Assembly: GCA_965287045.1 (NCBI GenBank)
Contig: OZ336885.1
Coordinates: 63,364,001-63,428,000 of the forward strand
Direction of reading: 5' to 3'
DNA length: 64,000 nucleotides
Source of the DNA: Carcharhinus amblyrhynchos
Taxonomy: Eukaryota
This document shows positions 1 through 64,000 of the stretch, in pieces; the first letter of the stretch is position 1, and the number at the start of each line of letters is the position of its first letter. Position numbers and translations under genes: made by a program. The notes under the pieces are model-generated. The model was not told the origin of the DNA, searched no databases, and saw only the letters and a list, made by a program, of their open reading frames with translations.

Positions 1-53
1 CCAGCATTTTTTTTAATTTACATCTTGATTTCAAAGTGCATGTCTTCGCCTAC

Positions 54-68
54 CTCTCTTTAGTTTTT
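54..68 (-). CDS. 15-nt microexon (E)KLKR
   Basis: tttctgatctcattgcag|aaaaactaaagagag|gtaggc; similar to exon 22785-22799. Confidence 0.65.
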
Positions 69-3000
69 CTGCAATGAGATCAGAAATATTTTTCTGTTGT
101 TATAAATAAGGGTGTATTACTGACCATATGGTAAAATCAGGAATCGTTTCTGCAGTGCGGAAAAACAAACCGTACGAAGGGAACATCATTGTTGAAGCAA
201 ATGGAGATGGATGGACAAAGACGCTGCCCAAATGCACTGCTATAACACATAGTGTGAGCTGAGATCATTGAGCATCTTGAAATGCCATTGTCATTTTTAT
301 AGCATTGCATTCAATTCATCATCTGTTTATTTATCGTTTCTACTGACTTTAATACTCCTTGTGTTGTATGATGGTGCTTTCCTTCAAGTTACCAGTTGAT
401 ATCAAGTTCTGTCACGACAACTTTTCCTCAGGACTAAACCATTTATGACGATATTTGCAGCGTATTAACAGAAGGGCAACTGTTGTGCGGCGTTTCCAAA
501 TACTAAACTGATGCCCAGTAAAATGAAAACAACTGTTGTGCCCATTGTGCTTCACAGCACCTCAGTTTACCATATAACACAGAGTTGAACAAACTGAACT
601 AAAGGAGGAAACGTTTTGAGGAATGGCTCTACTCAGTTGTTGGTTTATATGAGATATGAGACAGCTTTCCATGACCTGTTTCTGACGTCGGTATTGTAAT
701 AGCGCGCCTAAATCTTGGATAGAACCAGAACTTATTGTAGCACTCATGTTGTCAGTACTATCCGTGGAACATTGTCAAAGACTTTGATCTTTGTTGTATC
801 CATTAAGTTTAGTTGTAATCGGTTTCATTATTAGTGTACTTAGTTGGATGAAACGTTTCACGTGTAATGTTTCACGAGGGCATGGTTTGATGAAAATTTA
901 CTTAATTTTCTTAATTTACTGGGATTTTTTGCATGTATAACGTTGCCATATTTCGGGATGCTATGTTCTGCACTGACTGGTTGTTGTTTTTTTCGTCATT
1001 GCAGATGGTGAATTTATTCATTTTGCTCTTCCCTTCGATGATTGGATGTGCTCAAGCTTTCACTTACGAACAGAGTAGGCTTGCAGTACATTTAATGCAT
1101 TCAATGTTATATTGTTTACATCTATGCAGTTTGTCTGCTGATTGGAAATCAAGAAACCTTGTGTCAAGCCTGGAACTGTTTCATAAACAATTTTAAGAAA
1201 TGTCACAATCTCCTCGTGGAATACCCTCCTGAAATTATCATTACAAGTTTGGAGATACGGCGGGTTCAATGCAAATTTGCGAATCGGGTATGTTGCTGGA
1301 TTTTAAACATTCAGTCCCTTTCTCCTCCTTCTGATGGGCCAGAAAGGCACAGAGATGTTCAGTATTTTTTTCCCCCTTCTTTCTGCCCCAAATATTTGTA
1401 AGTCACATCAGCGCCAGTAGCATTTTACACAATATTGTTTCTTTTCATTTTGAAGATACGGTACCTTACCCCCAACTTCCCTGTGGTGACCAGAATGAAG
1501 AATATAGCGATTGGCAGTTGCGTTTGTGACAGGTATATTGCTGAGAAAGATACCGTGTGTCTCAATTTCTTCTTGCTTTCCTCATCTCTAATAATCTAAG
1601 TAATAAGCAGATGTAGCCTCCAGGACGCACAAGATATTTAGGAAATATACTATTGAGCCACTCATATTGTTGCATGTTGAAGCCAGCAACAGAGAGTATC
1701 TTCTATTTCATTGAGTGCCTGCGATTCTTCTAAATGGTTTTCATTATTGTTGAGCGTTGATTCATCATTTGATTTTGAATGTTCACAGATAACAATTAAA
1801 AAAAAAATCGTTGACAATGATTGAACAGATTTGTGGAGTGGAGTTAATTCAGATCAATTCTGGAGAACTCGTTTCCGAATGCACACTGTGTCATGCGTCA
1901 CAACTTTGGAATGGCGTGGCTGTTATAATCCAGGGTAGAAACCACAATAGAGTTTAAGATGTCAGACTCAACAATAATTCTTGAAAATTGAAGTTGGAAC
2001 GGGTGGGTAAAAGATGTTACTTGAGATGTGTTTCCGCCGATTCACCTGGGAGCTGTTATTCAAGATTAGAGATGACATACCGAATCAAAATTAGCTTTCA
2101 CCTTCACGAATTACAAAAAAAAACAAAGTCCGATTTTGCATAAGCCTTAACCACTAAACGCATTGTTGCACCGAAACAGACCTCCCTGTAACACACACCC
2201 TCCCGGGAATTAGCAAAGAAAAGTAAGAATGCTCAAGTGCTTTTTTGGGCTTTGTAAACTCTGCTGTTTATTTTTCCTTTTGTTGAATAATTGAATCTCT
2301 GGCTTCTCCGTTCTGGAAATCACTGCATCTGGAGGTAGAGTTAGTGCCACCCTGTGAAACTAGCTTGCAGCATACGCAGCAAAGTGTTAATTCTTTGAAG
2401 GCAAGTAAAACTGCAAACATCGTATCACCAGAATTTATAATGCCAGCCAGAGTCGCTATAACAGTGCTTTTTTAGTCTAAAATCCAACAGCTTCTAAATA
2501 GACAGCACGAATGGTTAAATATCCATGCAGCAGGCATCACAATTGCTATTTTGTCGTTATCTTTCCAGAGTTGAACTCGGATCCGCAGCTTATATGAGAT
2601 ATGACATTCATTCGAATAAAGATGTCGTTTGTCAACCTAACTTCGATTGTCACTTCGATGATGGAGTTTTTTTTTTCTTGTTGTTGCATGGAAAAATTGC
2701 AATGTTTTATGCAAATGACTGGCATATGAATGTCAGATGACGTGAGTTGCACAATCTCCTTGTTCTGAAACTAGGTGTGCACTGATAGAAATGTAATCGT
2801 AACGTCCGAAATGTATATCTAAACCATTGGGTTTCCTTGTGCAGTCGGATGTAAAGGACGGAGTTTTAGAGGTTGCACCTCTAATGTTTGCAAAACGTCG
2901 GGCACATTGAACGGGATCGTTTGCAAGTACTGGTTCAGCTGGGAAATCCATGTCCGCACTGTACTGACTCGTGTAATGAATTGTTTTGAAATCATCACTG

Positions 3001-3199
3001 GCGTTACTCAATTTGGAGGAAAAATGACAGTCTTATTCATTTTCCACAGATACCTGTATTGCCTAATTTTACTCATTTAGGGCATGCATTTGTCAGTGAT
3101 GAGCCCAGAATTATGTGCCGATCCGCAATTAACAAGAACAATGATTCAGTGTACTATTCTAAATGAATCGTTGCAGTCTCTGTTGTGTCACGGAAACCA

Positions 3200-3635
3200 G
3201 CGCGATTTTAGAGGGCTTGGCTGTGAAGAGAGATGAGAGAAACTTGATTTCGTCTCACTGGACCGACGGAGGTTGAGAGGCGAATTGATAAATGTTTACA
3301 AAATTATGAGGGGCATGGACGGAGTGGATAGTCAGAAGATTTTTCCAAGGCTGGAAGACGTATACGCTCAGCTCAAGGTTTAAATAAAATGTACATGCCT
3401 AGTTTTGTTTTACAAAGAGAGTGATGTGTGCCTGGAAGTCGCTGCCTGGAGAAGTAGTGGAAGCAGATAGGATAGTGTCTTTTAAGGGGCTTCTGGACAT
3501 ATGCACGAATACGAGGGAATAGAGAAATATGTTCCCCGAAAGGGGAGGGGGTTTTAGTTAAATCGGGCAACATTGTAGACGTAGGTTTGGAAGACCGAAG
3601 GGCCTGTTGCCATACTGTAATTTTCCTCGTCCTTT
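3200..3635 (+). mobile_element. CR1 LINE 3' fragment, decayed
   Basis: ORF2 C-terminal-like segment (cgacggaggttgagaggcgaattgataaatgtttacaaaattatgagggg) and CR1-type tail gaagggcctgtt. Confidence 0.8.
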
Positions 3636-4064
3636 CGTTTTTACTGAGATCCGATATTTTGACAAATAAATTATAGGACAGGGATATATTTACACGTAGG
3701 CATTACAAATCAAGATGACACACTGTTCTGTTAATCATCGCTGAATATTTGCAGGAGAGGTGTCAAACATCGGATAAGAATTATTACATTTCATTAAGTT
3801 TGCACTTTTTATTAAGGAACAGATTACCCCGTCCCAACGCTTCCCCATAACTTTCTGCGTTTACCACAACCCATTCACCAGTGTTGCACATCCTCGGACA
3901 GAGTAGTCAAAAGAAACGCACTGAAACAGGGCGATAATGTTTAAGGTCCAGTCACCGTCGCATAATGCTGGAATAAAATACGTTTCCTTTCGTTGTGAGA
4001 GAGCAGTGTTTATTTGACGATATGAGCGCTTTGTTCAGCGTGGTTTAAAAACAAGATGAGTAAC

Positions 4065-4120
4065 GTTGGATGTGCAATTAACCAGTAATTTGAGAATTAC
4101 TGGTTGATTACGCGTTCAAC
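4065..4120 (+). repeat. 56-nt inverted repeat (26-bp stem hairpin)
   Basis: Arms 4065-4090 and 4095-4120: 21 Watson-Crick pairs, 4 G-U pairs, 1 mismatch, loop tgag. Confidence 0.85.
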
Positions 4121-5598
4121 TTCACTTTTTTTTTGACTTTGCAGTTACTGCGTGTGCCCACCCTGATGTATCGTCACATGAAGACACCCCACTTTATTAT
4201 TATTGTCCTAAATGCGTTTATACCCATTCATTTTGTTCTTCTCAAGGATAAACCATCCCTTCTCTCAGCTGTGGAACGTTGAAGATTAGGTAATGGATCG
4301 TTTTTAATTTCAACGGATGCTGGTTGGTACTGGTTCGCTTGAAATTGCGCTTTTCTGAAATTGTTGGGCTTCAAGCACTCTGGAGCATAAAAACGTAAAA
4401 AAAAAGAAATCCTGAAAAATTCACTTACTGCCAGATCACTCCGCTCCCGTATTATTTAATAGTAATTCTCAACTCAGCATCAATGACCTCGCCAACACAG
4501 AAAGCATTGGTGAGTGTTTAATCTCCTCGATCATTTCAGTGCTACGTGACTTCATCTTGATGCAAAATACTTTAAACACAACTTCACTTTACTTCGTCCT
4601 TGCCACTCCCAGAAGCAACTGTCGGTGTTTCCATCCAATCTTGCGACTGCCAACACACATCAGTCGTGGTTAATGTCCATTGTCTTAAAACAATACATAT
4701 GTAATTAATTCATGTTACGTGCGGTTGCCGTGCTCCACAGCTGCCCTCGTAAATAGAAGAAAACCAGCAGAGAACACGACCTACGAAAATTCATTCACAA
4801 TGGAGCAGTGTATGATAGATTGGCACATGCCTTCTTAACCAATGTGCACAAATCAGGCTGCACATGTGTTCGCTTCAAACAGCAGAGCTCACCAATAAAA
4901 CAAAATATTGAGAGGATGGCTTGACTTTTTAAAAAATATTTTGTGGATTTGAGCAGAGTCTGACTGCGGTCATGCAAGAACGAACACAGCGAGGTAAAAT
5001 AAGAAATGAAAACAATTATGTAAATTGTGCGGCCCACGTCGAGTGAAAGAATGAAACATCACGCCAACCCCATGCGCATCCCATATAAAATATCTCAACA
5101 GAGCGTGTGCCATTAACAAAAAAAACTTTTTCTCTGAAATTGCGTTCTGCAGTGATTCCCATTCAGCTGTTCTTAATTATCTTTATTATTGTCTAATTCG
5201 GACTGTGCATCCGAATGCACTTCAGTAAAATTATGAATTCCGGTCTCAGAAATCGTTTAAAATTCCGAAATCATTGGCAAGTTTTCAAGCTTTTTGCCTT
5301 GCCCTCATCAGTACAAGTGTAGAAATGCGAACATTCAAGGCACTATAGCAGTTGAGACTGAAAGGGGAGAGTGGCACGCGTTAACAAACACTGTCCGTTT
5401 GCCCGAGACGTTGCTCTGGAGAAATCAAGAATGAACCACAGTCCATTGAATGTTGTGACATAGCAATGCCGTTGTATTAGCTCTGATTTTAAGTGAAAAA
5501 AAAAATGTTTGCCGAAAAGGTGAAGCTGCTTTTCAACATAACTCGCTTTTTTCAATCATAAATGAGCCATGTTTACTGGATCTAACAACTTTGCTTAC

Positions 5599-5613
5599 GT
5601 GGAGTCGATGCCG
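5599..5613 (-). CDS. Tentative 15-nt microexon (A)ASTP
   Basis: gatcattatcag|cggcatcgactccac|gtaagc; good donor, weak acceptor, frame-compatible. Confidence 0.3.
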
Positions 5614-8027
5614 CTGATAATGATCATCACGATGTTTAATAAAAGTGTCAAAATCGAATGCGAACATCTGACAGGGATTTTTTTTTTAATGGGGCGTCTC
5701 TCACTCAGTCTGATGGCCACGATGTGGATTGTGCGGCTTAATTCAGTCAATTAATCATAGGGGCACCCAATCGATTGGCTTCACACTGGAACAACAGTAA
5801 AACCCAGACATTCTTGCTAACTATTTGCCAGGCAGTACGAGTTTTTTTGGGGTGAAAAGAAACACCTTCTAATTGAACACAAAACATAGAAAAGATGGCA
5901 GAGTGGACTGTTTGAAATTACATGCTTAATCCGTTCAGAATTTCTGAAAGAAAAACGTCGGAGAGAATTTTGAAGTGGAACAGGTTCTTTTCATGTATGA
6001 ATTTGCTAGAGTTCGGTAAAAAAAAAGAGCTCTCAGATCAGGATAATGGTTTAAAATAGTGCTAATCTTTTAGAGTGTTCAACGGCTGATCGCAATGACA
6101 AACAGCATGTGTCTCAAATCGTCCTTGTAAGAAAACTGATCAGGAAAATAGTATGTAAGCTGGACGTATTATTGCCCCAATACGTATATTCACCCAATGT
6201 AGATAGCAATTGCGATCTTTTTTTTTTGTATTGTGGCACATATTACAGTGTACCTGCACCCACATATAGGGAAAATATGGATCTTTGGAATGATGCATCT
6301 CAGCAGTGAATTGGTGGACACTGTATGCAACGCGGCGTTCTGCTGATTTATTTTCTGTGCATTGAGAGCATGTATGGGAAATGATCCCACAGTTAAGTAT
6401 TTTTTTAATAAAAAAGTGTATTTTTAGTGGACGTTGATAAAAAAAAAATATATTGTTACTCGCAAAAGTAAGAGGGCATCCCATTGTTTCTCCAATTATT
6501 TGGAACTACGCTGAATTATTAGATTTTAAAACCATTATGAGGTAGACATTTCTGCGGACATGCAGTGGCTTTGACGACTTGTGGCATTCACTGCGACAAA
6601 ACTGCACTCTGTCGAATGAGATGTAATTGTTGCCACAGAATTGAACAATATTTTGAGCCAACACCAATATCTATGTTATACGACAGATAAGGGGCACAAT
6701 TCACAATGCTCCCTGGAATGACTAAAAAAAAAGTTTCCTTGCTGGTAACATGCTAATATCTATAACAACCAGGCCGTTCTTGCCGACACCACAAAAAAAA
6801 GAAGGCATTTACCTCCTGAATAATCTCAAATGCTCTGATGTTGACGTTCAGAGTTGTAATTTTGCTTGATTAAACGTGCCAAAACCATCTTACGAAACAG
6901 CACATCAAAATGTTCTCTGAATATAACACCAATATGACTAGGTCTTGGATATATGTTATTGAATTTGAACTTGGCCGAACTCTTGCTTTTTTTTCTTAAT
7001 TTAGCCATCTAAATAGTGTTGATAAGTCACCAATCAGTGTCAATTTCCCCAGCATTAAGACACTTTTTTTTATTATGAAGTGGTGTTTTACTTATTCCGA
7101 CTTCGAGCTTTTATATCTTTATATATTAATAATTAATGTTCAGCTAAAAAAAAAATGCTCTCACCCAATTCTTCCTGAGTATTGTTGAGGTCTTGGAGTA
7201 CTGAAAATTCATGTCAGAAGAAAATATTTCACCGGCTTATTTTATTTAATGCATATTAATTGTTTGCAAACGTTCCTTAATTTTAACGTGTCAATCAATC
7301 GAAGCACGTACGTTGACATTGTATTGGTCAGAAACTGTATTTTTTTTTCAATTTATTTTACTATAGCCACAAACATTAGTTACGGCGAAAATGAATGTTG
7401 TTTCTTGCTCGTTATGCAAACAAAGCACTCCGCGAAATAAATGAGAAGGTGCAGTCCGTAGCATTACAGTATCCTTCGGGTGTCCGGAAACATCAATATC
7501 ATTTAAGGTGAACAAGGATAAATTAGAACAATAATAGAGATTTGTTTAAATGGATGGATACAGTTTTAGAAGTCTGGAACAACAGTAAAATATACAACTG
7601 GAGGCATGTTGGGGATTGCTCACACGATTTCTCCAGGCACCTGCGCCATCTTTTATCAGATGGTGTTGATTGGCGCCAGCGTTTGTTTTTCTCATTTATT
7701 TGTTCGTATTGCCGCTCAATTTATATGGCAAGAAGCAATCAAATTTGTGGCAAAATATACCAAGGAAAGCAATCAAACAGAATGTCGGAAATGCTACAGT
7801 GTTATTTCTTTGCATTGATCGTAGTCTGTTTGAAAGTTCGGTGTTTTGCAAATAACAATAAAAGAAGGTTGCAGATAATTGACATACGTCCCTAAGTGCG
7901 TTTTTGTCTTTGGTTTGAGATCTGCTTCCGAAGCTGCCAATCAGTGAGTGACAAAAAACAGAAGTATTTATATTGACAAATTAGAGAACATGTTTAAATT
8001 TGCTTTTCAGCGAAGTAGCATATGTAA

Positions 8028-8165
8028 AAAAGAACATAAGAACACAAGAAATAGCAGCAGGAATCGGCCGTCTAGCCCTTCGAGCCTGCCCCGCCATTCA
8101 ACAAGATCATGGCTGATCTGAAGTGGATCAGTTCCACTTCCCCGCTTTCTCCCCATAACCCTTAT
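8028..8165 (-). mobile_element. CR1 LINE 3' tail fragment
   Basis: aagaacataag tail repeat plus cccttcgagcctgccccgccattcaacaagatcatggctgatctg, matching the tail of the 60260 copy. Confidence 0.85.
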
Positions 8166-8393
8166 TTTCAGACAAGAAACTTCAGGCAATGTTTCAGACA
8201 AGAAACTGTCTGACGAAGCAGGACTGCGCAGTCTTATTTTCGCATTGCCGCAACTGCAAGGGAAACACACGGATTGCCATTTTTTTTTCATCGAATCTAT
8301 TCCGTTAACTTGTCAAAGCACTACTCACTTTTTTCGATATATTTTCAATAGAGTTTGATATCCTGGCAAGAGGTTGGCGAAATCGCAGCTTAC

Positions 8394-8420
8394 CCAAGTT
8401 CTTTTCATCGGTTTCTTCTC
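8394..8420 (-). CDS. 27-nt microexon (R)EETDEKNL
   Basis: ctaatttccttttctttcag|gagaagaaaccgatgaaaagaacttgg|gtaagc. Confidence 0.8.
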
Positions 8421-9004
8421 CTGAAAGAAAAGGAAATTAGTGTAATGGTAAGGTGAATGCGGCATACGTTAGAGTTTTACCATGCCCGAACGATTACATT
8501 TTCTCTGATCAGAAGATTTTAAATTTAACTGCTTATGTTTTGCTATCATTTTCATTCCTGAGAAGGTATGCTTGAAGTTGTATTTGCGTAAAGTAGCTAC
8601 CATCTCAAGGAGGTGTGGTTATATATATATAAAAAAAGGTTAACGCCCAATACTGCATACTTTTTTGTAGCTGAACATTCGCGTAGCTCATTTTCTAAAT
8701 TCCCCTCATATTTAACATAAATGAACAGGCCATTTCTCTCGAAACCCTAATCGCGATTCTCAGCTCCACAGGAGATGATCCTAATGGATTATTCCTGGGA
8801 ATGTCAACGTACTTGTTTAGACATCTCACCCGTGTTATGGTTCAGTATTAGTTTGATTGTCTTTATTCGATTTAATAGGGTTCGATTTATTGACATACAG
8901 TAACAATCATTGTTTTGTTTGTGCCACAACGTCAAATCATACACGACATTGAGAACGAAAGAAAAAAAACATATTACGGCCATAGGCAGTGTATTTAGAA
9001 AATA

Positions 9005-10292
9005 AGGCATAAGAACATAATAAATGGGAACAGGAGTAGGCCATCTAGCCCCTCTAGCCTGTCCCACCATTCAATAAGATCCTGGCTGAACTGATATGAT
9101 AGTGGTTTATTTCCACTTCCCCACCTGCTCCTCATGAACCTTAACTCCCTTCTGATCAGAAATCTATCTACCTGGAACTTAAACATATTTAACGAGCTAG
9201 CCTTCACAGCTTCAATGGACAGAGAATTCCAGGGATTCAACACCCTCTGAGAGAAGAAGATCCTCCTCAACTCTGTTCTAATTTGGCTCCCACTTATTTT
9301 GAGGCTCTGACCTCTAGTTCTTGTTTCCTTTCTAAAGGGAAATAACCTCTCTGCCTCCACTCTGTCTCGCCCCTTCATTATCTTATATGTCTCTACAAGA
9401 TCTTCCCTCAGCTTTCTCAACTCCAACGAGTACATGCCCAATCTATTCAACCTTTCCTCATAAGCTAACCCCCTCAGCTCCGTTTTCAAACTGGTGAACC
9501 TTCACTGTACTCCCTCCAAGACCAATATGTCCTTTCGAAAAACTGCACACAGTACTCTAGTTGCGGCCTCAAAGACACTTGTACAATTGCAACAAGACCT
9601 TCCTACTTTTACACTTCATTTCCCTCATAATAAAGGCCAACATTCCATTTGCCTTCTTGATCACCTGCTGCACCTCCGATTCATGCACGAGGGTGCCCAG
9701 GTCCCTCTGCATGATGATTTTGGTTTTTTTTTACCTTTTAAATAGTAGTCCATTTTACTATTATTCCTTCCAAAGTGGGTAACCTCACATTTGTGAACGT
9801 TATATTCCATCTGCCAGATCCTCGCCCACTCATTTAACTTATTCAAATCTCTCTGCAGAATTTCCACATCCTCCACACAATTCACGTTCCCACTCATCTT
9901 TGTGTCATTAGCAAAATTTGTTACCCTACACTAGACCTCTTCTTCCAGATTGTTTATATATATAGTAAAAAGTTGAGGCCCCAGCACTGATCCCTGTGAC
10001 ACACCACTAGTCACCAACTGCCAGTCAGAAAAACACCCATTTATTCCAACCACCTGCTCCCTGTTAGATAGCCAATCCTCAATCCACGCTAACTAAGCTC
10101 AACTCCATGTGCCTTAATCTTCTGCAGCAACCTTTTGTGAGGCACCTTATCGAACATCTTTTGGAAGTCTAAAATCACCACATCCACCAGTTCCCCTCTG
10201 TCAACCACACACGTTACGTCTTCATAAAAATACAGTAAGTTTGTCAACCACGACTTTCCCTTCATGAATTCATCCTGCGTTCGCTTGATCAA
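9005..10292 (-). mobile_element. CR1 LINE, 5'-truncated, frameshifted RT and 3' UTR
   Basis: ORFs 10089-10292 (LDFQKMFDKVPHKRL), 9661-9897 (WQMEYNVHKCEV), 8995-9489 (YEERLNRLGMYSLE). Confidence 0.95.
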
Positions 10293-11256
10293 ACTTGAAA
10301 AAGATTAACATAATACAAGGAAGGTCCAATCAAAATTTAATGACAGCAAGGAAGGTTTTTTTTTTCAGTCGTTTGATACATATCCTTAGATATTTGCATT
10401 TGTTTTTCCGAAAGTACGTGGAAGATAAATAAATCCCACCAATGTCTGAGAACATGAACAAACGAAGGTAGTTCATTTGTTCCCAACATTTGCTGCAGTG
10501 ATGTCTACATTATTCAATTAAGCAGAATGACTATGATTCCCCTGTATTTCTTGCTGTGACATTAGTATAAATATCGCACACATGGCAGGATGTATTCATA
10601 ATCTATGACAAATAATTCTGACATGATGAAATCATCTTTTCAGCCACCACATTGGCCTCCTCTTTGAAAGAGTTAAATTACATGGTTGATTTGTAGTCGA
10701 ACTGTAAATGCCAGTTTTGAGTTAAACTTTTGTTCCCATTATCAATATCGTAATAGATATGCTGACAAAATTATGTCAAGTAATGTTGATGTAATCTGCA
10801 TTGTGCACACAGCCAAGTGTTGAGCTATTAAAGATCCGCACAGATTTAAAGATTTCACAAATTCCAAGTCCTTTTTTTTCACAAAAATTGTAAAGGAATG
10901 GACGACACACAATATTCTAGGAATTATCATATGTATTCATCATATGTATTCTGGCAACAGAAGGGCGAGTAATGTCCACAATTAACCTACCCCGGGCAAT
11001 CTGCTACGTCCTTGATATGCCAAACATTCTCTGACCACGGTTGAAGGAAAACTTTCGGAAAACATGTTAGAAGATCATATTTTCCGTGGACACGGTTTCC
11101 CAAGGCTAAACCATTATTTGTGCAGGCTCTCGGCAACATTCTGTTACTTTGTGCATGGTTAGTATACCTAATCCGCCATGAAAATGGGAATTCAGCAACA
11201 ATTAAGTTGGTTCAAATCCATGAAAACTATACCATTGAAGTCCAGAAAGTACTTAC

Positions 11257-11283
11257 TGCACTTCTGCTCCAGTTCATCCAACT
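11257..11283 (-). CDS. 27-nt microexon (E)LDELEQKC
   Basis: gtatatttttcag|agttggatgaactggagcagaagtgca|gtaagt. Confidence 0.85.
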
Positions 11284-11454
11284 CTGAAAAATATACAATT
11301 TAATGGTTTGCGAAACCGAACAAGATACATCTCTGTATTGCTTTGCCGATATCTGTATATCCAAATTTCCTGATCAGAATGAGGCAAATGTTAGGAAATT
11401 GAAGCAATCAGCGAATAATGAGTACAATTTGCAGGCAGAGAAAATTGATTTTGC

Positions 11455-11650
11455 TTTGATTTGATTTATTATTGTCATGTGTGTCCGCATGTAGTGAAAA
11501 GTGCTGCTTTTTGCACGCTATACAAACAAAGCATGTTGTTCGTAGACAAGGGAACGGGAGAGTCGAATTTCATGCAAGGTAGGTTCATTCAAAAATCTGA
11601 CGGCAGCAGTGAAGAATATATTCTTCAGTCGGTTGGTATTTATTCAACAC
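11455..11650 (-). mobile_element. Non-LTR retrotransposon 3' end fragment (Rex1/Babar-like)
   Basis: tttgatttgatttattattgtca tail followed by aaaatctgacggcagcagtgaagaa...ttcttcagtcggttggta; recognised from memory of shark repeats. Confidence 0.5.
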
Positions 11651-13339
11651 GAGTGCTGCAAACATTTTCTCGGGTCAAGGAATGAGGATATCAACGTTAA
11701 TAAATTACCAAAGCGTTCTCGCATTGTGAGGAGAAAAAAAAATGCAAATGTCAACCTTAACTGCGTGACCTGTAGGCTGTAATCAATGTCTAAAAGTTAG
11801 CCTCCACCATTTGGGAGGCCGCCCTTTTCGCAAGCCCTCCGAAAAGCTCCCCCACCCCCCCAAAAAAAGGTAACTTCCAATGCTGCGATTAATTCAGACA
11901 CACTTTGTACAATAAACATTTGCTTCATATTCCCTGCCCACTCTTGCTCCGATTTCACATTACAGCTAAGCGTCTACTTCAATTTGTAACACATCCATAA
12001 TTATACCTTAATATAGATTGCAGAGTTGAATACCAGGTCTTAACAAATTCCTCAGAATGTGCAATACATATTTCCAAATCTTATGCCTACTATAAAAAAA
12101 ATCACGCAATACCCCTTTTATTTCCTAATCTCCGGAAATACTTGCAGCCTTCTTTTGTTTCTGATGAATGTGCAAGGCCACCCTGATGTTTCTATTTCAC
12201 TGATTCCAGCTTTTCCTCCACATATAAATGGACAGTTCCCGATACACACAATGCACCATACACATTCCCAGTCATTATAGTGAACTTGAAACATTTTTGA
12301 CCATTGACTTTACCGAACTATGTCACTTTGTAAGCTCACGATTCCGTTGTCCTCAATTACTTTGTTAACTTTCGTTGTATCCTTAGGTACTTATATGTCC
12401 CTTCCAAGTCATTGGCATATAAGCGTAATTTCTGAAGCTCTGGTACAAGTATCTGCAGTATCCCATTCGACAACTCGTGTTGATCCTAAAATGACTAAAC
12501 TGAGTATAATCCTTATTTCCTATTAGCCAAACAATGTTCCATTCATTTATGCATGAGCACTTACATTCTGTTGTAACCTGCGATGTGCACCTTCTGATTA
12601 CGCACATAATACAGATTCGGTCCCTTGCCCATTGTTCTATCGATGCTTGTTTTGTATTTAGAGTGGGATCTTGTACAGCAGGCATCGATGTTTCCAGAGT
12701 ATGTCTCATCATTGACCTGAATATTTTCAGGATTCATATAGTTAGCATCATAAAGTACACTTTGCCTGGAATTTACTTTACTTGGTGTGAATGCAATTGG
12801 ATGGTGACTTGCAAATCTGATGTTGCTGACATTAGGGAGTATCAGAAATGGATCATGCACTTCATCTCTCCAGTACTTTTACTGGCCTGTTGATAAATGT
12901 TTCAAAGTTGTCAGTTTAACTTAATTCAGCAACACACATCTTTCTGATTGTTGTGGAACATCTCCTAACTTTAAATACATAAAATCTAATCAACAATGAC
13001 AAGAGGTTGTGGCAGGAAAACAGAGTTCAGTTCTGATCTATTGACACGCAACCACTTGTCACTGAAAATCGCACTGTGTTCCATTGCTAATCTGTAGGCA
13101 TGTCCTTATGCACTTTTGCTTCAGCTAGCTTTTACTTCATCTGTCGACATGCAAACTGCTCTTGCTAATTGATTACACTGGGACACTGAGGATTATACCA
13201 TCGCATGGTGTACAGAGCACTGTAGAATGTATTTCTGTCGTTTTTCATGAATCTTAGTGATAAAAATCCGGCAGTACTTCAAGCTGGCAGTAAAGTTTCC
13301 GAGTTACGTTTTACACAGACATTCAAAATAATTCAATCG

Positions 13340-14120
13340 TTGAGTCGAGCCAAGCACCGATGGGAAAAAAAAAAAGAAAATGTGATGTTGAATGGTTTTA
13401 CTCGCAACCAAAAGGTAAGCTGAATAACCCTAGTTCAACAAACTATACTGTAATGGGCAGAACAATTTGGAACAATAACATGCAAAATGAAATTTTCGTG
13501 ACTGTCCACAATTTCCTAAGTGGCAACAAAGGTGGCCAGTGCTATTAAGAAAGGTCATGTCATGCATGAATTCATCAGCTGGGATCTTGAGTACAAGAGT
13601 TAGGAAATTATGCTGCTGCTATATTATCATTTTCTAATGCCACATTTGGAGCATTGGATGCAGTCCTGTTCATCAAACTACTCGCAAGTCGTGGAAACAT
13701 TTGAGAGAGTTCGAGTATGTTCACCGTCTGTTGCTTGGTCACAAGATTGACGGCTACGAGAAGAGTTTGAACAAATTCGATTTTTTATTTTACTGCACAG
13801 TCGGTGGCTGAGAGGAGACCAGATAAAGATATATTATGTTATTAGAAGAAGAGCTAGGTGAATGGTCAGTTGTTTTTTTTTCTGAATCGGTAAATGCCGA
13901 TTACAATTCACAGGTTCAAATTCAGGGGAGGAAACTTTAACGGAGATGTGCCAAGCTGTTCTTTGTTCATGCAGAGAATGATAGGTGTATGGGCTGCTAG
14001 TGGGAGTTGTGGAAGCGGCCACAAAAGCAGCATTTCTGTGTTATCACGTTGACTGCATCGGTGCCGACAGGATAGAAGCATATGGACCAACGAAAGGCAG
14101 AAGGCTTATTTTTAGTTAAT
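13340..14120 (+). mobile_element. CR1 LINE fragment, heavily decayed
   Basis: Degenerate ORF2 C-terminal motifs (gccacatttggagcattggatgcag, ggctgagaggagacc). Confidence 0.7.
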
Positions 14121-14877
14121 TTAGAACATCATTATCAGAAGAGGCTTGGGGTCGTGGGCTGGGATCTGGGTGGGTGTGGCGAGGCCTGCTCCTGTTCCAT
14201 GCCTTGTACCTTGCGATTTGAATTTTCAGATTTTGTTTTACTCCCCCTGGTTTTCTCTGAGGTGATAGCCAGGACGTCCTTTCAAGAAACCATCCTACAT
14301 TCAGAGATGTCTGCTCAAAGTCTTGTCTCACTGATTTACTCATAAGAACTCAAGACCCTTAGTGTAACGAAATTGCCAATGTTTGGAAAGGAATGCCTCT
14401 TGATTCTGCGCATAACTTTGCATTGATTCTGCGCACCTGCAGGTGGTTACTTGTTGGAGATCTTCGAGTCCAAAATCTTAAATTAAACAGCCCATGATCT
14501 ATCACGGCTCTCTCTGGAAACTGCCCTGGAATCTCAGGCTTTCTTGTTTTTAATGAAAAGAAAAACATCGTGCTAATGCATGAAGTCCAAAGTTAGCCAA
14601 GTAAAATCCTCATTTCTAGACATCAAAACAATTCAGGCGTAAGAAAAGTCAGTTATTGAACATGACTGGTCCTGCTGGAATAATTATTGTGCTGTTGCAT
14701 TCTATCCAGTGTTATCCCCACAATTAGTTATTCTGTGAAGTTGCATACATCTGTCAAACAAGTCATGGATAACTTCGCATTTTTGCAGCTCTTCGAGCAC
14801 GAAAATAATTTTGAATGTTCAGCTAGTTTTCCGGTAATTGATCTGCGACATGGAGGGAATAAACCATCTACGCTTAC

Positions 14878-14901
14878 AATTCTGAATGCGCAGCTCACAT
14901 A
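14878..14901 (-). CDS. Tentative 24-nt microexon (V)CELRIQN
   Basis: catctttatgtttag|tatgtgagctgcgcattcagaatt|gtaagc; ends in T, so direct joining to the 11257-11283 exon gives TAG. Confidence 0.45.
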
Positions 14902-14969
14902 CTAAACATAAAGATGACATCATACTTGAATGGCAGAGCCAAGCAAATATGCATGAGTGTGATTTCAAT

Positions 14970-15285
14970 AAGTTTACGTTTATGTAATAGTCACAAGAGG
15001 CTTGCATTAGTACGGTTGTGAAGTCACTGTCAATATTTCGCAGTCGCCAAACTCCGGCCCCTTATGGGATACACTGCAGGACAATTTAGCACGGCCGGTG
15101 CACCGAACCAGCACGTCATTCGGATTCAGGAAGGGAAACGGACCGCCCGGAAGAAAACCACGCAGACAAAGGGGGAACATGCAGAATGTGCACACATAGT
15201 GAGACAAGCCCGGAATCGGATCCAGACCCTGCGCTGTCCGTGTCGCCATCAGAGACGGGAGGGCAACCTTGCTGCCCTCGTGCAT
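14970..15285 (-). mobile_element. HE1-type elasmobranch SINE
   Basis: Reverse complement has cgattccgggcttgtctcactatgtgtg...gtctgcgtgg core and cttgtgactatta tail. Confidence 0.8.
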
Positions 15286-15319
15286 TGTTCTGTAAAACGA
15301 AACATGCAAGTACCGCAGG

Positions 15320-15980
15320 CAGGAAATAATTAATCTGCTATGTTGGCCATAGCAGCAAGAATCTTTGAGTGAACAGAAAGGGAGGTTTACAACGCTGCAA
15401 TTTTGTGGAGTGTTCGTGAAGCCACTGTTGAAGTAATGCACGCAATTTCGGCGTGCTTACTTCTGGAAGGATATTCTTGACATACAAGGAGATCAGCGAA
15501 GTTTATCAGGCTGTTTCCTGATGTGCTAGGCCGTTATAAGGTGACAAAGGTTATCATTTCGGAATATGTTCGTTGGTGTTTAGAAGAGTGACGGAGAATC
15601 TTCTTGAAACTTGTAACAATATGATAGGATTAAACAGTTTGGATTAAGAAATAATGGTCTCGATGGCGTGGACTCCAGTCCAGGAGTGTCAGGTGCAAAT
15701 CGTTTAAAACTGAGGTGAGAAGAAAATACTTTACCCAGAATTTGATAGATCTGCAGAAGTCAGTACCACAGAGCGAAGTCTAGGTTAAAATATTGTGCGA
15801 TTAAATTATATACAGCTGTTTGGAATAAAGTGACCACCTTTTTTAATATATGGCGACGGGGCGTCGTTATCATGATATTGAATTTGATGTTCGGCCTTTA
15901 TCAACATTAATGCAGGTGCTGTCTCAAAGGTCCGAATGACTTGCCGCCGCTTCTACTTTTCCGAGGTTTCTATTTCTTTT
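15320..15980 (+). mobile_element. CR1 LINE 3' fragment, decayed
   Basis: Degenerate ORF2 end (tacttctggaaggatattctt, ggtgtttagaagagtgacggagaatc) and tail. Confidence 0.7.
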
Positions 15981-16196
15981 GATCTCACATTACAGCTATG
16001 AACTTGATGAAATGAAAGTGCATCGGTCATCACAACTACCTTATTTTCTGTTATCTGGCTTCGTGTTTTCCTGTTTTCGTGCCACTCTATCAGTCAACCT
16101 ATCATCTTGTTTTCAAACACATATATTATATGTACACACGTATAGAAATATATACATAATTGACGTTTTATTTAACAGCCAAAGGCTAAAAGATAC

Positions 16197-16223
16197 CTTT
16201 ATCCTTATTTGCAGCATTTTTCT
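16197..16223 (-). CDS. 27-nt microexon (E)KNAANKDK
   Basis: catcaattcttcag|agaaaaatgctgcaaataaggataaag|gtatct. Confidence 0.7.
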
Positions 16224-16901
16224 CTGAAGAATTGATGAATCAGAAAAAAAAACTTTGTTTTACTGATGCATATGGAAATTTACTTGTGTTGAACAGACAA
16301 TAATGTCACCTCGCGGTAGCAAACTAAAATAAAACAATAATCTTAAGTAAATATGTACTTCACGTAGTGACGTGGAACAGTGAGTTAAAGACACGCATAT
16401 AGTCATATGCACCTGGTTTGCATAAATTGGACAATATTGGCCTTTGGTGGTGAAGATCAGTAACATGTTGCTCGGCAAACGTTCATTTTGCATGTGATAA
16501 TACATGCAACTTAGAGCAGTTTTTTTTTCAAATGCGTTACGCCATCATAGAATACAGAAACGACGCTGCATAAAAGTCTATACGGCACACAGAGGCCCCA
16601 GTGACTCTCTGGCAGATTATCGTATTCAAGTCATTCCCCCTGTTCTACCCTGATTTTCCGATGCATTTGCTATGTTCATGAAGCGGACGACGCTACGTGG
16701 AGAGGTTGCATCCAGGGCAAACAACGCATGTTCATTCGATAGAAAATATTGTTCCGGTGACAAAAAAGGCAAAGCAAATGCGGACAGAAATTCCTTCAGT
16801 AATTCAGTGTGGAAAGCCCAATGGTTAATGTGTTCCAAACGCAGTGTATTTACACGTGAATTTAAATATGAAGCCTAACATCGAACAGGCTGATAAGCGA
16901 C

Positions 16902-16982
16902 CCCCCCCCCCCGCCCCCCCCCCCCCCCGCCTCCGCCACCCCGCCCCCGCCCCCTCCCAACATAAGCACACACACACACATA
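16902..16982. repeat. Poly-C tract plus short (CA)n
   Basis: Seen directly. Confidence 0.9.
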
Positions 16983-17604
16983 CATCCAAAATACATGCAT
17001 TACTTCTATTCAGTACTTTTTCGTGCAGTAAAGCATTCAGAACACTTATCATGTATATTTCTGAAATAAGACTGAAGTGCAGTACTGTCCAAATGTTGTG
17101 ATGAGACTTTAGGACAATTCAAACACTTCGAAAGTAAGGTTACAGGTAACATTTCTCAGAATTGTGCGAACAATTGTGTATTATACCCATTGTGATTGTT
17201 CACATTCCCTTCCGAATGCGAATGAAGATTGAATGCGTCGCTACCCCTGGAAAGTACACAAGTGACCGCAGGGTCATCTACGATCTGGCAGGCCACAACA
17301 TAACACATAATCTTCGGAAAAGAAAGCTATTTTACTGCAGGGTGCAAAGCTGTGCTTTGGGTACTTTCAGGTGGGCGAGAAAAGTAATTGCAAGGCGTGT
17401 TCATGCAACTGCTGGAATGAAAACAAATTCAAAGGCTGCACACCCCATAAAATTAACTGTATTGTCCCCACTGGATCTTGAATCAAGCACGGTTTTACAC
17501 GTATGTTGTAAAGGTTTTGTTAAATCTGATTTCGAATCAAGGACATGTTTTTTTTTATTGGGGCAACAATTATTTGGCAGAGCTACCAAAATAAAAGAAT
17601 CAAC

Positions 17605-17640
17605 CTGATTTCTTTAAAGCCTCTTTGCATTTTTCCAGTT
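17605..17640 (-). CDS. 36-nt microexon (E)LEKCKEALKKS
   Basis: attcgtgtctttcag|aactggaaaaatgcaaagaggctttaaagaaatcag|gttgat; similar to exons at 25021 and 28507. Confidence 0.8.
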
Positions 17641-18351
17641 CTGAAAGACACGAATTTAATGGCTTAGACATCAATTCCGTACAACTATATTGCATCCGAT
17701 TCCCAACAATAATTCATACTTTCTAGCAAAATTAGATAGATTGATCACGGTGTTTATCCATGCATCCTAAACACTCTGTCCCATCGCATTTTTAAAAAAA
17801 ATCCGGCTAAACATAACAGAATTTCTCTTTATTACGAAACTGTCTTCAGTATTTCATGACATTATTCGAATTTGAAGAAGATTGCACACACTTGGCAAAA
17901 TGAATTCAATTTGTATTGTCATGGCATCAACGTGTATATTGTCATGAGTGGTTCTAATGTCTTCACATGCTCACAGCAACGTCCAACGCTAACGCACAAG
18001 TAGATCGGTATTCTCACACCGGCTTAAGCATGTTATATTATCGTAGAAACATAGAGTTCGTGGAGGACAGAAGGAGCCCCATCGAGATTGAACAACAAAA
18101 CTTCCACCCAGGTCCTATACTTGTTAGCGAATATATTTACCCTGCTAAAACCCTTGACAAGAAGGAAAAAAAAACATATCATGACCAACCCATCTAAGTA
18201 GCACATACTTGATATTATGCCTTGCCACAAGAAGCAAATTACATGGAACATCGGCTCTGAAAACATGCAAGTTTAGGGTCTGTTCTGAAGTGATATAATT
18301 TCAGTGGGCATTTTGTTTTCTTAATTAACACTTTAGTGCAATAATAGTTAC

Positions 18352-18378
18352 CTTTTTCCGTTGTATTGAGTTTCTCTT
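18352..18378 (-). CDS. 27-nt microexon (K)EKLNTTEK
   Basis: ccattctttaacag|aagagaaactcaatacaacggaaaaag|gtaact; similar to exons at 28043 and 62064. Confidence 0.85.
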
Positions 18379-18839
18379 CTGTTAAAGAATGGATGGCAAA
18401 CCAGCAGAATTAATGAAAATTAAAGTTGGTTTTCTGGGCTTGATTGATTGAACATAGTCAAGCACGTTAAAACATTCATGTTGCAAAAACGATGGCATTA
18501 AGGTAACAATGTCATAAGTACATTAGCTCCAATTCTTGAAAGTTTGAAAACAATCTCATCTGAGTAACGCGCAATATGCAATCCGGTAAATTTATTTTTA
18601 TTCAGGCCATTGTTGGTACATCTGCCATGAGGTAAGAATGCACGAAACTCCAATTGCAGTTTTGCAAAGGTTCAATATAAATGTAATAAGGAACTTTTAT
18701 TCCTGCACTCAAATAACTCATTTTGCAATATACAAGACCAAGTCTTCATCTCCTTTATTGTTCCTCGTGTCTATGTGTTCCCTTTCACTGATACATGAGG
18801 AAACGTTGATGGCCAAGCAATTCCAGTTTCACTATCACG

Positions 18840-19260
18840 TTATAATTTCCGTGCCCTTCTAAAGTGGGCATTTTACCCTTTGTTCACAGTTTAAATCACC
18901 TGCCATTATTTCTCACTTTCTGGGCCAATGTAAGTTCTCTTCAGGTTTTGTTTTATCAGCATCACAACTCGTATTCATATTTTTGTGTTCTCATCACTTT
19001 TGGAAACATTATCTTTTGTAATTGCTTTCAAATTATTGATTAGTTTCGGAATTGCTGGACACCCAACCGGAATCCTTGCGACAGTTCATGCATTGCATCA
19101 TGCCAAAACGAAAATGACAATTTTTGTCCTACTTTATGGGAACTTCCGATTAACTCGTTCACAACCTGTGTCATAATATTCACATCTATCTTATGTTCTC
19201 GACTCTTGTTTACTACTCTCTTCTGTGAGATATTATGGAATGCTATTGAAAAAGTTAAAC
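18840..19260 (-). mobile_element. CR1 RT fragment, heavily decayed
   Basis: Degenerate match to the CR1 RT region (tctaaagtggg...cacctgccattatttctcac...ggacacccaaccgg). Confidence 0.5.
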
Positions 19261-19383
19261 ACGGAACAAGTTACGTCCAACTAATTTTGCTTAAAGCATG
19301 CAACCTAGGAAGTATTTTGCTGATACATTAACAACATAGCAGAAGAAGAAAAAAACAGCATGGTAGAAGTATGTTTTGCTTAC

Positions 19384-19419
19384 TTGTATCATTTTCCGTT
19401 TGGAGGCGACTGCTTAGTT
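19384..19419 (-). CDS. 36-nt microexon (E)LSSRLQTENDT
   Basis: cctcgtccgtattacag|aactaagcagtcgcctccaaacggaaaatgatacaa|gtaagc. Confidence 0.8.
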
Positions 19420-19779
19420 CTGTAATACGGACGAGGATGTTATTTTATTAAATGTAAATTACGATGAAATGTGTTGTTTGTGTCTTCCTGAATTGCGCAT
19501 ACTGTAATGAAAAACGTTTATACCCATCATATTGTTCGCTAAATTGAAGTGATATTCAGTCAACTTTTGTCCCCGAAATTAGACAATTTAGAGTGGGAGG
19601 TTGCGTTCAGGTCTTAAACTTGAAGTTTATTAATAGAAAGCCTTTACATCATTATATGCGTGCGTCAGACTAAAACTTTACAGTCGGGAGAACACAATCT
19701 CAGTTCACATCCTGATAAAGATAATCAATCCGTGACCAAAATTTTGTAATAATAACTCACAATTCTTATCATTTTTCAA

Positions 19780-21540
19780 GTTTAGAATGTGATCGTCAGC
19801 ACCAGGCCAACCTATAATTTCACTTGAGAATCTGCTGGTGAGGTGCCATATTTTGTCATTGAAGACTATTTCTCAAAGGCACCTGCAATATTGCCTTGAA
19901 CTGATTGCAAGGATTACAGGTAATATTATTGTGTTTGTGATTTTAAAAAAAGTGTAAACAGGATGGTGTTTGTCTTCCCACACCATGAGTGGTGGTCGCA
20001 GCCCTGTCCATTAACTACTCACGTCATCCAAGTTTTGGATAGCGGTAGTTTGGACACATATTCGAAGTCTTGTTGTGATGTTGTAAAGTACTATGGACAT
20101 GGTGCATTCTATTGCCATGTGTGCCGGTTTGCAATGGAGCTATCAACGAACCAGTGTCACCTGGTGTCCAAATCGAAAAGTGTGTGTTTTTCTTCGTTTG
20201 AATTATGTAGCTTGACTCTTGAGTGATGATCCAAGACTTAGACAATTGAATAGCACTTCATCACAAACCTGACCTATCCTTTGTAGATCTCGAAGAGGCT
20301 TTCGGGATCTCGAAAATTACATACTCTCCACAGATTTTGAAGAATCGTTCTTGCTATTGGAAGCATAACGTTTGAGACGCAGCTTCAGGTCAGTTTCTGG
20401 ACAAATAATTATGTTTTCCTTTTGCAGGTCTCTGATGCTGATGCCGTTGTTTTATTTGGAATCTTTTTATACCATCTATGCTTGGCGGTTTGTCTTTCTT
20501 GGAAATTGTGCAGCGTGAATGTCATTTCACCATATCAACCAAACAGTATATAGGCAAATGAGGATTGCAACTAGCAATTTTCTGGTGTTTCAGGAGAACG
20601 GAAAGGTGCTGCACGTTGTGTACTCATTTGCCAATACTGAAAATTGTCTGGTAATGGATGGGAATGTCGGAGATGAAGCAACTAAATATTCTTAGCCCGA
20701 AGGCAAAATCTTTTACACCTTCTGAGAAGAAATGCAGCTCCAGGTAGTTTTGATCTACAACAACCAAACAAGTTCACATTGCAGCAAATATCAACAGTAC
20801 TGGTGGAAGATTTTCCACGACTCCCAACTGTTTATTTATTAACAACATTCCTTCATGTTGCATTCGGGCAGTGATAAATTTGCCGTTACAATCACGCTGA
20901 AATTTTGAGTTGATGTCTTCACGCTGATGTTCTCCTCAGTCCTGAGATGATGTCAGTAATGCAATGAATCGACCGAACCAAACAATGGAACAACAGAAAG
21001 CCTTTTTTTTTGTCGAGTCAATGCAGTTTGATGGAGGTTTCACAGACAGTTTTCATCATTTGGCAATTGGTTGAGATGTTTAGATCAGTTGAGGTTTGAC
21101 CGGTTTGGTTATGTCAATGTTGAATGTCTTCTTGAAACTGTTCGTATAGTGTTCGTTTCATGACATTAACATTCTTAGCTATTTCTTAAATATTATCTTG
21201 TGTTCATCACATTTAACGAAACCAGTGCTTTCAATCTTCAACTAATGAAGCCGAACTAATGTTCCTTCGAACATTGCTACTGCTCAGCTTTGATGGTCAT
21301 CTTCACTGGAAAAGGATGTCTTTTTTTAATGACTGCATCAGTGCCCTTCCAACTTAATCCTTACTTTTTCGAGTATGGATTCTTCAGGATTGTAATTTTT
21401 AGGTATAATCATTGTCAAATACTGATTGATACTGTGTCTTCCTGTGGGCAGTCGTCAAACTTGTTGCCTCCCAATACGACTACACCAGTGTCTAATGCAG
21501 TGTGCAGCCACCTGAGTTTTTCCTAAATCGTTGCTGTTCC
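19780..21540 (-). mobile_element. Old L2/CR1-group shark LINE, heavily decayed
   Basis: Collinear degenerate similarity to a common shark LINE 3' half recalled from memory (ttgagaa..ggtggtgag, ttgtagat, cagtttctgg); no intact ORF. Confidence 0.55.
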
Positions 21541-22070
21541 GATACATGCACACCATGTCGGTAGTATTGCGACGGATATTTTACATGCGATCTGCTTCAC
21601 AGAACATCACAATGTAAGACATGTCTTAATGCAGCAATTGCCAAGATCTCGAAACGTTGACCTAATTTTAGAATGCGAAGGCACTGTTTGCCACTGTAGT
21701 TCCATTTAGTTCGAAGACAATATTAAATGTTCATTTCAATTGATTTGGAGTAATTTTATGGATATCGCTGATGGCACTGTTTTCAGTAAATTAGTTTTGC
21801 ATGCCATTGACTATCTGGCGGATATGCTCTGATATGTAGACAAACGGCAGGGATACAGATATTGGAATATGAATTGCGGGAACATTCATGCAATATATTT
21901 TGTTCTTATTGTTCAGGCAAATTATTTCAAAACCATCAACTTGAGCAAGTAAGTTTAATCACTGACAAACTTTTTTTTATTACAATACAAATGAAAGTGC
22001 ATAATGATTAGCGGAACAAAAAAAAGATGCAGGTTACTGCAGTTACAAAATGAAAAATAACGACAAGTAC

Positions 22071-22100
22071 CTTCCTTTGTACGTATAACAGCCAGATCTT
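22071..22100 (-). CDS. Tentative 30-nt microexon (E)DLAVIRTKE
   Basis: gcaatgccag|aagatctggctgttatacgtacaaaggaag|gtactt; weak acceptor, frame-compatible. Confidence 0.3.
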
Positions 22101-22547
22101 CTGGCATTGCATTAATCGTTGCTTTGCATTGGAATTTTACGTCAAATCCATCATTATTAACACCTTTCTAGGGCCACGTTAGAGAAATGTGCTGAATTAT
22201 GAACTTGAGCTTGCGCAGACTGTGTCCATTGGGCACACGCATAATACTGAGCGCAGAATATCCTGAAGTTCAGCCGCGAGTGAACAAGCAGAACACGTCT
22301 TTGGGATATCAGCACAGGTAGTGTCTCCATTGCTAGCACTGTTAACCTAACATTTTCAAAAGGAGTTGTACGTGTACTTTTGATTTCATGTGGTGCATCA
22401 AATATGATGTGACACATTTCGGCTAATATACACCTGTGCTTCACGGAATAATGTTTCAAGCGATTGCAGTTGAATTACATTTTACATTATGTGAGATGGT
22501 GCAGAAATTAACACTGGCGCACTCAGGGAGGGAACTGTCATATTAGG

Positions 22548-22612
22548 CACACGTACACGCACGCACACACCCCCCCCCCCCCCACACACACACACATACA
22601 CACACACACGTG
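22548..22612. repeat. (CA)n / poly-C microsatellite
   Basis: Seen directly. Confidence 0.9.
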
Positions 22613-22784
22613 TGTATGCTACTCATGCACCTCTCGTCATGGAATTTTACCTGTGATTTTGTCCGTTTGCAATGTTGAAGGCCATTCAAATGAATTCATT
22701 AGTTAACGCAATGTTTTTTTTCTCTCAAATGTGATCATCTATATGCATTTTGCAATCAATGTTCTGTATCAAGCATTCACTTAC

Positions 22785-22799
22785 CATTCTTTAGATTCT
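22785..22799 (-). CDS. 15-nt microexon (Q)NLKN
   Basis: catttctcaaattcacag|agaatctaaagaatg|gtaagt. Confidence 0.75.
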
Positions 22800-23298
22800 C
22801 TGTGAATTTGAGAAATGGTGGATAATTAAAATGCGTGTGTAGACGAAGTTAATCATTGATAATGAAACAGTTGTTATTATTTGAAAGACTTTTACGCAGT
22901 AGGACAAATAAAGGTGACTAAGTATCTGGAACACGCAATCATTTGATCGGGGAAAAGTGTATTGCTGAAATGAAACATATAGTAATAGCGTGACGTTAGT
23001 CTTCCACAACCTAATTACTCAAGGTACGCATACGTTTATCCTTCTTCCTTCTGCAATGAGCAGGGTCCATCCTTCTGCAAAAGAAAATTTAATATCAATC
23101 TACATCGCCTCGTGCCCTTGAGGTGGAGGGTTGTGGCGAAGGGTCGGGGGACTGGGTGGACAAGACTTTAAATTGTGTCGTTTCCAAATTAACACAGGAT
23201 TTTGGAGTAATGGCTATGCCAGGGAAATCACCAATCAACCTTGAATGTGTTGTTGTTAATTCACACAATGCTTGTCAGCTGACAGGTTATTACCAGCA

Positions 23299-23299
23299 C

Positions 23300-23350
<51 letters not shown>

Positions 23351-23377
23351 TGTTATTATTGTTGTTGTTGTTGTTGT
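23299..23377. repeat. Compound (TAT)n/(TGT)n microsatellite
   Basis: Seen directly; explains the poly-Y/poly-C in ORF 23123-23416. Confidence 0.95.
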
Positions 23378-23724
23378 AACGTATCTGCAAATTCCAGACT
23401 AGCTGTTAACCATTAAGCAACCTCTTCCGTTACTATTCCATTTATGAATCACGGTTCACTCTAAATTCCTTGTAGCGTGAAATATTATGATATTCAAAAA
23501 GCGGATTCTTCATTTTAAATCAATCAAAAACGTTGAAAAACGTGCGCAGTATTTTGTTTTAGTTTGCTATTTGGTAATTCAAGGTCTCCATTCTTGAGGG
23601 AATTTAACAGCGTTGTTTACTACATTAATTACAAATTTGAACGAACAGGCCTTGCCAAAATGGTGGTCCACAGACAATTCTAGCCAGTGTTCCGTCTCTT
23701 TATCATTTCCATTACACTGTGCTT

Positions 23725-24215
23725 AGATTCATAGAGGTTTACAGCACGTAAACAGCTTCTTCTGCCCAACTTGTTCATGCTGCCCCTTTTGTAACCCTAA
23801 GCTAATCCAATTGCCTGCTTTTGGTCCGTATCCCTCTATAGCAATCTTTCCCATGTAACTATCTAAATGTTTATTGAAAGGCACAATTTTACCCGACTTT
23901 ACTGCTATTTCTGACAAACTGTTCCAGAGACTCACCAAATTCTGTGTGAAAAAAAATGCCCCTCTGGACACGTCTGTATGTCTCTGCTCTCGCGTTAAAC
24001 CTCTACCCCCGAGTTTTAGACTCCCCCAACTGTGGAAAAAGCTCTTGAATATATAGTTGATGCTTGCCCTTCTTGTTTTATAGAACACTACGCTCATCCT
24101 TCTACGCTCCAGACAAATCAGTCCCAGCCTATCCAGCCTCTCCTTATAACATAAACCAGCAAGTCAGGTAGCATCCTGATAACTATTTTCTGCATTCTCT
24201 CCAGTTTAATAATAT
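23725..24215 (-). mobile_element. CR1 LINE 3' fragment
   Basis: ORF 23729-24097 (FFTQNLVSLWNSL...HLDSYMG...EGYGP). Confidence 0.9.
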
Positions 24216-25020
24216 ATTTTATCTTTAATAATGATCTGTGTAACCTGCTTTCTTTTTCTACATAAATCACAAGCATAAAGCTTGAACGACATTTCCCAAA
24301 TCATCGACGTTTAAACATATTTTAAAACACTGCCACAGGGAGGTATAATTATGTTGTCTTCAAATAGGTTGCACCATCTTTCTGCACATCGATCTGCCCA
24401 GTTCAGCGACATCGGGATGTTCGATTTTGCCTCATTCTGGACATTGTGGAATATTCATAGTTCTGAGCGACGTTAACAGCTGGTATTGTAATAAGGACGT
24501 TTCAATCCAATCAAAACGTGGTGATGACAGAATTTCTGTAAGTTGTAAAACGTGTTTTTAGTTATTTTCATAATGATTAAAGGTGATGACTTTGAAAAGA
24601 GCAACCATACTAATGGGTATGTGGATGACCTGTGAGTAAACGTGGTGCACTTTCAAAACAAGTCAATCACTTTCAGGAATCTTGCAACACCAGTGGCATC
24701 TATGAAGTTCCGTTTCATTCAACACATAGAATGAATGTATAGCACGATTGTTAAAAAAAATACAGTTATTGTATATGCCACTTCCTTAAAATGCCAATAA
24801 TTATTTTGTCCGTAGTGGGTAGGACCATCGTCTTATATGTCAAAGTAATTTCAGGTGCATTGCAGACTTCTAATTTCACCGAGATGGCATCATATCTACG
24901 GGTAATTTATTATTATTAATATATTATTAATGTCAGTGGATTTTTCACGATTTGTGAAAGTCTGTTTGATTGGTTGAAATTTAATGTTACCAAATTGAAA
25001 TTGGGAAATTATTTTCTCAC

Positions 25021-25056
25021 GGAAATCTTTCAAGGCGCCTTCGCATTCGCTTAGTT
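25021..25056 (-). CDS. 36-nt microexon (E)LSECEGALKDF
   Basis: ttttcatctacattgcag|aactaagcgaatgcgaaggcgccttgaaagatttcc|gtgaga. Confidence 0.85.
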
Positions 25057-25689
25057 CTGCAATGTAGATGAAAACACCAATTATTTTCAAGATTTCTTGT
25101 TTTGTATTCAATCATTCCTGCTCAACAGACAATGAGTCAGCATGCCTCCTTTTCTGATCCGATGGAGAGCTGTCATATTTATACAACTGAAACGCTCATT
25201 CTTCGCGCATGCCTGCAGTGACTTTCATTCTGCAACACACTGTTTAACAGGACTCATCTGTTTTTGTATTATAAGCCACAATATTTGAGGCTAGTTCAAG
25301 AGGTGTGGGCTTGATGCTGATGCAATATAGTTGTAAAAAAAAAATTGCAAGTTTCCATTTGCGGAATGCTCAGAAACGTGGTGTAATATGCACACTTTGA
25401 AATACCAGTTGGAACATGTCGGTTCAGTCAATGTGTCATGGTAAATGTGTCAGCGTGTTGGCAGGTTGAACATTGGGCTTTGCGCTTTGAAGTGAAAACA
25501 TTGCATTGAGTCGCCCTTTAGTTTCAACGCAAGGTTACACAAATAACTACAAAGTAAGTGTGAGTTTTAATGTTGATCATTTGAGAGTATGGTGCAATCA
25601 AACAAGGAAGCGTTTATTTTGCAGAAAAAAACACCGACACTCTTCAACACAAAAGTTTTGCGCTTTTAAGTAGGAGTGTTTCAAACATT

Positions 25690-27000
25690 GATCAAAGAAT
25701 AGTATATCACGGGAACAGGGATTTCGGCCCTCCAAGCCTGGGCCAATCACGGTTACCAACTGAGCATATCCCTCGATTCCCCATTTGCTCGCATGCATTT
25801 TAAGATAAGTCTTAATTGAGACTAACCTAAATGCCTCAACGAGTTTAGCTGGCGATGTAGTGTACGCCCTCACCACTCTCTGTGTAGAAAACGTCTCCCC
25901 CACATGTCCACTGAAACTTTCCCTCTTATTTTGACATTGTGCTCCGTTGTAATTGTCATTCCTCCCGCGGGAATGCTTCCAAATGATCATTCAATTTCTA
26001 CCACGCACAGTTTCATTAATGTCTAGCAGGTTGACCCTCTGCCTCCGTCTTTTCAGGGAGAACAATACAAGTCTATTCAATCTCTCTTCAGAGCTAATAT
26101 CATCCATACATGACAACATCCTCGTAAACGTTTTGTTTCTTTTCTGCACTCCCTGCAAGCCTCCACATACTTTTGGTAGCGTAGTGGCCAAAAATGAGCA
26201 CTGTATTCCAAATGCAGCGTCACCCATTTTTTCATCCAACGGTAACATCATTTGCCAAGTTTATTACTCCGTGCCCCTTCCGATAAAGGCAAGCGTGTCT
26301 TGTGCTTTCTTCAACACCTCTTCACCTATTCTGACATTGTAATGATCTGTGAACCAAATTAAACGAGAGAGCCGTGAACTCCCATGTACGGAACAATGAT
26401 CTTTACCGCTAACAAGACTAATAATTTCCAAATGTTTATCGGCCCTATTCCTAAGAAACTTCTCCAAAAGTTTCCTTTTCCCACACGTCCAGGTTACTGA
26501 CCTAAAATTATCCAGGTTATCGTTGCTACCCTTCTTAAATAAACGCAGAACTGTGGCTAACCGAAAAAAATAACCTGCGACCTCACCTAGGCCAACGAAG
26601 TAAAAAACACTTTTGTTAAATTCCCACAATCTCATCTCCCTCAGAAATGTTGCTATCTGGCGTGGCGGATTCGTCTATCTGAACGCTTTCAAATTTTCCT
26701 AAGATTTCCTCCCTTGCAATGATAAATTGTTCTAAAGGGAGGAGAAAAATGTCCAAATCAACGTCAATCGACGTGACCCTCTGCTTTATGAATACTGATG
26801 AAACATACTCATTAAGGATCTCACCCACGTCGTTTGGTTCGACAAATAATTTCTCCTGAAGTAGACTCTATAGCTACCATTTTTTCCTAAAGTATGTCTG
26901 AATTGATGTCTTAAAATGATATTGAAAAGGCTCGCACGCTCAATAAACAACCACAAAGACAATTGTTTTCTTATTCCTTGCACTGTTTCATAAATCACAT
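25690..27000 (-). mobile_element. CR1 LINE, decayed with internal deletions
   Basis: ORFs 26616-26828 (MGEILNEYVSSVF), 26264-26635 (LAFIGRG), 25991-26251, 25598-25990 (FSTQRVV). Confidence 0.9.
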
Positions 27001-27036
27001 TGACTTAATCACCCGAGTTGGCAGAATGTGTTAGCG

Positions 27037-27037
<1 letters not shown>

Positions 27038-27120
<83 letters not shown>

Positions 27121-27150
27121 AAGTGTAAGTTTGTGTGTAAGTGTGCGTGT
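27038..27150. repeat. (GT)n microsatellite
   Basis: Seen directly. Confidence 0.97.
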
Positions 27151-27209
27151 ACAATTATTCAATTAGTTAATCTTTTAACTCCAGTTTAACAATTTCGCCC
27201 AAATATTAC

Positions 27210-27900
27210 GATTCTTCCCGCCTGCAATAATCGCAAAATATACCATTCAGGTGCAGCATACAATGAGAATGCTAATGTGATGGGAATTGAATTCAATGTA
27301 AGGAAGTCATACCTTAGTTCTGTAAGGCACTACAAAAGTGCACATTTAAATCATTGTGCCCTGTATTGTTTTTTTTTCCAGAGATTGGATAAATGTGTAA
27401 AGAATATTTCAGATGTTTACCAGTAAGTTGAATGGCTGCGTTGTGATGTTATGGAAAATTTGCAGACGAGATCAATTTGTTGGAGTTTAAGTGAGGCAGA
27501 GATGATTGGATATTAATATTGTATAGATGAACGGTCTTGAGAGGGTGAAATTATAGATGCATGTGCTACCTGAAATGAATCTGGAAATAGCGTTAATGAT
27601 CAGAACGGCGATTAGAATCAGAATTAACGTGAGTTCTTATTATTTACTCTCTTAAGGTGTGGCTATACGGATCTCTGTTCCAGTGATTTGGGCAGAATCA
27701 GGATTTGATGCGTTTTTCTTCTCTTTGTCGCAGAGGTAGGACGTAATATTAGCAAACAATGGTGATGAAAACAGAATGGGTCAGTTGTGAATGAGGAGGT
27801 TAGATTGAAATCAGTCATGATTTTCTTCAATATGCATAGTCCTTGATGGGTATGCTCCAAATATCAGGCCCAAATACATGCGTCTGCACAATGGAAGATA
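27210..27900 (+). mobile_element. CR1 LINE 3' fragment, heavily decayed
   Basis: caggtgcagcat...gggaattgaattcaatgtaaggaagtcatacc motif and degenerate tail. Confidence 0.6.
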
Positions 27901-28042
27901 TCCTTGGGAGGTGTTATCTTCGAATGTTGACAAAAAAAATTGATAACTGCATTTCAAAATATGTCAACCAAAATCAAAGTTACTAAGGCAGGCATTGTAA
28001 CATATTGAATGAATGAATAATTTGCCAGTATTATCCAATTAC

Positions 28043-28069
28043 CTTTTTCGTTTGCTTTGAGTTTTTCCT
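28043..28069 (-). CDS. 27-nt microexon (E)EKLKANEK
   Basis: tctttatcgctgtaatag|aggaaaaactcaaagcaaacgaaaaag|gtaatt. Confidence 0.85.
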
Positions 28070-28506
28070 CTATTACAGCGATAAAGATTAACCACAAAAT
28101 TTGTAATTAATCAATAGGGTTTGCATATGTCTTGTTTTATTTTACTTGTCTAGAAATTGGCTGGCAGGCGGCAAAATGCAACGGATTATCAACAATTGAC
28201 TTGTTTCCAATCATCTTTGTTGTCCATTTCCATATATATAACCTTTCCGGTCATATCACATTGAATTGCGCGCAGTATCATTTCTGCTCATAAAATATCC
28301 GCCGTTACTGATATTTGATGTTTTTGCATATTTACACAAAGATGAAATGAACAAGAGTACTCATTGAACAGGCAGGGTAGCAGGCACAAGTTAATGCTGT
28401 TCCCCAAAGCAAGGTAGCTGAAGGTTCTGTGGCCTGTTGTCGATCGCATTTTGAAAGAAAATAGTAAGCGTAATATCAGTAATCACAGAACAATCATGTT
28501 TCTCAC

Positions 28507-28542
28507 CTAACTGGTTCAGTGATTCTTCGCATGCCTTCATAT
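28507..28542 (-). CDS. 36-nt microexon (D)MKACEESLNQL
   Basis: ttattgtctgaattgtag|atatgaaggcatgcgaagaatcactgaaccagttag|gtgaga. Confidence 0.85.
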
Positions 28543-28984
28543 CTACAATTCAGACAATAAAAATTTGAGTGTTTACATCAAAATTTAATTTAGTGACCTT
28601 GCTTCCTGATAAAAACAAACAAAATTCGGATTTCAGCTGAAATTGCTGAGTTGCAGCTCATCAGAACCATAGAACCATTGGATCGTTGCAGCAGAATATA
28701 AGACAATCCTTCCGACCTTATTCTTGCCCCGACCCCACGAAACTGCGATTTGTCTTTTTTTTATCCTAATGTCATCTCCGTGGACATGGTCTATAACCCT
28801 GAAGCTTAAACAAAACAAGATGAAGCTGCATTTGCTGAGATTGTAGGGCTTCTAACACCAGCATCAACACAGAGGGCAAAATCTAATCACCTACTTACGT
28901 CAAAAAAATCATCTCCTATCATACCGCCATGTTTGTGTAATTTATTTCTCTGGATATAGGAAGAAAAATACGATTAGAAAGATG

Positions 28985-29265
28985 TTAACCCATTGCATGC
29001 TGCCCTATCCTGTCTTAATGTTGCATTCATTGATCAAATCACCTTTCAGCTACCTAACATTCAATGAAAACAGCCCCTGCCGAAACAATGTTTCCTTTTA
29101 CGTCATTTCTTCCAGATTTGGCAGCATTCTTGTGAATGTCAATGTTTTTCACTCCAGGGCAATTTCGTCCTTCCTGGTGAACAGAACTGCACACAATGCT
29201 CCAGTTCTGGTCTCACCACTGTTGAACGCAATTACAAAATTGCATCTTAATTTTGCTATTCTGTA
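28985..29265 (-). mobile_element. CR1 fragment, decayed
   Basis: gaacagaactgcacacaatgctccag (reverse of the LEYCVQFW region). Confidence 0.6.
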
Positions 29266-29349
29266 CGTCTGACAACTCAGGAGATCAATCTGTACAAATG
29301 TTTTATAATCCTGTCTATTTAAATCACTGAAATTATGTGCCTGCACACG

Positions 29350-31262
29350 TAAATAGACAACATGGTTTTGTAAAAGGGAGGTCGTCCCTTACAAATCCGG
29401 TGTTATTTTTTGAGGAGGTGAAAAAAAACGGTTGACGAAGGAAGGAACGTGGATGTCATGTATATGGATTTCAGTAAGGCGTTTGACAAAGTCCCTCATA
29501 GCAGTTGGGGGAAAAAAAAGGTTAAGGCTCATGGGATACAAGGACAGGTGGCTAGATGGGTTGAGAACTGGCTTGGTCACAGGACACAGAAGGTATCAGT
29601 GCAAGGGTATTTTTCTAGCTAGAGGTCGGTGACTAGTGGTGTTCCACAGGGCTCCGTACTGGGACCTATGCTATGACATGAAAGAAGGGGTAACTAGTGT
29701 GATCAGCAAGTTTGTGGATGACACGAAGATGACTGGACTTGCTGATAGTGATGAACAGTGCCAGGCAATACAGCACGATATAGATAGGCTGGTAAAAAGG
29801 GTGAATAAATGGCAGATGGAATTTAATCCAGACAAATGTGAGGTAATGCATTTTGGAAGAGCTAATGTAGAGGGGAGTTGTACAATAAATTACAGGGCCA
29901 TTAGAAGTATAGAAACACAGAGGGACCTGGGTGTGCAAATTCACAACTCCTTGCAGGTGGCAGCACAGGTGTAGAAGCTGGTGAAGAAGGCATATGGTAT
30001 GCTTCCCTTTATAGGAAGGGGTATAGAGTATAAAAGCTGGAATCTGATGTTGCAGTTTAATAGAACGTTCGTTAGACCACATTTATCATCCAGTTCTGGC
30101 CGCTGAACTACCTGAACGACGTGGAGGCCTTAGAGAGAAAGCAGAGGAGGTTTACAAGGATGCTGTCTGGTATGGGGGGGGTGGGGGGGGGGGTGGGAGG
30201 TAGTCTCAGCTACGAAGAGAGATTGGGCAAACTGGGGTTGTTCTCCCGGGGAAGGACGGAGAATGAGGGGAGACCTAAAACATGTGTGTAAGATTATGAA
30301 GGGTATAGATAAAGGGAACAGGGAAAGTTTTTTTTTCCCAGGTTGGAGGCGAAGATCACAAGGGATCACGGGCTGAAGGTGAAAGGGTCGACTCAGATGT
30401 CAGCGGGACGTTTTTTACACAGAGGGTTGTGGGGGCCTGGAATGCTCTGCCAAGTAGGTTGGTGAAGGCAGGCACGCCATGATTGTTCAAAACTTACCTG
30501 GATAGGCACATGAGCAGACTGGAGATGGAGGGGTACAAATAATGTTCTAGTTGAAGATCAAGAGCGTCAGGACGTTCCTGGGAATTAACAGATTCCTATC
30601 AGTTATCCAACAAATTTTAAGGCTCACTTTGTCACTTACGTTGGAGCTATTGGGGAACTTCCATTAATGTCTGTATAGTCTGTTGTATGCCTATTTATGT
30701 TTATTGATGTCTCCTTTTGCATCCACAGGCGAATCGGTCCGCCTTGTTGGCCAACAAGGGGCATAACACGCGGTGGGTCGTGCGCGGGCTGCTCTTGGAT
30801 GATGCTTCGAGAGTTGCCGAGTGATTCACGTTTGTTCGTGTACGCTGAAACTGGACCAATTGACGGGCAACACGTCAGCTCAGTGACTATTACTGCTGGT
30901 TACAGCGGCCCGGGTCGGATCTCCGGCTTGGATCAATGCCTGTGGGAGTTTGCACATTCTCCCTGTGCTTGCATGGGTTTTCTCCGGGTGCTCCGGTTTC
31001 CTCCCACATCCCAAAAATTTGCTTTTCAGCCTCATTTGTGTCAATAAATTGACCTTGAATTGGATCTTCCTTTATCTGGCGCACATATAATTCCCTCTGT
31101 TTGCACCCCTTTAGAGTAGAGTTCCACTCGAGGTAGACAAAAACGTCGACGATCGACGAAATACTTGAATAAGGCACTCAATGAGTGTTAAAATGGGCGG
31201 CGTAGGCTTGTAGGGAAAAAGGGCCTCTTTCCTGTGCTGTGCTGTTCTTTGTTCTTTCTTTG
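29350..31262 (+). mobile_element. CR1 LINE (RT to ORF2 end) with extended 3' region containing a spacer and an HE1-type SINE; copy 1
   Basis: ORF 29636-29974 (KFVDDTK...WQMEFNPDKCEVMHFG); spacer about 30720-30900 similar to 57873-58045; SINE core about 30940-31015; gttcttt tail. Confidence 0.85.
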
Positions 31263-31431
31263 CTGTCTCTCAGATTATCGGCTGTGCATTTCCTACAACT
31301 GTTTGCTCTGTCTCAATTCATCTAACATCCATCTGCCGCATTACCCTCCTTCCCCCAAGTCCACTCCCATTCACACACACACATTTTCAGCTGACTGTCA
31401 ACATTGTTTTGTAAACTACAGCTAAGCTCAC

Positions 31432-31467
31432 CGACACCTATTAAATACTCGTCCAGTGTTTGTTTGA
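31432..31467 (-). CDS. 36-nt microexon (F)KQTLDEYLIGV
   Basis: ggcaattttgcag|tcaaacaaacactggacgagtatttaataggtgtcg|gtgagc; its TC start avoids a stop after the T-ending 31614 exon. Confidence 0.7.
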
Positions 31468-31613
31468 CTGCAAAATTGCCATACAGTCACGCCTAGCGCA
31501 TCCCTCTATGGAAGGTAAAATGCTGGACTCAAGTTTCATATATGGGAAGCTGAATTTTGGGAAAGATAAAATGTTCATATTAAAGTTCCATGCGTTGTCT
31601 GTACAGTTCTTAC

Positions 31614-31661
31614 ACTGTTTGTTAGTTGGCTTATCTTCAAAAGTGTCAGTGTTTGCTACTT
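31614..31661 (-). CDS. 48-nt exon (E)VANTDTFEDKPTNKQ
   Basis: ttcgcttgttcatgtag|aagtagc...aacaaacagt|gtaaga; same size as exon 47984-48031. Confidence 0.7.
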
Positions 31662-32689
31662 CTACATGAACAAGCGAATATTAATTTCCATAGTCCCCAT
31701 GCCATTCTGCTTCTCAACCTTCACCAGAGCGTGATCAAGAACAGTTTTTTTTTTACACAACAAATGCCAAGGATTGTGCATTGTGTCGCGCTATCTGTAC
31801 TCCAATCGACTAAGAATGCCTTAGGTTGATGGTACACAGGATCGATGATCCTACGCCACTTACTCCACCCCCACTCCCGCTCCCCACATACCTTAAACAC
31901 AGCAACACAGCACAGAGACAAATACTGACGCCCTATTTGTTAGTATATAACACAAAAACAATCAAAAATATCCTTAATTGCAGCTTCATTTCAGACACCG
32001 AAACAAGCATTTTCCTAATTCGTTCTGTCAGTGAATATCGACACATCAGTGAAAAGACCATGAGTGAAGTTTCATTCGTGGAATCAACAACGTTTCTAGA
32101 CGTGATTCTAACATTGTGTTCACATCATGCAAAAAATAAAACTCGTTATATCACCACTTCCTGCCACTTTCTCGAAGTGTTCAATATAATCTTTCTTCAA
32201 GCACATGCTGACTCTTCATGGCAGACCTGTGACTTTCTAAGAGGCAATTCATCCCATCCAAAAAATTGATTCGACTAATTTGCCCGCGAATGATGCATGA
32301 CTGGTGGACCAATAATTGTTTTGACTTTCGCTTCTATGCCTTTTTTAACAATTGAATTTGGTTTGCCTTCTGCATTGTTCAATCTTGCAGACCAAACGTA
32401 ATGGGTAATCCCCGTGAGCTAATTGCATTTTGCATTAAAATTTGAACGACCCTCTTACATTTCTGATAACCAATCTGTGCAAATTCATAATCATATAATA
32501 AGCTAATGGAGCTATAGTCGCACACAACTCTGTACTCGGCCCCACCATAGACCCTGCATATTCCCGTCAAAGTTACTTACATCATGGCGCAAATGTGTTG
32601 CAAGAGTTCCTCCGAATCTTCCGTGGCCTGCTTTCTCTGTGACCGAATCCTTGATTTCCTAACCCACAAACTGCAATCGTAAAGATAGA

Positions 32690-33600
32690 CAACACTAACT
32701 CCTCCACGATCATCCGCAACACCAGTTCCCGACAAGGCTGTGTCATTAGCTGTTTATTATAATACTTAAACACCTCTGATTCTGTGGTCAAATTACACAC
32801 CAAATTGATGTTCATGTTTTCCGATGCCACCACCGTCGTAGGTCAGAACTCAATCACAGACGAAGAAAGAGATAGATAATCTGTAGAACTAGTTGTGAGA
32901 CCATAATCTCTCCCTCAATGTTAAAATTCGAAAGAGTTATTCATCGGCTGAAGAAGGGATAGTGCAGGACATGGCCCTCTCTATATCAAGGGCGACAAAT
33001 CAGAACATTTTGACAGTGTTACATTGTTGAATATCCAGTTCACCAACATCCTTTCCTGATTAATCTATCCTGACGCTCTCGTTAGGAAAACATAATAACG
33101 CCTCCATTCTCTGGAGGTTAAGATCATTTTGCATACCAGCTTGGCTCTGACCACAGTCCACTTTTGCAACATGGAAAGCATTCTTCCGGGATACATCAAA
33201 GTTTGACATGGCTCCTTATTTGTAAAATGTTGCAGAAAGTACGTAAGATTGTGAAGAAAAAATTGTCCACCTCAAAAAACAACTTTCTATCCATTCAGTC
33301 CGTCTACACTTCCCGCTGACTCAGAAAAAAACACCCTGCATAATCAAGGAACCCACGCACACTGCACATAGTCCATTCCACCTTCTTCAATCATGAAACC
33401 GAAATGCACAATAGTTTGAGGTCACCTACCAAACAACTCATGAATTATGGCTTCCTTCCTGCCATTATACTTTTGAATTGACCTACTAGGCATGAATTTG
33501 ACTTTTCTTAGCAGTCAAACAAGAAGTTCAGTCTACTTCATGCACCCTCTCGTTTTTGTTTTCTCTGTGTATGATATTCTTAGTTTGTAAAGTGCGCGAG
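32690..33600 (+). mobile_element. Rex1/Babar-like LINE RT and 3' fragment, decayed
   Basis: ctccacgatcatccgcaacaccagttccccgacaaggctgtg (NTGxPQG-like), ttttccgatgccaccacc (FADDTT-like), aatctctccctcaatg (NLSLN). Confidence 0.7.
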
Positions 33601-33899
33601 AATCTAAACTTGTTTGTTTGTATACCAGTAAACCTGACAATAATGGACTGTCAAACCTAGGTGCATAGTTCCCCAGAACCGGACAGCATCCACACCATTT
33701 TCTTTTTTGGGGGAGTGTAATGACAGGATATTGCTGAAACCCAGAGAGAAATCGCCGTTAAGCGCTGGAGATTTGTTGGATAATTTGCGTGACTGACATT
33801 GTTTCTCCACTGAAGAAAGGAAACTTGAATAGCTTAGATCAATGTGATCCTTTAATAGGAATGGATTCTTCTGTGGTCTGCCCATTAAATGCAGAATGC

Positions 33900-34900
33900 A
33901 GTTTTGGAAAGATGCGTGTGTGCTGTACTTCCTGAACTGATTGTGTACCTCAGTGATCCGTACAGGGACAGATATGATTTTGATGAAAATGTAAATGAAG
34001 GCTTATTAAGTTTGTCGATGACGTGAAAATAGCTCGTGATGTGACTAGATGAGAGGTATGCAAACGATACAACGGGAGACAGATATATTGCACGTAATCG
34101 GCGAAAAAATGCAGACTATGTTTAACGCAGGCTGGCGTGTTTTACTGAATTTACGTGGAATAAATTTTAATTGTAAATACACAGAGAATGGCAGGACGCT
34201 GAACAGCATGTATGCAAAGAGAAAAGGTCGGGATCATGTCCATAGCTTCTTGGTTGTGATCGCGCAATTAGATGGGGTCGCACAGAGGCCAGGCCATGCC
34301 TTCATTTGTGTCAGGGTATTGATTAAAATGGTCTGTAGATCATGTTGCCTCTTTATCAATCTGTGTTCATGGCAGTCGGCAGATTGTAAACAGAGTGTGC
34401 AGGCTTTGAATAGTGTGTCGTAGAGGTTTACCAGGGTGCTGCCCGAATGACAGTGCATGTTCTGTAAGGAGAGGATGGCCTCGTGGGTTAATTTGCTCAG
34501 GAGCGAGCGGCGGAGGCTGAGGCGATAGATGTCTGGAAAATTATGAGTGGAATGGATCAGTTACCCGCCAAATTCCACCCCCCCACCCCCACGCCCACCC
34601 CCCGCAAATTTGAAATGTCTAATATGCCGGGTCATCCACGTAACGTGTGAAGGAGAAAGATCAGATGAGATGTCAGGGGAAATATATTTATACGCCGAGC
34701 GTGGCAGACATAATGAGGTAGCAGTGAAACCAGGTGGGTTGCTGACTTCTAAGGGAGTTTTAGATGAACACATGCATATTCAAAGAATAGAAGGATATGG
34801 ACCTTGACAGGCAGAAGAGATTAGATTAATTTGTTGTCATGTTAGGCACAACATGGTGGGCTGAGGATTCTACTTTGGTGATGCATCTTTCTGTTGCGCA
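33900..34900 (+). mobile_element. CR1 LINE fragment, decayed
   Basis: aagtttgtcgatgacgtgaaaatag (KFxDD); ORF 34547-34807 ends LDEHMHIQRIEGYGP. Confidence 0.75.
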
Positions 34901-35134
34901 TGATTTTGCTCAAAGAATAATGTGGTGTTTTTAGCCCTGATTTCAATATACAATAAATAGCATGAACCATGTCTACCTTTGTAATTATTTGAACTGCCAG
35001 CGACCGAATTCTGTATTTGGGATGGGCGTGCATTTTTTTTTCTCCATCACTTGGTTTTAAAACTATATAAGATTTCCTTTACGTCTTCACTTTAAATGGT
35101 AAGTCTGAAGCCACGAATGTAGATTCGCATGCAT

Positions 35135-35465
35135 GGCAGCATCAAGCCAGTTTCAAACAGCATGGTAGCATCTAGCACAATTTTCAAGGAAGAGTAACTT
35201 GCGGACCTGCTGAATGGACTGTCCAGTAGAAACTTGCACCAATTCCATCTCTGGAGCTTCGCTTCCTTGCATTCTGTGAGGACTTACACACTTTCCTCGT
35301 GCGTGCATGGGTTTCCTATGGTTGCTCTGATTGCCTCCCACAGTCTGAAAGACGTGATGATGTGTGCATTGACCCGGACAGACTCCGGAGTATGGCGACC
35401 AGAGGAATTTCACAGTAACTCTATTGCAGCTTTAATACAAACCTTACTTGCGACAAATAAGTTAG
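35135..35465 (+). mobile_element. HE1-type SINE, decayed
   Basis: gtgcgtgcatgggtttcc...cccacagtctgaaagacgtg...tttcacagtaactctattgcag...cttacttgcgacaaataa. Confidence 0.8.
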
Positions 35466-35849
35466 TGTTTAAGTTTAAAAAAAGGCCCATGTGAATACGA
35501 TCTGGAATTGTACGCGATCACACTATTATGAAGAGCAAGTTCTACTTTTGGTCTTTCCACCCAGGCTGAAAATGCAACCAATAATAACGCAATAGGCACG
35601 ATGTGTGAAAAGTGATGATAGTTTTTTTTTGTATTCCAGTGGAACACGATTCACCACTTTTTTTTTTCCAGTGCTACCTGTGCATGTTTTATTTTTAATT
35701 TCCAGAGTCATTTTTAAATCATTTTATAGGAGTCAGTACATTTTCTCAGGGTACGAAACCGTGAATATTAAGAATAGTTGGCAAACATTCACTAGAATAA
35801 TTAGGTTTGTAAATGTACCTTCAGTGAAAAATATATTGTGTTGAGACAC

Positions 35850-36060
35850 ATAGAACTACAGAATAACAAAATAGCAAAAAACATCATTCGGCCCATTGAG
35901 CCTGCACCAACACTCTGAAAGTGAATCACACCCAAAATTATATTTGAGCGATATCTCCTGCTAGTCCAGATCCCCATAACACCATACCGTTGCCATGGCT
36001 TTTCAACCCTGCCCACAGATCGTTGGACTGAGGGTGAAAGTGGGAAATTTCGATGCAAAC
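35850..36060 (-). mobile_element. CR1 3' tail fragment
   Basis: atagaactacagaa...cattcggcccattgagcctgcacc. Confidence 0.55.
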
Positions 36061-36949
36061 CGAGGTCGAAATCGTATCAGGGCCCCTGATGATGTTAACA
36101 TTTGACAAAAAATATATATATGGACGTTCTTTTATATAATTCATGTTGTAGGCGATTTCTAATGGCTCCGGATTCTCCAGTTTCTATACGTCACTCATTC
36201 AACCTGCCCAATTCACCACCATCAGCAGACAACAAGGCTTTTATCGCAGAGGCATAACGTCTTGTATCCTGCAGCTCAGTGACCGCTGATGAATCTCCAC
36301 ACAATCCAAACTCTCACCCATCTTTCCCCTCATTTCCAAAACGTTGTGAAAGCCAGTGAAACGGATCGAGACACAAGAAAACAGGCATATCTCTCCAAGC
36401 GTAGCACACTGCTTTGGCACTCCCTGTTCATGACACTGAAGATGTTTCTAGACAACATTTCGACGAGTGTTTGTGGATATGGCTACGCATCATTGGTTTC
36501 TTATGGTCGAGTTGCAATGTTGAAAATGTTCTCGATCGATATCTCCTTTAGTGAAACTGTCAAATTTTAAATCGTAATGCCAGAAAGATCGATGTATCAG
36601 TCCACAGTAATGATATACGTCGCTTGTACAGAAAGTAGCAGACCGCAAACAAATTCTGCGTAGCACAAAAAAACGAGCAGAAAAGACAAAAGTGGAAATA
36701 ACAATTATAAGTTTTTCATCAAAATAATACTCCATTTGTCTAGCACTGGTTAATTTTCTTTACAATATCATTTGCTTTCCTATAGGCCATAAGATCCTTG
36801 TTTCTCGGTGTTACAGATATTAAACTATTGACCATACAAACAACAAATGGTTGAGGATTAGGAACGAAATGATAGGAGATAACATCTTCGCTCCCTCAAT
36901 GGCAATTTGTTGGTACCTCAAATCACAGTCAACTGTGGAAGCTGTCCAC

Positions 36950-37590
36950 GGAGACAACCAATTTCTCAAGGGCATCAGCTTCCAAATTTTAACCGACCAT
37001 GCCTTAAGTTGATACATTTTATTTTCCAAACAGACCTGTCCCACTTAAAAAATACAGTTGAAAACTGTAACCTCGGCCTAGTTGAACGACACATAGGACA
37101 CAACTTCGACATCACTGACACCACCCCGCCTGTTCAAATTTAATTTCGCATGCCGACCAGCGAAGCCCTCCTCAACGCTTCCATGAATAACTCCCAAACC
37201 TTGGGCAATCGGGCACTATATTAACCCGACCTAGCAGTGACTGCCCCCAATCGAATCGAACAACACCCCATCAGCAATTCCAATCCGGACTCCGGATATT
37301 CCTGTAAGTTCAGCGATCACAAAAAAAAACTCCGAACGTGCCTGGATATACTGCCCAAACTGCCGCAGAACCTCGCCTCCGCACAACTAGCCTTAACAAC
37401 CTAAATCACCGACTGGCCACAATACGCCATACGTCTGTATACTGAAATCAATCACCGACAGGGTTGAACACAATCAGGCAGACAAACCAGCCACTTATTC
37501 CAACAATGCATTTTGCAAGACAACTTTCCACCGAACACAAATTGAGCCATTGGCAAACATTCAAACGGCGGACCCAAGTGGAAATCATCC
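36950..37590 (+). mobile_element. Possible Penelope-like element remnant
   Basis: A/C-rich degenerate similarity to shark Penelope GIY-YIG-region sequence recalled from memory; no ORF. Confidence 0.3.
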
Positions 37591-37603
37591 TTCCTTCGGA
37601 CCT

Positions 37604-37903
37604 AGGCAGCACGGTGACATAGCACCGCTGCCTCAGAAAGTGGCACCCGCGTTCGGTTACTGACTTGGGTGACAGACTGGGTGGAGTTTGCACGTGGTGA
37701 CCGTGCCTGCATGAATTTCTTCCGGGTGGACATCTTTCCTCCTACAACCTGTCAGATGTTCTTGTAAGGTGTATTGGCCACGCTAAATTTCACCAGAGTG
37801 ATCCTGAACAGGTGCCGCCACGTGGCGACGAGGGGATTTTCACTATAATTTCATTGTGGTGTTGGTGTAAGTCTAATTGTGAAACTAATAAATAAATATA
37901 AAC
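37604..37903 (+). mobile_element. HE1-type SINE
   Basis: ggcagcacggtgacatag...gtggagtttgcacg...attggccacgctaaatt...gtgaaactaataaataaa. Confidence 0.85.
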
Positions 37904-38512
37904 ATAATACCGGGCAGAGTAAATCAATCAAACAAGAACAGATCTTCAGCATACTGCAAGAGGCTGTCATCCAACACTGCCCTCACTACCCCACGTTCTG
38001 TTCTACTACCACCTGACCGAGATGAAATCTCAATATCTTGGCCGTGCTTGAAGCACGGAAAGCTGCACCCTCCAATGTATTGTCTCCCCTAATAGCTTCC
38101 CCAATACTCACCTATGCATAAATCATTCCGCTACTTGTATACACTTAGATTAAACACTCAAAACATCCCTGGACCGATATTTTTAATCAGCACTTTACTA
38201 TTGTCTTCGTTGTGGCAGCTGGGGCATATAAAGTTACTTTACAGCCCACACTTCGAATGTGTTAAATGTGGTTGACTTTCTTAGAAATTAGCCTTTATAA
38301 TTGCTTAATGTGGCTGCTCTCAGATGCTGAGTTAGGGGAGGCATCCACAGAAGAAAGTTGCCACACCTCATGAGGCAGGAATTGGTAACGCTAAACTGAT
38401 GAAGTCTGCCTTCAAAGAGTAACACAATCGGCTGGGCCCTGGCTCCAATGTCGCTAACGTGCATCTTTCTCGTGGAAAGCAATGTAAATACTCAGCAAAC
38501 ATATATGCTTAC

Positions 38513-38527
38513 CCAAATAAGTCTTTT
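38513..38527 (-). CDS. 15-nt microexon (E)KTYL
   Basis: cttgatctaattcacag|aaaagacttatttgg|gtaagc; same aattcacag acceptor as 22785-22799. Confidence 0.7.
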
Positions 38528-39642
38528 CTGTGAATTAGATCAAGCACATGGAATATGCATAAGCATTTAGAAAATAAAACAAACCATATCACCTACAAAT
38601 GTGCAGGCATAACACTGTCAATTTAGAGGGAAAGAGAGTGAAGTAACACAACTAAAATTGCATTGCCTGGGCAGGCATATTTCAGAAAAAAAAAATGCAT
38701 GTGCACCTGTCATGATAAAAAAAAGTGTATGCATCATACAAATAAATAACCAGCAGCATGCACCACACGAGTCATAAAAGTGTCCAAGTATGTCGCGCTC
38801 CAAAAGGTGCAGGTTGAAATTTAAATTCTGAAGCAAAAAAAAAGAAATCAGTAAACAATGCCAAACGGTCTGACTTTAACCACGGTTAGGTAAATCATCA
38901 ACCCACTTTTCGTCAGAAAGTTACCCTAAGAGGAGTTGTCGGATTCCGGTTCAAGAATTCACTGGGTACGCAGAGCCACAGAATGGAAGGCAAGTAATCG
39001 AATTGTGCAGCAAATACGCACCATTCTGCATATTAATGTGCATAAACCTCAAGCACACTCATGAGAATTCAATTGCAACTTAAATTGAAAGGGCGACTCG
39101 TATTTCCATAGCGGGTTAACAAAATACAAAGCGTTTTACAAACTCTGAGGTGCATATCATGTTATCATTCATCGCTAAAATGTTCATGATTTCTTTTCAC
39201 GTAATTAATGATGTCCGGTATTACCATATCCTCCACAAACAGATGTTCTGAAACAAATACCCATCATTCACGTGAGCATTGCTACTCAAAAACGGTTAAC
39301 TGTTTTCTTTCATATTGGATGTATTATTGTCCACAACGAAAACACAATTTACCTCGAAGTTATTTGACAATAATAAAGCCATTCTTAAATATTACCGTAC
39401 AAATGCATAAATTGTTGAGCGGATGATTGCGTTTGGCAATGTCAATGAACAATGAGTCCAGGGATTTGAGCTGATGCTTAGTTCAAATAACAATACCTAT
39501 CTCACGTACACTTATCGACTTCCGATGTCTAAATAAATACAAGGTAGGCGTAGAAATTTGGTCATTGAGTGTTCTTTATTCTCAGGTTAGGCTATTCCAC
39601 ATTTAACTATAGCAGTGCAAAACTCTCAAGTGTGGTGGGGGA

Positions 39643-42600
39643 CTACTTGTTCGTCCATCGTCATCGATGATGACCTCGGCACCATTAGTTATTTTTTGGC
39701 TGGTTGTGGTGTGTCCGAAAGTAACTGATCAGGCCAAATTGTGCACGGAATGTCCTGGCACATATTGGAAAGAAATGTGTAGACACTATAATTGATGCGC
39801 TGGTGGTTCTGGACTTGCGCAGGTCGTCCTTAAGTTGTGCGTCAGCAATACATCTTGCTTCGTAAGCTTGACAGCCTTTTGTGGATGATGTCGCGCCAGG
39901 TTGGACGGTTTTGTGCCAGCGTTTCCCAGGTTGTCGTGTCAATGTCAAGCGGCTTCAGTGAGTCTTTGAAACGTTTCTTCTGCCGTCCATGAGAGTGTCT
40001 TCCAGCAGAGAGCTCCCCAAAAAGAAACTGCTTGGGTATGCGCTCGTCTGACATTCGGATGACATGACCTGCCCACCGGGTCTGCGCTCTCATCAGCGGT
40101 GTGAGGACTGATGGTAGACTTGCTCGAGAGAGAACTTCAATGTGTGGTACTTCGTCTTGACATCTGATGCGTAATAGCCTCTGAAGACTAGCCATGCGGA
40201 AATGTTTCAGCTGTCTTGCAAGCCTTCCATACACTCTGCACGTTTCACAGGCATACAGAAGGGTAGTGAGTACCACGGCGCTGTAGACCTTCAGTTTTGT
40301 TGCTGGACTGATTCCTCGACGTTCCCATACAGTGGGGTGCAGTCTACCAAAAGCAGAACGTGCCATGGTCCTTCTGCAGTTAACTTCTGAATAAATAGCC
40401 ACTGCTAGGGAGAGGGTGCTGCCAAGAAAAGTGAACTGATCCACTGTGTGTAGCTTCTGCCCTTTGATTGTGATTATGGGTTCTGTGTACGGTGCATGAG
40501 GAGCAGACTGGTGCATGACTTCGGTCTTTTTAATGTTGATGGTGAGTCCAAAGTTGTCACAAGCCGTGGAAAAGTTGTCCAAACTGACTTGCATCTCTGG
40601 CTCTGAGCCAGCACACAGGGCTCAGTCATTGGCAAACAGGAAATTCCTCAGAACATTCTCTTTCACTTTGGAAATAGCTTGAAGTCTCCTCAGGTTGAAA
40701 AGCTTCCCATTCACTCTGTACTTGAGGCTGATTCCAACAACACTGTCGTGTAAGGCATCATTCAGCATGGTAGTAAACATCATGTTGAACAGTGTGGGTG
40801 CAAGCGCATAACCCGGTTTGACACCATTGGTGACTGGGAATGAGTTCAAGGATTCTCCATCACCCAGTACTCTGGCCATCATGGAACTGGCGTACCATCT
40901 GAATGAATAGACGGGGGGCGGTGGGGGGGGGGGGTGTTGCAGCCGAACATTGACATGATCCTCCAGGGCCCTTGTCGGCTTACAGTATCAAAGACTTTCG
41001 CGAGGTCAACAAAGATCGTGTAGAGCTCGCTATTCTGCTCCTGACACTTCTCCTGAAGATAGAGTGCAGCAAAAATCATGTCAGTAGACCCACAAACTTT
41101 GCAGAAGCCACACCGTGACTCTGGAAGCAGGTTCAGCTCCAGATGAGTGACCAGAGGATTTAGCAGGACTCTTGTGAGTGTTTTTCCTGTCATGGAGAGC
41201 AGCAAGATTCCTCGGCGGTTGTCACATACTTGCTGATTGCCCTTCCTCTTGCACAGGTGTACCATGGCTGTTCCTTTAAGTTCCTGAGGAATGGATCCTT
41301 GCTTCCAAAAGGACTGGACCAACTCGGTGAGCTTCTTGATAAGTACAGGACCAGCAGCTTTATAGGACTCTGCGTGTATGGTATCTGCCCCTTCGTGCTT
41401 TCCCACTGGATAGCTGGCTGGCAGCTTTCGTAACTTCGGCTACTACCAGTGGGTCATCCATAGCACTTTTGATATCAACCTGGGGAATCATGTCTATTGC
41501 CTCATCGTTAATACATGACAGTCGGTTGAGGACAGTTTCAAAGTGTTCTGCCAATCTCTGGAGGATCTGAGCCTTCTCTGTAACGAGAGTTGTACCATCT
41601 GTACTCAGGAGGGGGAACACCCGAGAGACTGATGTCCATAGAAAGTATTGAGGTTTAATGGATCCGTTTCAAGTCGTTCCTGTCAGCATATCCCTGTATT
41701 TCATCTGCCTTGGCGCTCAGCCGGGCGCCCTGCATTTTACGCAGATTATTCTGGACTCTCCTGCAAGCACTGGGGTAAAAGCATTTTTCTTGGCAGCTGA
41801 AGATGGGCCGTTCTGACAGGCCCGATGAAGACGGTTCTTTTCAACAAGTAGAACCTGTATCTTGTCATCATTCTTATCGAAGCAGTCATGCTGCCTGCGG
41901 GTGGATGGCCCGAGCGTCTTAGCGCAGATGTATGGATAGCATCCCTGAAGCTTTCCCAGTCGCCCTCAGCGCTGCTTCTGAGGTGCAGTTCAGCAAGCTG
42001 GATTTCTAAGTCTTCAGCAAGTGCTGAGCTGTGTTTGGCTTCTTTAGCTTGGCAGCATTGACTATTTTCAAAACCTTGCATCCTTGTGTTCGCCTCCTGG
42101 GTCTGATGCGGAGCCTCATTTTGAAGACAAGCAGCATGTGATCTGTCCAGCTGTCAGTGCCAAACATGGATTGGTTACTCTGACATCCTGCCTGTCTTAT
42201 CTCCTGACAAGGACATTGTCGATAAGATGACAATGCTTAGAGCGGGGGTGCATCCAGGAGGTCTTGTTACGGGTAGGCCGACGAAAGGTTATGTTGGTAT
42301 TAGGAGGTCGTGTGCTGCACAGGCCTTCAGTCAGAGTCGGCCATTACTGTTACAGTTGCCCACTCCAACCCTCCCAATGACCCCCTGCCAGATTGCAGAG
42401 TCACATCCTACTCTTGCATTGAAATCGCCAAGCAAGATCAGCTTGTCGGCACAGCTCGCTGCTGATAGTCGGGCGTCGAGTACTTCATAGAACTTGCCTT
42501 TCATCTTGTCCGCGTTGTTCATTGTGGGGACATAGGCGCTGATCAGGGTGGCTTGACGTCTGTTCTGTAGCGGAAGTTGAAATGTCATAAGCCGGTCGTT

Positions 42601-43310
42601 CACACCCTTGGGTAGACTATCAAGTTTCCGAACAAGTTGACTCCTGACGGCGAATCCAACTCCAGCGTCGCGACGCTCATCGCTGCCGCGACCGCACCAG
42701 AAAATAAAAATATACCCACCTCCAGTGTCACTCAACTGACCTACGTTGGCAAGACGAGTTTCGCTCAGGGCTGCAATTTCAATGGTGTATCTTGCAAGCT
42801 CTCTGGCAGCTAAGGTTGTCCTTCTCTCTGGTCTGTCTGTTGTCTGGTTGTCCAAAGGCCTGCGCACATTCCAAGTGCCAATGGTGAGCCTTGTGTTTTT
42901 TTTGTGTTCGACGGCAAGATGGTATCCCCGCCAGCCGCGGTAAACTGGCCAAGGTGTAGTGAAGCGGGCAATGGTTAAGTTTCCTTTTCTAGCCCCTTTC
43001 ACATTCTCCGGACGTGAGCAGTGCGCTCCTGCAGAGGACTCCTCAGTCACCCAGGTCGACGCCGAATTCCGCTGCTGCTTCGGTCAGCGGAAAACAATCA
43101 TTAGACCTGAGCCGCTTGCGTGCAGGTCAATGACTACAGCACCCAATGTATCCACACCTGCTGCTTTGCCGCTTGCCCATCGCCACAGGACATCAAGGGA
43201 TGAACAGGACACTGATTACGATGGTGTCGAAAATAGCGCTTAATTTGGATTAAAGTGAGGGAGAGTTGTGCAGCGTCAGCCTCTCTCTCCCTTCCCAATT
43301 CCCATCTCGA
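39643..43310 (-). mobile_element. Near-full-length RTE-clade (BovB-like) LINE with APE endonuclease and RT, multiple frameshifts
   Basis: 42331-43050 GTWNVR...ALSETRL...LLGDFNARVG (APE); 40879-41406 FVDLAKVFDTVSR; 40622-40882 GVKPGYALAPTLF...LFAND; 39842-40594 RWAGHVIRMSDERIPKQ. Confidence 0.95.
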
Positions 43311-43329
43311 TCCCATCTGGAGGAATAGT

Positions 43330-46000
43330 AAAACTACGCGAAATACGATGGTACTGAGAAAAACAGCAGCACGTTATCATGTACTGAGGAGGTTTCAACC
43401 TAATGGAGAATGATGGAAAAAAGTTAACTGGAGGAGAACTCGGGAGATTTTCTTAATAGAAGTATTGGGATTCAAAACGAAGGTGTAAAAAACAATGTGT
43501 GGGCGTTTTAACTTAATGTTCGAAGCAGTAGAAACAAGGTAAATTAATTGATGGCGCAGATAATCTCAGTTGAATACTATATAGGTCCATTCCGGAGATA
43601 TGCTTCCATGGTGTCTGCCTGACCGTTAAATATCGAGAGGTATCAGTGTATTCGAACGATATTTACGAAGATAAGAGAGTTGGTGCAACTCTGATATTAA
43701 ATGATAAAACCAGGGTAAGAGTTGGTATAGGTTTTTTGGTTACAAAGATGACTCTGTTTTGGGGAAAGTCAGAAACAGTAAGAATGAAACAATTATTGAT
43801 GAACTTAGTCTGTGGGCCACGAAATAATAACATCATGTTGGAGTGGGTAATAAACAAATAAAGACCGGATGCAAGCAAAAAAAGTACATCAATTATCATG
43901 TGATATTTAATTCACATATGGATTGGTCAAATCAGGTTGATGAAGGCTGTCTTGAGGAGGTGAACATGGAATATTTCTGCGATAGTTTCCTTGAATGGCA
44001 TGTAGTAGGGTTTAAGAAGAACCACGCTCTCCAATATCAGGTCCTGCGTAATGAAATAAAAATAATTGATGATCACTCAGTTAGGGATCCCCTCCTCGGG
44101 ACTGACGCTTTTCATTTAATTTAAAATATAGATGTAGCATGATAAATTAAAAGCCAATAACATTTCATTATTTTTAGACAAAGGAAACTACAATTGGATA
44201 AGGGGAGACTGTTCTAATGTTGCAGGGGAGCAAGAACGTCGTGATGGGACAACTAGATAACAGTGGGGGACTTTGAAATCGACGTTTCGCAGTGCTCAGT
44301 AAAACATATATCAGTGAAAAGGAAGGAATTTGCAAAAGAAATAATTAGCCATGGATATCGAAGGAAATGAAGGAAGTTATCAAATTGAAAGAGAATGCAT
44401 ACAAGTTAAAATAAAAGACTAGTAGGTAACTGGAGGATTGGGGAAAATTTAAAGGTGGACTAAAAGCACGAAGAAAACTATCAGCAAAATATCGCAGATT
44501 TTGAGAGGGAACAAGCTCAGAATACAGCAAAGTTGTACGTAAGATATAAAACGGGAAAGAGTGGCTACAATAAATATTGGTACTTTAGCAGAGGTAAAAG
44601 GGGATTTAATAATGGAAAATGTGCGAAGATTCGAACAGATATATTGTCTCAGTCTTCGGAGAGGAAGACAGAAATGATGACAGGTAGGCAATAATGAGGA
44701 TATAGAAGTGATCATTCTGAAGGAAGCGGAAATGTTGGGCAATATAACGGGCTAAAGGTAAAAACGTTTCCTGGCCCTGATAGAAAGCATTTCAGGGCAA
44801 TAAAATAGATTGTGGGGATATAGCAATTATGGCCGTCGTATTGTACAACTTTACTGTACTGTGGGGGAGTTTCAGCACATCCGGCAGCAGTAATTTTAAT
44901 GCCAGTTTAAGAAAAAAAAGTAAACAAAATGCAACTTAATATAGGCCAGATAGTTTCAATTCAGTATTTGGCAAAATGATTGAAACTATCATCAAGGAAA
45001 AGTTAGAGAGACATTTAGATATAAATTGCCCCATTAGGCAGACAAAGGATTCAGGAAAGACAGGCCATGTTTAACATATTTTACTGGGATGATTACGATC
45101 ATGAGGGGCACTGGAGAATGGGTGGATATGGATTTCCAGATGGCATTCAACAAGTTGCTCCACCAAAACTGCTTCTTACCAAAAAAAGTTGCAGAGCGTT
45201 ATGCGTAATGTCTCAGCAGTGTTCGATAGTTTGTTAACTTACAGAAAGCAAAGAGAGGGGATAAATAGTTGTTTTATTTTCGAGTTGACGAGCAACGACT
45301 TCTACCTCATGGAACAATGCTGGGCCCGCGATTGTTTACAACTTACATTGATTATCTGGATTTGTGGACCAAGAGTAGTGTGTCCAAGATGACAGATGAT
45401 ATTAAGATGACTGGTTGAGCGAAGTGTGCAGAGGAAGCTGAAAGTTTGCAGAGGGAGATAAACAATTGAATTGAATTGCAAGAGTCTGGCATATCAAGAA
45501 CAATGTTGGCAAATGAGAAGTCACCCAGTTTGGTAGGAATAAAAGCAACATTGACGACTATTTAAACGGTAAAGAAATACAGCATGCTGCTCTGCAGAGG
45601 GACCTGTGGGACCTCTAGCCTGAAGCCAAAATTTAGATTTGCAGGTATGGCAAGTATTTAAGAGAGCAGTTGGAATGCCGTCTTCCATTGCTAGAGGAAT
45701 AGTATTGAAAGGAAGCTATATACTGTGCTAGTGAGGCCACATCTGAAGCATGGCATACAGTTTTGTTCTTCTGGCCTGAGGAAGGATGTTCTGGTTCTGG
45801 ATACGGTTCACAGGAGACTCACTAGGTTGATTCTGGAACTCGGAAGTTTGGCTTATGAGGCGGAACTGACCAAAATCGGACCATGGTGGGCTCGAAAATG
45901 GATGAATTAGCAGCAATCTTATAGAGGCATACAAACATATGAAGGAGAGAAAAAAAAGTACCGAGGCTGTTTGCACTGGTGGGTTAGATACGATCAAGCC
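43330..46000 (+). mobile_element. Long decayed CR1 LINE (endonuclease region to ORF2 end)
   Basis: ORF 43843-44124, 45725-45910 (LVRPHLKHGIQF), gatttccagatggcattcaacaag (DFQxAFxK). Confidence 0.85.
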
Positions 46001-46011
46001 TCAAAATAAAG

Positions 46012-46250
46012 GGGGTGGGCAGACTGGGTCACTGTCTGTTTGGAGTTTGCACATTCTCCTCATGTCTGCGTGGGTCTCCGCCGGGTGTGACGGTTTCCTC
46101 CCACAGTCCAAACATATGCGGGTTAGATCGATTGGCCATGCTAAAATTGTTCCTTACAGTCCTGAGATGTGTAGTTTAGAGGGTTTAGTGGGTAAACATG
46201 TAGGGATATGGGGGAAGGGCCTGGACCGGGTTGTGGCGGACTCTTTTTTT
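46012..46250 (+). mobile_element. HE1-type SINE, 5'-truncated, relatively young
   Basis: gggtcactgtctgtttggagtttgcacattctcctcatgtctgcgtggg...attggccatgctaaaattg. Confidence 0.9.
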
Positions 46251-46354
46251 AACAGAGGGCACGCTGCCAGTTAACCACCACATAAATGCCCAAATAAAAA
46301 GTTGAAGGGTATACATGTGCAATGTTATGAACAGTTGCTGAATACTTTACTCAC

Positions 46355-46381
46355 CCAGTTCCTTCACTTTCCTGTCGGTTT
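46355..46381 (-). CDS. 27-nt microexon (E)TDRKVKEL, possibly a shortened 36-nt exon
   Basis: gttcttttacaaatatccaag|aaaccgacaggaaagtgaaggaactgg|gtgagt. Confidence 0.7.
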
Positions 46382-46512
46382 CTTGGATATTTGTAAAAGA
46401 ACAGACAGATTGTAAGTTTGAAACCGAAGCAAATGTCAACGACAGCATGATTGCTGTCAAATAATAACCAAACAATGGTTTCATTTCAGGATTTATATAC
46501 CTATTTACACAC

Positions 46513-46548
46513 CAAGCGCTGCAGCAGGCACATTTATCTCTGCTTCAA
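46513..46548 (-). CDS. 36-nt microexon (I)EAEINVPAAAL
   Basis: aagatatttgcag|ttgaagcagagataaatgtgcctgctgcagcgcttg|gtgtgt; weaker donor. Confidence 0.45.
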
Positions 46549-46799
46549 CTGCAAATATCTTAAGGAACAGTTCACGTGACAATTGTCAAAGATTGAAAAC
46601 TTGTGTGAGAACAATAAACTTCAGATATGGTTGTTGATGAGTTTCTCCCGTTTACTGCGTGCCTGTTTAAAAGGAATTAAGGTGTTGGTCACATCTGGAA
46701 CGCAACATTTTTGACAGTCAAACGATGTTGCAAACTGTGCAGGAACGTTTAACGCAGAACCAATTATTTTACTCATTGATCCACCGCAGATCCAATACC

Positions 46800-47670
46800 C
46801 AAGACTGGTGACATACAAGGCATTATTCAAAATCGGAAGGATCTTGATCAGTTGGGACTGTGGGTTGAAGAATGGCAAATTGAGTTTAATTAGATAAAAA
46901 ATGTGTTGATGCATTTTGATAGGTTGAACAGGGGAGGATTCATTCAGTTAGTGCTCGGGCGGTGGAGAGAGTTATAAAGCAAAGAGATTTATGAGTGCAG
47001 GTTCATAGCTCCTTGAAAGTGGGATTACACGTGGGCAAAGTGGTGAAAAAAGAATGTGGCATGCTTGGTTTCACTAGATCAAACATTAAATACATGAGTT
47101 GGGACGTCTTGCTGAAGCTGTTAAAAACATTTAGAAGGCACTAATTGGAAAACTGTACACACGTCTCGTCACGCATATATGCATATATCAAACTAGAACG
47201 AGTGCAGCAAAACAAGATCAGGAAGCTATGGAAAGTTTGTTGTTTGAGTTAGAAGGAGTGGCTGCTAGACTGGGATACCCCTCCCCACCCCTGGCTCAGG
47301 AATGTTGGACTTAGGGTGATGATATGGAGGCGTGTCAAATAATTAGTTGCAAAGATCAGCTCGATCGTCAAAATAAATTTAGGGAAGACGATAAATAGAG
47401 GTCATAGGTTACAGTTCAGAGCGGTGAGTTACAAAAGGGTCCAGAGGATTATTTTATGCACAGCGGGGGTGGTAAGTATCGGGAACAAGCAGCCAGAGGA
47501 GGTGATAGAGGCGGGTACGATTTTGTCTTAAAAAAAAATTAAACTGTTATACGGGTAAACTAGGATTAAAGGGACAGGCACCAAATGCAGCCAATATCTT
47601 AGTGGTTAAAATGGACATGTTGGACACATTGGGTCAAAGTTTTTTTTTTCAAACTTCAAACCTCTATTAC
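46800..47670 (+). mobile_element. CR1 LINE 3' fragment, decayed
   Basis: gaatggcaaattgagtttaattagataaaaatgtg (WQxEFN..KC) through a degenerate tail. Confidence 0.8.
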
Positions 47671-47983
47671 TCTGTTCATTTCGGGTGCCTATGGCTTTTC
47701 TTTTAGAACAAGGCACGTGTTCAGGGCATGCAAATTCGCTTGACCGACAACGGGAAATGTATCTCTGAATGAAACGGAAGACGGAATTGAAGTCTTGCAT
47801 AATGCAAAATAAACAGTGTTTAATTCTGCATCAGAGCTAAGCATAGTTCTGGCCAAGAAGAAGGGCTAATTAGCTTTCTTCCGTTTCCAAAGTTGTTCCA
47901 TTATTTTGCAATCTGCATTGAGAGATTATTTATCACATTTTATATCACATTTTAACACTTTATCTCAAAATAAATAATCTCAC

Positions 47984-48031
47984 TCTGTTGTACACATTGG
48001 CGAGGTGGTATGACTTTGTTTTCTCTGTTCT
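47984..48031 (-). CDS. 48-nt exon (E)NRENKVIPPRQCVQQ
   Basis: cctattttctcttcag|agaacag...gtacaacaga|gtgaga. Confidence 0.75.
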
Positions 48032-48201
48032 CTGAAGAGAAAATAGGTACGAAAATGTTTCCGGGCAGATAAAATGGACATTCTACTGGCTATATCTTCT
48101 GAGGCGAACATTATTCGCTCTGTGCAACTCACAAACAATATAAGCTGCAAAAATTTCGACGCGTTGAGATAATAGATTCTCATTTCAGTTATCTGCTTTA
48201 C

Positions 48202-48228
48202 CTTTGGCTTTTTCCTCCAGATCAGCTT
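48202..48228 (-). CDS. 27-nt microexon (E)ADLEEKAK
   Basis: tattgattcttgcag|aagctgatctggaggaaaaagccaaag|gtaaag. Confidence 0.85.
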
Positions 48229-49719
48229 CTGCAAGAATCAATATTCACCGTTTCCACATTTATTGATTTATTAGTAGAATTGTGGGGCACATGCTGAACA
48301 AATCAACGATTAATGCATTGCAAACAATTTAGTATGCAATATGGGATATTATTGCATTTAATATAATGAGCATTGCTGACTTCGTCATGGAAGGGTCATT
48401 AAATCTCGGGCAATCTTTAAAACAAAGTATATTTTGCCAATGGTTTAATTATTTCGGAGGACTTGGAGGCTACATTTGGAATTTTCAACGGGCGCACTAA
48501 TGGACAGCTCTTCCACAAAATATGTTTTGGGGAGATTCGTAAAATGATAAAAAGACAAATGCCGTTTCGTCAAAATTTCGTTTGAATAGTTTATGATTCA
48601 GAGTAATTCCCATTACATCATTAACCGATATGTGACCGTATGTTTAGCCAAATGAAAATACATATTACTGTTGTGCTTTATTTTCCGGAATTATATTCAG
48701 TCTGTTGGAATGGCACTTCAAGTGTTTGCTGCATCATGCCTCAGGGCCGTATTCGAGGAGTATGCTGCTTCAGTGTTTTCTCCGCGGTATTTCACTACAT
48801 GGTTGAAACATGAATAATGAAATTCTCGTCATGTCCGTGACTCCGATTTCAGTTGAAAGACGGCGTACTTATGTCTGCCTATCCAGCAAGTCGCACATAC
48901 TATGGAGTTATAATATAGTAGTGTGCTCAATCATATCCAGGTCGCATATTTTTCACGTGACAGGTCTGGATATCACGCACGTACAACATATGCGCATGAT
49001 ATCGTGTATCTGGCCGTACTAAGGGAGGTAATGCACTGCACATATCTTTTTACATCGAGAGAAAATATTGCGAACATTTCCCATTGAGTACTTGAGGCAG
49101 TATGGACCAAAAATGAGAAAGATTCACCGTCAGTGCAGTTAGCTAATTGAAGGTGTCTTAACGCGTACACAACCATTCTCTGTGACACACACATCACAGT
49201 TTTGTCAGCGCTATTGGTGCAAAACATAAATGTGGAATTTCGTCAGGAACGACAGACTAAGGGCATCTCTGGGACTGCAGTAGCACAAGAAGGCAGATCG
49301 CCAACGCATTTTGAAGAGCAACAAGTTATGAAAAACGAATGTTGTCCTAGCCAACTCTGCACATATTCCGCAAATTGTTTTTTTTAAAATAATCTTTATT
49401 ATCCGCTAAACCCACACTTTTTCCACATTGACCCTTATCCAAAGCTGAACGTTTCTTTACAGCTTGCTCTTGTGGGCGATGGAACCACAGCAGAACTCCA
49501 CTGTAATCGTTCTTACACATGTTCTGTCTCATCCATCAAATTCCTATTTGCTCATCAACAGGTTTCGTAATTCCAAAACCTATTCAGAGAAGTGTTAAAA
49601 CATACAAGTCAAAAACATGTCAACCGTTATTATGTGTTCACTGACGTTATTTTTACACTGGAATTTAATTTTGCTCCAATTTCGTCTGCATTCCTTTTTT
49701 TGGAAAGAAAAAAGCTCAC

Positions 49720-49755
49720 CAAGTCGTTCAACTTTAGCCTCAAGGTCTTTTATTT
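49720..49755 (-). CDS. 36-nt microexon (E)IKDLEAKVERL
   Basis: gcgctgattttcag|aaataaaagaccttgaggctaaagttgaacgacttg|gtgagc. Confidence 0.85.
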
Positions 49756-50020
49756 CTGAAAATCAGCGCACAACTACGATCAATTTGATTTCTTTGGAGA
49801 TTCACTTTCTGTAGCCTCGCTTGCTTTGACACACAGATAGCTCCTTAATTTGTCTACAGACTCTGACGGGTGACAGAGTGGGGAAATTTAATCATTCATT
49901 GCAACATTACAGCATACATGAAAGCAATTGACATCCATAGATGGTCAGGCCCATTGTATTACTACTGATGCCGTGTCAGAGCAGCCACCTTGGGTGCACA
50001 GCATCGGGATCTCAAACATT

Positions 50021-53000
50021 GGCCGCGATTCTCCCACCGCAACCCTCAACTTTTCTGGCGAGTCGGGCCTGGAGATGCGTGTGCGGGTCATTTTGTGGGG
50101 TCTCCCATAGTTGAAACGACCGGCGCGAATCTCCCAGCCAGAATGAAATAGTACCGCAGGGAACCCGTTGAAAATTGCCCGGCTCCTGATTAGTATGAGT
50201 CTACGTACCTTGACGCGCCATATTGGAATCCACGTGGAAATATTCGCCCACATCTGCATCTCCCACGTTTTTCGCACGAACCAGACTAGGTATTTGGACG
50301 TCGAAACCTGGCATGGCAGCCTTAATCTGGCGTAAGGACGTACGGGCTGCTGGTGGAGAGCGGGAGATGCTGCAGACAGGCCATGGGGGCGTCTGGTGGC
50401 CTCCCTCCTGCTGCCTGCAGGCGTTGGCCTATAGGCCACTGATATCTGTGGTGGGGGGTTGGTTCTATGTCCTCACAGCTGTCTCGGTGAGGTCCCGTTA
50501 GGGACTCCGGCGCCCCTCCTCCTCACACACTACCCCAACACCTGGGCACTGTGGGAGCCAACCTTGAGCGACACAGCTATCCTCTCCCTCCCCCTTCCTT
50601 GGCCACGATGAAGCGCACTGCAGGAGGTAGCCTCAAAGGCTCCCGCTCATCGTCCCTCTCCACAACATTTTGCAGTAGTATTGGCTTGCTGCAGGGTGTA
50701 GTCAATGACTACTAAGTGATAGATATCCGGGGTGGCGGAGAAGTGTACATGTGCTGACTGAGGCCTAAATAGACGAAGGAGCTGCTGCACTGGGTTGGGA
50801 TTTGGCGCTTCAGAAATAGATTGCATGGTATCTACTGTCATTGGACATACATCTGGCGCTGATTTGCAGCCTGTCCTTGTCCTATGAACAGGATTAGCAA
50901 CACATGTCTGTAACAGATGCTGCAGGTGAACGCATGACAATGAATGAAGGATGAAGGATAATGGGTGCCCCTTGTTTAGGTCTGCACACTGACCTGCATG
51001 ACCTGTGCCAGCATTTGGCATGATGGGAATCTCACACAACATTTTTGGGACACGCATTGCACAATGTGTAGTGTAGGTTGTCAGTTTCCATAAGGTGGGA
51101 TTCTGGCCGAAGTGAGTTGGTTGGGGCGGCGGAGGTGGGGGGGGGGGGGGGGGGGAGTGCTGCAGTTGGCGGGGTGGGGGTGGGGGTGGACTTCGAGTAG
51201 TGCTCGGTATATGCAGCCAATGATCAAAATCTGTCATTCTATGCTGTTTTCAACCCCCACTGTGCAGACGGATCTTGGGTTACTCGACGTTGATCGAGCC
51301 ATGTTGGTAGCAGCAGGGAGAGGAGATGATGGTTCATGGGGTGGTGGGCGTGGAGAGGCCACTGCAAGAGCAGCCAGCAATAGACACTGAGACGGGGGGC
51401 AGAGGGCTGTGGCTCAGGACCAGGAGGGGTTGTGGCTCAGGACCATGAGGTGGGTGAGCAGGCGCCTCAGAGGGTGCACAAATAGCGGATTGTGCCAAGT
51501 ACAAGGAGGCACAGGCCCCACAATTCCTTCGAGGTCTGCTCGGAGGAGATGTGCCTCCTAAGTCCATGCTACAAGTCATTTGCTCTCACACTTGGCACAT
51601 CCGCGATGTGGTGAAAATCGGCTCCTTCTGCAAGTGGGGGTGACAGCAATCGTCAATTTCTTTGTCTCCAGTTCATTCCAGGCTCCCAGTGGCGACCTAA
51701 CTGGAATTGTACAGGCCTCAGTGTACAGATGCTTGTAGCATGTCACAGATTCCTTGTATGTCTGGGCAAGATAGTTCATTAATTTTAATGTAGGCCATGC
51801 ACAGCAGGAGGACCGGGCTCGCGTCTTCACATCCATTTGTGGGATTCTTCATTTGTGGGGCCCAGCAGGTGGGACACATGCTGTCTTCTTACCCTCAGTC
51901 CCCCTCTCCATGCTGGGCCGCAGCAATTTTTGAACCAAATTTTTTCCTGTCCCTGAAAATCCAAATTGTCTCTGAGCATTTGTGAAGATCATGCAGGTCC
52001 TTACATACCCCGCAGGGAGTGCCCATGACAGCTTTGTGATCCACCAGTCAGCCATCCCAGGGCTTCTTGAAGACCAACACAGGCTCCCTGGATGGCTATG
52101 GGGTGGCAAGCGTTGCCCGCTAATGTCATGGCTGGTGACAGCTGTGTGGAAGCCCAAAACTGAGGTTGAAACCCGCTACAATGAGGCCCATGAAGCCACG
52201 CGGGCAAAGTTGAGGTATGCAGCGGCCTGCTGACGATGCGGTTCTGCTGCTTCGACTGCTGTGGGGGGGGGGGGGGGGGGGGGAGTGGGGGCTTCAAAGG
52301 GGTGAGGGGGTGCCCTACCATATCAACAGCCAGAAGAAAGTCGGCAGGTGGCAATCACAGGTGTCCGGTAAGGAAGTGCCTTAGATGTAGCACAATTCAT
52401 GTAGCTGGTGCTTTGCAGTATGGTGGTGGGGGGTGGGGGGGTGGGGGTGGGGGGGGGGGGAGTTGCAACGACCACACATTCGTCACACTTTAGGAACATG
52501 TGCGGCCGTTATCCCTCCTCCAAACCTACCTGGGCCCTCAAAGTACCATACAACTCCATCACTTATCCTGTCAACACACCACCCTATCCCCCAGAAACAT
52601 CACCCTTATTGATGTGCCTAGGCCAGCACTGGCTATGAGTCTTGTTTGAAGGCTGGAGGATGATGCCAACTCACTGTTTTGCACACTGGGATCCTCCCCT
52701 GGTGGGCGTAGGTTTCAGTGCTACCTGTATTCCAAGTGCACACTGCCACCTTGTAAGATTTGGAGACACATGCTTGTGGCCAAAGCGGGTGGAACACTTG
52801 CACGAAGGGCCTGCTGGATGTTGGGGATGGTAAGCCACGGACTTTGAAACATGTGGCTGAGTATGCAAGGCTCAACAGACATCATCTTTATGTTTGCTAA
52901 TTGGGAACACTGAGCTGTGGGGGCGGGGAGGGGGAAAGAAAATAAGAGACACATTAGTCACAGCATGGCATAAAATGAATAGTTTATTGTGCTATTAATA

Positions 53001-53738
53001 TAAACGACTACCACACACTGTCTAATGCTGTACTTCACCCTTACCCGCTAATGAATTACAAGTTAATAACTTTGTGCTGTGTACCCCTTCAATGTGGTCC
53101 TAGCCCTGGATGCAATTCGGAAGTGGAGCTGTCCTGCTTGATGCCCCCCCCCACCCCCCCGTTGCCTGTGATGGCCTTGCTGTACGTCCACTGGATGGCT
53201 GGGAGGTAGAGTTTCCCAGCTGATTTGGGGACTGCACTGTTTCAGTACCCCTCTGTTCATCTCTGGGGCAGGGGGGAAGAAGGGGCTCCGGTGGACAGCA
53301 CTGAGGCCAGAAATGTGTGTGGGCACTGTGAAGACTAGCAATGAGACCAGTGACGTGTGTGGGGAGGGCGGCAAGGGTTTGGGTGAGGGTCCAGAAATGA
53401 GACCAGCGTTTTGTGTGTGGGTGTTGCGGGGGGCAACAATTCAGCCAACGATGAATGTGAGTTTTGGATGACAGTGGTTTGGGTGCTGGGAGGTCTCTTC
53501 AGCTATTGGCCAGCGATGTGCATGAGCGAGTTCCTCCTCGTCCCGCGGATTTCAGACACTTTGGTGCGAACAGGCCACGTTTCCTCCCTTCCCCCTCCCC
53601 AGCGTTTAATGATGTTCACACTTGGGACATCCGCAGTGGAGATAGTGCGGAGGTTCGGATGAAAAGCTGAACTGAAAAAAAAGTTGGAATGCAGAATAGT
53701 TTTCCTACCAATTCAGCAATTTTAGGAGAAACGCCCCC
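50021..53738 (+). mobile_element. Decayed PIF/Harbinger DNA transposon with transposase remnant
   Basis: ORF 51982-52233 (GSAHDSFV...GWLWGGKRCPLMSWL...RYNEAHEATR) followed by MRFCCFD matches the HARBI1-like DDE C-terminal half; degenerate TIRs ggccgcgattctcc (50021) and ggagaaacgccccc (to 53738). Confidence 0.8.
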
Positions 53739-53928
53739 ATCATTTCTGCATGAAGAAGTGATACCTCCTCATAATACCAGGGCAACACCACCAATTGCAT
53801 AGCCACCCGTAAGTGTACTGTTAAGCATTTGGAGGTGTCAAAGGCTATTCAAAACGTCCATGGATGATGCTAAATTCCGGGCAAAGGCTGATCCATTAAA
53901 ATTATATCGACATTCTCTTTTCGTTTAC

Positions 53929-53955
53929 CTTGCTCTTTCTTCGCAACTTCTTCTT
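53929..53955 (-). CDS. 27-nt microexon (E)EEVAKKEQ
   Basis: ttttttcatttcttgtag|aagaagaagttgcgaagaaagagcaag|gtaaac. Confidence 0.85.
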
Positions 53956-54599
53956 CTACAAGAAATGAAAAAAAAAAGTGAATGTAATGCTCTAGCCCGT
54001 GGCGCCATCACATTGACAGACAAGTGTTGCTGTCCATGGAGTAATTGCCAAATGAAGACAGTGCCTTAAAGCACTGTTAAGTGCAAACACACCGGGAATA
54101 CATGCACTCACAGAGGATTTCAGAGTAGCAGAAATTATAATGCGTCCAGCTACTTATAAATCAGTTCTGATTTTAGATCGATTGGGAAATTCCTCTTGCA
54201 ACCTTTGACTTTTTTTTTCGTTAACGTTGATAAACGTATAATGGACAATACTCTACCAAGAACAGTGGCTTTACTGCACCATTGTTTCAGACTAGATTAC
54301 GTTGGTCAACTTTCTATGGTGGATAACATTTCCAATTTAGATATTTTTTTGCCAACATAAGCCCATACTGAAATATATGTGGCGCCCATTTGTTCGAATA
54401 TCACAAAGCGAACGAGTTCTATTTCCGAATTTGGACTCTCAGCACAACACGTCAAGTATGATTGCGGCAAATATCTGACTGGAGAACAAAACGTAGAAAG
54501 ACGGCCCAGGAATGGAGCATTCGGGGCATTGAGTCAACTCCCCCCGCCCCCCCCCCCTCACCCCTCCCCCGCCGTGCTCAGTTTGATTGCTTCGCGTCA

Positions 54600-54892
54600 T
54601 AAAAAACAGTTTGTCACATGTGGAATTGCATTGGAGTTACTGTGGAAATTTTCTAGTTGCCACACTCTGGCGCGTGTTCGAGTACATTGAGCGAGGGCTT
54701 GTCGTTGCCAGTGCACCGAAGCAACACATCTTGCTGGCTTGTTGGAGGAAAATGGAGCACCCGAAGGAAACCCACACAGATACGGGGAGAACATACAAAT
54801 GCTGCGCAAACAGTAACCCAATCCGGAAATAGAACACCGGTCTCCAGCCCTGTGAGGCATCAGTGCTCCCCATTGTGTCACTGTGTTGCCCA
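54600..54892 (-). mobile_element. HE1-type SINE
   Basis: ggagcacccgaaggaaacccacacagatacggggagaac core; gggcaacacagtgacacaatg head on minus strand. Confidence 0.85.
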
Positions 54893-54899
54893 ATGAAAT

Positions 54900-56190
54900 G
54901 TGATATCCTGATCCCCCTTACATACATTTTAACAATTTAACCCCCCGGGATATATCCAATTCACCTGGCCTCAAATTGATTATGGGTTTGCGAATTCTAC
55001 AACTTCACAACTCTTCGGTCATGATTTTTTTCCTCATTACAGTTCACAATGCTCGACATTTACACTCAAAAATGACCTCGATTTCTGAACTCCACCACTA
55101 TCCAAGCATTCTTTTTTGGGATCTGCCCTATCAAATGTTATTAGCATGTTTCTATGAAATTCAGACTCACGCTTCCAAAAGCCAGACAATAACGTTCACA
55201 ATCACTTCGTATATTTTCAAATAAGAGACCTGTCATCCCAGGAATCATCATGATAAATATGTGTTGCACTCCCTCCATTGTATGGATACAATTACCTTGT
55301 TAAGTCGGCCTAAACTGAACTTAAGCCTTCAAGTGCTGCCTCACTAATGTTTATACGAAAAAAAAACTTCCCTATTCCTCTAATCAAATCATCTCGCTAC
55401 GAAGGCCAATATTCCGTTGGTCTTTTTTTTTACAGCCTTGTGTTTATTTTCTGTGACTTATTCACGAGGACACATTCCCTCTGAGTATGATCCAAATTTC
55501 TCAATTTAAGTGCATTTAAATAATATCCTTCCTTCCTGATTTTTGTATAGAAGTGGATAGTCTCACATACATCCAACTGATTTTCCATCTGTCGTGAATA
55601 TGCACACTTCCGGAGGGACATGAAGAAGTTTCGGCCAAACAGTTTGAAGTGCAACAGGTGATGTTGCAATCACAATGTACCTGAGCGCTCACTTAAAAGA
55701 AGAGCAGCCCTCTGAAAGCTCGTGATTCCACATAAAAATGTTGGGAATTAACCTGTTGTTGTTGAAACTTATTACGATAAATATAAACGATCACTTAGCG
55801 TGTTTAAACGTCACTGCAGCCTTATCGCAGGTTAACTTTCTGCATTGTGAAGATAATGCACACAATCCCTTCTTGCAAATCATTAATATATGTACGAATA
55901 TTTTGTAGCACCGTTCCATGGGTTATGTTAATAGTGAATGTCTGCCAAACGGCAAGAAAACGAACACAGTGGATGCCATTTGGTCGCAAACATTGTCTCC
56001 ATCTCAAGGCATTCCCTGTTATCGCTTATGCATTAACTTTGTGCGGTATTCTGCAAAGAACAACATCGTCAAAATATTCTGAACGTCAGACTAAATAGCA
56101 TACATTCACAGTTTTCTTTGGTCACCCGATCACGTCTTCAAATGAGTCCCATTAATTCACCAAAGGTTTCCCATTAGTAATTCATGAAAC
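54900..56190 (-). mobile_element. CR1 LINE, heavily decayed
   Basis: Degenerate ORF2 (ORF 55430-55669 CETIHF...YYLN; gaaggccaatattccgttgg). Confidence 0.7.
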
Positions 56191-56599
56191 TCTCCTTCCA
56201 CGGTGAATGGTTGGTTTGCTTTTGTTCAGTTACTCTGTTTTTGTTTTCTCGGTGGAAATGCATTGCTTGGCATACAAACAGAGGTCAGACGGTGGGTTTT
56301 GATACTTTGCGTCATCGCAACCTGCCTTAGAACTAGCTTCAACCAATTGCATCAGAAAACCTATGGACAACTTAATCCGGATTTTTTTTTCTCTTCTGCA
56401 CAATTTTCAATTTCATTGCTTTCTGCTCTTTTCATGACTTGTGCCTTAAAATTTTGAACCTTACTTTGTAAAAACAAAATATGGGAACAAATGTTTCTGC
56501 TGCCTTTCCTTCACCAGGAACATTCCCTCCTCAAAGAAATAGTTTTTATTTCCAGTTTGTTGTTCATTATCTAGTTCACAAGATCTAAATACATCTAAT

Positions 56600-58340
56600 T
56601 TGTATATTGGCTTTGTAAAGGGGAAGTCTTGCTTTACGAATCTGGTAGATTTTTTTGAGGAGGTGACAAAAACGTTTGACGAAGGACGAGCTGTTGATGT
56701 CGTCTATGTGGATTTCAGTAAGGCGTTTGACAAAGTCTCTCATGGTAGGTTGGTAGAAAAGATTAAGGCTCATGGGATACAAGGCCAGGTATCTAGAGGG
56801 GTGGAGAACTGGTTTGCTAAGAGGAGACAGAGAGTAGTAGTGGAGGGGTCCTTTTCTAGCTGGAGGTCTCTCACTCGTGGTGTGCCGCAGGGCTCAGTAC
56901 TGGGACCTCTTCTCTTTGTAGCATATATAAATGACTTGGAAGAGGGAGTAAGTGGTGTGATCAGCAAATTTGCAGATGACACTAAGATGGCTGGATTGGC
57001 GGGCAGTGAGGAGCAGTGTCTGGCAATACAACGGGATATAGATAGACTGGTATATTGCGCAGATATATGGCAAATGGAGTTTAATCCGGATAAATGTGAG
57101 GTGATGCATTTTGGCAGGGATGAAGTGCGGGGGTAGTTATATGATAAAGGGTAAGCCTATAAAGAGCATAGAAACGCAGCGGGACCTCAGGGTAAAAGTG
57201 CACAAGTCTTTGAACGTGGCAGTACAAGTGGAGAAGGCTGTGAAGAACGCCTATGGAATGTTAGCCTTTATAGGAAGAGGTATAGATTGTAAGAGCTGGG
57301 GTCTGATGTTGCAGTTGTATAGAACGTTGGTGAGGCTGCATTTGGAGTACTGCGTACAGTTCTGTTCACCTTACTACCGGAAGGACATGGAGACTCTGGA
57401 CAGAGTGCAAAGGAGGTTTGTCAGGATGTTGCCTGGTATGGAAGGACAGGGTTATGAATAACGATTGAGCAAACTGGGGCTGTTTTCCCTTGAAAGACGT
57501 CGACTGAGGGGCGATCTAATAGAGGTGTATAAGATTACGATGGGTGTAGATAGAGTAAACAGTGGTAAACTATTTCCTATGTTAGGGACGCACAGTACGA
57601 GGGGCCACGGGTTTAGGGTGAGTGGGGAGAGATATAACACGGATATTAGAAGGAGGTTTTTCACACAGAGGGTACTGGGGGTGTGGAATGCGCTGCTAAG
57701 CAAGGTGGTGGAGGCAGGCACGCTGGATTTGTTTAAAAGTTACTTAGACAGGGGCATAAGTGGGTTGAAAATGGGAGGATATAGGAGACTGTTTTAAATA
57801 AGGTTCATTAGCATTGGGACGTCCTTGGTAATGTATAAGGATGACGAATGATACTAATGTTTTTCTCTTTTAATCCACAGGTTTTAACTCGGTCCGCTTT
57901 GTTGCCCAACGAGGGGCATACACGCATTGGGCCGTTCTAGGGCTGCTCTTGGATGTTCGAGAGTAGCCTGGTGTTTCATATCGTTAGTGTGCGCTTAAAC
58001 TGGACCAGGTTTTGGGCAAAACGACAGCTCAGTGATTATCACTGTTTTCTGTGCAGACACATGGATTTGGGCCAGTGTCTGTGGGAGTTTGAGCATTCTC
58101 CCCGTGCTTGGCTGGGTTTTCTCCGGGTGCTCCGGTTTCCTCCCATACCCCAAAGATGTGCTATTAGGCTGATTGGAGGTAATAAATTGTCCCCAAATTA
58201 GTTTCCCTCAATGTGGAATGCCATAATCATAGATAAGGGTCATGGGTGGAAGGGGGACTGGTAATGTTGGAATGGCGGCGCGGGCTCGCTGGGCCGAAGG
58301 GTCTGTTTCCGGGGCTGTTTTTGTTCTTTGTTCTTTATTT
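56600..58340 (+). mobile_element. Young CR1 LINE (RT to ORF2 end) with extended 3' region containing a spacer and an HE1-type SINE; copy 2
   Basis: ORFs 56600-57136 (DFSKAFDKV, GVPQGSVLGP, KFADDTK), 57111-57461, 57465-57797; SINE core about 58075-58200; gttcttt tail. Confidence 0.95.
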
Positions 58341-58984
58341 TATTAAGCGTGGTGTTTGCACCTCTTGTGTGTTTTGGATTATTTACTGCAATTCTGCTGA
58401 ACGCCATTGAATTCTGAGAAAAAAAATGGGCTGTCATATCTCTATTGACATTCGATTTTAAAGCGGATCAGAAATGTTTCCCAAATGAGTTTAAATTACA
58501 GCGACATATCATAACATCATTTTTTTTTGTCTGAAATAGAGCCTTGCCATTTATCACTTCCAATGCTTGCAACCCAAAATTCCGTTAGAGATTGAAAACG
58601 ATTAGCTAAATCCTTCTTTCTGCAACTAACCGTCACACAATGCATTTTCCTCGCGACATAAACATGCATTTCTTCAGTGATATTGGTTTAATTCACTATT
58701 TTTAATTGCAACAACGCTTAAGGAAAGAACTATATTATAAATGTTGACGTGGAATTGAACAAAAAAGTCACATTAAGTAGCCAATGTGTTTTGCTGAGAA
58801 TTCGGTTGGAATTTAAATAATGCACGTCTGCTAAATTGATAATCTGCATTTTGCAGTGCAGTTGAATTTATATTGAGGGTATTTTCTTGTTCTTCATGAA
58901 TTAAAGTAAATTATTTGCTCCGTGATATTCCATTAAGATTGTCAACACGTCTGCAACTTCTAGTTAACGTAAAATCAGAAACAT

Positions 58985-59990
58985 GGGCCCGATTTTATAA
59001 AGACGTTGCATCCGTTTTGGGCGCGAACGCTTGGTAAAGTAGATTTTGAGGTGAGTAGCGCGAACCGCGCCCGTTCCCCCTTTTACCTAGCGGCAAAATG
59101 GCCGCAATAGGCACAAATACTGAAATGGGCGCGAGGTCAACTTAAATGTCTTTGCGTGGATTTGCATTTACTTTATTGGATGGACGCCCACATTTATCTG
59201 CATTGCTTCCTTTATGAACGCGTTCGCCGGCTCACAAAAGGAACAAAAGTTAAATGGTTCGGAAAGGTTTGTTTCGGGATATCCAGATTCTATAGCTGTA
59301 ACTTCAAAGCTTCTAGCGGCTCTGTAACTCAGATAGATGATGGCAGTGTCGGGGGGTGCGGGGGGGCGGGGGGGGGGTTGCGGCGGTACGGGGGGGAAGC
59401 CCAGCCAGATGGATCTGTTTTTTTTAGGGGCGGGTTGCAGGAGAAATGAGGCAGCTCATATCATTCTCTTGTGGATGGTGGGACGGAAAGGAGACAAGAT
59501 CGTTCTCTGGTGGGAGGATGAGGGAGGCGGGCCAGACATCCTCTGGGTGGTCCGGCACGGCGAGGGCGGGGGGAAGTGCAGAATGTTTTCTGTACGGGGG
59601 GACGAGGAGCAGGGATGCTGGACAGACTTTTCTCTGGTGGGGGGCTGGGGTAGGAGGCAGGGGAGAGGGCAGGAGGTCCGCAGAGAATCTGCGGGCGAAT
59701 AGTGGGGTGAAGGAAGCGTTGCTACCACTTTGCGTGCAATCGGTGGAGGGAGTTGGGGGATCGGGACAGGCGGTTACGATCCGTCTGGGTAGCTTTGGGC
59801 GGCGGGGGTGGGGGAGGGTGGGTGGATACGGGGGATAGCTCTGTTGTGGGCGTGGAGCATGCCTACGGGGCAAGCAGTCATGTGCGCCTCGGGAGAGATG
59901 CGCCAGGGACGCGGTTTTCAAATTTATTAAATGTGCATGCTCGATTGGTGGCTTCGTTCGCAGCTGCAGTGTTCTGGGCGCGATAAGCCC
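58985..59990. mobile_element. GC-rich non-autonomous DNA-transposon-like element (possibly Harbinger-related)
   Basis: Starts gggcccgatttta, similar to the 50021 TIR; abrupt GC-rich block; right end unclear. Confidence 0.45.
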
Positions 59991-60077
59991 CGTCCACAGG
60001 CTCCTTCAGTGGGATTCAGAATCGCTGTTTTTTTTCTTTTCGGCAGATTGCGTATGTGACCCTCAGAACAAATTTAC

Positions 60078-60104
60078 AAGTCGGATCTGCATCACTCCCT
60101 TCTT
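60078..60104 (-). CDS. 27-nt microexon (E)EGSDADPT; downstream partner not found
   Basis: ttttgcttctaattgtag|aagaagggagtgatgcagatccgactt|gtaaat; ends in T, so direct joining to the 53929-53955 exon gives TAA. Confidence 0.5.
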
Positions 60105-60259
60105 CTACAATTAGAAGCAAAATGCTAAAATCGGGATCATGTTCTAGATAGGTGGAAGCCAACATATGTTCTCCCCGAGTTATGACACAATAGCAAAAAA
60201 AAAACAAAACGTCTGCACAAACTCATGTTATTACGAACTAAGATGAAGGCTTCAAACAA

Positions 60260-61085
60260 GATGAAGGTGGTCCACTTTGGTCGGAATTATGGTAGGAAGG
60301 ACTATTACTTACGGGGCGAAAAACTGCAGCAGGCGACGGTGCAGAGGGACCTCAGGGTCCTTGTGCATGAGTCGCAAAAACCCAGCTTGCAGGTGCAGCA
60401 GGTGGTCAGGAAGGCGAATGGGATGCTGACCTTCATAGCGAGGGGGATTGAATATAAAAGTAGGGAGGTCTTGCTGCGGCTGTATAGGGCATTGGTGAGG
60501 CCGCAGCTGGAGTACTGTGTGCAGTTTTGGGCGCCGTACTTACGCAAGGATATTTTGGCCTTGGAGGGAGTGCAGAGGAGGTTTACTAGGCTGATGCCGG
60601 AGTTGAGGGGGTTGGGCTATGAGGAGATGCTGAATAAACTAGGATTGTACTCGTTAGAGTTTAGAAGAATGAGTGGAGATCACATTGAGACGTATAAGAT
60701 GATGAATGGGATGGATAGGATAGAGGTGGAGAGACTCTTCGCGCTCAGAAAGGACAGTAGGACTAGGGGGCACAGCCTCAAGATAAAGCGGGGGGGGGGG
60801 GGGTGCGGTTTAGAACGGAGTTGAGGAAGAGCTTCTTCACTCAAAGGGTGGTGAATCTCTGGAATTCTCTGCCCGTTGAAGTGGTGGAGGCTCCCTCGCT
60901 AAATATTTTTAAGACGCGGGTTGATGGATTTTTGATAAGAGAGGGGATTAAGGGTTATGGGGAGAGGGCGGGAAAGTGGAACTGAGCCACGACAGATCAG
61001 CCATGATTTTATTGAATGGCGGGGCAGACTCGAAGGGCTGGATGGCCTACTCCTGCTCCTATTTCTTATTTCTTATGTTCTTATG
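60260..61085 (+). mobile_element. Young CR1 LINE 3' portion
   Basis: ORF 60225-60824 (LVRPQLEYCVQFWAPY), 60803-60985 (FFTQRVVNLWNSLP), ttcttatg tail. Confidence 0.95.
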
Positions 61086-62063
61086 AAGATGTATGCAACG
61101 GTGTAAGGAAAGTAATTCACCTGGTTGCAATGGCTGAAAGGATTTTTCGTGGGACCAGCTGGTTATTATTTCATGAACATTGGTTCTATAACATTTCGAT
61201 TGTCATATCAATTGAATTGTAATTGTTCATTTACACCAGGCTTATTTCCTGATCAGACGGCTTTCATATCAGGGGGATTAAAAATTATGGATCTCTTTTC
61301 CTTTCCGTTTGGAAGACAGGGGGTGGGGGGGGATTCATTTAATCATATATGATCCCAATTGAGCTGGAAGGAGTTGTTTGTGAGGGGTTTTTACGAGTGA
61401 GAGTCAATTGAACATGCGAACATAGCTTCAAGGAAACTGACCCGTCAGTTGAAAGATGTGTAGAAATTACTTCTTGTACATATTGTGACTGGAGCTTTCT
61501 TCCCCAAAATCATAGAGAAGGTTGGATCAGCACGAATATATAAAGCAGAAATGAATACTTGACAGATTGAAGAAGTGCGAGTAATGCAATATTAACAAAA
61601 AATAATAGTTGACACTGTTTAGGATTACAAATTTGTCCGGTAATGTTACATATGTGGATTGGGAATAACAGAAGTATTCTTAATGTTAAGTATGTTAACG
61701 AAATGCCAAATATGTTTCCCACATATATTTTTCAATGTTCCCTCGCAATTTTTAAGCCATCATTCTATGAAGTTGGGCGGCAGGGTTGAAGGTGGTATAC
61801 TGTGTGCGCCGTCATTTCCTGGTTTAAAAAAGCGAACTTACAAATATTCGTCTGTTAATTGTAGGCCTTAATCTTGGTTGCACAAAAAAAAACAAAATCC
61901 TGACACTGTATTTTCATCATGAAATTGAAATGGCCCTATACATTAGTGCTAAAAAAAAAATCGGTTTCACATAATTAATTTTCGATACAAAAAATCAGCA
62001 CGCCTATATATGCCTAGTTCGTCAGTTTTATCTCATTAAGAAAACAACGAACTAAGGATCTAC

Positions 62064-62090
62064 CTTTTTGTATTTCTCTCAGCTTTTCTT
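62064..62090 (-). CDS. 27-nt microexon (K)EKLREIQK
   Basis: cctaattccttgacag|aagaaaagctgagagaaatacaaaaag|gtagat. Confidence 0.85.
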
Positions 62091-63632
62091 CTGTCAAGGA
62101 ATTAGGCGAATGGGAACATCATGCATTTCTTGAACTAGCTGAAATTTAAGTCGAGGCAATGACAAATTTCAGGTAGTTTAAGAAAGCGCCTTTGGAACCA
62201 GAGCAAATCTGCGTCTGCGTGTAGAGCTTCCTGGATTCTTCGTATAATCGTGTATATTGCAGCACACAATGTGACGAGTCGTTCTAGATCAGAGCATAAA
62301 AATTGCATTGTCTTGTCGGGCATCTGCCCTGCGCCCAGAAAACAAACACACATGAATCTGGACATTATATTTGCTTGGAGCATGTGCGAGGAAATTTTCT
62401 TAGCTGGAACTGAATACCTGACCGTTATGTTAACGCACACTGTCAACTTCCAGTCACGCTTGTATTTTTTAATATGAAGCAACTGAGATATTCCATCTAC
62501 TTTATTGAGTTACTTTTCCATGTCCAGGAAGTTCTGGACATTGTGGAGGAAATTCCTTTGGGCATACACAGGTACTCTAACCATGTGATAATGATCAGGC
62601 GCCTTGATCGTCCTTGTCATAGGCGGAAAAGATAATAGTGCACAGTAACTTTCATTATGATAGATAAGGTGACCATTCATGCAAAAGTAACGATAAACAG
62701 ATAGAAAATGCATGGCAGTTAGTTTTCAGAAATTGATTGACGTTTAACCTTAAACGAATTACGTTGGCTGGGGTTCGAGTATCTATACGGTATCGTGAAG
62801 AAATTTATTGAGGAGTCCATTTGCAGGAAAGACGAAAACAGGCAGGCATCATTACAGACAAGATGCACATTTGATCCAAAGTAAGGTTGCAAATGCAAAA
62901 TTTAAGCTACAAATGTGTCCGGTAATATTATATGCGTGGATTAGAAATAAGATAAACATTTTTGGCATTAAACGTAACGAAATGGCAAATATATATTCAA
63001 CCTGCTTCGTTTAATGATTCCTCGCAATTTTTCAGCTCTGGAAATGTAACACGTGCAATTCAGCCTTTTTGTGTTATAATTTTAGCACATTCTTCCGCCT
63101 TCCCCAAGCTTCACACTGGTATTTACAGCATTGCATATGGCTCAGACTAGCTACCCCAGAAATCCGTCTCAAGCATTCAAATTTCAAATTGTTAGTATGA
63201 ACTTCATCTCAGGTTATCTTCATGGAAAGCCTTTAATAATTGCAGATTCGTATCTATCTCAAATAATCCTTTTCTTGAATCATACAACTCAAACATGCTA
63301 ATTGGATTTCATTTTGCATCTCTTTTGAATATTTCTTTTCAATAAGAATGATTTGCAGCAGCAATTAACTGAATGAAAGTGGCTATTGTACTTGCTGACA
63401 GATTGGTCAAAGAAACGCATCCATCTCACATTGATCCGTAAGGGCACAGTCAAACAATTCGTTAAATACTCCGGAACTTTTTTGTTTTCTGTGCATGTCT
63501 GGAATTTATTTGAAAACAAAACTTGCCGACAGTTGTTTACTGCCACCTTTAGCCATCAAAACAATTAGCATTCTTCATTGTTCTTGCATAAATGTTATCT
63601 GCACAAATGGAATGCTAGATGTTTTGACTTAC

Positions 63633-63671
63633 TAATGTTTGTTGTGCAACGCCATATCTGGCTTTTCATTT
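63633..63671 (-). CDS. 39-nt exon (E)MKSQIWRCTTNI
   Basis: ttaacaaccatcag|aaatgaaaagccag...acaaacatta|gtaagt; strong donor, weak acceptor. Confidence 0.45.
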
Positions 63672-64000
63672 CTGATGGTTGTTAATTCTCCTTCAATTAG
63701 ATGCCATGAAGATCAATGTGTTTTTCATGCCTTTACAGAGAAAATCAAATCACGTATAAAAAAAACTGTGTTATGCAGTGTTGAAATCACATTGTGTGTA
63801 AATCATACATCAGAAAAAATAAAACTTCTGCAATAAATTGCGATGCTCGTAATTCACAGCATGTGATACATGCTTTCGATAAATCAATGCAAGTCTGCAC
63901 CAGTTCTCAATGAGAAGACCGCCCATATTATTTCACTTTTCATGTTCTTATAGCTTGCGCGCAGCAGTTGTGGACGACAACGGCCTTCGATTGTTTCGTG

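What the first reader, a model, noticed from the sequence alone, without database searches (positions are those of the whole stretch)
54..63671. Hidden 64-kb microexon array encoding a coiled-coil-like repeat protein
Seen: at least 22 minus-strand segments of 15-48 nt with AG/GT ends, mostly with pyrimidine tracts. All have lengths divisible by 3 and are open in phase 1, and most create Glu at the junction. They join into about 225 stop-free codons rich in E/K/L, about 1% of the span, so ORF finders miss them. Established: symmetric phase-1 microexons encoding heptad coiled coils occur in butyrophilin-family genes, chicken BG antigens (21-nt exons) and TSBP1/C6orf10. Inference: this may be a shark BG/butyrophilin-like immune gene with a greatly expanded tail, or an unannotated lineage-specific coiled-coil gene. 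No Ig, transmembrane or B30.2 exon was seen, and exons were chosen by eye.
Basis: partly seen in the sequence, partly recalled or inferred. Interest (0 to 1): 0.85.

Follow-up and report, generated by a model that had tools for sequence, protein, structure and literature searches.

The report
Half-megabase shark microexon coiled-coil B30.2 gene
The tiny exons are real and form the middle of a roughly 495-kb shark gene whose about 110 mini-exons are predicted to spell a 160-nm helical rod ending in a B30.2 binding domain, one of six such giant genes that the protein databases searched hold only as short stubs.

Summary
Confirmed, and much larger than the window. Nineteen minus-strand microexons in the window score confidently (plus strand and shuffles give almost none). 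They belong to an array of about 110 phase-1 exons, mostly 27 and 36 nt, over 490 kb. Joined, they give 1,087 stop-free residues with 3.5-residue periodicity. The array ends in a B30.2 (SPRY) exon 215 kb left of the window, which is under purifying selection. Five paralogues on the same contig also carry microexons; the nearest matches exon by exon with no intron similarity. Catshark and electric-ray database models join such units to the same B30.2 clade but are only 172-358 aa. No Ig, RING or B-box exon was found in the 92 kb upstream, so this is not shown to be a butyrophilin, BG or TRIM; it most likely makes a soluble coiled-coil rod with B30.2 heads. No RNA reads were available, the start exon is only a candidate, and function is inferred. 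This scan noted the same kind of array in other shark genomes before (three notes); new here are the B30.2 end of a 27/36-nt array and the six-gene cluster.

The parts
1..64000 (-). Middle eighth of the gene. The rest lies outside the window: array upstream to G000:C16:63,642,913 and a candidate first coding exon at C16:63,643,820-63,643,923 (unverified); array downstream to C16:63,154,480 and the terminal B30.2/SPRY exon at C16:63,148,848-63,149,368 (L080)
63002..63037 (-). 36-nt phase-1 microexon
62064..62090 (-). 27-nt microexon
58387..58413 (-). 27-nt microexon, weaker but fits a recurring class
53929..53955 (-). 27-nt microexon (alternative acceptors 3 and 6 nt inside)
49720..49755 (-). 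36-nt microexon; 81% DNA match over 52 nt to its paralogue exon
48202..48228 (-). 27-nt microexon
46355..46381 (-). 27-nt microexon
38513..38527 (-). 15-nt microexon
31614..31661 (-). 48-nt candidate, doubtful
28507..28542 (-). 36-nt microexon
28043..28069 (-). 27-nt microexon
25021..25056 (-). 36-nt microexon
22785..22799 (-). 15-nt microexon
19384..19419 (-). 36-nt microexon
18352..18378 (-). 27-nt microexon
17605..17640 (-). 36-nt microexon
16197..16223 (-). 27-nt microexon
11257..11283 (-). 27-nt microexon
8394..8420 (-). 27-nt microexon (alternative acceptors 3 and 6 nt inside)
7165..7200 (-). 36-nt microexon
54..68 (-). 15-nt microexon

Best explanation
The window is the middle eighth of a roughly 495-kb minus-strand shark gene whose about 110 phase-1 microexons and one terminal B30.2 exon are predicted to encode a 1,270-residue protein that likely forms a soluble, parallel two-chain coiled-coil rod of about 160 nm carrying B30.2 binding heads. 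Shown: the exons, their grammar (36 + 27 nt = 21 residues = three heptads), the open joined frame, the B30.2 exon and its conservation, five paralogues, and growth of a paralogue by tandem block duplication. Inferred: that the exons are spliced together as listed, that the start is the exon at +279.8 kb, dimerisation, and the role as a long tether or scaffold in the manner of the butyrophilin/BG tail without a membrane anchor, with rod length adjustable because any exon can be skipped in frame.
For: Strand- and length-specific exon excess. Joined frame 1,087 aa, no stop, K/E/L 50%, hydrophobic period 3.5; core positions 2, 5, 9, 12 of 36-nt exons are 77, 91, 88, 51% hydrophobic, others at most 16%; Ile/Leu at a and Leu at d fit a two-stranded coil (established rule, recalled). 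Exon-order alignment with the upstream paralogue scores 700 against 108 +/- 22 in 40 order shuffles, 62 same-size pairs; DNA matches between the two genes cover exons only (5 of 5 hits, 38-71 nt). Terminal exon: 1 listed (at most 3) changes in 519 nt against 16 in 682 flanking nt in a relative's DNA, 12 expected, P at most 0.002. Catshark XP_038668997.1 is 76% identical to a paralogue's B30.2 and carries four of its last microexons in order. Electric-ray XP_069797409.1 tiles into seven contiguous 9/12-residue units (71 vs 28 +/- 7, 0 of 300 shuffles), differs from its isoform by one 9-residue unit, and models as one helix plus a B30.2 fold. No Pfam domain at cut-off in 196 minus-strand open frames of the upstream gap.
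Against: No junction read was seen for this gene. The start exon is a single candidate with weak likeness to the 36-nt class (top 1.8% of random frames). Both neighbours continue hundreds of kb upstream of the exons that match this gene's first exons, so this copy may be 5'-shortened and the family's true N-terminus is unseen. Exon profiles were trained on these loci, so the count of 110 is approximate (6 control hits on the opposite strand). Cys sits at core d positions (17 of 18 Cys in 36-nt exons), which suits an oxidising compartment more than cytosol. The match to the third paralogue is weak in the part held (250 vs max 248). An ESM Atlas cluster of 1,579-aa SPRY proteins without Ig or RING (score 0.85, lead only) may mean full-length relatives or analogues are already annotated somewhere.
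Confidence: 0.55

Rival explanations
1. A secreted or sperm/egg/skin structural fibre: the same rod, cross-linked by disulphides between d-position cysteines, with B30.2 as an end cap or assembly domain.
For: Cys at position 5 in 14 of 43 36-nt exons and almost nowhere outside the core; six old, conserved paralogues rather than a fast-turning immune family; purifying selection on B30.2.
Against: No signal-peptide-like first exon found upstream; the closest solved B30.2 domains belong to cytosolic proteins or tails.
Confidence: 0.2
2. A membrane-anchored butyrophilin/BG-like receptor: Ig and transmembrane exons lie far upstream, and this array is spliced from the upstream paralogue's 5' end, skipping its B30.2, as an alternative tail.
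For: Heptad exons plus B30.2 is the butyrophilin tail plan (PMC4046983, passages); BTN3A1 is the top solved match (E 5.6e-31); 21-nt exons appear far upstream at C16:64.8-65.2 Mb; paralogue N-termini were not reached.
Against: 0 of 35 C2-set_3 matches on C16 with all 87 candidates scored; 0 of the best 150 V-set matches (of 1,793 candidates, so weak); it needs a 98-kb intron where the largest seen are 25 and 45 kb; B30.2 does not nest in butyrophilins.
Confidence: 0.13
3. A 5'-truncated duplicate of the upstream paralogue that is decaying, or of which only the last exons are used.
For: The array starts in mid-repeat, and the paralogues have many more upstream exons; database models hold only the last few microexons.
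Against: 110 exons keep splice sites and an open frame although introns no longer align with the paralogue; terminal exon conserved; no decayed exons in the upstream gap.
Confidence: 0.08
4. A TRIM-type E3 ligase with a hugely extended coiled coil.
For: Database names of the stubs are 'TRIM39-like' and 'zinc-binding protein A33-like'.
Against: No RING or B-box hit in the gap; 0 of the best 150 B-box matches (of 487) on C16; the stubs carry SPRY only.
Confidence: 0.04

Closest known systems
Chicken BG genes (PMC4046983, PMC5938342; passages read)
   Same: Coiled coil built from many tiny exons whose first codon is split 1+2; exon number varies between genes; tandem gene cluster; poorly annotated by automatic pipelines.
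   Different: BG has 13-37 exons of 21 nt (some 18 or 24), an IgV and a transmembrane exon, and is not described with a B30.2. Here about 110 exons of 27/36/15 nt over 490 kb, a B30.2 end, and no Ig found.
Butyrophilins (BTN/BTNL; PMC12841164 passages; PDB matches)
   Same: Heptad repeats followed by B30.2; BTN3A1 is the best solved match of the domain.
   Different: Defined by IgV, IgC and a transmembrane segment with a few heptads; here about 155 heptads, no Ig found, separate B30.2 clade, no Pfam PRY hit.
Guinea-pig enterophilins (architecture recalled, not read; only the SNX1/EGFR role seen, in passages of PMC13749957)
   Same: As recalled: soluble, long leucine-zipper region plus C-terminal B30.2, no Ig.
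   Different: As recalled several times shorter and mammalian; no sequence comparison was made, so likeness is of plan only.
Elasmobranch database stubs XP_038668997.1, XP_069797409.1/XP_069797411.1, GCB75680.1, GCC29436.1, GCC29430.1
   Same: Same B30.2 clade (SH-aLRT 100); two species' models carry 9/12-residue units.
   Different: Only 172-358 aa, named as TRIM-like or hypothetical; none holds the long array.

Membership tests
Butyrophilin (BTN/BTNL) | C-terminal B30.2 domain | tested here: met
   SPRY E 9.3e-11; BTN3A1 match E 5.6e-31
Butyrophilin (BTN/BTNL) | Heptad repeats from small phase-1 exons before B30.2 | tested here: met
Butyrophilin (BTN/BTNL) | IgV and IgC exons upstream | tested here: not met
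   None in the 92-kb gap; 0 of 35 C2-set_3 matches on C16. Paralogue 5' ends were not reached.
Butyrophilin (BTN/BTNL) | Transmembrane exon | tested here: inconclusive
   No hydrophobic exon candidate with good splice sites in the gap; simple scan only
Butyrophilin (BTN/BTNL) | B30.2 nested among butyrophilin B30.2 domains | tested here: not met
   Own clade on a long branch, sister group unresolved; quick tree, no shark butyrophilin in it
Chicken BG | Tail of 21-nt exons, no B30.2 | tested here: not met
   1 of 110 exons is 21 nt; B30.2 present
Chicken BG | Single IgV plus transmembrane segment | tested here: not met
   (gap only)
TRIM | RING and B-box at the N-terminus | tested here: not met
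   B-box search covers only the best 150 of 487 candidates
Enterophilin | Long leucine zipper plus B30.2 without Ig (recalled) | tested here: inconclusive
   Plan matches the gene model; N-terminus unverified; defining papers not held
Enterophilin | Sequence orthology | not tested
   No enterophilin sequence was obtained
Any | Spliced transcript joining the exons | not testable with these tools
   No RNA run could be laid on the locus

The most novel reading that the evidence does not exclude
Sharks and rays carry an undescribed family of six giant genes filling much of a 6-Mb region, each built from 100 to several hundred symmetric microexons (this one 0.5 Mb, neighbours at least 0.74 Mb and possibly over 1.5 Mb), encoding B30.2-tipped coiled-coil rods whose length is set by exon duplication in evolution and exon skipping in the cell: molecular rulers or fibres hidden from annotation because more than 99% of the gene is intron.
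Probability: 0.6. Interest if true: 0.85.

Novelty: new variant of a known kind. Interest (0 to 1): 0.72.

Why it matters
It is an extreme of microexon gene architecture: about 110 exons of 15-36 nt in 495 kb, 0.8% coding. The family predates the shark-ray split (ray and shark proteins group with one paralogue), yet the searched databases hold it only as B30.2 stubs named after TRIMs. It shows a class of gene that current annotation misses, gives exact coordinates for a splicing test, and offers a natural system for how heptad-sized exons build and retune long coiled coils, seen here in three 65-kb block copies within one paralogue.

Tried and rejected
No RNA holder listed for window 16001-26000; the one run found, X1, is DNA of a close relative (contigs cover introns, about 2.4% different). 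Homodimer prediction for the ray protein gave no verdict. The single-sequence fold was too poor to use (pLDDT 43). The HMMER search of cluster representatives never ran, so full-length relatives over 2,000 aa, or crowded out of the 7,999 candidates, are not excluded. Our B30.2 exon alone found no protein of 309-2,000 aa (weak by the tool's own note). A CD23-like C-type lectin end was considered and rejected: no lectin motif, B30.2 instead. Six-frame self-comparisons to find the gene ends were swamped by repeats or empty. The 5' ends of the two neighbours were not reached within the fetch limit. A genome-wide map of arrays by motif was not made, so arrays off C16 are not excluded. Paper searches (listings only) showed no paper on this family; subscription journals and supplements were not searched.
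Full report
Observation. A repeat scan already showed three related 27-nt segments with AG and GT ends on the minus strand. Profiles trained on 90 high-scoring exons, scored leave-one-out, give 16 window hits of 27/36 nt above 18 bits on the minus strand and none on the plus strand. Nineteen exons are confident (180 codons). The segments at 63633-63671, 60078-60104 and 31614-31661 are doubtful.

The gene. The window is G000:C16:63,364,001-63,428,000. Positions outside it are given on the window's scale (negative = left of base 1). In 1.66 Mb of contiguous neighbouring DNA the array runs from +278,913 to -209,520. The model has 110 exons (58 of 27 nt, 43 of 36 nt, 6 of 15, 2 of 18, 1 of 21), against 6 hits on the opposite strand; median spacing is 3.3 kb. 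Splice scores alone, with no peptide term, give length peaks at 27 and 36 nt on the minus strand only (24 and 25 against a mean of 2.1). Joined with their real junction bases the exons give 1,087 residues without a stop, 50% K/E/L, with hydrophobic period 3.5. A 36-nt plus a 27-nt exon makes 21 residues with core positions 2, 5, 9, 12, 16, 19, three heptads in register; 73 of 89 27-nt exons that follow a 36-nt exon have the hydrophobic residue at the expected place (three genes). Runs of 27-nt exons and 15-nt exons shift the register and may act as hinges (inference). Cys in 36-nt exons is nearly confined to core d positions.

The 3' end. A 173-codon exon with a phase-1 acceptor and stop lies at -214,632 to -215,152 and is SPRY (E 9.3e-11). 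In DNA contigs of a close relative it has 1 listed change (2 more unlisted changes may lie in or outside it) against 16 in 682 flanking bases; 12.2 were expected, P at most 0.002. This is one run and low depth (4-8), but it argues against a pseudogene.

The 5' end. Between the first microexon and the upstream paralogue's B30.2 lie 92 kb. Of its minus-strand open frames, 66 of at least 72 aa (a few just outside the gap) and 130 more (116 of 211 unmasked frames of 45-71 aa, 14 of 166 repeat-masked frames) gave no Pfam hit at cut-off; six frames across locus borders were not sent. Motif scans for Ig, lectin, RING and B-box gave no credible hit there. One exon at +279,820-279,923 has a strong phase-1 donor and an ATG right after an in-frame stop, 0.9 kb before the first microexon; if used, the protein starts there with no other domain. 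This is a candidate only.

The family. Six B30.2 exons on C16 (60.45-66.44 Mb) stand apart from all others in the genome (E 5.5e-38 or better against 1.8e-28 for the next; 150 of 306 candidates scored), and every one has microexons upstream. The upstream neighbour has 136 exons in the 680 kb held and aligns exon by exon with ours (700 against 108 +/- 22 in 40 shuffles that keep the size pattern), while DNA similarity is confined to exons. It and the convergent neighbour continue far beyond the exons matching our start; their N-termini were not reached. The convergent neighbour holds three tandem 65-kb blocks that match through introns (20 exon pairs), which shows how arrays grow.

Other species. 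Profile searches found 6 family members among 536 hits (120 listed) and 34 hits: catshark (358 and 172 aa), bamboo shark (178, 197 aa), electric ray (280 aa) and an unnamed 171-aa protein. In a quick tree of 82 B30.2 domains (76 of 159 fetched proteins, chosen by me, plus our six) the 12 family rows form one side of a branch with SH-aLRT 100; the branch is long and the sister group open. Ray and shark proteins group with one paralogue (99), so paralogues predate that split. No chimaera or bony-fish protein fell in the clade. The catshark model carries four microexons of the convergent neighbour in order; its N-terminal part looks repeat-derived by eye. The ray model tiles into contiguous 9/12-residue units and its two isoforms differ by the last 9-residue unit; that these models rest on RNA is my inference from how such models are made. 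Folded with an alignment, the ray protein gives a helix over residues 16-74 and a B30.2 sandwich (pLDDT 80). That the genome is a shark's is inferred from these matches.

How it likely works. All internal exons are multiples of three in phase 1, so any can be skipped or duplicated in frame (shown). The product is predicted to be a rod of about 160 nm with a terminal B30.2; by analogy with BG tails, described as coiled-coil dimers, and with the soluble BG 'zipper protein' that acts on actin-myosin (PMC5938342, PMC4046983; passages), the likeliest role is a dimeric tether or scaffold with two binding heads (inferred, 0.55). A disulphide-linked structural fibre (0.2), a membrane-anchored receptor spliced from far upstream (0.13), a decaying duplicate (0.08) and a TRIM (0.04) remain.

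Comparison and novelty. It works like a butyrophilin/BG tail but fails the Ig test for both families and the RING/B-box test for TRIMs within the DNA examined. Enterophilins are the closest plan as I recall them; I could not read the defining papers and saw only passages naming enterophilin-1. Nine paper searches (listings only) showed no description of this family; supplements and subscription journals were not seen. An ESM Atlas cluster of 1,579-aa SPRY proteins lacking Ig and RING (score 0.85) is an untested lead that could lower the novelty. Three earlier notes of this scan report like arrays in other shark genomes, one suspecting a SPRY end; I saw them after finding the B30.2 exon and did not test them. 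Verdict: real, a new variant of a known kind, interest 0.72.

Noticed in passing
G000:C16:60.45-66.44 Mb (B30.2 exons at 60,448,814; 61,084,215; 63,068,074; 63,735,740; 66,436,399): Five paralogous B30.2 exons, 38-50% identical to ours, each with 27/36-nt exons upstream in the stretches sampled.
   Followed up: yes
L168, L169, L195, L198 (C16:64.80-65.24 Mb): 21-nt phase-1 exons on the minus strand far upstream of the neighbour's array: either its 5' part (gene over 1.5 Mb) or another gene.
   Followed up: partly
G000:C16:62,765,936-62,924,070 (plus-strand paralogue): Three tandem blocks of about 65 kb, 79-88% identical including introns: recent growth of the array by block duplication.
   Followed up: yes
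L074:5883-9697 (+): Endogenous retrovirus-like remnants (zinc knuckle, protease, env Pfam hits) between two of the genes.
   Followed up: partly
L144:3763-10905 (-), running into L145: Retrovirus-like element with long open frames (574, 318, 851, 635 aa) inside an intron of the upstream paralogue; observed only.
   Followed up: no
L101:7788-8297 (-): 170-aa open frame with an IQ motif (E 1.6e-5) inside a paralogue intron; may be a retrocopy.
   Followed up: partly
L056:3361 and L056:3570 (+): Two inverted copies of a microexon next to its source exon at L056:985.
   Followed up: no
window 39842-43083, 56543-57797, 60186-60824, 8995-9540, 29363-30535: Decayed LINE-like reverse transcriptase/endonuclease fragments in the introns (by eye, repeats).
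   Followed up: no
window 53929-53955 and 8394-8420: Tandem acceptors 3 and 6 nt apart that would shorten the exon by one or two residues in frame.
   Followed up: no
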